Part shown: positions 1 through 64,000 of the stretch, piece by piece
Numbering within the stretch: the first letter of the stretch is position 1
How the letters are laid out: each line of letters opens with the position of its first letter
Source: Mobula birostris
Taxonomy: Eukaryota
NCBI RefSeq assembly: GCF_030028105.1
Contig: NC_092383.1
Location: forward strand, 87,067,921 to 87,131,920
Reading direction: 5' to 3'
Length of the DNA stretch: 64,000 nucleotides
Made by a program: the position numbers and the translations under genes
Notes under the pieces: model-generated
Told to the model about the DNA's origin: nothing
Database searches by the model: none
The model's input: only the letters and a program-made list of their open reading frames with translations

Positions 1-795
1 TGGTTAGCCTGGACTTCTAACTTGGCTCGATATTGCCTCTTGGCGCCCTTAATGGCTTTCCGGAGTTCACGCCTGGATTCCGTGTTGCGACTGGTATTCC
101 CGGACCTAAAAGCTGCAGCTCTAGGCTTCAAAAGGGACTTGACCTCATAATTCATCCAAGGTTTCCGGTTAGGGAATACCCAGATCATCTTGCGAGACGC
201 ACAGCCCTCCGTGTATTTCCAAATAAAGTCCGTGACAGCTGAGGCATACTCATCGAAGTTAGCTGCCGAGTCTTTGAATAGTAACCAGTCCACCGATTCA
301 AAGCGGTCACGGAGGACCTCATCCATTTCCTCCGTCCAACGTAACACTACTTTTGACACCGTGACCTCCCGCTTCAGTTTCTGTTTGTAAGCCGGGAAGA
401 GGAGTACGGCCTGATGGTCCGATTTTCTGAAGTGAGGTTGTGGGATGGAACGGTAGGCATCCTTGACTGCTGTGTACCAGTGGTCAAGTATATTCAGGCC
501 TCCAGTGGGGCAGGAGACATGTTGGTATAACTTTGTCAGCACCTTTCTGAGGTTGGCCTGGTTAAAGTCCCCAGCTGTAGTGAGCAAAGCCTCCGGATAC
601 CTGGTCTCAAGTTCACTGATGTTGGCATACAGTATGTTTAGAGCACACTCCACGTCCACCTGGCGGGGAATGTAGACCGCTGTCAGTATGACCAAGGTGA
701 ATTCCCGTGGCAGATAGTAGGGACGACACTTCACCGATAGGTGTTCCTGGTCTGGGCTGCAGGAGCTTGTCAGTGCCAGTGTCCGAGCACCACGC
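1..795 (-). mobile_element. Rex1/Babar-type LINE fragment (endonuclease-linker region)
   Basis: Minus-strand translation includes SDHQAVLLFPAYKQKLKR and FPNRKPWMN, typical of this clade. Confidence 0.7.
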
Positions 796-1541
796 AGATT
801 TCGGAGTTCAATTCTGGTGTCATTCTGTAAGGACTCTCCACGTCCTCCCCATTGGATGTGTGGGTTTTTCTGGGGTGCTCCAGTTTTCTCTCACAGTATA
901 GAGACATACCAGGTATGGTATTTGATCATTGCAAATTGTCTCATGATTAGGTTAAGGTTAATCAGGTTTGTCAGGATTAATAAGTTGACATGGGTCAAAG
1001 GGCCAGTAGGGCCTACTCCACAATGATCACCAAATAAATAAATAATCTTCTGTCCCTGAAACAGACTTTGTAACCAGTGAAGAGAACTGTGCATACAATG
1101 ATCTTCTGTGTGTTATTATCAAATGGGGAAATGGAGTTGATCACTGGAAAATAAACCCCCTGCAACCTTCAACTCATTGGCTGACAGAATATAACTCATT
1201 GGCTGAATATTATAACTAATAATTCAACTGCTCTCCGTAATGTAGTTCTAGGCCTCTCTCTCCCTCCCCCAACAAACCAGACAGTTGCTTTCAGCGTAGT
1301 ATTATTCCCCAGTCACTGCTTGTTGCAAAGATCTGAACAAAAGGAGTGCATTCTTTTCCAAAGAGAAATTCCCTAAATGATCAATACCTGAGATATAGGC
1401 AGAAAAAGTGCTAGGAACACTCAGCATGTTCGTTGAGGGTAGGACATTTGGATTCTGTATGAAATTGTTGATCTCAATGTTGAATTCAAAAGGTGGTTTT
1501 AATGGTCTGTTGGATAATAAGGTGATTTTTATTTTGGGCAG

Positions 1542-1627
1542 TTTGTTCCTTCCGCCTGAGGGACAATCTGCCACAGAGTCCTGGAGAGATCTGTGAAATG
1601 TTCATCGGACAGTGTGAATATTGTCAG
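1542..1627 (+). CDS. Gene 1 cytoplasmic exon xCSFRLRDNLPQSPGEICEMFIGQCEYCQ (paralog of gene 2 exon 6)
   Basis: Acceptor ttttattttgggcag|, donor TCAG|GTAATC; 86 nt. Upstream exons are not in the window. Confidence 0.6.
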
Positions 1628-4084
1628 GTAATCTGTTCCACCATACTGTGAAGGAGATATATTATCTGAAAGCACACACAGACATTGCAGGAAATGCTCA
1701 GTAGATCAGACAGAATTTGTAGTAATAAAAAGAAAAATAAAATTTCAAATCCATATCCTTCATTACAATGTTCAAAGATGGAAAAACTCCGTTTTCAGTA
1801 GCACAGAAGGCAGGGTATAAAACAATACGATCCTTTCTGAATACTGTGGAGTAACCAGAGCAGAGGTTTGCTCTGTGTGGAGAATCATTATTGTGTTACA
1901 GCTGGGATTGCCGTGGACGGTAGTTCTGAGATTGTTTGGGTGCCATGGTAGCTCAAAGGGCTATATATATATAAATGAATGTTTCTATCTGTTCCTGACA
2001 AGGTGCTTAGAGGTAGGTGAAGAGAAGATGTCAGGGGTAAGTTTTTTTACGCAGAGGGTGCTGCGTGCATGGAACGGGCTGCCGGTGACTGTGGTGGAGG
2101 CAGATATGATAGGATCTTTTAAGAGACTCCTGGGTAAGTACATGGAGCTTAGAAAAATAGAGGGCTATGAGTAACCCTAGGTAATATTTGAGGGAAGGAC
2201 ATATTCTGCATAGCTTTGTGGGCCAAATGGCCAGTATTGGGCTGTAGGTTTTCTATGTTTCTATGTATAAATTGTCCGAATGCTTCAGCATGTTTAACAA
2301 TTGGATTACATGGGAGCTTGCACATCATCCATCCCCACTAGGCCATTCTAGTATCAATATTTTACAGAAACCTCCGAAGATACTCTCATTGAATCCCATC
2401 AGCATATCCCGATAGTTATTTGTCGCTTTCTCTGGTGTTTATCCATCTTTTCCTTAAGTGTATCTATAACATTTTATGTAACTATTCTTCAAAGTGGCTC
2501 CAGGTTTCATTTTCATTACTGAATGGTGAAGAGTGAGATTGGTCCTTTCTCTGCTGTTAGAAATGGAAGTGTAGAAATAGAAGTGTAAATCTCCCTTTGG
2601 GTTCAATGACATTTCAGTTTGCATTTGGTATATTCCTTCTGAGTTTCAAACTGTGATGTGAAATCAGAAAAAGTAGGACAGGTCTAATCGGAACAGTAAA
2701 TTGGTGATGGCACAGTAGCATAGCAGTTAGTGTCAGACTATACAGTGCCAGCGATCTGTGTCCACTTCCGCTCCTCTCTGTAAGTAGTTTGTATGTTCTC
2801 CCTGTGACTGCGTGCGTCTCCTCTAGGTGCTCTAGTTTCCTCCCACATTCCAAAGAAGTTAGTAGGTTAATTTGCTCACATGGGTTTCATTGGGTAGTGC
2901 AGTAAATATCTGTTCTATGCTGACCTCACCCACCCATCCTCTCACTCTACCCCTCAATCCTGACACTAGTATGGATATTCTATTGTCGCTTCAATCTGTT
3001 ATCAACAATCTCCTTTACTGATATTTTCCACTATTTTCAGCTTGTTTGCTATTCTTACCTTCATAATTAATGTCCTAATTGATTTAACTTTTTCCTTATT
3101 GAAGGATTGGGTTCAATATTATAAAAGAGCTTCAATTCTTTTCTCAATATTATCATTTGCCTTTCTTATTCCCAAAGGTAACTGCAGGATGAAGATTGTT
3201 GGAGGATTCTGCTCTGCTGTACATTTTCCCTTGTTTGCATCACTTCCCCTCCCAGAGCTGTACCCTCAGAGAACTGTGTATTCTCTTGTGCATCCTCCAG
3301 TCTCGGAATCCCACCACCAATGTCAGTAGCTTCAGCTACCCAAAACCCACCCTCTGGACAACTCCATGAACTCCTGCAATTCTGTCCTCTTAACTTTTGT
3401 TCATTAGAGATACAGCAGAGTAACAGGTACTTCCAACCCACGAGCCACCTAATTACACCTATCTGATCAACTAACCTCCTACAACGAACCATTTAGACTG
3501 TAAACCATAAAAGTACTGTAAATTTCCCAAATAATTCCCAAGTTCATTTTCAACCTTTTCTCTCGCTAAACCCCTGTGAAACACCTTGGACCAGTTTAGT
3601 GTGTTGGTGTTGTAAAGCAACATGCCGATGTTGTACATTTAGTAGCGGGTCCTCACTAGGGATCACAGCCACTCAGTCATCAACTGTTATCAAGCATTCA
3701 GAAAATTTATATTCTACAAGCTGAATGACGGGATCAGGGTTTATTAAAAAGCAGAAAACTGAAGATGATCTGGTAGATGTCTGCAAAAGTATCCAGTTGT
3801 TTTACAGAGTAGTGAACATGTTTCTACTTACAGTCGAGAGCAGAAGTCAAGCTATAAACATAAGATAAATAATGAAAATAAATCCACGGACAAGACCATA
3901 GACCATAAGGTATAGGAGCAGAATTAGGCCATTTGGCCCATCAGGACTGCTCTGCACTTCAATCATGACTGATTTATATTCCTTCTCACCCTATTATCCT
4001 GCCTTCTCCCAGTTACCTTTCACACCCTCACCTTCCACATCCATCAGAAATAAAATAGATAATGGAATTTATTTATCATTTCAG

Positions 4085-4339
4085 GAAACGGCCACATTGG
4101 AAGAAAACATTGTTTATGCTGATCTACACCATGTTCGAAACAATGAGGCAGCTGCCCAGTCAGCTAACAATGAAAATGAAACTGTCTATGCAAACATGAA
4201 ACTTAAAAGGAAGTCAAGAGCAGGACACTCTGTTATGGATGAGGACAACACCATCTATGCAGATATCAAATTTCAAAGCCAACACTCAAGGCCCAAATAT
4301 AAAGCTTTCTCTCCTGGCACTCCCCAGGACTCAGAATAA
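4085..4339 (+). CDS. Gene 1 last exon: ITIM/YxNM/ITSM tail of an inhibitory-type Ig receptor
   Basis: Acceptor atcatttcag|GAA; ETATLEENIVYADL...TVYANM...TIYADI...TPQDSE*. Confidence 0.88.
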   Translation, partial: ETATLEENIVYADLHHVRNNEAAAQSANNENETVYANMKLKRKSRAGHSVMDEDNTIYADIKFQSQHSRPKYKAFSPGTPQDSE

Positions 4340-4384
4340 GCTTGATAAAGTCATTACGTGGATCGATTTAAGGCAAAACAGTTA

Positions 4385-5289
4385 CACTCAGAGGCCACTT
4401 TATTAAGTACAGTTGTACACCTGTTTGTTCATGCAAATACCTAATCAGCCATTCTTCTGACAGCAACTTGATGCATAAAAGCATGCGTGTTGGCATGTCG
4501 TGCATTGAAAGGTATTCCTCTGCACACCACTGTTGTAACGTATGTTTATTTGAGTCACTATCACCTTTCTGTCAGCTCGAACCAGTCCGGCCATTGTCCT
4601 CAATTGAGCCTCTATTTATTTACTGATCCTTCGGGTTCTTCCAGGAATCGGGAATGTTGGACAGTCTTAATTCTAATGATCATTTATTTTAAAGTACAAA
4701 CAAACACACAAATACTAAGCAAGCTAAATAAAGAGCTAAGAAGTAAATGAAGAGCAGCGAATGTGAAGACAAAAAGATGGCACATCTGAAAATATATTAC
4801 TTTTAAAGTTAAGATCAGGAAAGTTCCTTCCACAGCAATAGATCAGTTAATAGGCCACACAATTAAAATAATTATGTCACGTGGGTAATTGGCAGATACT
4901 TAGCCAATGAAAAATCAGGAAGGTGATATAATCTTTTAACTGCAATACCGCTTTCTGCCAGTGAGTGGTGACAAACCAGCACATACTGTGAAAAATGAGT
5001 CTGTTAAAAAGTACAAGTATTATGAAAAGTATTGTTTAAAAAAAGCAGTTCTTTGCAACACCTTTGACCTCTCTCATTATCAAGCATTTGCGTGCACAGA
5101 ATTGACGTTCACTGGATTTTTTTTTTGGTTTATCACTGATGTCACATTTCTTCTCAATTCGTCTGAACAAAACTAAACCTCTTAATCATATCTGCATGTT
5201 TTTATGCATTGAGATCCTGTCATATGATCGGCTGATTGGTTATTTGCATTTATGAGCTGAGGTATACCTAATAAAGTGGCCACTGAGCG
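4385..5289. mobile_element. Non-autonomous Tc1-like element with TIRs and TA target sites (inverted copy 21285-22135, one end lost)
   Basis: TA|cactcagaggccactttattaagtac ... gtatacctaataaagtggccactgagcg|TA. Confidence 0.8.
4727..4732 (+). promoter_or_regulatory. Candidate polyA signal AATAAA of gene 1 (gene 2 counterpart 21789-21794, minus strand)
   Basis: AATAAA retained in both paralogs about 400 nt after the stop. Confidence 0.35.
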
Positions 5290-8229
5290 TAATTCTTCTG
5301 TCTTAATCAATCCACTTAATTACTTTGTCATGCTTTTTTCTGAACTGCTTCTTCCACATGCCCCACTTTCCAGCTCCCCTTCATCAGTAAGTATGACCAA
5401 TTGGAAATGAGGGCCTGACTCTAGATCATCTCTGTTACGTCACGGGCGTCTGGGGCTACAATGAGGGTCCTCCATCTCTGGTGGTGTCGGTGCCTCCTTC
5501 ATCATGTCAGTAGCTGCATCTCAGTTTTCACAACTGTTAGTCATGCAAATCCTGGGTTGAGACTCAGAAATACCATCACACCCAGATGTAGAATGATTCT
5601 TCACCGCTGTTTCCACAACAGAGTTGTTTTACCTGTCACAGTTCTTAGCCCTGAACTGAACCCCAAAATTGGAGGGTCTGTGAACCACACTTGGCCTGGC
5701 CTCTACCCTTTAACCTGTTTGGCAAGGTGACCAGACCAAGAACTGAAGCATAATGCTTGAAACCAGCCAACATAGCTCTCTGGGTCACTGAGGCACACAA
5801 GCCTCCAAACTACAACAAGTTTTTGGTCCTCTTGGAGGCTAGATCATCTCTACAAATGTCAAAATGCTCTTTCCCCTCAGGGTACAATATCCACCCTGAC
5901 ACTCCACTCCCACCACCCCTTCCTCAATCACAATTTCTTTCATATATTTAAATATTAACAGAGTGGTTATCATGTTCCAACTACATAGAGCTGTGGTGAG
6001 ATTGCAGCCAGACCAACGTTGAAAAATACACTTAGCAGTGAGCAGATTTAACTAATAATAAAGTTTGTAATAATAATAATGCACTTCCTGTATAAAAATT
6101 GCCTCTCAAATCTCCTTCAAGTATTTCCCCTGATCACCTTAGATGTAAGTCCTTTGGTTTTTATACTTTTACCCAGGGAACTATGAATAACTCCCCTGTC
6201 TATGCTTTTCATAATTTTATACCCTTCCAATATGTCACCCTCATACTCTGATACTCCAACTTTGGTCAAGGTCTCCATATAGCTATTATACTCTAATCCA
6301 ACCCAAATCATGGTTAACCTTTACTGCACCATCTCTGAAGCCTCCACATTATAGAGATGAAAACTACACACAATTACTCCAAACGTTGCCAAAGTTTTAT
6401 ACAGTTGCAACATGACTGCCAACTTTCATACTCAATGCTGGCAAGCATGGCATACGCTGCCTTTACTGTCCCATTCACCTGCACTGTTATTCTCAGGAGC
6501 TGTGGACTTGCATGCCATGATCCCATTGTAGATCAGTGCTCCAAATGGTCCTGCCAGTAACTACATAATGTTATCTCGCATTTGACCTCCCAAAATGCAA
6601 TACCTCATGCTTGTGTGATTTGAAGTCTATCTGCCTTTCTCTGACCAAACACCCAGCTAATCTATATCCTGCTGTATCCTTTGACCACATTCCTCACTAT
6701 CCACAGCTCCTACAATTTTGTTTTGTCTACAAAAGTACTTATATTTTCATGCAAATCATTTATATCCATTACAAATAACAGAGGTACAGGCACTGAACCT
6801 TGCAGAGCTCCACTGGTCATGGGCCTCGAGTCACGTAATCACCCCTCCACCATTGGCCTTAGTTGTCTATCAACATGCCAATTTTGTTTCTAACTTACAA
6901 ACTCACTATGGATCCTGTGTGAATTAATTTTCTGGACCAGCATAATGTGAGGGGCTATGTCAAATGGTTTACAAAAGTTCATGTCTACAACATCCACTGC
7001 ACTCCATTTATCAATCATTTTCTTCACTGCCATGTATGTTCCAGGACCTATGAGATTATAGGGATAATTGGTATTAATTAAAAATGAGAACAAGGCTTCC
7101 TGAAATACAATGTAATCCGCTAATAGTCTAAGGCTATTGAAACCAATCATGAGTGTGGGATATTCTGATTCTAAGGCAACACACACAAAATGGAGGAGGA
7201 ACTCAGCAGGTCAGGCAGCATCCATGGGAGTGAATGAAGAGTCGATGTTTGGGCCTGAGACCCCTCATCAGGGCTGGAAAGGAAGGGAGAAGAAGCCAGA
7301 ATAACAAGGAGCAGGGAGGGAAAGAGGATAGCTAGAAGGTGAGAGTTGAAACCAGGTGGGTTGAAAAAATAAAGAGCTGGAGAAGAAGGAATCTGATGGG
7401 AGAGGAGAGTGGACCATAGGAGAAAGGGAAGAGGGAGGGGACCCAGAGAGAGGTGATAAGCAGGTCAGAAGAAGTAAGGGACCAGGGTGGGGGATAGAAC
7501 AAGAAGCTGGGGGGAGTGAATTTTATTAACCGTAAGAAGAAACCAATCTTCATGCCATTAGGTTGGAGGCTACCCAGGTGGAATATAAGGTGTTGGCCTT
7601 ATCTGATTCTATACCACCCTAGGGTGAGACAATAGATGAACGGTGATGTTAACTTGTATTTAATGAAGCCTTCAGGATAAGATCAGAGGAGCCAGAAAGT
7701 GGCCATATCCTGTATTAACACAGTTTTAAAGGTATATACTTGTATTTGTGTAGTTGGGGGTCATCGCTCAACTCTGCAACAAAAGATATATATTTTGGCT
7801 GCCGGGTGTTTATGGTCAGAAACTCCTGGACCAGCCACAAGTATATTAAAATTCAGATGTGCTGATCATTTCGAATGTTCTCCCACTGTAAATATGCAAT
7901 TCTTCAAATGTTGCCTGTCTATTTTCAACAGTTAAAGTTAAGGATTAAGTAACAATAACTATTTGAATGCATATAATCACTGATTGTTGTCTTTTTATTT
8001 ACAAAGTATAAAACATCACTGTATTGTTGTGTGTGGAGAGAGCAGAAATCGATTCTCTCGATCTGCTGTGTTGAATAAAGTTCTTTTGTATCTCACATGT
8101 TCGGTGTCCATGTGGCTCAGTTCAGCACTCACAACGATCTCGTAGAGTTACAGAGCAATACAGCACGGATAAAGGCCTTTCGGCCCAGTCTCTCCATGCT
8201 GACCACAGGGCCCCCCGGCTGGTCCCAAT

Positions 8230-8945
8230 TCAGGAAGGGAAAGTCTAGTGAACACACACCAGTGCACAGCGAGGGATCAGCAGGGGAAAGAGTGAGCAGT
8301 TTCAAGTTCCTCAGTGCCAACATTTCTGAAGATCTATCCTGGGCCTAACATACTGATGCAATTACAAAGGAGGCACGACAGTGGCTATATTTCATTAGAA
8401 GTTTGAGGGGACTTGATATATCGTCAATATCACACAGATTTCTGCAGGTGTACTGTGGAGAGCATTCTAACTGGTTGCAGCACTGTCTGGTACAGAGGGG
8501 CCACTGCACAGAATCAGAAAAATCTGTAGAAAGTTGTAAACTCAGCCAGCTCCATCATGGGCACTAGTCTGCCCAGCATTGAGGACTCTTTCAAAAGGCA
8601 ATGCCTCAAAAAGGCAGCATCCATCATTGAAGACCCCCATTACCCAGGACAGGTCCTCTCCTCATTGCTACCATCAAGGAGGAGATACAGAAGCCTGAAG
8701 ACACACACTCAATGTTTCAGAAGCAGCTTCAACCCCTCCACCAGCAGATTGGTGAATTGACAGTGAACCCATGAACACCACCTCACTATTTATTCCTCTC
8801 TTTCTGCATTACTTATTTAATTTAATTTTTCGTATATGTACTTATTGTCTTTTACCTTTTTATTATGTTGTATATCAATGTACCTCTGAAGCAAAACAAA
8901 TTTCACAACCTAGGGCAGTGATATTAAACCTGATTCTGATTCTGG
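8230..8945 (+). mobile_element. Rex1/L2-type LINE 3' fragment with (ATTCTG)n tail (related pieces at 14080-15560, 17560-17850 and 30350-30800)
   Basis: RT C-terminal-like sequence followed by aataaacctgattctgattctg-type end. Confidence 0.65.
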
Positions 8946-9339
8946 TTTCCTACATTCAGCCCACATATCTCTGAGCTCTGCCCCTTCATGTATCTATCCA
9001 AGTGTTTTTTTAAATAGTACTTTTGTACCTGCCTCAAACACTTCCTCTGGAAGACTCCACAGCTCAAACCTCTGCTGCCCTGCAGCTACACCTGCTCATT
9101 GGTAAGGCTTGGGGAGTATCTGGAGCTGGAGTCCCTATTCCAGTCCTACGTTGAGTTCAATGCTGAATGGCAACTCCTGTGATGTCACTGGTGCCAAACT
9201 GTATCTGTCCCTGCCGTTCCTTTGGAATCATCAGCTGCGTGGAGAGTGGGAGCCTGGTACAGGGGCAACAGTTTGCTTTTCACATTGTACTAGGTTGCTT
9301 ATCACGTAGACAGCTGGGACATAACATCCATTGTCAACC

Positions 9340-10305
9340 CCAACCAGCAGAGGTCCTCTTATTATCTTTTAATTTTTTTTCTCAGCTCAAGCTGGTAAAA
9401 GCTGAGGCTCGGCCAGAGCCAAACACATTTATTTCTCAATTGTTAGGAGCTTTCAGACTATTCTAGTGGTGCAGATATTAGCTCTTGGCCAATGAAAATC
9501 CTGTTCCTGCTCCATAGTCCTTCAATTTGCTCTCTTAATTCAGTATATTTCTCTTATTTTTCACCAATTTATTTCTGTATGTTGTCTGTGTTTCAGGTGG
9601 CTTTATCTGTTTATTTGTGCTTTTCACTTATACTGTAATATTATATCTGGACAGTTATTATGGATTATCCAATCTGTAATAATGGATCGGTTGTAATATA
9701 ATTTATTGGACTTTGACACCAAAACTGGATAAGGCTTGAATGGAGAGTAAGTTATGATGTATTTTATGAGTTTGTGTTTTAAAGCAAAGTTTTGGCGAAT
9801 GATGTTTGCCAGTTGATTGTGCCCATGTAAGTAATCAGATTGAGTTAATTTGCTGCAGGATGCATTATTATTATTATTAATTTTTTTTTCAAGGCTCAAG
9901 CTGGTAAAACCTAAGGTACAGGGATAGCCAAACACACACATTTCTCAATTGCTAGGAACTTTCAGACTATTCTAGTGGTGTTGAGTATTGTGTCTTTCTG
10001 AAGATTTACATAGATACTGGTGAGTAGCCCTAATGGTTTAATGCTATCAGGATGCCTTTGGGATGGTACCAGATCTGGATATTACTATGGGGACAATCTA
10101 TACAGGTTAATGTTCCAAAGTTATTCAATTTCTTCTTTTAGTTCAGCATATTTCTGGCATTTTTCACTTATTGATTTCTGTATGTTATGTGTGTTTGAAA
10201 TGGCTATATCTATTAATTAAGATGATGTTGCTTGTTTATCCTGTATTATTATTACCGGATGGTTATTATGGATTATCCGCCCTGTAATAACGGATTGGTC
10301 ATAAT
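9340..10305 (-). mobile_element. Two head-to-tail 3' fragments of an R4/Dong-like non-LTR element (restriction-like endonuclease end)
   Basis: HNQLANIIRQNFAL...LYYNRSIITDWIIHNNCPDIILQ motif; about 510-bp repeat period; (TAA)n-like tails. Confidence 0.65.
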
Positions 10306-10306
10306 C

Positions 10307-11288
10307 CACTGGACACCAAAGATTTTGCTTCCTGAATACCTTTTTGATGTATCTTATGAACTTTGGGCTACTGATCATGAAAATCACCATGAAATTTCCC
10401 TATCACGCACCATTTTTTAATAAACTCATGTTTATTATTTCAATTCATAATTCGAGTCAATTAAAATGTTGCCTACAATGTAAGCTAGAAAATTTCCTAT
10501 CTTATCCAGGCATGCTTAGGCAGTGCGGCAGCTGCATGGCAGGACACGTTTTAGTAATAATTATTGGGTTCAGGACTGTAAGGATGGAATTTACTATTAC
10601 CAGGCACAACAATTTCTATGAAGGATTTTGATATTTGAGACAGATGCTTCCCAGAATAACTGATGCCAAGATTAAGGAAAGCATTTTTATTGGTCCACAA
10701 ATCAGACAGGCAATTTGAAGAATTTCTAGTGGGACCAGAGAAAATCACATGGAAGGCATTCAAGGGAGTTGTTGAAATTTTTCTCAGCAACTACAGAGTA
10801 CCAAACTACATGTAGCAGGTCGAAAGCATGCTTCAAGCATATAAAACCATGAAATGCAACATGTCACTAAAGATTCATTTTCTGCATTCCCATTTAGGTG
10901 TCTTCCCTGCAAATCCTTGTGCTGTTAGTGACGAGCATGGTGAAAGGATTCACCAGGACATTGTGGTCATGGAGAAAAGATACCAGGGCAACTGGAATCC
11001 ATCAATGCTGGAGAATTATTATTGGATACTTAAGCGAGAAGCCTCAGACACTGAGTACAAATGAAAATCATTAACAAAATACTTTTAACTTAGTTGAACT
11101 ATTGCAAAGCATCAGCACCATTATGCAATTAAACACATTATATTCAATAAAAGTTAATTTGTTGTTTCTCCAAATTCCTACGTGATACAAGTAGTCTGAA
11201 ATCATATTTGTGTTCATCTTCAAGCAGTCTATCATAAACAAAAAAAATTCTGAGGAAGTAACACTTATGAAAAAATTGTTTTCCAGTG
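10307..11288 (+). mobile_element. Internally deleted Chapaev-like (CMC superfamily) DNA transposon
   Basis: MSLKIHFLHSHLGVFPANPCAVSDEHGERIHQDIVVMEKRYQGNWNPSML; ends cactgga.../...tccagtg (left end ambiguous). Confidence 0.65.
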
Positions 11289-12750
11289 TAATTTGTGGGA
11301 CTCTGACTCTAAAAGTGAATTAAGCCTCTATTTATTGTAAGGTATGGTGTCCACCTTTTCTATGCCTCCCATAATTTTAAGTCCTTCTATAAGGTCACTC
11401 CTCATTTTCTTGCATTCTGAGGAATAATGATCAAACCTGGCCAACCTGTCCCTCTAACTCAATGTCCCCTAATCCTCTGACAGATGAAGGCCAGTTTGCT
11501 AGACATTTGTTTCACCATCTCTGTCACGGTTTTAAAAGAACTGTGCACTTGTACTCCAAGGTCACTCTGTTGCATTAAGCACCATGCACCATATCATTCA
11601 TAGTATAAGTCCGATGGTGGTTTACCTTTCCAAAATTCATCATCAAACACAATCAGTGCATTGAAATCCATTTGCAACTACTTATTCAACTTCCCTAACT
11701 GACCAAGATACTCCTACAATCTACACTTACGTTCTCCACTGTCAATAACATCTCCTCATTTTCTGCTCTTCACAGACTTACTTGCACATTTGCATCCAAA
11801 TGATTGATACAAACAAGGAATAACAATGGCCCTGACACTGATCCCTGTGGCATGACACGAATCACTTCAAGCCTAGTTTGATTCCTCCTTGCTATCTCTC
11901 TCTGGATTCCATGGGGCCCAGCTTTCCTGATCGGGCTCCTTTATGAAGCCTCGTTGAAAGCCTTGCTAAGGTCCAAGTAGACAGCATTCAAGACTCTAAA
12001 AGGTTCATTAGGCATGACAATCCTTGATAAAATGATTGTGTGATTTATCCTTTCTATGCCTTTCATGATTCTATACCTGTCTATACGATCAGTAAACCTC
12101 TCGATGGTCATTGAAGTAAAGAATATCTCACCTGAATCCACAGCTGGTGAAAACCTGAGTTTGGGGCAGGGTTCACAAACAGCACCAAGATTCTCTCCTA
12201 TTGAGAATGTCACACCACATTGACCATTGCAAGGTCCAACTCTCATTTTACTCAAAATCCATCTTTCTCTTCAATTGTTAATTGACCTTTGAGTTGTTTA
12301 TCCAATGATTGTCAATTTGCTCCAGCTGTACAAATATTTGTCTTTGGTTGAACAAGGGAGTCTCCTCTGGAACCTCTCTAAAGTTTTCACATCCCTCTTA
12401 TAATGAGATGAGCAGAATGGAATGCAGTACTCCAAGCCTGGTCTAACCAGGGTTTTATAGAATTGCTACAATATCTAATGGCTTTTAAACTCAATCTTCT
12501 AAATAATGAAGACCAACACAACACATACATTATTTCAAGAGGTTTAACCAGAAAATATATTTAAGGCAAGGTTGGATAGATTTTTGCAAAGCAGCGGAAT
12601 TAGAGGGTTATTGGGAAAAGGCAGGTAGGTGGAGATGGGTCCATGGCCAGATCAGCCATGATCTTATTGAATGGCAGAACAGTCTCGATTGGCCAGATGG
12701 CCCACTCCTGCTCCCATTTCTTATGTTCTTGTGTAACCACAATCATGCCT

Positions 12751-14070
12751 TTGTCATGGTCCGGATCGGGGTCCCTTTAAATTTAACTTGTTTATGTTAC
12801 AATCCGGACCGTTGATTCCCTGTTTTCCCGTGTCCCTCGACTCTGGTGATTAGAGGCAATTAACACTTGGCTGAACCGGTAGTTTATAGTCTCCAGCTCG
12901 GTGTGGGAGCATCTGCAAAGTCACGGCGTGCCAATGTCATCTGGCCGGAGCAAGCCTAGTCTCTGCCAAAGCGAGTGCCGGTAATTCGCCCTTCCTCACC
13001 GGAGCAACCCTGTCCAGTTACCTCACCAAAGTGAGCCTGCAAAGTTTCCTCATCAAGGTGGGTCTGTCAGTTAACCCGCCGGAGGGAATCAAGAACCGCT
13101 GTCATCTGTTCCTGGGCCGAGTCGAGAGCTCGCCACTACCCGGAGGCTCCATGTCAAGTCCTGGCTCTGGGCAGTGTTCAAGTACCATGTCAAGTCCTGG
13201 CCCTGGCAGTCTGTAATTCCTGGCCTACCCCCTTGTCTGAATCCCTTCTCTGCCCCTCTCGCCTCTAGCCCTCGTCTGCAGCCCCTGCCTGCACTTCGGT
13301 CTAGTTCCATTGCCAGAGCTAGATAGGTACTGTCTGGTGTTCATTCGTGTTGGTCTTGTCTTGTCTTGTCCTCACCTCCATGGGGTAAGTCAGGCCATCT
13401 TGCCGTTGCCCCACGGGGGGTCATGTCTTGTCTTGTCTGGTCCTTGCCTCTGTGGGGTAAGTCTGGCTGTCTTGCTGTTGCCCCACGGGGAGTCATGTCT
13501 TGTCTTGTCCTGTCCTCGCCTCCGTGGGGTAAATCAGGCCGTCTTGCCGTTGCCCCGCGGAGGGTCATGAGTCTCGGCCCTATGTCCTGAACCCAAGGAG
13601 GGGTCCCGGCTCTCTGTTCTGTGTGCGAGTCCTGGCCCTATGTCCTGTACCCAAGGAGGGGTCCCGACTCTGTTTTCTGTGTATGTGTCCATGGTTCCAT
13701 GTACCTGCTCCCCTAGACCGAGGCTCTGTGTTTCCATGTTCCTCCTCTCCTTAGCCCATGTCATGTCCATGCCTGGTTCTGGGGTCCGTGCCCGAGGCAA
13801 GACCCAGATACTGGGTCCTTGCCCAGTCTTGGGCTCGGAGTCCATACCCTAGCCTCTTCATGTCTCCTCTAGTTCTGGGAGCTGATTCCGAGACCTAGCC
13901 TAGACCCTTGGCCCCAGCCTAGTCATAGTCCTCAGTCCTTGTCCAGCTCGCTACTCCTGCTCCTGCCTAGCTCTCCTGATATCAAACAATAAACTAAATT
14001 TAATTAACCTCACAAGATGTGTCTTGCATTTCGGTCCACCCTTGCTCCCAAAGCCCCCGCCTTTGTGACA
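12751..14070 (+). mobile_element. Solo LTR with 5-bp TSD GCCTT and internal tandem repeats
   Basis: gcctt|TGTCATGG...TTGTGACA|gcctt; AATAAA near the 3' end; about 70-bp x3 and 58-bp x2 repeats at 13355-13690. Confidence 0.8.
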
Positions 14071-15599
14071 GCCTTGTGAACCAGTAAATTAGCAAATAGA
14101 ATTATCATATGTACTGAAGTGCAGTAAAAAGAAAACAGTCTTGCATGCCAGCCATACACATCAATTCATTAAAACACTGCATTGAGGTAATACAAGGGAA
14201 AACAATAACAAATGTAAAATAAAGTGTTACAGTTTCAGAGAAGGTACAGAACAGGGAGACAGTAAGATGAAATTTATGAAATAAATTGTGAAGTCAATTG
14301 CCCATCTTTTTGTAATAGATGATTATTCAATAGTATTATAACAAGAGGATAGAAGCCATCCCTGAGAGGGCATTGTGTGTTTTCAGTCTCTTAGATCTTC
14401 TGCCTGATGGGAGTGGGGAGAAGAGAGAATGTCTAGGGTGTGTGGGGTCTTTGATTCTGCTGGCTGCTTTTTTGAGGCAACAAAAAGCACAGACAGAGTC
14501 CGTGGAGGGTTAGTCATTCTTCATGATGTACTGAGGTATGTTCACAATTCTCAGCATTATCTGTGGTCAAGGGCAGAGCACTTGCAATAACAACCATGAT
14601 GCATTGATAAGAATTGGGGATGGTTAAAGCTGACATGCCAAATTTCTTTGCTTCCTGAGGAAGTAGGTGCATGGGTCATATTATTTGGCAGTGGCATCAA
14701 TGTGGTTGGACAAGGACAGACTGTTGGTGATATTCACACCTAGGTGTCAGGACTGTTCCCTCAGACCACTCTCAGCATGCGCATGTAGACACTTTCCAGT
14801 CTCCAGCCAGCTAATAGTTTCATCTGCTGCTCACTCCAGAATAATGACCTGCAGCCAGTTGCATCCACAGTCCTTGTTCATTCATCGATCCAGCTGGTCT
14901 TAACCAATTGTTCCTGGCCTTCACTCCCCCAGCATAAAGTTTTCTTTGTTTCCTGTTGTGTTTATTTTCTGTTCTCTTTTGTTTTTGCCCCCTAATCAAT
15001 TGTTATTTTGCGGTCCATTAATGAACTTATTGTTCACTGTAAATCATTCCCTCTGCTCTGCTTTTGTGTCAAACTTCCTCTGTCTTTCTTGCAGCTCACA
15101 ACTCACTCAATCTCAGGACTACTGATGTAAACAAGCACAAGTGCACCAGCCCCTGTCAATAACCAGCTCCTCTTTCCTAATTCTGAGGGAAAGTTTATTG
15201 TCACAATGTCACTAGGCTCTCTTATGTGCTTCCACTACTCCACCTCATTGTTTATTGAGTTAGTACCCACTAGGAAAAGGTATGGTTGGAGTTAGATTTG
15301 AATCTGCCACCACAGTCATAAGTGTGTTGGGAGTAGAATAAGGGGCTGAGGACATAACCTTTCGGGGAACCAGTCTTGAGAATAATCTTGGTGGCGGTGT
15401 TGCTGCCTGTCATTACAGATTGTGGTTTGTTGGCCATTAAGTGAAGGATCCAATTGCAAATGGAGGTGCTGTCCCCCATATCTAGAAGTTTGGAGATGGG
15501 TGTACTTGAAATTATTGTGTTGAAGATGGACATCACGTAATTGGTCGATTTCCCGGTCTCGTCCATCTAGCGATTAACCTTTGACCTACTAATTCTGTG

Positions 15600-17520
15600 C
15601 GTGTGAACATGTTCATTGTTTCCAGGTGATGACAAGTCAGGCAGATCAATTCGGCTGCACCGGACACGCTAAGCGTTCTATAGTTGTAACAGTGGCGGCA
15701 AGGATTAAATATGTGACACTCACTGTTTTAGAATACATGTTCGCATTTGAACAAGGGGTTTAATTGGAAAAGTTGAGGAATACTGTGATTTGCAATACCT
15801 CTGAATTGTTGACGTGGAACTTTTGGACCTTCAAAATCTGAAGAAGAACTTGTGCGATCAAGTGGGTCTCATTACAATCCTGAATCATCAGTTGTTGTGG
15901 ATCGCTTTAGATTCAACAATCGTATTCAGTTAGAAAATGAATCAGTAACAAAGTTTGTTGCTGAATTAAGAAAAAGACTGAATTTTCTGATTTTTGGAGC
16001 TGTTCCAGAAGATATGATACGGAATTGCATGGTCATCGGCGTGCATGGTGTTCGCATTCCATGTCGCCTAATGGCAGAATCAGAGCTCGAACTTAAGTCA
16101 CCTTTTGACCTGGCAAATGGTATGCAGGCAGCAATTAATAATGCAGTTTTTGTTGCAACGGTGCAAAGTACATCACCTACAAATGCCTCAGATTATACTA
16201 ACATTAACAAAGTGTTCTAGCTCAGGAAAAAAAGGGAATCATATTCCAGGTTTTCGATGTTACCGTTACGGTGAATATCACCTGAAGCCTACAGACTGTC
16301 GACACTGAGATTCCATTTGCTATATCTGCCAAAAGAACGGACAAAAGTTTGCCGATCTCCGCCTCCATCTAAACCAGAACCTTCCACAGCTGCACAGTAC
16401 GCGATTACAGAGCCGGAAACTTCCGTAATGTACTCAGATGTTCTAGGGCCAGTTCTCCCTTCAGGGATAGTTTTAATGTCAGACCCATTCCCTTGGAGCT
16501 CGGCACTGACTGTGATATTACTATATGCAGTGAGAAGATATAGGTAGACATGTTTGGCTCTGACTCTGAAGACTTACGCCACCGCATTACACTGAAGACT
16601 TACACTGGGGAGCAGTTACAGCAGCTTGGTTGTGGCAGGGTTCTTCTTGAGTGTGAAAATCAATGGCACCAACTACTAGTGCATATCACTAAGCGAGAAG
16701 GAGTGAATTTACTCGTGTGCGATTGGCTAGAACAAGTGCCTGTCCCAGGTCTGTATCAGATGAAAACCAGCAAGTTGGTTAAGCGGAAAAAAATATTTTT
16801 CAGCAATCCTGATTAAGATAAGCTCAAGGGTACCAAAGTTCGTGTTCCAGATCAGGTACAGCCAAACCAACGTTCTTCAACATACGTTCCCTGCCATCCA
16901 TGCTTCGCCCCATAGCCGAGGCGAAGCAGACGCGATTGCAAGTAAACGGGACGATTGATCTTGTGAGATTTTCACAATAGCAACCGCTGATGCGCGAATA
17001 TGTCGAGATTACAAGGTCACCGACTGAGACGTACCCGATTCCAAAAATAGAAGACACCTGTGCAAAACCAGGAGGCGGAAATATCTTCACTAAACTTGAC
17101 CTCGTACTTGCATATCAACAGCTCGAGCTGGAAGAAAAGTCTCAGAGCCTCACTCCTGTTGCAAGGCACGAAGGCTTCTGTTCGGAATAAACTCATCTTC
17201 AGCAATATCGCAGCGTACTCGTACATTAAAGACCTGCTCACTGCAATAGCTTACGTGGATGACATTCACATTACCGGGACGGCCCATGAATAATCTTGAT
17301 AAACCTTCTCCAGACTGGTACAACTTGGTCTACGATGAAATGGTGCGCAAGAAATGCACCATTCTGGCAGATCACGTAGAATACCTGGGTTTTCGCTAAA
17401 GCTTATCCCCTTTCTTAAAGCTCCAGCACTAAATAATATCCATGAACTCTGCACCCTTTGGGATATATTCATTCACGCCAGAGCTTCACCTCGCACAGCC
17501 GTGCTGCCGGCTCCGCTATT
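15600..17520 (+). mobile_element. Degenerate Ty3/Gypsy internal region (gag, protease, RT)
   Basis: RFRFNNRIQLENESVTKFVAELR (gag), LKTYTGEQL (protease region), YPIPKIED...FTKLDL..AYQQLEL and AYVDDIHITG (RT); many frameshifts. Confidence 0.85.
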
Positions 17521-18372
17521 TTGCTTTTCAAAGAGGGAAACAAGTACTAACTCAAAATGGGTGAGAAAAGTTGTGGGGGGGGGATGTCACTCAACCTTAC
17601 TCACCGCAAAACTGAACTGTTCCTGCAACGTATGGACTCAATTTCAAGGTCTCTTCATCTCATGTTCTTGATATTTATTGCTGATTTATTGTTATTATTG
17701 TTTATTTTGCATTCACGCATTTTGTTGTCTTTTGTGCATGGGTTAGTTCGTCCATCTTGTGTGCGGTTTTTCATTGAGTCTGTGGTGTTTCTTTGTATTT
17801 ACTCTGAATGTGTGTCAAGGAGAGATTGGTTTTAAAGAGGAAGAAGGGATTTATTGCAGTTAGTATGTGGACTAAATTTTTTTGTGTCACCTCCTGGATA
17901 TGCGGTGTTCCTTGGATTGTTTACCTATTATGTCTGATTGTTTGCCTTTGGACTATATGGGTTTTGCACTTTGTTTTTTTGGTGTCTCATTTGGGATCAT
18001 GGGGATTTTTAAGCTCTCTTTGTATTTATCACTTTTATTTGATTTGGGATAATTAGCATGGTATTTGCAATGTTTTGCATTGGAGTTATTGTCTTTGTGG
18101 ATTATTGTTTCGTGTGGACACCTATGTTACCTGATTGACACTGGATTCCTGTATGTTCCAGAGTGTATTTTAAAGGATCATGCTTAGTCTCTTTGCTTAG
18201 TCATTGTAGATCCTTATCTGATGAAACCCAGAGTTCTCTGTATAATGTGAGTGATTTCATTTCTTCAACATTCTGTACAGAGTGCCTGAGTTCTTGGTAA
18301 TTTTCCAGGTTCATTTCTGGAACCCCACCCCTGAGAACAAAACTGGACCATGAGAGCAAGCCCCACTCCTGA

Positions 18373-19646
18373 TGTCATGGTCCAGTCTGTGATCTCCGCA
18401 TTCCAGTTCATGGCCCGGTCTGTTCATTCCTTATTCCAGGTTTTCTTGTTTTCCCTTGTTCCATTGGACACCTTAATTGAGGCACCTGATTCTCATTTTG
18501 GGCTGGCACATAAATACCTCTCAAACCAAGGATTCCCTGCCGAACTGTTCCCTCCCCCTTCTGCCTGAAGCCCCATCAAGTTCAACTGCCGGAGTGAGAC
18601 CGGACCCTTGCCACGCCAAGTTCAGGAACTATCTATCATTGAGATTGGAACTATCTCTTTGTGTCCCTGTGTTCAGTGTCCATGTCAAAGAAGAGTCCCG
18701 GCCCTAGGTCCTGTTCCCAAAGAGAGGTCTTGACTCTGTGTAAAGCCCTGGCCCTAAGCTCTGTTCCCAAAGAGGGGTTCCGGCTCTGTGTTCTGTATTC
18801 CTGTGATCCAAGTTCCACGTGCCATGTTCCAGTCCTGTCCAAGACGAGACTTCATGTTCTCGTCCAGTCCAGGAATCCCTCAGCAGTTTACCTCGGCAAG
18901 TGTCCTTAGTAGTCATCTCGGCCCTGCGCTGCAAGGAGGAGCCCCAGCTCCATACCTAGGAGCCTAACCAAGCCAAGTCCAAGGTCTGAGCCAAACCTAG
19001 TCCTAGAGCCACGTCCTGCCCTGGTGTACCTCGTCCAGTTCATGTCCAAGGCTCTGAGTGTCCAATCCACATCCAAGGCTCTGAGCATCCAGTCCACGTC
19101 CAAGGCTCTGAGTTCTTGTGTTCCAAGACCAAGTCCCGGCATTGTGTTCCAGCTCTGTCCAAATCTCAGCTTCATATCCTCATCTAGTTCCAGTTCCTCA
19201 CCCAGCCCAGGAGTTCCTCGCCCAGCCCGGTGCTGGGGATTTCTCATCCTGTGCTGTGGTACCTCATCCTGTCCTGAGCCACGTCCTGTCCTTGCCAAGA
19301 TCCTAGTTCTGAGTCCTAACCTAGACCAGGGTTCCGGTTCCGAGTCAAGACCCAGGTTCCGAACCCCAGCCAAGACTCAGGTTCCGGGTCCTTGTCCAGG
19401 CTCTGGTTACGGAGTTCCGTGTTCCTAGTCCAGGCTCCTCATTCCTCATTCCCATCTGGGTCCCGTGTTTCTAGTCCAAGTCCTAGCCCAGGCCCTGAAT
19501 CCTAGTCTCGTCCAGGGCCTGTGTCAATGTCCAGCGTTGTTTCTTCCTTACTCACCTTGTTACCTCGATAAACCTCGTCCTGTTCGTAGTACTTCAGTGT
19601 CTGTGTCTTGCTTTTGGGTCCGCTCCCAGCGCCCTCCCTTATGACA
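18373..19646 (+). mobile_element. Solo LTR related to 12751-14070
   Basis: cctga|TGTCATGG...TATGACA|catga (TSD 4/5 match); same low-complexity internal repeats. Confidence 0.75.
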
Positions 19647-19849
19647 CATGAGGAGTTGCCCCATCGATGGCCTCCAGTTTTCACCCATCACAAGCCCAGC
19701 CTGTGATCTGTCCCCTGTCCACAGGCTATCACAGGGGTGGATGTGTGGCTGCGCAGCATACACGTGGCAGAGCCAGCTTCAGGAATGGTCACCTTCAGCA
19801 AGATATCTGATGGGGATGACAGTCTTTGTCCTGCCACCCTACTGATGGT

Positions 19850-20045
19850 ATCTTTAGCGTGTAGCACTTAGTGTAATTCCCACCACTGCCTGTAAGAACT
19901 TTGTACATTCTCCCCATGACTGTGTGAGTGTCCTCTGGGTGCTCCTGTTTCCTCCCACATTCCAAAGACACGGGTCAGCAGGTTAATTAGGTGGTGGATT
20001 CTTGTTGGGCCTGATGAGCTTGTCACTGTGCTATATCTCTAAATT
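19850..20045 (+). mobile_element. HE1-like elasmobranch SINE (representative; others at about 800, 2703, 23630, 24420, 26430, 59070 and 59810)
   Basis: Shared core ttctccccgtgactgcgtgggtttcctccgggtgctccggtttcctcccaca-like. Confidence 0.65.
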
Positions 20046-22219
20046 AAATTTAAAAATAAAAAATATACAGGTTTCAATGGACAATGTCCCCTGAGACACT
20101 GGTGCTTTGACTCTCATATCAACTGAGCATTTTTCTCTACAGATACTGCCTGACCCACTGATTTACTGCAGCAGTTTCTGTGTTGTTCTGGTTGTGGGCA
20201 GGGTCGGGGAAAAGGAGGAATTCTCAGAGTGGGCAAGTGGGATGTCCCGCTGGGCGAGCAGATTCAATAGAGTGCGAAGGACTTTGAAGAAAACTGTTGC
20301 AACTAAGCACAGTGCTAACTACTTAATTGGTGGCTCTCATGTACATCCCTTGTGATTCTGGGAATAAAGGAAGATGTTTCCTGTGATTCTCAACATGTCG
20401 TCATTTCTGGCTCAGCCCACAATTCACCAGAATCCCCTTATATGAGTGTTATCATTCAGTCCTGCTAACATTTCAACACTCTTCACAAATTTTTATCACT
20501 TGATCAAATTAATGTACTGTTTTTGTTGCGGACACTTCACGAACCTCAATCGTTTGGATATCAGATATCATCAGCTGGCTCACTGTGATTTCTAATGAGT
20601 CTTCTCCTGCATAATTCCTCATTTATATTCTAAGGAAAAGTTTCATTTCAGACCACTATTTAGATAATGAGTAGTAAGAGCTGATTGACTGATGAACAAA
20701 GTTCCAGACTGTTGTGTTTATTCTGGGTGGCCCTGAGCTATACAAAAAACATATTCAAGACATTTACAGAGTTATCAGCAATGCCAAGAGACAATACCAG
20801 CCCAAAACTGAATCCTAAATGAGTGTCAGATGTGGAATGGCTTAAATGCTATAATAGGCTACAAATAAAGCAGTATGTTTGGCCACACTACATCCCTTCC
20901 CAATGAAGTTTATGCATTTTGAGCATGTTTTGAACAGAAAGGGTTTGGAATGGCATCACTTGCCCTGACAGCCTCCAGTGCTCCTGATCCCACAGTCAAT
21001 GTTGCAGACATCAATTCAGTCTGGAGACTCAGCCCACTGTTACGCCACTGGCGTCTGGGGCAGCAACGAGGGTCCTCCATCTCTGGTGGTGTTTAGTGCC
21101 TCCTTCATCATGTCAGTAGCTGCATCTCAGTTTTCACAACTGTTAGTCATGCAAATCCTGGGTTGAGACTCAGGAATACCATCACACTCAGATGTAGAGT
21201 GATTCTTCACTGCTGTTTCCACAACAGAGTTGTTTTACCTGTCACAGTTCTTAGCCCTGAACTGAACCCCAAAGCTGGCAGCATAACTAATCAGCCAATC
21301 ATGTGGCAGGAATTCAATGCATAAAAACATACGATTAAGAGGTTCAGTGTTGTTTTGACGAATTGAAAAGAAATGTGACATCAGCAATAAACAAAAAAAA
21401 TCCAGTGAGCATCAGTTCTGTGTGTGCAAATGCTTGTTAATGAGAGAAGTCAAAGGTGTTGCAAACTATGACTTTTTTTTAAACAATACATTTTATAAGA
21501 TTTGTGCTTTTTAACAGACTCATTTTTCACAGTATGTGCTGGTTTGTCCCCACTCACTGGCAGAAAGCAGTATTGCAGTTAAACTAATCATTTATCACCT
21601 TCCCCATTTTTCATTGGATAAGTATTAGCCCATTAACCATGTGATGTAATTATTTTGATTATGTAGCCCATTAAATACTTTATTTCTTTTGAAGGAACTT
21701 CCCTAATCTTAACTTTAAAAGTAATATATTTTCAGATGTGCCATCTTTTTGTCTTCGCATTCGCTGCTGTTCATTTACTTCTTAGCTCTTTATTTAGCGT
21801 GCTTAGTGTTTGTATGTTTGTTTGTACTTTAAAATAAATCATCATTAGAATTAAGACTGTTCAACTTTCCTGATTCCTGGAAGAACCCGAAGGATCGTAA
21901 ATAAATTGAGGTTCAATTGAGGACAATGGCCGGACTGGTTCAAGCTGACAGAAAGGTGATAGTGACTCAAATAAACATACATTACAACAGTGGTGTGCAG
22001 AGGAATACCTTTCAATGCACAACATGCCAACACGCATTGTTTTATGCATCAAGTTGCTGCCAGAAGAATGGCTGATTAGTTATTTGCATGAACAAACAGG
22101 TGTACAACTGCACATAATAAAGTGGCCTCTGAGTGTAACTTTTCTGCCTTAAATTAATCCACATAATGACTTTTTCAAGCTTATTCTGAGTCCTGTGGAG
22201 TACCAGGAGAGAAAGCTTT

Positions 22220-22435
22220 CTATTTGGGCCTTGTGGGTTGGCTTTGAAATTTGACACCTGCATAGGTGGTGTTGTCCTCATCCATAACAGAGTGTCCTGC
22301 TCTTGACTTCCTTTTAAATTTCATGTTCGTATACTCAGTTTCATTTTCATTATTAGCCAACTGGGCAGCTGCCTCATTGTTTCGAACATGGTGTAGATCT
22401 GCATAAACGATGTTTTCTTCCAACGTGGCCATTTC
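22220..22435 (-). CDS. Gene 2 last exon: tyrosine-motif tail (IVYADL, TEYTNM, TTYAGV)
   Basis: Acceptor atcatttcag|GAA; ORF-track protein matches the gene 1 tail. Ends at TAG where gene 1 has TAT, so it is 13 aa shorter. Confidence 0.88.
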   Translation of the reverse strand, partial: EMATLEENIVYADLHHVRNNEAAAQLANNENETEYTNMKFKRKSRAGHSVMDEDNTTYAGVKFQSQPTRPK

Positions 22436-25400
22436 CTGAAATGATAAATAAATTCCATTATCTATTTTATGTCTGATGAATGTAGAAGGTGAGGGTGTGA
22501 AAAGTAAGTGGGAGAAGGCGGGATAATAGGGTGAGAAGGAATATAAATCAGTCATGATTGAAGTGCAGAGCAGTCTTGATGGGCTAAATGGCCTAATTCT
22601 GCTCCTATACCTTATGGTCTATGGTCTTGTCCATGGCTTTTATTTTCATTATTTATCTTATGTTTATAGCTTGACTTCTACTCTCGTCTGTAAGTAGAAA
22701 CATGTTCACTACTCTATAAAACAATTGGAGACTTTTGCAGACATCTACCAGATCACCTTCAGTTTTCTGCTTTTAAATAAACCCTGATCCCTTCATTCAG
22801 CTTGTAGAATATAATTTTTCAGAATGTTTGATAACAGTTGATGACTGAGTGGCAGTGATCCCTAGTGAGGACCCGCTACTAAATGTACAACATCGGCATG
22901 TTGCTTCACAACACCAACACACTAAACTGGTCCAAGGTGTTTCACAGGGATTCAGCAAGAGAAGAGGTGGAGAATGAAGTTGGGAATTATTTGGGCAAAT
23001 TACAATACTTTTATGGATTACAGTCTAAATGGTTTGTTGTAGTAGGTTAATTGATCACATGGGTGTAATTGGGTGGCTCGTGGGTCGGAAGGACCGGTTA
23101 CTCTGTTGTATCTCAAATGAACAAAAGTTAAGAGGACAGAATTGCAGGAGTTCATGGAGTTGTCCAGAGGGTGGGATTTGGGCAGCTGAAGCTACTGCTA
23201 TTAGTGGTGGGATGCCGAGACTGGAGGATGCACAAAAGGAACACACAGTTCTCTGAGGGTACAGTTCTTGGAGGGAAAGTGATGCCAACAAGGGAAAATG
23301 TACACAGCAAAGCAGAATCCTCCAACAATCTCCACCCTGAATTACCTTTGGGAATAAGAAAGGCAAATGATAAAATTGAGAAAACAATTGAAGCTCTTTT
23401 ATAATATTCAACCCAATTCTTCAATAAGGAAAAAGTTAGATCAATTGGGACATTAATTATGAAGGTAAGAATAACAAACAAGCTGAAAACTGTGGAAAAT
23501 ATCACTAACAAAGATTGTTCATAACTGACCCAAGACACAATAGAATATTCCTACTGGTATCAGGACTGAGGGGTAGAGTGAGAAAGTGAGTGGGTGAGGT
23601 CAGCACAGAACAGATATTTACTTATTTAGAGATACAGCATGGAAACAGGCCATTCTGGCCCAACAAGCCCATATCACCCAATTAAACACATGACCAAATT
23701 AATGTACTAACGTCTTTGGAATGTGGGAGAAAATCAGAGCACTCAGAGGAGATCCACAGAGTCACGGAGAGAACATACAAACTACTTACAGACGGTAGCG
23801 GAAGTGAACCCGGGTCACTGGCGCTGTAATAGTGTTACGCTAACCGCTATTCTACCGTGCCATCCCCAATTTATTGTTCTGATTAGACCCGCCCTATTTT
23901 TTCTGATTTCACATCAGAGTTTGAGACTCAGAGTGAATATACAAAGTGTAAGCTGAAAAATCATTGAACCCAAAGACAGATTTACACAATTAGGTGTTCC
24001 ATCTCCAACAGTAGAGAAGGGACCAATGTCACTTTTCACCTTTCAGTAAGGATAATAAAGACTGACGCCACTTTGAAGAATGGTCACGTAAAATATTATG
24101 GATACACTTAAGGAAAAGCTGGATTACCACAAGTGAAAGGAACATATAACTGGAAGTATATGCTGATGGGATTCAATGAGAAGGGTGTTCAGACGTTTGT
24201 GTAAAATATTAATACTGGGCTGGACTAGTGAGGATGAATCTCGTGTAAACTGCCATGTAATCCAATTTTGAAACATTCTGAAGCATTCAGACAATTTATA
24301 CTTCATGTTCATACCTGGGTTTCATTCTTGCCACCTCCGTGAGATGTGTTGTACTTGGATTCTGGAAAATACAACATTACTGATAAAAATTCCATGTCAG
24401 GAACAGACATAAAGATTTATTTATTTGTTTATTTAGTGATACAGCACAGAGCAGGCAATTTCAGCCTTCCCCAGCAACCCCCGACAAACCAGATTAACCG
24501 TAACCTAATCATGTGACAATTTCCATTGACCAATTCACCTACCTGGTACGTCTTTGGACTGTGGGAGGAAACTGGAGGACCCGGAGTGTATCCATGCATC
24601 CCACAGGGAGAACATACAGAGACTCCTTTCAGAACGGCACTGGAATTGAACTGCAAACTCTGGAACGCCCCGAGCTGTAATAGCTTCGCACTTAACCATT
24701 ACGTTACCATGGCCCCCATACTGAATCTCAGAACCATGGGAACCCCATCTGCAACACAATAATGATTCTCCATACAGAGCAAACCTCTGCTCTGGTTACT
24801 ACACAATGTTCAGAAAGGATCACATTGTTTTGTCCACCACCTTCTCTGCTATTGAAATCGAATGCTTTCCATCTAAGAACATTGTTATAAGAGTTTTGGA
24901 TTTGAAATTTTAATTGTTTTCTATTGCTAAAAATTCTGTCAGATCTACCGAGCACTTTTTTTACAATGTCTCTGCATATTTTTAGAGAATATATCTCCTT
25001 CACAATATGATGGAGCAGATTACCTGACAATATTCACGCTGTCCCATGAACGTCTCATTGATCTCCCCAGGACTCTGTGGCAGATTGTCCCTCAGGAAGA
25101 AGGAACAAACTGCGCAAAATAAAAATCATCTCATTTTCCTACTGGCCACGAAAGCCTCTTTTCAATTCGACACTGTGATCAGCAATTTCATACAGAATAC
25201 AAATGTCCTATCCTCGATGAACGGTTTTGATGGCCTTTGACTATTAGTGGATGTGAGGTCCCTCCTGATTTGGTTTGCTATTTGATTTCCAGCCACTAGA
25301 TATCACTGCTTATTTGTAAATTTACAGCATCGTTCTGTCCTTACAACTGTGTTTCTAAGCAATTGACCTTTGACATCAGGTCGGCCATTTTAAAGTTACT

Positions 25401-28400
25401 TGTATATTTATTGATTCATTTCTCAGAAGCACTTTGTTATGAGTTGATGGAATTTTAATCAATGTTTGGATCCATCCCTCGTGAGAACACCTCGATGCAC
25501 TGTCTTTTTACTCAGCTCCTGGCTTACTGTAATGTGTTGGTGAACAATCAAACTGCCTTAAAACTACAACTACACCTGGAATAGAGTTAACCGATCTGCA
25601 TATCTTCAGAAAATGAGGAAAACTCTTGAGTGAGGGCAGAATAATGGAAGTTGAAATGTGAACAGATTTTATTTCACAAAGCGTGTCCCATTTTTTAAAA
25701 TAAATAGTCGTCAACTATATAAAGAGAAATGTCAAGGGAAATCAAGAGCAGTACACTCTTTTACTGATGAGGATAATGTCACCAATAAAGATATCAAATT
25801 TCAAAGCCCTCCCATCTTTAAATCTTCATTAATTATATTACCACCCACCTTTTGCCTCACATGTCATCTTTTCTGATGTATTTTTTTCTATTTTGTACTC
25901 TATCAGATTCACACTCTTTTGTGCTTCCTTCAGTACTTCCTCTGCACCTCAAGACTTGTTATCGCTCACATTTTCCAGTTCTGGTGTAAGGTCATTGCCT
26001 TGAAGGATCGGCTGTTCCTCTCTCCACAGCTGCCATCTGACATGCTGAGCATCCAGAGCACTTTTCTGCCATGATCTCAGGTTTTGATCATTTAGGGAAT
26101 TTCTCTTTGGAAAAAAATGCACTCCTTTTGTTCAGATCTTTGCAACAAACAGTAACTGGAGGAAAATGTGACACTGAAAGTAATTGTCTGATCAGTTGGG
26201 GAGAGGGAGAGTCCAGGAAATACATCACAGGGATCAGTTAAATTATTATTTGTTATAATTGTCAGCCAATAAGTTATATTCCATCAGCCGATGAGTTGGA
26301 GGCTGCAGGGGCTTTATTTTCCAGTGATCAACTCCATTTCCCCATCTGATAACAACACACAGAAGATCACTGTGCTCACAGTTCTCTTCACTGGTTTACA
26401 AAGTCTATTTAAGGGACAGACAATTATTTATTTATTTAGCAATACATTGCGAGTAGGCTCTTCCGGACCTTCGAGCCACACTGACACATTAATCCCAACA
26501 AACCTGACTAACCTTAACCTAAACATAGATAATTTACAAAGACCGAGTACCAGACCTGATGTGTCTTTGGACTGTGAGAGGAAACTGGAGCAGCCAGGGA
26601 AACCCTCACATTCAATGGGGAAGACACAGAGACTCCCTACAGAACAGCATCGGAATTGAACTCAGAACTTCAAAAAGCCCCTCGGAGTAATCGTGTCGCG
26701 CTAATCTCTATGCTACCGTGGTGCCCATCTCAGGATCATCTCAATAAAGCAGACCCGTGACTTAATCGATAGCAACTTTCTACAACGAGAGCAGAGAATT
26801 TTCTCCAGTGGTATGCAGTGAATGGTAGATTGGTAAAAGATGCACCTTTTTTTTGAGAATTACATGAGATTATGATTTTATACATACATTGTCCAAATGA
26901 TTGCATTTATTTGGAGGTTGTACTGAGGAACAGCTTATTGAATACACTTTCAATGACAAGAGCTAATTCCCCAAAATTGAATAGAACAGGTGAAACTATC
27001 GAAATCTTTCTTCTACCCAACCTCTTGGTTCTCTACCATTCCATGCTTGAAGTAAGATTCCATCACCTGATGTTTCAAGAATAATGGAGTCATCAGGTTA
27101 CAGTGGAAGCAACACCATTCATTGAGGTGTTGCAACCCAACACATCAACACTCTGATCCTGGCTTTTTGTTGACTGCAGCTAAATCAAGTTCATTAAAAT
27201 TCAGTAGCTAGCTATCATATTCATCATGAGATAATGAAAGAAAATAGACACCTACCCCTGCTTTTCCTCTTCAGGTAGCAAAGTAGACAAACGACAAGTA
27301 GTATGAGTAGAATCCCAACAACACTGAGCACAGTTGTGTAAATGGATCTGTGGTAAAAAAGTAGGAAAGGATCAGTCCTGGTTCATCACTTATTCTTGGC
27401 TATTTATAAAGTCTGGTATTTACACAGCAATTTTCATGAGCTCAGGACATCTGCAGCTCAGAAAATGAACATTAGACATTGTTGACAGTGTGGGAAATTG
27501 CAACAGCCAATCTGTTCACTCCAAAGTCTCACAAGTAGAAATGTGATCATGACCAATGATTGTGATGTTGGTTAAGAGAATAACTACTGTCCAGATCATT
27601 TGAGAATCCTCTCATGTTCTTTTACAAACATTTTGTTGGAACTACTGCACAGTAGGACAGACAGCATTGCTGACCGTGTAGCCAAACCTCTTCCTTGAAC
27701 GGTTTCCGTGGTTTTCTTTATTTCGTGGCTGTCCAGCCTCTTGGTTAGCTTAGTCGAGTCAGGCTGAGAAACCTGTTCTAATATATAACAATGACTTTAT
27801 AACTCAGAACATGAGCTTCTACTGCTATACTTAAATTATTAAATATTTAGTGTAAGAAAATTTGACATCTTGACAAGAAAATCAGGAATACTCAGTTTCC
27901 AATACATGATTTCATTGAAATTAATCATGTCAAGCTTGTTTATCACCAGTTAAAGAGAAACAAATTTCTCTCCCAGATGGGCCTGTTTGAAACCACCTGT
28001 AGAGAGAAGCTTGTACTTTACATTTTATTTGTTGAATCAGTTGTCGTCGTTTCCTTCACAGTATTTTCACAGAAATGAATCGGCCCTGTTGAAAGAAAGT
28101 AAAATTCAGTTTCTTGCTTTGTACTTGCAAGATAAAGAGAGCACAATTGTTAGACCAATGGGTACCTGATCATGGTGGACCAAAAGTGAGCTATTACCCA
28201 ATGCGACATATAAAGATTAAAGATGAGATTTATTTGCCACATGTACATCAGAACTTACAGTGAAATGCAACAATTGCATCAAAGACCAAAACAGAATTTG
28301 TTCTGGGGGCAGCTGCAAATGTTCCATGCTTCCAGTGCCAAAGTATCTTACCTACGCATTACTAATACTAACACGTGTGTTTTTGGAGCCTGGGAGGAAA

Positions 28401-31400
28401 CCGGAGCACCTGGAGGAACCCACATAGTAACTGGGAGAACGTGTGTGTAAATTTTATGTCCGACATTTTGCGATTGCACTAGTGACAGATACCTCATTCT
28501 CAGAAGCCGTCATAAAATTCTGGCAACAATTTTCTACACATATAATTTCTCTAATTTTCTTGCTGGTGGGAGAGTTTCTACCCCTCCAGTGAGCACTCAG
28601 ATATTTGAATAAAGCTCTTCATTTTTGAAAGATCTGTTCAAACTGCACAGTGAAATACACTTATGTACAAGAAAAAACTGATGATCAATATTCTCCTGGA
28701 ATCGTCCCCATTCTGGACCCTGCAGCCTGTGAAACATCCCTTTCAACATGATCTCCATCATCCCTCAGGGAATATTTCATGCATTAAAGTGATCCCCTCA
28801 GAAGCTTTAATTTAGATGATCAAACGCAACACTCAAAACATATCTGTGAATCAATTAGATCCAAGGAAATGCGTCATGTTCTGCAAAAGCAACAAAGCTG
28901 AGTATTTGAAGTAGTTTAGAATTCAAAACAAAACAAAGTAATCGATTAAAACATTGAAAATATAGAACGTGAGCAAGTTTGTAGGGAACATATGAAAACC
29001 TCAATAGGTATATGAGGAGAAGATTAATCAAAAATATAGGATATCTAACAGACAGAAATGGGGGAATTTATAAGGGGCACAAAGAAACACCAGGCCAATC
29101 CAATACATTGGTTTTGTCTTTTGTCCTCTTCACCACATTTCCTGATACCAATGTCAGGCTAATTGCTCTATAATTCCCTCTTTTCTCTCCACCTCCTTTT
29201 TAAAATAGATTGGTTAGCTTCTCCCCAATCCACTGGGGAGAAGTGGCCAACAATGCAACTCTATTTTTCTCGTGCTAATTCCTGATGCTCTCTGGGATGT
29301 AGAATATCAGAACCTGGAGATTTGTTGGTTTTCAATCACATCAATTTTCCATCACCATTCCTCTATTATTGGTGATTGCCTACTTTCTGCCTTGCAATAA
29401 ACCCTGTGATCTCCAGAAATCAGTCTGCTGATCCTTTGCTTGCCTCCTTCCATAACAATAAAATCTTTCATCAGACCAAATCTGCACACAATATCACTTG
29501 CCCAAGAGCAAGGAACAATTCAAAGTCTTACCAATTTAAGCTTTGGTCTAGAATGGAAAGGTCGAGTACGAGCCGAATCGGGGCAGCGGGACCCAGGCAT
29601 GAGAGTGTATTGAGAGGCAGGGACTGGGTCCGAGGGCGAGGAACAACCTGCAGCGTGTCCGAATTCAGCACCCGGCCAGATTGAAAACATCAGGGTGTCA
29701 GGACTGGGCAAGAGGGACAAGCTGATGTGAGGCTAACTACTCCTGAAGGATCTCCGCTGAACTGAGGCTGTGGCCTGCAACTAACGGGCTCCTAGATTGG
29801 CTGTGACAGGCTTTATGGCTGTGGACTCACGTGCATGAACTTCAGTCCTGAATGTTATTTGCATACTCTTACTGTTTGCATGATCTGTTTTTTTTTCTCT
29901 GCACATTGGGTATTTAACGGTCTTTTTTCAATAGGTTCCAATTGGGTTTCTTTGTTTTGTGGCTGGGTGTAAGGAGACAAATTTCAAAGTTGTATATGGT
30001 ATACATCCTTCGATAATAAATGTATTTTGAACTTTGAACTTAACCCAATCTGTCCAATAAATTTTCTGTGCTTGAAACTGCTCATCATAGAATTCATTTG
30101 AGCTCAATCTTTCTACATTTTTGCTTAGAGGCTCAGTGAACTAGGATACGCAATTTTTTGAGTCACGTCTGACAATTCCATCTACAAGGAAAAGATATGT
30201 GGGTTTTCAGGACACAGACAATCCGTGTGATTTCCTTACTTTTTATCAAGGTAAAACTGCTTTGATTTGATGACTCAGCCCATTTTCTATAAAATTCAGA
30301 ACAGATAATTGTTTATAAATTCAGGCAGAACAAATATTGGTAAAAGTCTCCAAGGAGCTCTGCCACAAGAAAGCAGCATCCATCATCAAGGACGGCTACC
30401 ATCCAGGCCATGCTCTCCTCACGCTGCTGCCATTGGGAAGGAAGTGTCACACCAGCAGGGTCAGAGACAGTTATTACCCTTCAACCATCAGGCTCGTAAA
30501 CCAGCGTGGATAACTTCACTCACTTCAACACTGAACCAAACAACAGGCTCACTTTCAAGGAGTCTAAAAACTTATGTTCTCAATATTATTTTTTTACTAT
30601 TTAATAATTTGTTTCTTTTATATTTGCACAATTTGTCTTCTTTGCAACGTTGGTTGGTTATACATTTTTGATTGTGTGGAGTTTTTCATTAATTCTGTTT
30701 TATTTATTTGCATCTACTGTGAATGCCTGCAAGAAAATGGATCTCAGGGTAGTATGTGGTGACATATATGTAACTTGATAATAACTTTACTTTGAACTTT
30801 GAAGTGGATTACCTTAGAAGTCTATGTTAATTAACAGCCAGAAGAAATATTACCAGATGAGACACCCAGCCAGTGAGAGCAGATCAGAGGCAGGAGACAC
30901 TGTGGTGGGTGACTCCTGTTTCAACTGCTGTGCTGAAAGGCTTTTCATTCTCTGAAAGGTGGTGACAACATACACTCCATGCTCCTGAGTGAAGTTCCAA
31001 CAAGAAAATATCCAGCATGCACCAGTCATTCAGATTTTTTTTTTAAGCATGTCGTACCAGACATTCAGCCATTCTTGTCCAGCACATGGTGCCAGGATTA
31101 ACCAGGTCACATTATGAACGTTCCTGACTTGACACTTGCATTTTTTACGAGGCCAAGTGGCCAGCTCAACACTCAACTCAGCACGGGTGGAAAGCGTGCT
31201 CAGGGGTGGCCCGGCCTGGATTCGAACTCTGGAACCTTCGCTTCAGAGTCCAGTGTGCTCCATTGACCATCATAAAGAATCAAACCTTGCACCATTTACC
31301 CGTGCTGTTGACTTCAATCACATTTCTGCAGATACTGACACTGTTGGAGATGGACAAGTTGACCACTTCACTGGACTTCTCTCCCTTTTCCCCCAGGTGC

Positions 31401-34400
31401 TCACCCAATGAGAGATCTGTCACCTGACCCGGTTCGTTTCCTAATACTAGATTGAGTATGGCATTCCCCCTCATCGGCCTGTCAACATACTGGCCTTTGG
31501 TCTTACTTCTTCTCTCCCTAATCCACTGTATGAAGAAATTTATGCGATATCACATCATCATCTGACTACAAAGAATCTTCTAATATTTCTAACTTTCTTA
31601 TCATGCAGTGATGACTCCTCCATTTCCAAATAGCTTACGTCATGTAGCAGCTCCGAGGCTAATTGTACATTCACGGGTTACAGTTACATGTCAACTCTGA
31701 GAAAAGCAGCAACTTCCATTTGCAGATTCACACCCGATTGATGAATGCAAACTGCATCAAGCTGCAATCACTCATTTTGTTCAACACCCAACTTTTAATT
31801 CCATTGTTCATTCAACTTTAAGGTCTTTGAGTATTGTTTGCAAATATACTCAATTTCAATTAATTCTTATTTTATGTTCATTAAATTTTTGCATCATTCT
31901 CAGAAGAGAAAATTAACTTTATTATTAAAGAACATATTGTATATGTCACAATATAGGACCATAAGACAAAGGAACAGAATTAGGCCATCTGGCTCATTGG
32001 TCTCCTCCACCATTCAATCATGGCTGATCCTTTTTTTTTAAATCTCCTCCTCAACCCCAGTTCCCAGCCTTCTCCCCGTAACCTTTGATGACATGTCCAA
32101 TCAAGAACCTATCAATCTCTTCCTTAAATACATCCAATGACCTGGCCTCCAAAGCTGTATGTGGCAACAAATTCCACAAGTATACCACCCTTTGGATAAA
32201 GAAATTTCTCCACATCTCTGTTTTGAAAGGGCGCTCCTCTATCCTGAGGCTGTGCCCTCTTGTCCTAGACTCTCCCACCATGGAAAACATCTTTTCCTCA
32301 TCTACTCTGGAGTGTTGTCTACAATTTCCCTTCCTTTGCCTCCCTCCCTTCTTAAAGTGTGGAGTGGCACTTCCAGAGTCTGGTTATTTTTCAAAGATAA
32401 CCACTAATGCCTGCACAATCTCTTCACTTACCTCTTTCAGAAACCTGGGTGTAGTCCATCTGATCCAGGTGACTTATCGACCACCTCAAGCACCTGCTCC
32501 TTAGTAAAAGTAACCACGCTCACTTCTGCCCCCTGACATTGCTGAATTTCTGTCATTTCCACTGATATTTGATATATTTTCCTTTTGTTTTTATGACAGT
32601 GTCAATGTCTCACAACTCAACACCTCTTCTAGCTTTTTCAAAGCTGAAGCGAGAAGTATGAATGAAATGCTCTCAATTTGTCTGGATGTGCAAGTCCAAC
32701 TATGTTTGAGGTGCTGCACATCTTTCAGGAGGAAGTGACAGACTTAACTGTTCACTACACTCTATTTCTACCCCATGGTGGCTGCAATTTGTGGCTTCTA
32801 CAAATGCAAAGAAATTCCTTACCCTCACTAGAAGTATAAGCGCAGCAGTACACAGTAACAGCTATAAATATTGAAATGTATACCCCCTTGAAATTAGAAC
32901 ATACTGTTGCCGTCGATTTCTGTCGTATAACTGCAGGTCTCTCCTTTGCTGTAGACTGTCAAATTAACCATTGCACTGGATCTCGCTCCATGCCAATTTG
33001 AGGCACTGCAGTAATATCGTTGGTGCTGGTGGTTGAAGGATTTACAACATAGAGCCAGTTCATTTGTATCTGAGATCTGTGTATGTCCAGATTGTTTATA
33101 CCATTTGTACTGAATGGGAAAGGATCCCTGGAGAGACTCACAGGAAAGTAACACTAAGCCTCCGAGACGTGAAACATTTGCTGGTGATGGATATCGAACC
33201 ACAGGAGCAGACACAGGTTCTGTGGAAAAGAATTCAACAATCAGACACTGAATGAACAACTGCAAATCAAACTCTCTTCTGCCACTTTTTCAGGTACACC
33301 TGTGCACCTACTTGTTAATGCAAATATCTAATTAATCTATTATCTGGCAGCAACACTGTCCATAAAAGCATGCAGATGTAATCAAGTGGTTCAGTTGTTG
33401 TTCAGGCCAAACATCAGAATGGGGAGGAAATGTGATCTTAGTGACTTTGACCATCGGATGATAGTTGGTGCCAGAAGGGGAGGTTTGAGTGTCTCAAAAA
33501 CTGTTAACTGTTGATGTCCTGAGATCTTCATGCACAACAGTCACTAGAGTTTACAGAGAATGGTGTAAAAAAACAAGAAAGATCCAGTGATCAGCTATTA
33601 TGTGAGCAAAATGCCTTGTCAATGAGAGATGTGTGGACTGCAATGTTCTGACAAGAACTGTCCCTTGTTATTAAAATAACAAGCCATGGGTGACAAAAGA
33701 CATTAAGGACATCCTGAGCACTAAAAGGAGGGTGTTTAGAGATGGAAGCAGGGAGGAGCTGAGGGCAATACAGAGTGACCTGAAAGCCAGGATCAGGGAG
33801 GCTAAAGACAGGTACAGGAGGAAGCTTGAGTGGAAACTCCAGCAGAACAACATGAGAGAGATCTGGAGGGGGATGAGGACCATCACTGGGTTCCGGCAAA
33901 CTAGCAACAGAGGAGCAGAAGGCAGTGTGGACAGGGCCAATGAACTTAACCTGTTCTTTAACAGATTTGACAGTGTGGCCCCTGTCCATCCCGCACAGGA
34001 GACATCTGTTGTCGGCCCCCAACCAACACATATTCCACTCTCCCCTCCTACCCCTCCTCACAGTCCCCCACCCTGCTCTCATGACTATACCCCTTCCCCA
34101 CACGAAACCACCACGGTGGGCTTCACAGCTCTACAGGTGAGAAGACAGCTGTAACATCTCAACCCAAGCAAGGCTGCAGGACCGGATGGTGTCAGTACCA
34201 GGGTGCTCAAAGCCTGTGCCCCTCAGCTATGTGGAGTATTTCGCCATGTATTCAACCTGAGCCTGAGGCTCTGGAGGGTTCCTGTATTGTGGAAGATGTC
34301 CTGCCTCGTCCCTGTGCCGAAGATGCCGTGCCCCAGCGGCCTCAATGACTACAGACCAGTGGCATTGACCTCCCACATCATGACCCTGGAGAGACTTGTT

Positions 34401-37400
34401 CTGGAGCTGCTCCGGCCTATGCTCAGGCCACACTTAGATCCCCTGCAGTTCGCCTTCCAGCCTCGACTCGGAGTTGAGGATGCCATCGTCTTCCTGCTGA
34501 ATCGTGTCTACGCCCACCCGGACAAGCCAGCGAGCACTGCGAGGGTCATGTTTTTTGACTTCTCCAGTGCGTTCAACACCATCCGCCCTGCTCTGCTGGG
34601 GGAGAAGCTGACAGCGATGCAGGTGGATGCTTTCCTGGTATCATGGATTCTTGATTACCTGACTGGCAGACCACAGTACGTGTGCTTGCAACACGGTGTG
34701 TCCGACAGAGTGATCAGCAGCACTGGGGCTCCACAGGGGACTGTTTTGTCTCCCTTTCTCTTCACCATTTACACCTCGGACTTCAACTACTGCACAGAGT
34801 CTTGTCATCTTCAGAAGTTTTCGGATGACTCTACCATAGTTGGATGCATCAGCAAGGGAGATGAGGCTGAGTACAGGGCTACGGTAGGAAACTTTGTCAC
34901 ATGGTGTGAGCAGAATTATCTGCAGCTTAATATGAAAAAGACTAAGGAGCTGGTGGTAGACCTGAGGAGAGCTAAGGTACCAGTGACCCCTGTTTCCATC
35001 CAGGGGGTCAGTTTGGACATGGTGGAGGATTACAAATACTTGGGGATACAAATTGACAATAAACTGGACTGGTGAAAGAACACTGAGGCTGTCTACAAGA
35101 AGGGTCAGAGCTGTCTCTATTTCCTGAGGAGACTGAGGTCTTTTAACATCTGCCGGACGATGCTGAGTTTATTCTACGAGTCTGTGGTGGCCAGTGCTAT
35201 CGTGTATGCCGTTGTGTGCTGGGGCAGCAGGCTGAGTGTGGCAGTCACCAACAGAATCAACAAACTCATTCGTAAGGCCAGTGATGTTGTGGGGATGGAA
35301 CTGGACTCTCTCACAGTGGTGTCTGAAAAGAGGATGCTGTCTAAGTTGCATGCCATCTTGGTCAATGTCTCCCATCCACTACATAATGTACTGGTTGGGC
35401 ACAGGAGTACATTCAGCCAGAGACTCATTCCACTGAGATGCAGCACTGAGCGTCATAGGAAGTCATTCCTGCCTGTGGCCATCAAACTTTACAACTCCTC
35501 CCCTGGAGGGTCAGACATCCTGAGCCAATAGGCTGGTCCTGGACTTATTTCATAATTTACTGGCATAATTTACATATTACTATTTAACTATTTATGGTTG
35601 CATTACTATTTATTATTTATGGAGCAACTGTAACGAAAACAATTTCCCCCCGGATTAATAAAGTATGACTATGACTATGTCTGTCAGTACCTCCAGTTGA
35701 ACTTTGCCTCTTTATGTGTTTTGCCACTATCTGTCAGTCTGTGGTTTTGTATTGCCATGTGCTCTTGTTTGTGTTCATGCCCATATGCTCCTGTCCCTGC
35801 TCCTGCTCTACTCCGGTCCCTGTATTACTGAGTACTCTGTCTTAGACCTGTTTCTCATTATTACCTGTTTTGCTGCCACTTCTGTCTCATTGTGTTCCAC
35901 CTATCATCTGCCTCTCTGTTTATTCTCAGTGTGTTTTAGCCCTCCATTTTTACCTGTTTGTTGCCAGATTGTGCCAGTGAATTTTCCTGAGCCTTTCCAG
36001 CATTTGTATCTGTACTCTGTCCATCAGAATATCGACTCTGCCTGTTTCCCAGTTCTGGTTTTTGGATTTCTCTGGATGTGTTGATCTCTGCCTGAACTTT
36101 GACACCGACTTCGTTTGCACCTCAGGATCTGTTACTCAATTAATATCACTGTGTGCACAGTGCTGGGTCTGCGATTGGATCCCTGCTCCAGTGCCCTGAC
36201 AAGCTCAGAGGAGAATGGCCAGACTGGTTCAAACTGACAGAAATACAAATAACCACATTTTATGACAGTGGTGTGCAGAAGAGCATCTGGACACACAACA
36301 CATCAAACCTTGAAAAGAATCTGCCATAACCGCAGAAGACCATATAGATAAACTCAGTGGCCACTTTGTTAGGCATAGGAGGTTCCTGATGAAGTGGCCA
36401 TTGAGTGTTTAGAGACACAACTTGTGAGATATCCGTCACATGTTTGGAGGCTTTCAGGAGAGAATGAAATTGTAACTGGGTTCAGTGAACTGCTGTATAG
36501 AGGGAAACTTTTGACACTGATATTAATGCAGAGATTTTGAGGGATGGACAGGGTCTGGACAAAGATCTTGTAATCTGTGCAGAGGCTGAACAGGAGGAGG
36601 AGAAGATTACTGTTCTTCAGACACATCCACGAGATGGGTATTTCTCCATTCAACAAGCTTCACCCTGGGATCAGCACATCGTCATTCCCCAGGACATCTA
36701 ATGCTCTGACCCTTCCCAGAGGAAACATGGATGACATATTTATTTTACTGAAGGCACAAATCACTGAGAAACCTACCATCAGATACTTGTAAATATACAT
36801 CAAACATCAGATCGGGACCTGGTGTTGTAATTCCACAGCTGTACCATCCTGTATCTCCAGTGTGAAGATTCTCCATAGTAACAGTAAATATTCCCTGTTC
36901 CGGGTTATCTGTGATTGACACTCGTCCACTCCGTCCATGTTGCCCTTTTGTTTCCACTAAAACTGAACATTGGCGAGTCCATCCATGGCACCAATACTTT
37001 GTGTGTGAGCGGTACTTTGCTTCATAGTGACAATCGATTGTGATCGCTCTTCCCACAACTCCTCTTACAGGTTTCTCTGCCCACAATGCACCTGAAACTG
37101 AAGGAGGCATTTTCAGATTTGAGAGGAAAGGAACAACTTAATATTTCCCATGAAACCACAGCCAATGGTTTTGGTGTGAAGTGCAGTCAGTGCTGTTACT
37201 GTGTCAGCTGTGTCAGTGCTCTCTCCCCTGTGTCAGTACATTGTGGGTTCACTTCCCACTCCAGAGTCCTGAGCAGAAAACCAGGGCTGTTCTTCCAGTG
37301 CAGTACTGAGGGAGAGCCGCAATATTGAATTATAAATTACAACAGATCATGCTGGACCTCCAAGTGTCCACAAGGATCCCAGGTAATTTATTTGGGATAG

Positions 37401-38479
37401 ATAGAGCTACTGTACATGGAGATTTGTGTGTGTATGTTTCTTGTGTTCCAGGGTTGAATCGGGGGTCAGTGGGATCATTTGAGATTATGTTTCAATTCTC
37501 TCCATAATGACAATGTCCTGACTTCCTCCGCACTTACAGACAAGTTTATAAACTGCAGTAAGAAACTCCTCATGATGTCTGAAACTGAGCCCTCTGGTTC
37601 TGATGGAAATTTTATATTCTGTACCTGTCAGGTATTTCTCTGTGTAGTTAGAAGGTGCTGCAACAGTGGTCATTACCACTTTGGTGTCCAGAAATCCAGG
37701 TGTGATTTCATTTCCTTTAGGGACTTATTTAGTGTTTATATCTAATTTCTGGAATTAAAAACCACATATCCATAATGATAATGATCAACTACCAGATTGT
37801 CAAAATCCCATCTGGATCAGAAAGGCCTTTAGGGACAGAAATCTCTCGTCCCTCCCCACCCAGGTTATCTTTGACTCCACATCTAGAAATGTTCTTTACT
37901 AAACGCCCCACTGAAATGGCCCAGGAAAGACACTGATAACAGGAGAATAACATCAATTTTCATAGTGATCCTAACAGAGTGAGATTAGATTCCAGTTGAC
38001 ATGATATTCCTGTTTAACAGCCTCTAGATTCCATCAGCTGGACATATTCTTCCCTCACCTGACTCCACACTATTCCCCTTTTCTTCTTGTCCGCTTCCAC
38101 CTCTCACCAATCTCCAAAGTCCACCCCTTTTCCTTCCCTTTCCACTTGCCTGTCGTGCTTCACCCCTCCTAAGTCCCCGACGACCTAGTAGACCCAGTCT
38201 TACACCTCCCCTCTCATATTTCGACCATCTCCCTCTCCACTCACACTTGAGTGTCACAGACCAAATTGTAGGCGATTCCCTTCCCGTAACAGAAGCTGCT
38301 GAGTTCCCCCAAGAGTGCACTCTGAACTCCAATTTCTGATATCTTTAGTGTCTACAGATATTCAAGTACTGTTCCGCGAATGGTGTATGACCCCCCAAAC
38401 CAACACTGCTTATGCAAACGTCCAGCACAATTTGTCACTTACCAGGTAGCGAAACAATCAGGAGAATTGAAGCCCACAT
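22220..38479 (-). CDS. Gene 2 (whole model): CD300/pIgR-like V + C2 Ig inhibitory-type receptor (MDIR-like), 7 coding exons, 376 aa
   Basis: Exons 38443-38479, 36777-37097, 32905-33219, 28022-28085, 27256-27347, 25024-25109 and 22220-22435. All have GT-AG boundaries; intron phases 1,1,1,2,1,0 are mutually consistent; total 1131 nt = 377 codons with no internal stop. Confidence 0.82.
25024..25109 (-). CDS. Gene 2 exon 6: cytoplasmic (V)CSFFLRDNLPQSPGEINETFMGQREYCQ
   Basis: Acceptor ttttattttgcgcag|, donor TCAG|GTAATC; 86 nt, phase 1->0. Same length, splice sites and open frame as the paralog at 1542-1627. Confidence 0.62.
25734..25808 (+). pseudogene. Degenerate inverted relic of the tyrosine-motif last exon
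   Basis: GKSRAVHSFTDEDNVTNKDIKFQS vs KSRAGHSVMDEDNTIYADIKFQS (4206-4280); the tyrosine is lost. Confidence 0.7.
27256..27347 (-). CDS. Gene 2 exon 5: uncharged transmembrane segment SIYTTVLSVVGILLILLVVCLLCYLKRKSR
   Basis: Acceptor tttttaccacag|, donor AGGG|GTAGGT; long hydrophobic run followed by a basic stop-transfer; phase 2->1. Confidence 0.9.
28022..28085 (-). CDS. Gene 2 exon 4: Cys/Thr-rich stalk (R)PIHFCENTVKETTTTDSTNK
   Basis: Acceptor tttctttcaacag|, donor AAAT|GTAAAG; 64 nt, phase 1->2, bridging C2 to TM exactly. Homologous exon at 61494-61571. Confidence 0.82.
31671..31696 (-). CDS. Candidate alternative terminal (secretory) exon of gene 2: (K)LTCNCNP*
   Basis: Acceptor gcttttctcag| in the C2-stalk intron, phase-1 compatible. 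The paralog at 46958-46983 keeps the acceptor, CxC, Pro and stop. Confidence 0.45.
31950..32510 (-). mobile_element. CR1 3' fragment (other CR1 pieces at about 1990-2250, 6085-7060, 11300-12730, 44700-45180 and 62170-62600)
   Basis: RGHSLRIEERPFKTEMWRNFFIQRVV, the CR1 ORF2 C-terminus. Confidence 0.8.
32905..33219 (-). CDS. Gene 2 exon 3: C2-type Ig domain (FcR-like/PECAM-like) with short extension
   Basis: EPVSAPVV...LSCESLQGSFPIQYKWYK...YYCSASNWHGARSSAMVNLTVYSKGETCSYTTEIDGN. Acceptor ttttccacag|; donor AACA|GTATGT; phase 1-1, 315 nt. Confidence 0.9.
33670..35685 (+). mobile_element. 5'-truncated Rex1/Babar LINE (RT domain) with (ATGACT)n tail
   Basis: DYRPVALTSHIM, DPLQFAFQ, FFDFSSAFNTI, GAPQGTVLSPFLF, KFSDDS; in-frame stops at about 34152 and 35073. 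Confidence 0.92.
35690..36201 (+). mobile_element. LTR-like fragment ending ...ccctgaCA, between the Rex1 and the resumed Tc1 element
   Basis: Pyrimidine-rich LTR-type sequence with a gtctgcgattggatcc...tgaca end; Tc1 halves at 33290-33625 and 36205-36410. Confidence 0.5.
36777..37097 (-). CDS. Gene 2 exon 2: V-type Ig domain, CD300/pIgR/TREM-like
   Basis: SGALWAEKPVRGVVGRAITIDCHY...KYWCHGWTRQC...RVSITDNPEQGIFTVTMENL...DTGWYSCG...LQVSD. Canonical C-W-C plus the extra KYWC-x6-C pair. Acceptor ccttcag| (alternative 6 nt downstream at 37091); donor GATG|GTAGGT. Confidence 0.93.
38443..38479 (-). CDS. Gene 2 exon 1: signal peptide MWASILLIVSLP
   Basis: ATG, hydrophobic leader and phase-1 donor CCTG|GTAAGT; joins the V exon to give ...LPVSGALWAE. 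Confidence 0.88.
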
Positions 38480-38545
38480 TGTTTTATTCACAGAGACGCA
38501 GCCAGGACCTGTTTCTCCTCAGAGAGAAGTAATTGTGAAATAAAA

Positions 38546-38570
38546 ATGAGGAAGAAGGCAGCAGGAAGTT
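38546..38570 (-). promoter_or_regulatory. ETS/PU.1-type motifs (GAGGAA, CAGGAAGT) about 70-90 nt upstream of the gene 2 ATG
   Basis: aaatgaggaagaaggcagcaggaagtt; the same block is conserved upstream of the second leader (about 43632-43656). No TATA box evident. Confidence 0.4.
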
Positions 38571-40142
38571 GGATCAAAAAACCAAGGGTGACACAGATGG
38601 TGTGTGGCACGTGACAATCTGGGAAGCATTTCGGTATATTTAGCAAGAGAGAAATACTTATATAATTCTGAAAGACTGAACGAAATGGTGACAAGAGTTG
38701 AAGTATTGGACACAAGCAACAGTAGAGGTTCTAATCTGAACGCACGGTAAATGGCTGGAGGTGTCCTGAAACAGGGGATTAATCTGAAATATTGACCACT
38801 CTGCCTTCTCAGACCTCACATGACTCCCAAAGCTCCCCCAGAAGTTTTATTTTTTGCTTGACTTAAAATACTCACTGGAGTTTAGAAGAAAGACGGAATC
38901 TCATAGAAACCTATTGAATATTGAAAGGCCTTGTGTGAGTGGACGTGGAGAGAATATTTCCTGCAGTAAGTGAGTCTACAAACAGATGGCACAGCCTCAG
39001 AGTACGTGAGGTTGATAGATTCTTGATTTGTAAAGGCGCTAAAGGTTACAGGGTAAGGCAGGAGAATGGGGTTGAGAAGGTCAAATTCTGCTCCAACGCC
39101 TTTGGGGCTTATGGGCTTCTAATACAGGCACCAATCTTGTGAATCTATTCTGCAGCATGAATTCTTGAATGCTCATTGCTCATTCAATGCCGGAAGCCTT
39201 CCTTAACAACTACTTTACCATCTCCCTCTGTTCCAAATCTCGGGGAGTTATGGACTTGCACTCCAAGATTTGTACATCTTTCTGGACCTGCCCTGATGGT
39301 AATTCAATCAAACACGACACATGAGGAAGACATGACATGAGTTCTGATGAAGCGCCTCAGCCTGAAAGGTTGATTGTTTACTCTTTTCTACAGACTCTGC
39401 CTGGTCGTCTGAGTTCCACCAGCTTTTTCCCTGTGTTGCCATAATTTTTGGGAACTTGCTACTGAGGAGGGAGCAAAGTGGGAAATAAGTGAGATGTAGA
39501 AGGGGCTTTTCCTGCAAACTCTGATTACATATTTGGCTTCATTCTTTCTTCTCTTTGAGCCTTGAAAGCTCATCTCCTCTGAATTCTATTCCATCTGTCA
39601 GTGCAATTTCAAGACCTCTGATGGGATTTCACTTTGCTTCAGTTAGATTTGAGGGGAAACCTTCAGAATGGATTTACACATTCACGATGGTGTGAAATCC
39701 ACATCAGATCCATTCTTAAAGCAAATCAACTCCATTTGACAGTAAATGATCTGTGTGAGTAGACAACCCCTGTAGTTTCTATTTCCCACAGAATAATAGA
39801 GCACTGTAAATGGCAGTTCACACTTGTCAAAGGAGAGAACATTTCTATCTTTCCTATCTCACTCCCATAGTCTCCCTGACACCTGAAACTGCACACCTTT
39901 GCTCACCTTCTCAGTAGCTAACTTCCCAGCATCTTTGTTCACCTTGTTAGTTCTCTCAATGTTACTCTATCCAGATTCATACTGTGCGATTCCCTGGGGC
40001 AGCTGAAGTCTGAGTAGTGCTTCAGTATCGGGGATAACGATTCTCACCAGTCACACGAATTGGAGAAGTAATACAGAATCAGGATCAAAATCAGGTTTCA
40101 TATCACTGGCATACTGTATGCTGCAAAATTAGCTGTAGATGT

Positions 40143-40460
40143 ATGGGCACGTGGCGAAGTGGTTAAGGCATTGGACTAGCAACCTGAAGGTCGTGAGTTC
40201 GAGCCCCAGCCGAGGGAACGTGCTGTGTCCTTGACCAAGGCACTTAATCACACATTGCTCTGTGACAACACTGGTGCCAAGCTGTATGGGTCCTAATGCC
40301 CTTCCCTTGGACAACATTGGTGTCGTGGAGAGGGGAGACTTGCAGCATGGGCAACTGCTGGTCTTCCATACAACCTTGCCGAGGCCTGCGCCCTGGAGAG
40401 TGAAGACTTTCCAGGCACAGATCCATGGTCTCGCAAGGCTAACGGATGCCTTTACTTTTA
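40143..40460 (+). mobile_element. tRNA-derived SINE
   Basis: A box tggcgaagtggttaagg and B box gagttcgagcccc, followed by a non-tRNA body. Confidence 0.75.
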
Positions 40461-41217
40461 GCTGCAGATGTATGAAACCCTGACTATCTATTCATTTCCA
40501 TTGATGCTGCTTGAGCTGCTGAGTTCCTCCAGCATTTTGTGTGTGTTGCTTTTGATTTCATTGTGGTGTGAGGGTCGTGGTGATGCAAGAATGTGGCTGA
40601 TTTATATTTTCCTGAATTTTACTTACTGACTTTGCAATTGTTTATAAACACTTAATTTCACATTGATAAGTAGATAAATGATAAAAGAATTCTGTATACA
40701 CGGAGAGCTTTTGTTACGTTGGGTTTGTTTGAGACGTAAACTGTACAGTATATTAGCCTGGAATGTGTATCTGCTTAAATTCTGTATATTGTTAGTATGA
40801 GTGCTGACTCTATTTCATCAGTCACTGCTGTCATTGCGTAATGTTCGCCCTTAGCAAAGGATGTGGTTAGAACTTCTGTCTTTACTTGTCTTACCAAACA
40901 GAATATAGAGAAGTACCAATAGATGCTACACACTGAGAGATCATTGCTGTCACCATGTTCAGATATGGCCCATGTGAGGAGTGAGAGAGACTGAAGTGGG
41001 TCGATAGTTCACAGACCTTTTTATGAGAACAGTGATAGAGGAATAAAACAATAAACGCTAAGCCAAACAGGGCTGTTAACTAAAACTCTCAAAAGGAAAT
41101 GAAGACAACACTATGCTGAAATGAATAACTATGTATAAAAATGAAAACAACAGGAATTCTGCAGATGCTGGAAATTCAAGCAACACACATCAAAGTTGCT
41201 GGTGAACGCAGCAGGCT

Positions 41218-41255
41218 CAGTCCTGATGAAGGGTCTCGGCCCGAAACGTCGACTG
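41218..41255 (+). ncRNA. Minimal type I hammerhead ribozyme motif in a Penelope-type terminal repeat
   Basis: CAGUC CUGAUGA AGGGUCUCGGCCC GAAAC GUC GACUG: stem I CAGUC/GACUG, conserved cores, GUC cleavage triplet, and no monomeric stem III. Confidence 0.65.
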
Positions 41256-42009
41256 CACCTCTTCCTAGAGATGCTGCCTGGCCTGCTGCATTCACCAGCA
41301 GCTTTGATGTGTGTTGCTTGTATAAAATGAATACCACTAGTCTTCAGAGTCAGTTGGCTCAACAGTCCAATCTCTCAGGCTATGCTGAATGCACGCAGGC
41401 AATAAAACACTGCTGTCTATAGAAGAGCATTCCACAAATTAACTGCTCTTTGGCGAAAAAAAAAATTTTCCTTACTTCTGTTCTAAAGGGTCACCCCTCA
41501 ATTTTGAGGCTGTGCCCTCTTGTTCTGGAACACAGAACATAGAAAAGCACAGCACATTTCAGGCCCTTTGGCCCACAATGTTGTGCCAATCTATACTCCA
41601 CGATGAATCTAATCCTTCCATCCTACAAAGCCTGTAAGAGTCTGTTTCCATACATAAATGTACGTGCCTATCTAAGAGCCTCTTAATATCCATATTGTAT
41701 CAGCCTCTACCTCCATGCCAACAGTGCGTCCCAGGAACTCAACAATCTATGTAAAAAAACTTACCTCTTACATCTCCCCTAAACTTTGCCCCAATATCCT
41801 TCTATACCTCCATATTGCTACGATTAACCAGCCTTCAAGTTCGATCCTCCAAGTTGTATCACTTCACATTTTTCTGAGCTAGACTCCATCAATCAGTTCT
41901 ACACCCAGCACGTCATCCTGTCTTTTCCCTGTTGTAACTTACAACAAGGCTCTGTACCATCCACAGCACCGATAATATTTGCGTCATATGCAAACTTATG
42001 TACATATGG

Positions 42010-42390
42010 AACTGCGCAAAAGTTGTAGGCGTATGTAAAAATATTCTGTAAAGCCAAGGTGCTTTCAAAGAAAATGAACTGTGAAGTTTTGAAATACCAA
42101 ATATTTACTATAAAGAGCAGTAAATAGTAAAAAAAATAAATCAAATCAATATTTGATGTGATGATCCTTTGTCTTTAAAACTGCATCAATTCTCTTAGAT
42201 ACACTGTTGTGCCGTTTTATAAGAAAATTGTCTGGTAGGTTGCCACAGTTCTTCTCCAGACTTTGGCTGCCACACTTGCTTCTGCTTCTCCAGGTAATCC
42301 CAGACAGCCTCAGTGATGTTGAGATCATGGATCTGTGGAGGCCATACCATCCGAAACCATATAAAAATTCTTGTGTGCCTAAATCTGTAC
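42010..42390 (-). mobile_element. Tc1 transposase C-terminal fragment
   Basis: WPPQIHDLNITEAVWDYL, a degenerate WPxQSPDLNPIE motif. Confidence 0.75.
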
Positions 42391-42599
42391 ACTAGAGTTT
42401 TTAAGAAACATTACAGAAGCTTGTTCATATGTAAAAGTGTCCGTCAGTCAGGAATTCATAACCCGGGAGTGAACTGCATGGTCTTTTATCCTGCACATCA
42501 CTCCTCCCACCAGATCTGCTTTGTAAACTGACACTCTTCCACTTTTAACCCAGATCTGAGCAGGGTTACTGACCTGAAACCTAATGAATTGGCCACTGA

Positions 42600-44420
42600 G
42601 TTTTTAAAGGCCGAAACCTGTGAGATATCCATCACCTGTTTGGTGGCTTTCAGGAGGAAATGGAATTGTGACTGGTTTCAGTGACTTGCCAACGCATTTG
42701 GCACTGAATTTCGAAAAAGTTCTGGTAATCCACGCTGAGGCTAAGTAAGAGGAGAAGGAGTTTGATGTTCTTCAGGCATATCAACGAGATGGGCATTCCT
42801 GCATTCAACAAACCGAACCCAGAGACAAGCATGTCATCACTCCCCGGGACATCTAATGCATGGACCCTTCTCAGAGGAAACATGGATGAGACAGAAATCT
42901 CTCATCCCTACCCACCAAGGTTTACCTTTGACTCCAGATCTCATAATATTCTTTCCTAATTGCCCACTGAAATAGCCCAGGAAAGACTCTGATTTCAAGA
43001 CAATAACATCGAATATCACAGAGATCCCTGCTGTGTGAGATCAGATTCCAGCAATGGGAGACCTGATGTTTCTGCTTAACAGCCTCCAGGAGATTTCTCC
43101 AGCTGGAAATATTCTCCGCACCCCCCCCCCCCAGCTGACTCCGGTCTATTACCCTTTTCGTGTTGTCTTCTTCCATCAGTCACCAAGCTCCAAACTCCAA
43201 CACTTTTCCTCCCCATTCCATCTGCTTGCCATGTTTCACCCATCCTCAGATTCCAACCACCAGGAGAATTCAGTCTCAGACCTCTCTTTCTCCTATTTAC
43301 ACTCTCTCATTCTCCACTCTGACTTCATGCAGATTCTTGACCCAAAGCTTGGTCTAGTCCCTCCCCACTGACAGACATTTCTTGGCACATTGACTTCCTC
43401 CAGAAGTTTGCTCTAAAATCCAGATTCCGACATCTTCACTGTCTACATTTACTCAAGCACTGCTCTGTAAACTATGCATGACCCCAAATCAACACTGCTT
43501 ATGCAGAAGTGCAGTGTTGTTTGTCACTCACAGGTCAGGAAACCAATCAGAACAATCAATGTCCATAACATTTTATTGACAGAGACACAGCCAGGGCCTG
43601 TCTGTCCTCAGAAATCAATGACTAAAATTAAAATGAGGAAGAAGGCAGCAGGATGTTTGATCAAAAAACAACACTGACCCAAGTGGTGTGTGGCACGTGA
43701 ATATCTGAAAGGCTTTTAGTTATATTTAGCAAGACAGGAACATTTAAACAATTCCCAAAGACTAAATGAAATGGTGAAAAGTGTTAAAATATTGGACACA
43801 AGCAGCAGTAAACGTGCAAATCTGAAGGAAAAATAAACAGCTGGAGGTGTTCTGATTAATCTGAAATGTTGACCACTCTGCCTCCGCAGATCCCGCCTGA
43901 CTCCTGAAGGCAGGAGAATGGGGTTGAGGGAGAACATAAATCAGCCAGGGGAGTGATGGACTTACACTCCAAGATTTGGACATCATTCTGGATTTGCCTT
44001 GGAGATAAATCAAGCAAACATGTTCTGGGGAACTTGCTGCTGAGAAAGGAGCAAAGTAGGAAATAGCTGTCATGCAGAAGTGCTTTTCATGCAAAGTAAC
44101 CATGCGGTACATCCATTCATTTCCCTAGATTCTGCCAGGCCTTCTGAATTCCTCCAACATTTTGTGTTGTTGCTTTTGGTTTTATTATAGTCGAGGGTTA
44201 AGGTGATCCAAGAATGTACATTGTACAGTATGAGTGCTGACAGTCTGTACGTTGTACAGTATACGTGCTGACTCCATTGCATCAGTCACTGTTGTCATCT
44301 GTGTAATATTCACCCTCAGTGAAGGATGTAGTCAGAACTTCGGTCTTCTTTACTTGTCTTACCAGAAAGAATATAGAGAAGTGTCAATGGTTGCTACACA
44401 CTGACAGCTTGTTCTGGTCT
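42600..44420 (-). pseudogene. Partial tandem duplicate of the gene 2 5' region (36340-40980) with the V exon deleted
   Basis: Collinear matches: 42600-42889 with 36340-36734, 42890-43800 with 37833-38720, and 44180-44420 with 40560-40960. The junction at 42889 skips the equivalent of 36735-37832. Confidence 0.8.
43532..43571 (-). CDS. Second (orphan) leader exon MLWTLIVLIGFLT
   Basis: Paralog of 38443-38479 with ATG, hydrophobic leader and phase-1 donor ACCT|GTGAGT. Confidence 0.7.
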
Positions 44421-45439
44421 CTTCTGATATTGCCCCATCACTTCTTGGAAAACGTCTCAACAGCCATGGTTCAATACGCTCATGAGAACAAAGCAGGGAT
44501 ACAAAACATCTTCAGCAAAGCATTTTGTTTGAGCTACTAGATCACTGAACAACAATAACAATTTGGCCATTTTACCATTGTGTTTAAATCTAATCACAGT
44601 CTTATGCACACTTTTAAATACAATGGTGGGATTGTAAAACATTTACAACTCTGATGTTGAAAAGTTATCCAAGAACTACAGCTTTATAAGTTATTGGTCC
44701 GACTGCACTTGAGAATATGGTGAACAGTACTGGGCCCATTATCTTCGAAAGGGTGTGCTGTAATTGGAAAGGTGTCCAGAGGAGGTTCCCCAGAATGATC
44801 CCAGCAGTGAAAGGGTTAATGTATGAGGAGTGTTTGATGGCTAAGGACCTGTACTCACTGGAGTTTAGAAGAATGGTGGGTGTGGTGGGGGGGGGGGCAG
44901 GGGGGTTCTCATTGAAATCTCTTGTATGGTGAAGGGCCAAGAAGCTAGATGGAGTGTGTGTGGAGAGGATGTTTCCTATGGTGGGTGAGTCCCAGATGAG
45001 AAGGTGCTGTTCCTTCAGAATTCATTGTCACAGACTGCAGTGGAGGACAAATCATTAGATATATTGAAAGTGGAGGTTGATATGTTTTTGATTTGTAAAG
45101 GTGTTAAAGGTTATGGGGAGAATAGGGTTGAGGGGGATAATAATTCAGCCATAATAGAATGAGGAACAGACTCAATGGGCTGAATGGACTCAGTTTTAAC
45201 AGGTCCAGATTCACAAGTGGGATCACTGCATCTGGAATTATCTCCGGCTCATCAACATCCATCAGATAACCCTGAGCTGAAGATGTAATGAGCTCCAAAC
45301 AGACTCTGGTGTTACTGCTTCACGTCCTCACAGAGTATGTAAACGATATTATGTGATATTCCTCAGTGTCAGTGAGGCGTTTCAAAGTTCAAAATTCAAA
45401 TTAAATTTATTACCAAATATGTGCTTGTCACCATTTATG

Positions 45440-46900
45440 ATCCTGATTAGAAAGGACATACAACAAACCAAAATTAATGGGAAGATAGAGGATTGGAAAG
45501 CTTTTAAAAACCTACAGAGAACAACTAAAAAATCATTAGAAGGGAAAAGATGAAATATGAGAGCAAGCTAGATATCGGACCGCTAGAAAATGAGGCAGGA
45601 GAAATAATAATGGGGGACAAAGAGATGGCTAATGAACTAAATAAGTATTTAGCATCAGTCTCCACTGTGGAAAACACTGGCAGAATGCCTGATTTTGTAG
45701 TGTGTGAAGGAAGAGAAGTTGGTGCAGTTACTATTACAAGAGAGAATGTGCTCAAAAAGCTGAAAGACCAAAAGGTACATAAGTCTCCTGGACCAGAGGA
45801 ACTGTACTCTAGGGTTCTGAAGGAGGTAGTGTTAGAGATTGTAGTGGCATTAGAAATGATCTTTCAAAAATCATTGGACCCTGGCATGGTGCCAGAGGAC
45901 TCGAAAATGACAAATGTCACTCCACACTTTAAGAAAGGAGAAAGTCAACAGAAAGGAAATTACAGACCAGTTAGCCTGACCTCAGTGTCTGGGAAGATGT
46001 TAGAGTCAATTGTTAAGGATGAGGTGATGGAGACTTGGTGACACATGACAAGATAGGACAAAGTCAGCATGGTTTCCTTCAGGGAAAATCTTGACTGGCG
46101 AACCTGTTGGAATTCTTTGAGGAGATTACATGTAGGATAGATAAAGGGGATGCAGCAGATTTTCAGAAGGCCTTTAACAAGGTGCCACACATGAGGCTGC
46201 TTACCAAGTTAAGAGCCCATGGTATTAGAGGAAAGTTACTGGAATGTTTAGAGCATTGGCAGATTGGAAGAGGGCAGCGAGTGGGAATAAAGGGATCCTT
46301 GTCTGGTTGGCTGCCAGTGACTAGTGGTGTTCCGCAGGGGTTGGTTTTGGGACCACTTCTTTTTAGGCTTTACATAAATGATTTAGATGATAGAATTATT
46401 TGTTGCCAAGTTTGCAGATGATACAAAGATTGGTGGAGGGGCAGGTAGTGTTGAGGAAACAGGTAGGATGCAGAAGGACTTAGACAGATTGGGAGAATGG
46501 GCAAGAAAGTGGCAATTGAAATACAATGTTGAAAAATGCATGGTCATGCACTTTGGTGGTACAGGTAAATGTGCGGTCTGACGATGTTTCCCATGGTGGT
46601 AGACTCTAGGACAAGTGGGCACAGCCTCTCGTTAGAGGGTCCCCTTTCAAAACAGGGATGCGGAGAAATTTCTTTAGCCGAAGGGTGGTGCATTTGTGGA
46701 ATCTGTTGCCACATGCAGCTGTGGAGGTCAGGTTGTTGGGTGTATTTAAGGAAGAGATTGATAGGTTCTTGATTGGACATGGCATCAAATGTTACAGGGA
46801 AAACTGTGTTGAGGAAGAGAAAAAATAAGGATCAGCTATGATTGAATGGTGGAGGAGACTCGATGGGCTAGATGGCCTAATTCTTTACCTATATTTTATG
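45440..46900 (+). mobile_element. CR1 LINE 3' fragment
   Basis: [39 protein letters not shown]; frameshifted. Confidence 0.88.
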
Positions 46901-46957
46901 CATTATAATGATAATACAGTTCACTTTCTCTCATTTTCAAGACCCTTTATTGTACAT

Positions 46958-46983
46958 TCATGGGTCACAGTCACAGATCAGTA
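46958..46983 (-). pseudogene. Orphan paralog of the candidate secretory exon: xLICDCDP*, with AATAAA just downstream
   Basis: aacttttctcag|TA CTG ATC TGT GAC TGT GAC CCA TGA atgtacAATAAA. Flanking 46960-47120 aligns with 31670-31840. Confidence 0.45.
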
Positions 46984-47739
46984 CTGAGAAAAGTTACACC
47001 TTCCATTTGCAGATTCACACCCTGATGAGCAATGCAAGCTGCAATATTTGCAGCTCACTCATTTTAATCAGCACCCAAGTTTACTCCCATTGTTTGTTCT
47101 CCTTTAAGATCTTTGTATAGTGACTGGAAATATTCATGATGTGTCTCTTTCTCCCTCCATTTCCACAAAATGTGTCATAAAAACTCAGCAATCATGCACC
47201 TTATCAAATTTGAAAGTACATTCACTAAATTTGTTATCAAAGTTTGTATATGTCACCATATCCTACCTTGAGATTCATTTTCTTGCAGTAGATCAAAGAA
47301 ATACAATAGATCAAATACAGATCAAGTAATGGAGACAAGGTTCATACCTGAGAGTGGTCCGAGAGTGAGAAACAACCCAAAGTTTGGACCATTTAAGGGC
47401 TGGGTCAGAAGAAGAGGTCAGAGTGTCGGGGCTGGAAGCGAGGCGAGGGCAAGTCTGCAGTGATGCTTGGCTTTGTGATTAGGGTCTTGCTCCATTTACT
47501 CGGCCTTGGGATGAACTGTGGCAGTTGCCTGCTCCGGCTGCATTGATGTCTGGCTGTGTGTCGTTCATAAGCCTCTGGTTCTGAATGCAATTTGCTTGCT
47601 TTCATTTTATTTGTGAGATATGTTCTGTGCATTGGGTGTTTGATGGTCTTGTTTTTGGTGGTTTCTTTGTTTTGTGGCTGCCGGTAAGGTGACGAATCTC
47701 AAAGTTATATAGCGTATACATGCCTCAATAATAAATGTA

Positions 47740-48560
47740 TTTATTTACATTGAATTTGCATATGGTTACTATTAGAATATCCCTGAGCTCTCGGGCATTT
47801 GTTCCTTTCGGCAGACCTTCAGAAGCAAGGCATGTAGTCCAGGAGTGCTGGTCCCCTTATTTGAAGATCTCGACTGGGATCCCATCAAGACAAATGGCTT
47901 CATTGCTTTTCAGGCTTCTGATGGCATCGTGCACCTCTTTCATACTGGAAGGTTCCCCCATGTCTGCTTTCACAGGTCTCTGGAGGATTTGCTTCGTAAT
48001 TTCTAGTTCAGCAGTACAGTCGAGGTTCAGAAGTTCTCTCTCCATTGGTCGTTGATATCCTTCCATTATTTTAGCAATTTCTATCCATCCTTCGAGCGCA
48101 GGGGTTTTAATCTGAAGTAACTTAGTCTATAGACTGCTTTGGTGGCAATGAAGACGCCTCTCGTGTCACTAGAATCTGACAGCCTCGGGATTTCCAGGGC
48201 TTTCTCAGTTCACCAAGAATTCTTTTGCTGCCTCACCTTCTGCTGGACATTTGCTTTGGAGTAAGCATCTCCTTTTGTCTTGCTGCCGATGTCATTCTGC
48301 TTGGCACAAAAGGCTTTCCTTTTCTTGGAGATAAGTTGCTCTATCTCCATGTTGTTATCAACAACCCAATCCCAATTTTTCTGGACTTTTCCCAAGGATA
48401 TTTTTGCAGGTATTGAGGATGCTGGATTTAGTCTTGGCCTGATCTACTTCTTATGAACCCTAGTCTTTTTCATGAGTCTGAAGGACATCAGAATTTTTCT
48501 TGAGTCTGATGATGACCACGGTAGGAAAAACAGTTGAGCTCAGAACATTGGTCAATACCT
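47740..48560 (-). mobile_element. RTE-clade LINE fragment
   Basis: KNWDWVVDNNMEIEQLISKKRKAF and LDGIPVEIFK. Confidence 0.65.
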
Positions 48561-48619
48561 GGAATAATGTTTTTGCAGCCATTATTGAGGCGGGGGTAGG
48601 ACTGTCAACTCAATATTCT

Positions 48620-51400
48620 GGAGTTCCATTGTTTTAGACCCTTCAGATCAGGAGGGATTAAAGGAGGAGGTGTGGCATTACATGTGAAGGAAAATGCCAC
48701 AGCAGTCCTAAGGAAGTCCAAATGTGAGATGATGCAGTATTTAATCTGCTGTTAGGGAATGATTCAGGGCAGTGGATAACAATAGATGTAGGGGAATACT
48801 TTGTATCTAGTGATGACAATGCCATTGGTTTCAAAGTAAATATACAAAGAAATAGGTCTGGTATGCAGATTGAGTTTCTGAATCCGAGAAAGGCCATTTT
48901 TGTTGGTATCATAAATCATCTGGCAAGTGTGGATTGGGGCAGAGTGTTTTCTGGGAAAGGCGACTTGGTAAGTGGAGGCCTTCAAAGGTGAAATTCTGAG
49001 AGTACAAAGATTGTATGTGACTGTCAGATTAAAAGGTATAGATAACAGGCCTAGAGAAACTTGGTTTTCAAGAGATATTGAAGCCGTGGTTAAGGAAAAA
49101 AAGGCTGTGCTTAGTAGGTAGAGGCAGGTAGGAAAGATAAGAAATGAAAGTGAGTACTTAAGAAAGAAATCAGAAGGGCCAAATAAAGGCACAAGGTTAC
49201 CTTAGCTGACAAGATGAAGGAGAAGCCTAAGGTATTCTGCAGATACTGTTACATACCTCGAGATCCTGTGATTAATTTTTTTTGTGAGAATGATATAATG
49301 GTCTTGATATAATGGTCTTCACCTGATGTAATTATCCCACCGATGTGAGGTCACGTGATGACATGTGCACCACGGGTATATAAGGGAAGACCTCAGATGA
49401 CGCAGTTAGTTTTTTAGTTTTTAGTTTTCCAGCTGGAATGTTAATGTGTCTCCGTTTCTGTTGCATATTTGTTTTTATGACGCAGTTTCATTTTTAAAAC
49501 GGAGTGTAACGTTCTGTTGCAAGGTACAATAGTGCTGGACTGGAAATTTTTGCTAGATGTGTTGATGTACCTTATTTCAGCAGTAGCACGGGAGAGTGAA
49601 GACTTTATGGAAGTACAGGACCCGAAGGATTGAGAGAAGTCTGTATCGTTCAGCAGTTTAACAAAGGATCGTCTTTGTTGAAGAAGTAGTGACCTGCATC
49701 GAAGATAACTGTTGCCAAAAGAGCAAAGAGTTCATGCAATGTGCTCTCTAGAATTTAAGGTCAGTTGTTTTAAACTGTTTATTTCCTGCATCATGAATCC
49801 TTTGGACAGAACCAACAGGAAAGTCGCGTCTATGAAGAAATCCTTCTCCAGAGAAGTCTCTCCCAATTGAACGTATAAATCTGTTGGACTTTCGAATTTA
49901 CCATTTTAAGAACTATATCTGACTTTACCGCTTTAAGAACTTTTTTCGCATTTAATGCTTTAAGAACCAGTGCCGAGTGACGATTTGTTGAACGGCTGCA
50001 TAGCGGTTAACTTCCGGTTAAGGTTTATGTTTGTTTTTTTTATTGTTTATCCATGTTTAATAAATGTTTGGTTGTTTTTATATAACCTGTTTCAATTGAT
50101 ATTCATTGTTGCTGGTTACGTAACGATATGATAAGAACAAAACGATTGCAAGGGACAAAATCAGTTCTCTGGATGATCAGAATGGTACCCCATGCATGGA
50201 GCCAGATGAAATGGGGAGGGATCTCAGATGCATTTTTTGCCTCAGTATTTACTCAGGAGACAGGCGCAGAGCTTATAGCAGTCACACAAATTGGCATCAA
50301 TGTCATTGACTCTGTACAGATTACAAAGGAGGAGGTGGTTGCTGTCTTGAAGTAAATTAGGGTGGACAGATCCCCAGGGTCTGAGAAAGTGTTCCCTCAG
50401 ACCCTGCCAGAAGCAAGTGCAGAAATTGCTGGGTCTCTTGCAGAGATAATTAAGTCATCCTTATCAACAGGTGAGGTCCCAGAGGATTGAGGATAGCCAA
50501 TGTTGTTAGGATATTTTAAAAAATGCTCTAAAAGTAATCCAAGAAATTATAGGTCAATGATCCTGACATCAATAGTGGGAAAGTAATTAGAAGATATGCC
50601 AAAGAGCTGGATGCGTATCTGGATAGACATGGACTGATTAGATTTAGTCAGCATGGCCTTGTGCATGGTAGGTCGTGTCTAACCAATCTTATCAAATTTT
50701 GCTAGGAAGTTACCAGGAAAATGGATGAAGGCAAGGCAGTCGATGTTGCTACATGGACTTTAGCAAAGCATTTGACAAGGTCCCACATGGGAAGTTCATC
50801 AAGAAGATTCATTCCATCAGCATTCAAGATGAGGTAGTAAATTGTGTCAGTCCTTGGCTTTGGGGGAGAAGCCAGGGAGTGGCAGTAGATGGTTGCATCT
50901 CTGACTGAAGGTCCGTGACTATTGGAATGGCATAGTATCAGTGCTGGGTGGTTGATGTTCGTCATTTATGTCAAAAATCTGGATGACAGTGTGGTTCACT
51001 GGATCAGCAAATTTGCAGATGACACCAAGATTGGGGGGGTAGTGGATACCTAGGAAGACTATCATGGCTTGTAGCAGGTTGTGAACCAGCTGGATAAATA
51101 GGTTGAAAAATGGAAGATGGAATTTAATGCAGAAAAGCATAAGGTGATACATTTCATTGGGACCAACCAGAGTAGGTCTTACACAGTGAACGGTAGAGCA
51201 CTGAGGAGTGCGGTAGAACAAAATGATCTGAGAGTAAAGGTCTATAATTCATTGAAAATGCCATCACAGTTTGATAGGGTCATAATAAAACTTTCGGCAC
51301 ATTGGCTGTTATAAGTTTAAAAAAATCAAAATATTGACTACAGTAGATGGGATGTTATGTTGAAGTTGTATAAGAAATTGGTAAGGCCTAATTTGGAGTA
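48620..51400 (+). mobile_element. Degenerate CR1 LINE interrupted by a solo LTR
   Basis: CR1 ORF2-like sequence resumes across the LTR insertion. Confidence 0.75.
49247..50125 (+). mobile_element. Solo LTR (Gypsy-like), approximate 4-bp TSD ATAC/ATAT
   Basis: TGTTACA...GTTACGTAAC; TATA-like gtatataa at about 49377 and AATAAA at about 50059. Confidence 0.7.
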
Positions 51401-51826
51401 TTGTGTGCTCGTGATGATAAGATTGTGCTCAGCACATTTGGTGAATAGTTGTCCATTTGATATTATTCAGTACCTGGCATTACTTTCCATTGGTCAGTGT
51501 CCTCAAGACCTTTGTACAGTGACAGCAATTGTGCTGAAAGTGAATAACATTGCAGTATTTCTCTGAGTAATAATATTCCTGAATACAAAAGGAAAAATAT
51601 GTATCTATCTGAAATGAATTCCGCAAATGATAGAAATACTCAACAGGTCAGCCAGTACAAGGAGAATAACAAAGCTAATAATTTGGGTCAACATTTTTCA
51701 ATAAAATCATTCCATTGGGATGTCTTGATCTGGAGATTATTTGATTCCCTCTCCAAAAAAGTTCCAGCTATTGACACCTTAAAGAGAATCTAGGGCCCTG
51801 AACTCACGAATAAACTAATATTCTAA

Positions 51827-52292
51827 ACTGGAATTGATTCTAACCAACATCTCTGAAGAAGATGGCAGATTTTGTCAACGAAGCGTTGGTTATAATCAAT
51901 ACGTGTGCCCGCTTGAAGCCCGAGAAAAGTTTATTTGTCATATACACCAGGAAAACAGTAGATCCTTTTTCATGTTAAAATCTGTTCAGTTAGATTCAAA
52001 TTACTATCTTCGCTGACCAATGGATGAATTTTTCATTGAAAACTGAACTTTATGAAGAAGAACTTTCATTAATATGTTTATAATTGTTTATTGAAATAAC
52101 CAACAGCGAAGATAGTAATTTGAATCTAACTGAACAGATTTTAACATGAAAAAGGATCTACTGTTTTCCTGGTGTATATGACAAATAAACTTTTCTCGGG
52201 CTTCAAGCGGGCACACGTATTGATTATAACCAACGCTTCGTTGACAAAATCTGCCATCTTCTTCAGAGACGTTGGTTAGAATCAGTTCCAGT
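51827..52292. repeat. Near-perfect inverted repeat: 189-bp arms (51827-52015, 52104-52292) and an 88-bp spacer
   Basis: The arms differ at 2 positions by eye; the ORF track shows the same peptide on opposite strands (51834 +, 52088 -). Confidence 0.93.
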
Positions 52293-52586
52293 AGCTGAAT
52301 GGGAGCCCGAAAAGAGATGACAACATGGTAAAAGAATTTTGAGCAGTTCATGATCATAAAAGGGTTAAAAATTGATGCTGGGTTTATGCGAGATAACAAG
52401 AGAAGATGTCATAATATTAAGATCAGTGTGGGTGAAGGGTTGCAAGTGGATTTCTATTAAACAAAGCCAGTATCTTGAAGCATGACAAGATTATTTTGTT
52501 TGATATCAATTTCATTAAGTCAATGTTTTAATGACAAGATATTAATTCTGTATGAAAGTTCTACAAAGAGTGATGAACAATGACAC

Positions 52587-52682
52587 TTAATCTTGGTGCA
52601 AAGCTCCCCCAAGGTTGGTGTAATCTGGGATCATTTTCCTTTTCTCATGGACCAAACTGTGAGGATCTGATTGATCACGTCT
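52587..52682 (-). CDS. Gene 3 candidate last exon: RRDQSDPHSLVHEKRKMIPDYTNLGGALHQD*
   Basis: Strong acceptor cacttttgcctttacag|; phase 0 matches the TM exon; single YxxL motif; ATTAAA about 55 nt after the stop (52528-52533). Confidence 0.65.
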   Translation of the reverse strand, partial: RRDQSDPHSLVHEKRKMIPDYTNLGGALHQD

Positions 52683-53366
52683 CTGTAAAGGCAAAAGTGA
52701 AATTATCAGATTGATTGACACAGGGAACTTTGCAATACTGTATGATTCTATACACCTGTGACGTTGAACTCTATGCACTGATGTATACACACGCTTGTGC
52801 ATTGGGCAATAAAGTGGACGTTGACTTTGATTTACATTTCACGCAGGTATCTCGCAACAGAGTTCTGTCTGACACACTGTGTCCAATATATTTTCTTGTT
52901 GAGCACTTGAATTCATTCTACGCATGGAGGAAGTGTGAAAACCTACTTACAGTATATCATCTTCATGCAACTATGGTTGGACAAAAGGTTAAAAGTTCAT
53001 TTGTGATTTTTTTTTCCTTTAAGTAGCCAGCATATTGGAATGAATTTGGAGTGAAGGAGGATGGCAAGTACTTTACCTTGATAGAAGTGCACAAGATAAG
53101 AGACATTGATCGTGTGGATAGTCAGAGGCTTTTTCCCAAGGCTGAAATAGCTAACATGAGAGGGCACAGTTTTAAGCTGCTTGGATGCAGGTACAGAGAT
53201 GATGTCAGGGTTACGTTTTTTATGCAGAAAGTGGTGAATGCATGGAATGGGCTGCAGGCAACAGTGGTGGAGGCGGATACGGTAGGGTCTTTTAAGAGAC
53301 TTTTGGATAGGTTCATGGAGCTTAGGAAAATAGAGGGATATAGGTAACCCTACGTAATTTCTAAAG

Positions 53367-56300
53367 TTTCAGTCGAAGCAAGCAGCTGAGAAGGAGTGAA
53401 GAAATCGGGTAGAAAAAGTCATTTTTTTTTAAACAATGCTCGGGGAGAAGGGTCTGCACTGCGCAGGCACGTGACGTGGCGTGCCAAGGTTTAAAAAGCA
53501 GACCACCATATACAGTGGCCATCATTGGAGTGGACTGAGTCAGAGTGGGACGGCTTTGGCTCAAACAGGCTTCGGCGAGAACAGACAGAGGCCGGGGTAG
53601 GTTCTGGTAAGTTTTTTGTACAGATTGTTTAGTGCAGTGAGAATGCCAGGCAGGATGTTGGAATGCTCCTCTTGCAGGATGTGGGAAGTCAGGGAGCCCT
53701 CCAGTGTCCCTGACAACGACACCTGCAAGAAGTGCGTCCAGCTGCAGCTCCTGACAAACCGTGTTAGGGAACTGGAGCAGGAGCTGGATGACCTGCGGAT
53801 CATTCGGGAGAATGTAGAGATTATAGATCGTAGCTACAGGGAGGTAGTTACGTCAAAGGAGCAGAGGACAGGAAATTGGGTCACTGTCAGGCGAGGGAAG
53901 AGGAAAGGGCAGGCAGAGCAGGGTTCCCCTGTGGCCATTCCCCTCAACAACAAGTATACCACATTGAATACTGTTGGGGGGGATGACTTACCCGGGACTA
54001 GCTGCAGTAGCCGGATCTCTGGCACTGAGTCTGGCTCTGCAGTGCAGAAGGGAGGGAGGAAAAAGAGGAGAGCGGTAGTGATAGGGGACTCGATAGTTAG
54101 AGGTGCAGATAGAAGGTTCTGTGGTTGTGACAGAGAATCCAGGATGGTTTGTTGCCTCCCAGGTGCCAGGGTCAAGGATGTCTCTGATCGATTGCATGAC
54201 ATTCTGAAGTGGGAGGGTGACCAGCCAGATGTCGTGGTGCACATCGGTACCAATGACATAGCAAGGAAGAGTGAGGAGGTCCTGGAGAGTGAGTATAGAG
54301 AGCTTGGTAGGAAGTTGAAAAGCAGGACCTCAAGGGTGGTAATCTCAGGATTGCTACCTGTGCTAGGTGCCAGTGAGGGTAGGAATAGGATGCTCTGGAG
54401 GAGGAACAAGTGGCTGAGGAACTGGTGTAGGGGGCAGGGTTTCAGATTTCAGGATCATTGGGACCTCTTCTGGGGCAGGTGGGACCTGTGCAAGAGAGAC
54501 GGGTTACACTTGAACCACAGGGGGACCAATATCCTTTCAGGGAGGTTTGTTAGTGCTATTGGGGAGGCTTTAAACTAGATTTGCAGGGGGATGGGATCAG
54601 AGTGCCAGAGCTGACAGTGTGGCTGGGGTGAAAATAAATGATATTGAAAGTTTAAGCAAATCCGCTGATAGAAAGGTTGTGAGTGGTGGTAAAAATCTTC
54701 TGAGGTGTATATATTTCAATGCTAGGAGTATTGCGCGGCACGGATGAGTTGAGGGCATGGATTGGCACGTGGAATTATGATGTTGTAGCAATTAGTGAAA
54801 CTTGGCTACAGGAGGGGCAGGACTGGCAGCTTAATATTCCAGGGTTCCGATGTTTCAGATCTGATCAAGGCAGAGGAATGAAAGGTGGGGGAAGTAGTAT
54901 TGCTTGTTAGGGAAAATATTACAGCAGTGCTCAGGCAGGACAGATTAGAGGGCTTGTCTACGGAGTCCTTATGGGTGGAGCTGAGAAACAGGAAAGGTAT
55001 GGCCACATTAGTGGGATTGTATTACAGACCACCCAATAGTCAACGAGACTTGGAAGAGCAAATCTGCAGAGAGATAGCAGGCAACTGCAGGAAACATAAA
55101 GTTGTGGTGGTAGGGGATTTTAATTTTCCATACATTGATTGGGACTCCCATACTGTTAGGGGTCTAGATGGTTTAGAGTTTGTAAAATATGTTCAGGAAA
55201 GTTTTCTAAATCAGTATATAGAGGGACCAACTAGAGGGGATGCAATATTGGATCTCCTGTTAGGAAACGAATTAGGGCAAGTGACAGAAGTCTGTGTAGG
55301 GGAGCACCTTGGTTCCAGTGATCATAACACCATTAGTTTCAATTTGATCATGGACAAGGATAGACCTGGTCCTAGGGTTGAGGTTCTGAACTGGAAGAAG
55401 GCCAAATTTGAAGAAATGAGAAAGGATCTAAAAAGCGTGGATTGGGACAGGTTGTTCTCTGGCAAAGATGTGATTGGTAGGTGGGAAGCCTTCAAAGGGG
55501 AAATTCTGAGAGTGCAGAGTTTGTATGTTCCTGTCAGGATTAAAGGCAAATTGAATAGGAATAAGGAACCTTGGTTCTCAAGGGATATTGCAACTCTGAT
55601 AAAGAAGAAGAGGGAGTTGTATGAAATGTATAGGAAACAGGGGGTAAATCAGGTGCTTGAGGAGTATAAGAAGTGCAAGAAAATACTAAGAAAGAAATCA
55701 GGAGGGCAAAAAGAAGACATGAGGTTGCCTTGGCAGTCAAAGTGAAGGATAATCCAAAGAGCTTTTACGAGTATATTAAGAGCAGAAGGATTGTAAGGGT
55801 TAAAATTGGTCCTCTTGAAGATCCAAGTGGTCGGCTTTGTGCGGAACCAAAGGAAATGGGGGAGATCTTAAATAGGTTTTTTGCGTCTGTATTTACTAAG
55901 GAAGCTGGCATGAAATCTATGGAGTTTAGGGAATCAAGTAGTGAGACCATGGAAACTGTACAGATTGAAAAGGAGGAGGTGCTTGCTGTCTTGAGGAAAA
56001 TTAAAGTGGATAAATCCTCGGGACCTGACAGAGTGTTCCCTCGGACCTTGAAGGAGACTAGTGTTGAAATTGCGGGGGCCCTGGCAGAAGTATTTAAAAT
56101 GTCGCTGTCTACGGGTGAAGTGCCGGAGGATTGGAGAGTGGCTCATGTTGTTCTGTTGTTTAAAAAAGGATCGAAAAGTAATCCGGTAAATTATAGGCCG
56201 GTGAGTTTAACGTCAGTAGTAGGTAAGTTATTGGAGGGAGTACTAAGAGACAGAATCTACAAGCATTTGGATAGACAGGGGCTTATTAGGGAGAGTCAAC

Positions 56301-57580
56301 ATGGCTTTGTGCGTGGTAGGTCATGTTTGACCAATCTGTTGGAGTTTTTCGAGGAGGTTACCAGGAAAGTGGATGAAGGGAAGGCAGTGGATATTGTCTA
56401 CATGGACTTCAGTAAGGCCTTTGACAAGGTCTCGCATGGGAGGTTAGTTAGGAAAATTCAGTCGCTAGGTATACATGGAGAGGTGGTAAATTGGATTAGA
56501 CATTGGCTCGATGGAAGAAGCCAGAGAGTGGTGGTAGAGATTGCTTCTCTGAGTGGAGGCCTGTGACTAGTGGTGTGCCACAGGGATCAGTGCTGGGTCC
56601 ATTGTTATTTGTCATCTATATCAATGATCTGGATGATAATGTGGTAAATTGGATCAGCAAGTTTGCTGATGATACAAAGATTGGAGGTGTAGTAGACAGT
56701 GAGGAAGGTTTTCAGAGCCTGCAGAGGGACTTGCACCAGCTGGAAAAATGGGCTGAAAAATGGCAGATGGAGTTTAATACTGACAAGTGTGAGGTATTGC
56801 ACGTTAGAAGGACAAACCAACGTAGAACATACAGGGTTAATGGTAAGGCACTGAGGAGTGCAGTGGAACAGAGGGATCTGGGAATACAGATACAAAATTC
56901 CCTAAAAGTGTTGTCACAGGTAGATAGGGTCGTAAAGAGAGCTTTTGGTACATTGGCCCTTATTAATCAAAGTATTAAGTATAAGAGCTGGAATGTTATG
57001 ATGAGGTTGTATAAGGCATTGGTGAGGCCGAATCTGGAGTATTGTGTTCAGTTTTGGTCACCAAATTACAGGAAGGATATAAATAAGGTTGAAAGAGTGC
57101 AGAGAAGGTTTACAAGGATGTTGCCGGGACTTGAGAAACTCAGTTACAGAGAAAGGTTGAATAGGTTAGGACTTTATTCCCTGGAGCGTAGAAGAATGAG
57201 GGGAGATTTGATAGAGGTATATAAAATTATGATGGGTATAGATAGAGTGAATGCAAGCAGGCTTTTTCCACTGAGGCAAGGGGAGAAAAAAACCAGAGGA
57301 CATGGGTTAAGGGTGAGGGGGGAAAAGTTTAAAGGGAACATCAGGGGGGCTTCTTCACACAGAGAGTGGTGGGAGTATGGAATGAGCTGCCAGATGAGGT
57401 GGTAAATGCGGGTTCTTTTTTAACATTTAAGAATAAATTGGACAGATACATGGATGGGAGGTGTATGGAGGGATATGGTCCGTGTGCAGGTCAGTGGGAC
57501 TAGGCAGAAAATGGTTCGGCACAGCCAAGAAGGGCCAAAGGGCCTGTTTCTGTGCTGTAGTTTCTATGGTTTCTATGGTT
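53367..57580 (+). mobile_element. Near full-length CR1 LINE (ORF1 + frameshifted APE/RT ORF2) nested in an older CR1 3' end
   Basis: ORF1 as listed separately; ORF2 pieces GDFNFP, SDHN, YRPVSLTSV, FADDTK; (TTTCTATGG)n tail. The older CR1 3' UTR is split at 53366/57580. Confidence 0.93.
53616..54578 (+). CDS. CR1 ORF1: Cys motif + coiled coil + SGNH esterase-like domain (likely start at M11, MPGRMLEC)
   Basis: CSSCRMW...CKKC; VIGDSIVR; VHIGTNDI; DGLHLN; uninterrupted 320-codon frame. Confidence 0.88.
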   Translation: MYRLFSAVRMPGRMLECSSCRMWEVREPSSVPDNDTCKKCVQLQLLTNRVRELEQELDDLRIIRENVEIIDRSYREVVTSKEQRTGNWVTVRRGKRKGQAEQGSPVAIPLNNKYTTLNTVGGDDLPGTSCSSRISGTESGSAVQKGGRKKRRAVVIGDSIVRGADRRFCGCDRESRMVCCLPGARVKDVSDRLHDILKWEGDQPDVVVHIGTNDIARKSEEVLESEYRELGRKLKSRTSRVVISGLLPVLGASEGRNRMLWRRNKWLRNWCRGQGFRFQDHWDLFWGRWDLCKRDGLHLNHRGTNILSGRFVSAIGEALN

Positions 57581-57944
57581 AAGAACATGTTCGGCACAGC
57601 ATTGTGGTCCGAAGGGCCTGTATTGTGCTGTAGTTTTTCTATGTCTGAGACATTTTTGAAGGGCAGAAATGTCTAATATGAAGGGTCATAATTTAAGGTG
57701 GTTGGAGAAATGGATCGAGGGAATGTCAGAGGTAAGTTTTATTTACACAGAGAGCTGTGGGTGCATGCTACCTACTACAGGGGTGGTGGTGGAAGCAGAT
57801 ACATTCTCGGCATTTAAGATTGATCTTGGAGTAGGTTAAGACGTCTGCACAATATCATGGGCCAAGGCATGTACGGTGCTGTACATTTGGATGTTTGATG
57901 TTCTGATTCATGGAAGCCATTCGGAAGCATCTACTGACCGAGGC

Positions 57945-58610
57945 TACACACACAAAATGCTGGAAGAACTCAGCAGGTTAGGCAGCATCTATGGGAAAGA
58001 GTACAGTCGAAGGTTCAGGCCGAGACCCTTCACCAAGACTGGAGAAGAAAAGATGAGGAGTAAAATTAAAAGTTTGGGGAAGGGAGGGAGAAACACCAGG
58101 TGATATGTGAAAAAGGGTGGGAAGTTGATTGGTGAAAGAGATACAGTGCTGGAGATTCCCCATTCTCCAGACCTGAATCTTTCACTAATCAACCTCCCAG
58201 CTCTTTCCTTCACCTCTCCTTTTCCAGTTTCTCCTATCACCTTGTGTTCCCCAAACAAGAGAGTATCTGCAGATGCTGGAAATCCCAGCAACACACATAA
58301 AATGCTGGAGGAGAACAGCAGGCCAGGACTTTGAAGGGTCTCGGCCTGAAACGTCACTGTACTCTTTTCCATTGATGTGGCCTGCTCTGCTGAGTTCCTC
58401 CGACATTGTGTGTGTGTGCTTCCTTGTGTTTCTCCCCCCCCTTCCCCCCACCCTTTAACTCTACTCCTCGTGTATTTTTCTCCTTTCCTGCTGACGGTCT
58501 CAGCCTGAAGTTTTGAATGTACTCACTTCCATAGATGCTGTCTGGCCTGCTGAGTTCCTCCAGCAGTTTGTGTGTGTTGCTTGGATTTCCAGTACCTGCA
58601 GATTTTCTTT
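57945..58610. mobile_element. Cluster of Penelope-type terminal-repeat fragments in alternating orientation
   Basis: Multiple caaaatgctggaggaactcagcagg units and their reverse complements; related copies at 7185, 39340, 40490, 41150 and 61610. Confidence 0.6.
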
Positions 58611-58634
58611 TGTTTGTTACTGACCTGGACTTAC

Positions 58635-58725
58635 CTTTTTGTCTCTCATGAACCATGTGACAGCGATAGTGCAGATCCCCAGCAGAGCAAAGAACAGCCA
58701 GCGTCCCACTTTCCATATCATGTAA
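58635..58725 (-). CDS. Gene 3 TM exon, activating type: YMIWKVGRWLFFALLGICTIAVTWFMRDKK
   Basis: Acceptor cccctttgttcag|, donor AAAG|GTAAGT; 91 nt, phase 2->0; Lys/Arg at the N-terminal edge of the hydrophobic segment. Confidence 0.85.
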
Positions 58726-58794
58726 CTGAACAAAGGGGCAGAGATACAGAATCAGTGGGAGGAGAGGAGACAGCTTTGTATTTGAAATATTTAC

Positions 58795-58806
58795 CTCCTG
58801 GTTCCT
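58795..58806 (-). CDS. Candidate 12-nt microexon (x)GTR(S) upstream of the gene 3 TM
   Basis: gatttcacag|AGGAACCAGGAG|gtaaat; phase 2->2, frame-preserving; 69-nt downstream intron. Confidence 0.35.
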
Positions 58807-61493
58807 CTGTGAAATCAGTGAAGTCGAGCAATAAAAGCAGCAAGGCCAGGGAAGTTCAGCTGGGAGATTAATCTCATGCTGGACTGAGGGAGGGAAGATG
58901 ACCTATGATCATCATTTGGAGACACAATTGCTGAAACACGACTGCAGATACTGTATGTCGTGACAGCGGATAATGGAGATAGATTTAGAAATGGCAGGGA
59001 AGAAAATAATGAGTTTCTGTAATGACGAGTCTGGGGATAATGTAATGTCACTGACATTGTCAGTCGTGGTTAGCACAATGATTTACAACAGTCAGCTGTA
59101 ACATTGGGTTCAATTCCTGCCTGTCTGTAAGGAGTTTGTACATTCTCCCAGTGACTGCATGGGATTCATCCGGGGGCTCCAATTTCCTCCCACATTCCAA
59201 AGACATCTGGGTTCGGGTGTTGTGGGCATGCGATGTTTGCACTGGAAGCATGGCAACACTTGTGGGATGCCCAGCACAATCTTTGCTGGTTTAATTTGAA
59301 AATTATGCATTTGTCAGGAAATATAGATGAGCTTTGACCAAAATCGAGCAACAGAGATAATTTAGCAGTAAACATAAATAAACACAACAGGAAACAAGGT
59401 AAATTCTAAGCATGGAGAGAGAAGGCCAGCTGGTTTGATGAGTGAACAAGGTTTGTGGATGAGAACTGGGATTAAATAGGCTGCAGGTAATGAGTCCAGA
59501 TTGAGCGGCAGGTGAATTCTAGTAGTCAGATGGAGATTGGGAGGTTGCTGCATGTGCAGGCCTGAGAGCATTTCAGTGTATGTCTCGATGTAAATGTGAG
59601 AGATATAATCAATATTGCAGAAAGAGGACACAGCTCTTCGGAAGTTTGACTATGAAACCGTACGGACAGATACTCTGTGAAAACCGATAAATGATCCATA
59701 ACTAATTGAAGAAGGAAGTTGCGGATGAAATACACCAACAAATAAGGACAATTTAAAAGAACATCCAGAAAAATAATCGGGAAGTTGATCTCAAAAATCT
59801 CAGTATCTCTTGGGCACCACAGCAATGTAGCAGTTAGTGCGACACTATTACAGCTCGGGGCGTCAGAGATCAATTTTATTGTTTTCTGGAAGGAGTCCAG
59901 ATGTCCTCCTCATGGAATGTGTGGGTTTTCTCTTGGTGCTCCAGTCTCCTCTCAGAGTCCAAAAATGTATTGTTAGTTGGTTAGTTGCCCGTTGTAAATC
60001 ATTCTGTGATTAAATTCGGGGTTGCTAGGCAGAGTGGTTTGAAGGGCCAGAAGGGCCTATTCCATGTTGTACCTCAGTCAATAGAATAAATTAAAAAATA
60101 TAGTGGTAGGTGTGGTGATGGAGAAATCAAAAGCAACAATGCACAAGGGGCTAACTTGAAACACAACGGTTAAAGAGGCCATGAACGGAATTTGCAAATT
60201 TGAGCATTTAGAGCAATTTAGAGCAAGGATTCCAACCTTTTTTATGCCTTGGACGAATACCATTAAGCACTGGGGTTCATGGACCCCTGGTTGGAACCCC
60301 GGATTTAGCGGGTAAATCAACCAAAACATGTAGAAGTGAGATGAGATGAGCAAAGTGCACTTTATGATGATAATAGAGAAGGAAACAAATAAGAAGAAAA
60401 CAAAATACGTAAGGAAAAGCAGATAGAACGTAGAACAGTACGGCAAAGTTCAGGCTCTTCAGCCCACCATGTAGTGCTGGCTCTTTAACCTATTCCAGTA
60501 TTAATCTAACTCTTCCCTCCCACACAGCTGTTCATATTCCTTTCCTTGTGTGCCTATCTTAAATCTCCCAACCTTACCTGTCACTACCAGTACCCCAGAA
60601 TCACGTTCCAAGCACTTGCCACTCTCTGTGTAAAAGACCTTCCTCTGATAACCCAACTGTACTTTTGCCCAGATTGAACAGTATGTCCTCTCATATTAAA
60701 GTTCAAAATATACTTATTATCGAAGTATATATATGTCACCATATACAGCACTGAGATTCATTTTTGTGGGCATATTCAATAAATCTGTAGAGTAATAATC
60801 AACACAACAAAGTGCTGGAGGAACTCAGTATCTGCAGATTTTCTTGTTTGAGAATAATAACCATTACAGAATCAATACAAGACCGCCAAACTTACGTCTT
60901 GATCCAGAGTGTAGGAGACAGCAAACTGTGCAAGTACAAAAAGAAAGAAGTAATAAAAATTAAATAAGCAATAAATATTGAGAGGATGAGATGAAAAGTT
61001 CTTGAAAATGGGAACATTGGTTGTGGGGAAAAAGCCAAGGAAAAATGATGCTGACTATTCAATCTACTTATGTCTCCCATCATCTTGTACACCTCTATCA
61101 ATTCTCCTCTTAAACTCCTGCTGTTCAAAGAGAAAATCCCTAGCTCACTCAACCTATCCTCATAAAACATGTTGTCTGTATCAGGCAGCATTCTGGTAAA
61201 TCTCTTCTAAAGCTTCTATATCCTTCCAATGAGCTGACCAGAACTGAACACCATATTCCAACTGTTATGCCTAAACTATTAAATGTTTAGGGTAAGAAGA
61301 TTATCTTTGATCTCAGGCTTGATGCATGTACAAGAAAATCAGGAATACTCAGTTTCCAATACATGATTTCATTGAAGTTAATCATGTCAAACGTGTTTAA
61401 CACCAGTTAAAGAGAAATGAATTTCTCTCCCGACTAGCTCTATTTGTAAGCGGTAGCAGTGAAACACTCTGCAGAGAAAACCTTATACTTTAC

Positions 61494-61571
61494 ATTTTAT
61501 CTGATGACGATTCTTCCCTTTTAGCACTTGTTGTAGTTTCTTTCACGGTATTTTCACAAAATGGATTGGTC
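61494..61571 (-). pseudogene. Gene 3 stalk exon, homolog of 28022-28085, with an apparent 1-nt deletion
   Basis: Acceptor ttttcttttaacag|, donor AAAT|GTAAAG. The frame encoding FCENTVKETTTSAKREESSSDK is 1 nt out of register with a phase-1 entry (13 vs 14 nt before TGT). Flanking intron 61330-61810 matches 27870-28180. Confidence 0.7.
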
Positions 61572-61809
61572 CTGTTAAAAGAAAATAAAACTCAATTTCA
61601 AACAAGAGAAAATCTGCAGATGCTGGAGATCCAAGCAACACACATAAAATGCACGAGGAAGTCTGCAGGCCAGGCAGCATCTATGGAAAAGAGTAAACAG
61701 TCGACGTATTGGTCCAAAACCCTTCATCAGGACTGTTAAAATCCAATTTCATCTGCTTTGTAACTGCCAGAACAAGAGATCACAATTGTTGGACCAATAT
61801 TTACTTGAT

Positions 61810-62160
61810 CATGCTATGCAGAAGGTTTGAATTTAATAACTCATCTCCTTCTACTGTAGGCCACAAACTTATCAATCACCCCTGATTAGTTATTAACTTC
61901 AAATTTTTGCGTAATCACTCAGAGAGTTGAACTGCATGTGCATGTAATGAGAGCTGTATAACTCATCTCCTTCTACCTTACACTACGAACTTATCAATCA
62001 CCCCTGCTGTGGACACTTTCTGGAGGTCCAAGATCCGTATGCTCCACGACCGCTGGACTAAGTGTGTAAATGTAGGAGGGGACTATGTTGAAAAATAATG
62101 TGCTAGGTTTTTGTAAAATTGACTCCTTCTACCTTAGGCCACAAGCTTATCAATCCCTTA
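61810..62160 (+). mobile_element. Mariner-derived non-autonomous element
   Basis: C-terminal RMLHDRWTKCVNVGGDYVEK*; three copies of a ccttctac...cttatcaatcacccc subterminal block. Confidence 0.6.
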
Positions 62161-62610
62161 TTCACACTCTTTGTCTCTTGTCAGTCAGACAATCTTCTAT
62201 CCCTCCCAGAATCTTTCCAGTAATAATGTGGCTTCTTAACTCATTTCACAGCCTCGTGTGTGGCACCTTGTTAAATCCCTTCTAAAAATCCTAGTAAGCA
62301 ACATGTACTGACTCTCCTTTGTCTATCCCATCTGATATTTCCTCAAAATTTTCTAACAGATTTACTAGGTAAGATTTTCCCAACTGGAAACCATATTTTA
62401 TCATGCACCTCCATGCACCCCAAAACCTCATCCTTTATAATAGACTCCAACATCTTCCCAACCACTGAAGTCAGGCTAACTGGTCCATAATCCCCCTTCA
62501 CTTACCTACCTCTTCTTAAAGAGTGGAGTGACATTACCAATTGTTCAGTCCTACAAAACCGTTCCAGAATCTAGTTATTCTTGAAAAATCACTACTGAAA
62601 AATCACTACT

Positions 62611-64000
62611 GAGGACTTCCGGGTCATCAAGGGAATGGCGGCGTAAGGAAAAGTTCTCTCGACAAAAAAGAAGGTAAACTGCCCCAAAATCGAATTTAGA
62701 CAAATACTTAATATTGCATAACTATATTAATAAAAGGGGCAAGGATGATGTCTAAGAACAAGATTAAAAAGTCCGCTCCGAAGGCTGATAAACACAAAGA
62801 GACGCAGCAAGGCGACGGGCCTAGCTCCCCCATGACAAGCCAGGACGGAGATAATGAGGGGGAAATAGGTGACTCTGTCTTTGATTCTCAGAGAGATTCG
62901 CGAGTTCTGACAAGATAACAGCAAACAGCTGGAAGATATTAAAGGAGAAATAGTAAAAACTAATTCGAGGATAGATGAAGCCGAAGCGAGGATTGTTGGA
63001 ATTGAAGAGAAGCTACAAAACGCCGAGGAAGTGATAGCAGAAATGCTAAAGCTACAAGAGCAGCTCCAGTGGAAGCTAATAGACCAAGAAGGGAAAGTGT
63101 GAGGATCTACGGGGTTCCCGAAGGAACCGAAGGTAAACCTGGGTTGATGATTCCCTTCATGGAGGAGCTGCTTAGAGAGAACCTTGATATACCGGACGCA
63201 AGAGACCTACAGATAGAAAGGGCTCACCGCGCATTGGCACCACAGCCTCCGGCAGGCACCCAGCCCAGATCAATTCTGGTCAGATTTCTCAGTTACAGAA
63301 CGAAGGAAGAGGTGCTTAAACGGGCATTGCAAAAGAAAGGTTTCATGTGGAACAACTGTAAAATCAGCTTAGACCACAATTACGCACCGGGGATCCTTGC
63401 CAGACGAAAGGAATATGCGGAAACAGGGAGAGTCCTGAAGGAAAACATCAGATTTCAGACCCTGTATCCAGCTCGGCTGAGAGTCTTTTACGACGAAGGG
63501 ACAAAAACTTACGCTACGGTGGAGGAGGCAACGTTGGACCTGGCGGACCGGGGACTACCTATTAAAGTTATCACCCAACCGGAGTCGCTACTGGAGAGGA
63601 TTCGGCGGAAGTCGTGGCAGGCAGTGCGGCGAGGACGCTCCACAAGAACCAAAGTGTCAAACTACAAGGAAAAGCTGCAAATATTCAGACGCGAATATAC
63701 AGAGAATACAGATTAATTAAGAGAAATGACTGAAAAGAGTAAATCGGACTTAAAGGTAAAATGAAAACTGGTAACTGAAAATAAACTAAACGGAATAACT
63801 TGAATGATAGCAATATGGTCGAGACATAAATAGGAGAAAATTCTCTATGATTATTCAAACTGCTGAGGGCCCTCTAACACAGGGTGAAGATAGAGGTTAT
63901 CCCTCTGAACTGAGGCAGGTCGGTGCTCAGGCCTCACTGTGGGAAGTCGGGAAAAATTTTCAAATGTTATACGTTCAAAAATGTCTAGGGTGTGGTTATA
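62611..64000 (+). mobile_element. L1-clade LINE 5' end with frameshifted ORF1 (about 62745-63716), running off the window
   Basis: RRESVRIYGVPEG, IERAHR, PRSILVRF and FQTLYPARLRV (L1 ORF1 RRM/CTD); GC-rich 5' end ggacttccgg. Confidence 0.88.

Follow-up and report, generated by a model that had tools for sequence, protein, structure and literature searches.

Exons of the locus

The window, i.e., the whole 64-kb stretch analyzed, contains a single V exon and a single complete C2 exon, and it therefore holds one complete gene (gene 2) plus the 3' ends of two others (genes 1 and 3), whose ectodomains are located outside it. The exons named in an initial annotation of this DNA were all present at their positions. 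Gene 2 comprises the following.

22220..38479 (-): gene 2, complete inhibitory receptor of MDIR2 type, 7 exons, 363 aa (predicted model)
38479-38443 (-): leader exon
37097-36777 (-): V exon, matching pIgR, CD300 and NKp44 structures
33219-32905 (-): C2 exon, matching FCRL5
28085-28022 (-): stalk exon
27347-27256 (-): neutral transmembrane (TM) exon
24361-24315 (-): small cytoplasmic exon of 47 nt, ESKYNTSHGGGKNETQ, conserved in 22 relatives
22435-22220 (-): ITIM/ITSM tail exon (IVYADL, EYTNM, TTYAGV), stop TAG

Every junction is AG/GT and the phases close throughout. The Pfam domains detected at the locus were V-set and Ig_2, and two of the tail motifs, IVYADL and TTYAGV, match the ITIM/ITSM consensus, from which binding is predicted. 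Judged by its sequence, gene 2 is an intact gene and the only one of the three that is demonstrably so; the pieces of the three-gene cluster proposed initially are real and in place, but intactness holds for this member alone. Its neutral TM was recovered as described. However, the length of 376 aa given to the product gave way to 363 aa. The larger figure very probably derives from a homologue, at 25109-25024, of an 86-nt candidate exon of gene 1 (exon A), since gene 2 reaches 376 aa with it and 363 aa with the 47-nt exon. Exon A was rejected as part of gene 2: it had no match among the 250 family proteins fetched for comparison, which include RNA-informed NCBI models, whereas the 47-nt exon is kept in 22 relatives.

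Gene 1 is represented by its 3' end.

1542..1627 (+): candidate exon A (86 nt, open frame, phase 1 to 0, AG/GT sites); homologue in gene 2 at 25109-25024
~1951..2262 (+): LINE 3' end in place of the 47-nt cytoplasmic exon; exon and donor gone in the gene 1/gene 2 alignment across the site
4085..4339 (+): last exon, with ITIM IVYADL, YxNM motif VYANM and ITSM TIYADI, open to its own stop

The acceptor of exon A, at 1542, is where the initial annotation begins. The tail exons of genes 1 and 2 correspond to the two inhibitory-type tails with tyrosine motifs noticed before, and lie within an inverted duplication (800-5243 vs. 26667-21283, 82–87% identity). They are 91.7% identical, with a dN/dS of ~0.38, that of gene 1 being 13 codons longer and matched by 44 family proteins (best E 1e-38). 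Part of the LINE fragment (2000-2185) corresponds to the LINE tail found at 53174-53358, and a search of positions 1-4000 for the 47-nt cytoplasmic exon was negative at both the nucleotide and the peptide level. The tail stays in frame solely via exon A, unsupported by relatives.

Gene 3 contributes an activating-type 3' end.

61494..61571 (-): stalk exon, 78 nt, with 1 nt deleted in comparison with gene 2 and orthologue-like proteins
58635..58725 (-): activating-type TM exon, (I)YMIWKVGRWLFFALLGICTIAVTWFMRDKK, with WKVGRW, Lys/Arg-bearing, the Arg conserved in the family
52587..52682 (-): short tail exon, RRDQSDPHSLVHEKRKMIPDYTNLGGALHQD-stop; ATTAAA at 52532

As noticed previously, this third paralog has the stalk exon and ~300 nt of the downstream intron in common with gene 2 (61261-61599 vs. 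27821-28113, 73%) and then switches to the Lys/Arg-bearing TM and a short tail. The stalk, however, is frameshifted. The normal phase 1 reads GPIHFVKIP-stop and the shifted frame TNPFCENTVKETTTSAKREESSSDK, while the models P0231 and P0176 are uninterrupted over this region (GPIHFCEN...REESSSYK/DK-IYMIW); the missing nucleotide is a C. Everything 3' of the deletion is intact. The TM type is carried by 47 family proteins, including skate MDIR5 (35 tblastn hits), and its Arg sits in the outer third of the TM, a position from which pairing with an adaptor is predicted. The tail matches that of P0231 over all 31 residues, but its Tyr is a Phe in P0231, so YTNL is no conserved motif.

The remaining features are relics and transposon sequences.

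43532..43571 (-): orphan leader exon L1 (MLWTLIVLIGFLT), donor GTGAGT, phase 1; leader matches by P0045 and P0157
31300..31390 (-): relic of a second C2 exon, 3' third (EKGEKSSEVVNLSISNSVSICRNVIEVNST), donor intact
25733..25849 (+): degenerate piece of a tail exon, oppositely oriented within an intron of gene 2, its last motif without the Tyr
47070..47156 (-): piece resembling an exon, with a match to the alternative terminal exon of P0044 and P0195, two activating isoforms of Mobula
53616..57405 (+): frameshifted LINE with esterase ORF1, endonuclease and reverse transcriptase, lying in antisense orientation within the gene 3 intron that separates the TM exon from the tail exon

L1 is part of a second copy (42580-43904) of the promoter, leader and intron of gene 2, a copy that cleanly lacks the segment with the V exon (~36735-37833). 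In the C2 relic, a LINE endonuclease fragment (31391-31480) has taken the place of the 5' part. A diverged copy of the exon-like piece is found at ~31760-31847.

A receptor family of cartilaginous fish

All the pieces matched family proteins far above chance, with best E values of 1e-58 for the V, 9e-50 for the C2, 1e-38 for the tails and 1e-12 for the activating TM. The nearest proteins came exclusively from rays, skates and sharks, in agreement with the cartilaginous-fish origin suggested initially. The database searches retrieved MDIR2, MDIR3 and MDIR5 of Rostroraja eglanteria as direct homologues, together with more than 100 elasmobranch paralogs on one chromosome-sized contig per species. 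The MDIRs (modular domain immune-type receptors; MDIR1-5 of Rostroraja/Raja eglanteria) were described in the clearnose skate (Cannon et al., 2006; Immunogenetics 58:362, PMID 16738934, as cited in PMC3031540) and are presented in the latter source as activating/inhibitory multigene families.

The skate lead given in the initial annotation was thus borne out, since gene 2 and MDIR2 (P0233) are homologous over their full length (49.6% identity over residues 1-361 of 363, E 6e-129; against MDIR3 and MDIR5 the E values were 1e-114 and 2e-96). The ectodomain of gene 2 has the modules of the MDIRs, a pIgR/CD300-like V followed by an FcR-like C2. Likewise, the ITIM-type tail is preceded by an ESK.NT...Q exon, and the TM of MDIR5 is that of gene 3 (WKVGRW). 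In contrast to the skate genes, the locus belongs to another batoid lineage, the nearest models being from stingrays (73–76% identity), and the tail of gene 2 ends 13 codons sooner and has no counterpart of the IYASV motif at the C-terminus of MDIR2 and MDIR3. The genomic organization is also visible here: the paralogs converge, one leader is orphaned, a C2 exon survives as a relic and LINEs have caused damage. The stingray models P0208, P0210 and P0206 (Hemitrygon akajei) align end to end with gene 2 and, together with P0205 (Hypanus sabinus), share its seven-part architecture (66–76% identity) and the points at which its exons join, among them the Arg codon between C2 and stalk. They carry, however, 11–13 extra C-terminal residues that gene 2 has lost because of a TAT to TAG change. 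These models may represent either paralogs or the orthologues of a different species.

The suggestion that the family may be known while the locus is not was fair, but relatives already carry automatic annotation in at least eight elasmobranch genomes. The locus adds real but ordinary members to the MDIR family and leaves its current understanding unchanged. For a group represented until now largely by skate cDNAs, it does provide genomic detail, namely the exon structure, the convergent arrangement of paralogs, a leader left orphaned, the remains of a C2 exon and the loss of an exon to a transposon. It also makes birth-and-death turnover visible within an innate-receptor cluster of a cartilaginous fish. 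It helps to trace the early combination of CD300/pIgR and FcR-like domain families in jawed vertebrates, and can serve annotation, in which relatives go under the wrong labels of pIgR-like, CMRF35-like or FCRL5.

Activating and inhibitory members

We classified the 250 family proteins by motif. An activating TM was found in 39 and a clear ITIM tail in 27, another 54 had at least two ITIM-like motifs, and the remaining 130 fell in no class. When these labels were mapped on a tree of 94 V domains, at least 20 changes between activating and inhibitory were counted, six of them forced by well supported branches, and well supported activating/inhibitory sister pairs appeared. The V domains closest to that of gene 2 come from activating members (85–87% identity, against 83–84% to inhibitory ones). 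This intermingling shows that the family is one of paired activating/inhibitory receptors. The pairing claimed in the initial annotation hence stands at the family level; in the window both module types, ITIM tail and charged TM, occur, but gene 2 alone is demonstrably intact.

Gene 2 is predicted to encode a type I membrane protein. Its V, of pIgR/CD300 type and with two disulfides, would be followed by a C2 of FCRL type, a short stalk that contains Cys, a TM lacking charges and a tail with one ITIM and one ITSM. If the gene is expressed, as we infer, binding of a putative ligand would lead to tyrosine phosphorylation and, by analogy, to the recruitment of phosphatases of the SHP/SHIP type that would damp cell activation. 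Gene 3 carries the activating module of the family, its conserved Arg presumably pairing with an Asp-bearing ITAM adaptor as in LILRA, Fc-alpha-RI, NKp46 and the activating forms of CD300.

Functional and damaged genes

The best explanation overall, and one that we consider very probable, is that the locus is a segment of the MDIR multigene cluster of a batoid, probably a relative of stingrays, with gene 2 as an inhibitory receptor and genes 1 and 3 damaged. This cluster evolves as genes duplicate, domains are lost and transposons do damage. Gene 1 is a convergent inhibitory paralog whose small cytoplasmic exon was destroyed by the LINE, so that in-frame joining of its open ITIM exon has probably been lost. 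Gene 3 as assembled is most likely a recent pseudogene, or the source of a truncated secreted product only, because of the frameshift in its stalk.

That all three genes are functional and form a working inhibitory/activating pair, gene 1 via exon A and gene 3 via an upstream AG or after correction of an assembly error, is possible but doubtful. Exon A is open in both paralogs, with AG/GT sites and phase 1 to 0, and together with the open gene 1 tail and its dN/dS this means that gene 1 may still function despite the lesion; the 1-nt deletion of gene 3 could be an assembly error, and an AG located 19 nt upstream of the canonical stalk acceptor restores an uninterrupted frame through stalk, TM and tail. 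Against this, exon A is absent from the family proteins, the differences between its two copies are mostly amino-acid-changing substitutions, the upstream AG borders a SINE-like repeat and its use would bring in six unrelated residues, and a frame-breaking lesion is flagged in a relative too (the Hypanus model P0176, a LOW QUALITY PROTEIN). We consider it unlikely that gene 2, and gene 3 by its frameshift, make mainly secreted receptors. Read through unspliced, the gene 2 stalk donor gives ...TNKM-stop, with an AATAAA at 28029 in the last codons of the exon, the Hemitrygon model P0042 ends in ...TPNKM, and phase 1 of gene 3 ends at the stop already mentioned. But P0042 is the one family protein of the 250 with such an ending, the TAA belongs to the donor consensus GTAAAG, gene 3 has GATAAA instead of AATAAA, and the downstream TM and tail exons of gene 2 are intact and conserved. 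The soluble receptors mentioned as a possibility in the initial annotation come down to a donor stop codon, one AATAAA and one model of another species.

Orthology of these genes to a named receptor of mammals (pIgR, CD300/CMRF35 or FCRL5), in place of a separate family, is highly improbable. Such names are given to relatives by NCBI ('polymeric immunoglobulin receptor-like', 'CMRF35-like molecule 2', 'Fc receptor-like protein 5'), and the domains do resemble their namesakes: the V of gene 2 shares with CD300 and pIgR D1 the extra C-C' disulfide (YWC...QC; phmmer E 1e-20 to CD300 structures), its C2 is similar to that of FCRL5, and CD300 pairs activating and inhibitory members like the MDIRs. 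However, both signalling modules and the way the domains are combined have direct counterparts in skate MDIR2, MDIR3 and MDIR5, while outside cartilaginous fish (sharks, rays and the chimaera Callorhinchus) matches reached only E 1e-20 over ~25% coverage. CD300 has a single V domain and lacks the C2, and pIgR has V-type domains only and lacks an ITIM; for neither does the evidence point to orthology. Membership of pIgR (tandem V only) was rejected, as gene 2 has one V, an FCRL-type C2 and an ITIM/ITSM tail, and that of CD300/CMRF35 (single V ectodomain) was rejected, as a C2 follows the V. A CD300/pIgR-type V and an FCRL-type C2 are not known to occur together in any one mammalian family. LILR, KIR and teleost NITR also join a shared ectodomain to either an ITIM tail or a charged TM, but these, like FCRL5, lack a V of CD300/pIgR type (that of NITR is of a different type), and the resemblance of the MDIRs to the four is functional, not one of membership.

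Each gene unit might also contain switches of its own, which would make the cluster more than a set of simple paired genes. The promoter and leader cassette of L1, intact but with the V exon deleted, could serve as an alternative first exon of gene 2; the stalk AATAAA and the Met-stop donor may offer a choice between membrane and secreted forms like that of Ig mu; and exon A, kept open in both paralogs, might restore the ITIM tail of gene 1 once the LINE had destroyed the normal exon. We consider such built-in switches quite unlikely.

The intact receptor gene and its product

We have found that the locus is real and was correctly recognised in the initial annotation. Its intact member, the inhibitory-type gene 2, consists of seven exons with AG/GT at all sites and phases that close, and has a product of 363 aa.

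Exons of gene 2 (window positions, splice sites read in the sequence)
38479-38443, minus strand, exon 1
37097-36777, minus strand, exon 2
33219-32905, minus strand, exon 3
28085-28022, minus strand, exon 4
27347-27256, minus strand, exon 5
24361-24315, minus strand, exon 6 (47 nt)
22435-22220, minus strand, exon 7

The initial annotation had proposed a product of 376 aa for this gene and had the locus start at 1542, which is the exact acceptor of an open 86-nt segment with a GT donor (exon A, 1542-1627, plus strand; gene 2 homologue at 25109-25024). Using exon A in place of the 47-nt exon (ESKYNTSHGGGKNETQ) adds 13 codons and takes the protein from 363 to 376 aa. However, neither copy of exon A was matched by any of the 250 family proteins fetched, whereas 22 relatives retain the 47-nt exon. 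For this reason exon A was rejected as a true exon, the longer model was abandoned, and the 363-aa form is taken as the supported predicted product of gene 2.

Aligned from the first to the last residue, this protein is 73–76% identical to three Hemitrygon akajei models (P0208, P0210 and P0206) and, also end to end, 66% identical to the Hypanus sabinus protein P0205. All the junctions are concordant with those of the relatives, including an Arg codon split over the C2/stalk junction. The V exon matches the solved domains of pIgR, CD300/CMRF35, NKp44, TLT-1 and TREM2 and has four cysteines, as in this fold class, and the C2 exon matches FCRL5. The cytoplasmic tail carries the motifs IVYADL (ITIM consensus), EYTNM and TTYAGV (ITSM consensus), and ends 13 codons earlier than in gene 1 and the relatives because the TAT of gene 1 is a TAG here.

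Exhaustive profile searching with the V exon retrieved 2739 relatives, the closest belonging to rays, skates and sharks. In a second search the clearnose skate (Rostroraja eglanteria) proteins MDIR2, MDIR3 and MDIR5, of the modular domain immune-type receptors, were returned by name, together with dozens of paralogs per species, located on one contig for each species. The skate family named in the initial annotation was a sound lead, gene 2 being 49.6% identical to MDIR2 end to end (E 6e-129). Some predicted relatives (e.g., P0007, P0134 and P0062) seem to include absorbed transposon or neighbouring-gene sequence. The MDIR family was reportedly described in 2006. MDIRs are presented in the literature as activating and inhibitory receptors that belong to multigene families and resemble CD300, TREM, FCAR and pIgR (PMC3031540). 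The family is already auto-annotated, under misleading names, in at least eight elasmobranch genomes; the present locus adds further members and some locus-level detail, of moderate interest.

Pairing and the activating-type gene 3

The V domain of gene 2 is 85–87% identical to those of activating members and 83–84% to those of inhibitory ones. In a tree built from 94 V domains, the activating/inhibitory label changed at least 20 times, compared with about 30 for shuffled labels, with six changes forced by strong branches, and there were supported activating/inhibitory sister pairs, MDIR5 with MDIR3 among them. Judging from these V sequences, the MDIRs thus form a paired family as the term is normally understood. 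The paired receptors first proposed for this locus hold at the family level; the ectodomain of gene 3 lies outside the window.

As had been noticed initially, gene 3 shares its stalk exon and following intron sequence with gene 2, and then continues into an Arg-bearing TM and a short tail. The intron homology extends over about 300 nt.

Gene 3 exons downstream of the stalk (minus strand)
exon after the stalk, encodes YMIWKVGRWLFFALLGICTIAVTWFMRDKK (TM)
last exon, encodes RRDQSDPHSLVHEKRKMIPDYTNLGGALHQD (tail)

This TM is present in 47 relatives, including skate MDIR5, its conserved charged residue being the Arg, and in Mobula P0231 and Hypanus P0176 the corresponding stalk-TM-tail sequence is read without interruption. 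In the gene 3 stalk one base is absent between the Phe and Cys codons; phase 1 gives GPIHFVKIP followed by a stop, and the shifted frame stays open over what remains of the stalk exon and on through TM and tail. An AG located 19 nt upstream would bring the frame back, its use being without any support. This AG lies at the edge of one of the copies of a SINE-like element (...ATGCTGCCTGGCCTGC...) found at 57940-58620 and 61599-61740, which flank the TM exon and adjoin the acceptor of the stalk exon. An antisense LINE in the intron between the TM and tail exons carries esterase, endonuclease and reverse-transcriptase domains and is frameshifted. The YTNL of gene 3 was considered as a signalling motif and rejected, since it is unconserved and Phe replaces its Tyr in Mobula P0231. 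With five activating relatives as queries, no significant extra stalk or mucin-like exon was detected in 58.7-64 kb.

The domain types, the tyrosine motifs and the conserved Arg can be read directly in these genes. By analogy with CD300, LILR, KIR and Fc-alpha-RI, inhibition would operate via phosphorylated ITIM/ITSM and SH2 phosphatases, and activation via an Asp-bearing ITAM adaptor; the ligand may, again by analogy, be of the type that the V domains of CD300 or pIgR bind. Left unspliced, the stalk donor reads Met-stop, gene 2 has an AATAAA within the last stalk codons and one Hemitrygon model ends at the same unspliced reading, which faintly suggests that soluble receptor forms might exist.

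Gene 1, duplications and relics

We searched the whole window with all 250 family proteins. The Ig exons found were one V, one complete C2 and the 3' third of another C2, with no additional ones anywhere in the window. The remaining family exons were two leaders, two stalks, one neutral TM and one charged TM, and the tail pieces were two full ITIM-type, one inverted fragment and two short activating-type. The window is vertebrate DNA with abundant LINE and SINE fragments. Its self-comparison revealed an inverted duplication (800-5243 vs. 26667-21283, 82–87% identity) and a direct partial duplication (36385-38827 vs. 42580-43904). The inverted duplication has at its outer edge a 237-nt segment (5432-5667 vs. 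21037-21273) that is 95% identical in direct orientation, i.e., flipped with respect to the arms, and has an ORF with a Tc1/mariner-like 'SPELNP' remnant.

Only the 3' part of gene 1 (plus strand) falls within the window. Where the 47-nt exon would be expected, the alignment of gene 1 with gene 2 gives way to the 3' end of a LINE and picks up again 13 nt past the lost donor; nucleotide and peptide searches of 1-4000 gave no trace of this cytoplasmic exon. If a family-typical phase-1 TM donor were spliced to the phase-0 tail exon, the frame would be lost. Even so, this exon is open and shows 91.7% identity to its gene 2 counterpart; dN/dS is about 0.38 over small counts. Such an open tail could reflect either a recent exon loss or the use of exon A, which has the right phases.

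The direct duplication contains a second, intact-looking leader (L1, minus strand), running from the ATG at 43571 to a phase-1 GTGAGT donor after 43532. The sequence around it duplicates the promoter, leader and intron of gene 2 but cleanly lacks the V exon segment. Both leader cassettes retain a common upstream block, CTGCTGCCTTCTTCCTCATTTT (in 38500-38560 and 43600-43660, minus strand), some 60–80 nt before the ATG, the reverse complement of which includes GAGGAAG, a PU.1/Ets-type core. This core hints at a possible myeloid or lymphoid promoter.

The C2 relic, the 3' third of the exon plus its donor, adjoins a LINE endonuclease fragment (31300-31480) and points to an ancestral V-C2-V-C2 form like that of the family protein P0011. 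The inverted tail fragment (25733-25849) is degenerate. One segment, 47070-47156, matches an alternative last exon, the one used by activating isoforms in Mobula, and is overlapped by a direct repeat (31662-31847 vs. 46949-47133), whose copy past the C2 exon of gene 2 (31662-31847) is degenerate. More LINE reverse-transcriptase fragments (33690-35531 and 45550-46421, both plus strand, 48731-51406 and 62153-62591) were located within intron 2 of gene 2 and in the interval separating genes 3 and 2. The 15-kb spacer separating the convergent genes holds two GC-rich tandem arrays side by side (13353-13682), of three 72-nt and two 58-nt units.

Follow-up and report, generated by a model that had tools for sequence, protein, structure and literature searches.

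The minus-strand gene between positions 22,220 and 38,479 of a 64,000-nucleotide stretch of Mobula birostris DNA (the whole stretch analysed, hereafter the window) is very probably an intact, expressed inhibitory receptor of the MDIR2 type, located in a roughly 2-Mb MDIR cluster. It is a new, well-supported but ordinary member of a family already known from skates through the 2006 paper of Cannon et al. (Immunogenetics 58:362, cited as ref. 35 in PMC3031540).

Gene structure and transcription

Read from the sequence, the coding region extends from an ATG at 38479–38477 to a TAG at 22222–22220, limits that match exactly those in a preliminary description of this DNA. The exons encode, in order, a leader, a V domain, a C2 domain, a stalk, a transmembrane (TM) segment and two cytoplasmic parts:

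38443–38479, minus strand: exon 1, ATG and leader MWASILLIVSLP; 37 nt, donor GTAAGT, end phase 1; read directly
36777–37097, minus strand: exon 2, V-set domain; 321 nt, phase 1 to 1; domain matches and homologue alignment
32905–33219, minus strand: exon 3, C2-type Ig domain; 315 nt, phase 1 to 1, donor GTATGT
28022–28085, minus strand: exon 4, stalk RPIHFCENTVKETTTTDSTNK; 64 nt, phase 1 to 2, weak donor AAT/GTAAAG (the slash marks the splice site)
27348–28021, minus strand: intron 4, kept in some transcripts; RNA contigs of runs X1–X4
27256–27347, minus strand: exon 5, TM segment IYTTVLSVVGILLILLVVCLLCYL followed by KRKSR; 92 nt, phase 2 to 1
24315–24361, minus strand: exon 6 (cyt1), cytoplasmic ESKYNTSHGGGKNETQ; 47 nt, phase 1 to 0
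22220–22435, minus strand: coding part of exon 7, tyrosine tail and TAG; sequence and RNA contigs

As the preliminary description had proposed, the seven exons join in consistent phases and without internal stops, and all introns are GT–AG. The leader agrees with those of homologues (MWTSILLIVFLP). Exon 2 has tandem acceptors (CAG at 37100–37098 and 37094–37092), the upstream one giving LP-VSG-ALW as in all homologues. The 3′ UTR in exon 7 reaches at least to about 21169, a 1119-nt contig extending 981 nt past 22150. The receptor is intact, as had been stated, but its length was given as 376 aa, whereas homology and RNA back a model of 363 codons (363 aa). Exactly 376 is obtained when cyt1 (47 nt) is swapped for an open, phase-compatible candidate at 25109–25024 (86 nt), and we conjecture that the earlier figure arose in this way. 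This candidate was rejected as exon 6, as it has neither an RNA joint nor a counterpart in the homologues.

The gene is transcribed and three of its six splice junctions are real: the joints 28022/27347 (stalk–TM), 27256/24361 (TM–cyt1) and 24315/22435 (cyt1–last exon), with GT..AG ends, are found in contigs of four public runs, X1–X4, all from one study and presumed to be RNA. The joined exon sequences were not found in the 4-Gb genome, allowing up to two mismatches, so the spliced contigs come from RNA. The exonic contig pieces listed are free of mismatches, save one 62-nt contig in X3. The three 5′ junctions (leader–V, V–C2 and C2–stalk), which were not found among the RNA contigs, are based on homology. 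Contigs of the stalk exon carry about 29 extra letters upstream, as expected from a spliced upstream exon. Between 63 and 89% of the C2-exon words are present in runs X17, X4, X18 and X2, and these could derive from a paralogue because the 5′ half of the gene is 98% identical to it.

Membership in the MDIR family

Similarity to published MDIR proteins extends over the length of the model. Clearnose-skate MDIR2 (P0170) is 49% identical over residues 1–359 (E 6e-126), skate MDIR3 (P0160) 51% over residues 10–356, with the match in the membrane-proximal half of P0160, and MDIR5 (P0174) 62% over residues 1–220. Residues 1–361 also align with independent proteins from other rays. The nearest full-length relatives are P0207, P0209 and P0208 of Hemitrygon akajei (73–76% identity over the full length) and P0211 of Hypanus sabinus (65%, end to end), whose stalk is likewise short and which agree with the manta gene in TM segment, tail layout and the residues at the exon junctions. 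Protein names were taken from UniRef and NCBI; those of the stingray relatives are automatic and inconsistent, the akajei proteins being uncharacterised and P0211 a “CXADR-like membrane protein”.

The CD300/pIgR/TREM-like and FcR-like modules lie on separate phase-1 exons (V, 321 nt; C2, 315 nt), and exon counts within C18:85.9–87.9 Mb reveal a large multigene family, with at least 98 V-type and at least 72 C2-type exons and 12 tail-type matches, taken as about 9–12 exons, on one contig over about 2 Mb; the V and C2 figures are lower bounds. We take MDIR2 and MDIR3 to be the inhibitory form, defined by a TM segment free of charge and a cytoplasmic part with one or more ITIMs, and the predicted features of the manta protein conform to this. 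MDIR2 (P0170, UniRef A0S0E…, 416 aa) has the same order of leader, CD300/pIgR-type V, FcR-like C2, Cys-containing stalk, uncharged TM and tyrosine tail, an identical Pfam profile and likewise a place in a large multigene family. The two differ in the stalk (21 residues in the manta protein, about 45 in MDIR2) and in the tail, where the manta gene lacks both an insert with an extra motif region and the C-terminal IYASV, has YTNM in place of IMYAAV, and ends at a derived stop. The combination of V and C2 had been regarded as a new hybrid architecture. This view does not hold, as skate MDIR2 and many RefSeq proteins from rays, skates and sharks have the same V–C2–stalk–TM–tail build. Protein searches returned no Mobula birostris protein more than 75% identical to the model, which suggests that RefSeq may not annotate the gene as coding.

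Ig domains and ligand

The order leader, V (CD300/pIgR type, KYWC-x6-C), C2 (FcR-like), stalk, TM and tyrosine tail had been correctly assigned, as domain searches and homologue alignment agree with it. The V domain is a Pfam V-set (8e-14) whose best solved relatives are CD300A/CD300LF (5e-20 to 9e-20) and pIgR D1 (best single-domain match 1.4e-13); the match to FcmuR is weaker (5e-4). Structure prediction, recommended in the preliminary description, yields a CD300-like AF2 model of the V domain (pLDDT 96.4), with CD300lf as its best match (TM 0.92–0.95, rmsd 1.2 Å, 40–42% identity), compared to TM 0.83–0.88 for pIgR D1. The C2 domain matches best a domain of FCRL5 (1.4e-6; Pfam Ig_2 2.7e-7), while a fold search with its model gave generic C2/I-set matches only. 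The predicted V fold is thus nearer to lipid-binding CD300lf than to pIgR D1, which we treat only as a lead to the ligand.

The receptor shares with mammalian CD300A/CD300LF the second disulfide (C-x6-C), the uncharged TM, the ITIM tail and the presence of paired activating relatives. The ectodomain of CD300 proteins, however, consists of one V domain with two disulfides and has no C2, whereas in the manta gene a C2 domain follows V in the same ORF. By analogy, the manta receptor would resemble inhibitory CD300 proteins in its working, without being a canonical CD300 member.

An alternative is that the protein is an immunoglobulin receptor, a cartilaginous-fish counterpart of pIgR, FcmuR or FCRL, rather than a CD300-like sensor of lipids or cell surfaces. 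The V-domain matches to pIgR D1 and FcmuR, the C2 matches to FCRL5 and FCRL4, and the similarity of the CDR1-region RSHTKYWC to NRHTRKYWC in pIgR D1 would fit such a role, and pIgR D1 has the same V subtype, KYWC motif and extra disulfide. We nevertheless find it quite improbable: the V domain is nearer to CD300 than to pIgR D1 both in bit score (75 versus 54) and in predicted fold. Furthermore, pIgR has two to five tandem V domains, no C2, and a long sorting/transcytosis tail lacking an ITIM, whereas the manta receptor has just one V, a C2 and a tail of ITIM type. The manta C2 aligns with the repeated membrane-proximal domains of FCRL5 from the PVSxPV motif onwards, and FCRL5/FCRL4 also have tyrosine-motif tails, but FCRLs and classical FcRs have ectodomains of FcR-type C2 domains only; here the second domain alone is FCRL-like, preceded by an N-terminal V-set of CD300 type. 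The RefSeq label “pIgR-like” on MDIR-type proteins is a similarity label only.

Tyrosine tail and derived stop

The TM segment contains no charged residues, and the tail contains three tyrosine motifs: IVYADL, which fits the ITIM pattern [ILVS]xYxx[ILV], TEYTNM (YxNM) and TTYAGV (ITSM-type). The middle one is altered from an ancestral I/T-V-Y-A-x-V/M. The tail of the orthologue P0207 matches Pfam SIT (SHP2-interacting adaptor) at 7e-7. A derived TAG cuts off the last 13 ancestral codons, and the Hemitrygon akajei and Hypanus sabinus relatives extend 13 residues beyond the manta end (…QKAFSPGTPRDLE). In a paralogue at 4082–4345 (plus strand) a Tyr stands at the codon of this TAG and is followed by the identical KAFSPGTPQDSE and a stop. 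The remnant in the manta gene is:

22181–22219, minus strand: twelve former codons KAFSPGTPQDSE, still conserved, and the ancestral TAA, now 3′ UTR; homologue and paralogue alignment

This premature stop could mark a transcribed copy that is decaying into a pseudogene, like many of its cluster neighbours. The V and stalk exons of the neighbouring upstream paralogue carry 1-nt deletions, five of the six V-exon differences in the young paralogue are non-synonymous, and the failure of protein searches to find a matching RefSeq protein would also fit decay. Yet all seven exons are open, the splice sites are intact, the 3′ junctions are correctly spliced in four runs, both Ig domains retain all their conserved Cys, Trp and Tyr, and the 13 lost residues hold no tyrosine motif. 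We give decay only a slim chance and regard the gene as an intact receptor.

As a 363-aa type I membrane protein beginning with a signal peptide, it would expose a CD300-like V domain with an extra C–C′ disulfide and an FCRL-like C2 on a short Cys-containing stalk, ahead of the uncharged TM. We infer its signalling, cell type and ligand as follows. The V domain would bind a ligand, at first guess one like those of CD300, either a lipid or some other cell-surface molecule. The tail tyrosines would then be phosphorylated by Src-family kinases and recruit the SH2 phosphatases SHP-1, SHP-2 or SHIP, which would damp activating signals in leukocytes, possibly including those from the many activating-type paralogues of the MDIR cluster.

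Intron 4 retention

Contigs cover intron 4 at 27318–27902 (X2 and X4), 27318–27856 (X1) and 27372–28051 (X3). Read-through of the exon 4 donor adds M and TAA, ending the ORF at residue 246 (…TDSTNKM*), ahead of the TM segment. Because stalk exons end in AT/GTAA (15 of 15 genomic copies), transcripts that keep this intron would encode a soluble V–C2–stalk form ending in …NKM, whose function we infer. RefSeq isoforms from two other stingrays (P0042 and P0193; Hemitrygon and Hypanus) stop at an M directly after the stalk. The retaining transcripts might simply be incompletely processed, or substrates of nonsense-mediated decay.

The soluble protein could even be the main product, a secreted decoy or opsonin-like molecule, with the membrane form secondary. 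Intron-4-spanning contigs occur in all four runs at a word depth similar to that of the stalk–TM joint contigs, and above it in X4; the donor lacks the consensus G at −1 and +5, the ATG-TAA is unchanged in every stalk exon, and M-ending isoforms are annotated in both stingray genera. However, contig depth says little about abundance, spliced stalk–TM joints are found in each run, a GTAA donor on any phase-2 exon yields such a stop for free, and the stop lies 5′ of two further exon junctions, which makes nonsense-mediated decay likely. This reading is rather unlikely, and we retain the membrane receptor as the main product. To our knowledge, no Fc or secretory-component-type receptor has been identified so far in cartilaginous fish. 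A bolder proposal is that AT/GTAA is a switch to soluble V–C2 in all MDIR genes and that here the soluble form or the receptor binds polymeric Ig through its pIgR-D1-like V domain, as a receptor of that type; we consider this a long shot.

Mosaic origin

The gene combines two duplication units into a mosaic. The ectodomain (5′) unit has a copy 60 kb away at 98% identity, and the signalling unit is that of a neighbour, copied in inverted orientation; homology to the 98% paralogue ends at about 30440 and that to the inverted neighbour at about 29603. Two further elements lie in the introns:

34203–35075, plus strand: LINE reverse-transcriptase ORF in intron 2, antisense to the gene; Pfam RVT_1 2.9e-24
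31298–31387, minus strand: remains of a second C2 exon (its 3′ end) within intron 3, outside the transcript model; tblastn

The LINE ORF is present in the young paralogue (L002) and absent from an older one (L004). The relic is 90% identical to residues 216–245 of P0238 (tblastn).

Such breakpoints could also arise if the assembly had joined a 5′ unit (V, C2) and a 3′ unit (stalk, TM, tail) into a chimera, and the C2–stalk joint that bridges them was not found in the RNA contigs. This is exceedingly improbable, as the same V–C2–stalk–TM–tail combination occurs in the full-length orthologues, the window contains no N, and the stalk-exon contigs carry the extra upstream letters described above. 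The mosaic is a clear case of module swapping in such receptor families.

To change current views of vertebrate immune receptors, a ligand would have to be identified, in particular an immunoglobulin. The manta MDIR cluster gains one well-supported, seemingly unannotated inhibitory gene, and the stop at the stalk donor, combined with the intron retention seen here, offers the family a low-cost, testable means of making soluble receptors.

Exon structure and length of the product

The minus-strand gene is assembled from seven exons, two of which were located by a different route from the others.

Exons of the MDIR receptor gene
Leader exon, 38479-38443 (-): 37 nt, donor GTAAGT, ends in phase 1; ends read directly
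V exon, 37097-36777 (-): phase 1 to 1, acceptor in …ccttcagtttcag/gtgca…; ends read directly
C2 exon, 33219-32905 (-): phase 1 to 1, donor GTATGT; ends read directly
Stalk exon, 28085-28022 (-): phase 1 to 2; picked by homology
Transmembrane (TM) exon, 27347-27256 (-): phase 2 to 1; ends read directly
First cytoplasmic exon (cyt1), 24361-24315 (-): 47 nt, phase 1 to 0; picked by homology
Last exon, acceptor tttcag/gaa at 22435, TAG at 22222-22220 (-): starts in phase 0; ends read directly

The predicted coding sequence of 1092 nt encodes 363 residues and contains no internal stop; all introns are GT-AG, and there are no N bases in the window. The V exon was taken to start at 37097, behind the first of two tandem CAG acceptors, because LP-VSG-ALW is found in all homologues, and for the same reason, the presence of VSG, a 361-residue model using the downstream acceptor was replaced. 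The ab initio search for the stalk and cyt1 exons, in phases 1 to 2 and 1 to 0, returned many phase-compatible candidates that only homology and RNA could separate. On homology, the stalk product RPIHFCENTVKETTTTDSTNK was likened to GPIYICENTVTEKTTTT… of the Hemitrygon protein P0042, and the cyt1 product ESKYNTSHGGGKNETQ to ESKSNTHHRGKANGTQ of protein P0058.

The preliminary description proposed an intact receptor of 376 residues. Its start, stop and exon number agree with our model, for which these ends were read directly, whereas the model supported by homology and RNA is 363 residues long. Swapping the 47-nt cyt1 exon for an open candidate of 86 nt at 25109-25024 gives exactly 376 residues, and we suspect that this was the exon chosen; it was rejected, as it has neither an RNA joint nor a counterpart in the homologues. 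That description was thus essentially right, erring in length and probably in one exon. Intron 3 also contains a candidate for a small exon at 31675-31696 (-): an open, phase-compatible stretch (KLTCNCN) between AG and GT.

No M. birostris protein more than 75% identical to the model was among the matches returned by protein searches, and the gene may lack a coding annotation. P0238, an M. birostris protein named FCRL5, is 100% identical to 31 residues encoded within the V exon in a different frame, and it is not the product of this gene because its remaining exons differ.

Expression and splicing

Expression of the gene is supported by contigs of four public sequencing runs, X1-X4, which carry three exact 3' splice joints. 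All four runs belong to a single study of one organism, and their contigs amount to 89-159 Mb per run, the size of a transcriptome. Sequence words of the last exon and 3' UTR are present at 85-94% in X1-X4, and those of the C2 exon at 63-89% in runs X17, X4, X18 and X2. The X1-X4 contigs were compared with window positions 22150-28149, which span the three 3' junctions, and the joints 28022/27347, 27256/24361 and 24315/22435 were exact in contigs of all four runs. The joint ends read CT..AC on the plus strand, that is, GT..AG on the gene strand, and the listed exonic pieces contain no mismatches except in one 62-nt X3 contig with three differences. The joined 36-mers of two of the three junctions are absent from the 4.0-Gb genome at up to two mismatches, so the joints derive from spliced RNA and not from a processed copy. 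The 3' UTR extends to at least about 21169 (1119-nt contig). Within introns, 22550-22749 and 24550-24749 show contig depths in the thousands in X1-X4 with many odd joints; each is probably a copy of an interspersed repeat that is abundant and transcribed.

In each of the four runs there are contigs that leave the TM exon and continue through intron 4, and those of X3 extend into the stalk exon. The other introns have far less such coverage in X1-X4. Because contig depth does not measure abundance, retention of intron 4 is reported as an observation only. The stalk exon ends in …AAT/GTAAAG, so that reading through the donor gives ATG-TAA and the open reading frame would stop at residue 246 (…TDSTNKM-stop), ahead of the TM segment. 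The ending AT/GTAAAGTA is shared by all 15 genomic copies of the stalk exon, while the exon bodies are merely 72-97% identical. The RefSeq isoforms P0042 (Hemitrygon) and P0193 (Hypanus) have a terminal M directly after the stalk; in Hemitrygon it is the end of the P0042 protein that suggests a read-through stop. Transcripts retaining intron 4 may be targets of decay.

A mosaic gene in a large cluster

At 85.9-87.9 Mb the contig carries a cluster in which V exons number at least 98 and C2 exons at least 72, along with 12 matches to the tail exon; all V, C2 and tail matches fall on this single contig. The gene itself combines two units. The 5' unit (window 30440-39500) comprises the promoter, leader, V exon, a LINE, the C2 exon and a relic second C2 exon. 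A block some 60 kb away (L001/L002) shares 94-98% identity with it, up to a homology boundary at about 30440. The 3' unit (21283-29603) carries all exons from the stalk to the tail together with the 3' UTR; it duplicates, in inverted orientation and at 82-89% identity, the 3' half of a convergent plus-strand neighbour (window 800-5243 and L006). Hemitrygon orthologues carry the same combination of units, which is therefore old.

Further features of the locus are the following.
31298-31387 (-), intron 3: relic of the last ~30 codons of the second C2 exon, the rest replaced by unrelated sequence; also in the 98% paralogue, L001:9824-9910
25739-25813 (+), intron 5: inverted degenerate tail-exon fragment, 64% over 25 residues to residues 335-359
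4082-4345 (+): tail exon of the convergent MDIR gene, 86% identical to the tail of the gene, ITIM kept, ending …RPKYKAFSPGTPQDSE-stop
61561-61493 (-): stalk exon of the upstream neighbour gene, whose 3' exons span 47070-61561 (-)
58727-58629 (-): activating-type TM exon of that neighbour, with Arg
52688-52590 and 47156-47070 (-): its cytoplasmic exons

The stalk exon of the upstream neighbour is 1 nt shorter than every other copy, its V exon (L004:3060-3382) is also 1 nt short, and this neighbour is probably a pseudogene. GC skew between 44000 and 58000 is +0.16 to +0.40 across about 14 kb, unlike the remainder of the window.

In the young 98% paralogue (L001/L002, G000:C18:87149500-87169499) the V and C2 exons are open, with 6 and 8 nt differences, too few for pN/pS. 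Some 9 kb of downstream sequence revealed neither a TM nor a tail exon; the paralogue may accordingly be truncated or secreted-only, and it provides no evidence of a paired activating twin.

The 3' coding end of the gene reads …TRPK-TAG-KAFSPGTPQDSE-TAA. The position of the TAG codon is Tyr in the neighbour copy and Gln in stingray orthologues, and the same residues continue in both. The 13 residues lost behind this derived stop include no Tyr.

Family, domains and predicted signalling

A HMMER search with the V exon gave 138 cluster representatives at E ≤ 1e-30, and the top representatives that were identified are from rays, skates and sharks. RefSeq names across the family are inconsistent: pIgR-like, FCRL5, CMRF35-like, CXADR-like, A33-like and uncharacterised.

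Relatives of the 363-residue model
P0209, Hemitrygon akajei, 379 residues: 75.6% identity end-to-end
P0207, Hemitrygon akajei, 376 residues: 74.6% identity end-to-end
P0208, Hemitrygon akajei, 371 residues: 72.9% identity end-to-end
P0211, Hypanus sabinus, 373 residues: 65% identity end-to-end
P0170, Rostroraja eglanteria, 416 residues: 49% identity, UniRef name 'Modular domain immune-type receptor 2'

The last of these belongs to the MDIR family (Cannon et al. 2006, as cited in PMC3031540). The V+C2 architecture stands as a description, but it is not a new hybrid, because MDIR2 is already known to combine V+C2 with an ITIM tail.

The V domain matches Pfam V-set at 8e-14. Its best solved relatives by sequence are CD300A (5e-20), CD300LF/CLM-1 (9e-20) and pIgR D1 (1.4e-13, domain value), followed by TREM2, NKp44 and FcmuR. 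Across the family there is little or no variation at the four Cys (C20, C34, C41 and C85, V-exon numbering) or in the KYW motif. In an AF2 model built from 38 family sequences (pLDDT 96.4), the predicted fold is closest to CD300lf (TM 0.92-0.95, rmsd 1.2 Å, 40-42% identity), then to CD300a and CD300c, and then to pIgR D1 (TM 0.83-0.88). The C2 domain matches Pfam Ig_2, Ig_3 and Ig_C17orf99, and its best solved relative by sequence is the repeated domains of FCRL5, from the PVSxPV start (best domain 1.4e-6); Foldseek matches to its model (pLDDT 84) are weak and generic C2/I-set only. The reviews consulted contain no information on shark pIgR or CD300. Similarity weakly favours a CD300-like ligand over immunoglobulin.

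The TM segment has no charged residues. Of the tail motifs, IVYADL fits the ITIM consensus, TTYAGV is TxYxxV, and TEYTNM fits both pYxN and pYxxM, its ancestral form being I/T-V-Y-A-x-V/M. The gene is best read as encoding an expressed inhibitory receptor of the MDIR2 type, which, judging from these motifs and by analogy with CD300 and FCRL biology, would recruit phosphatases through its ITIM and ITSM-type tyrosines.
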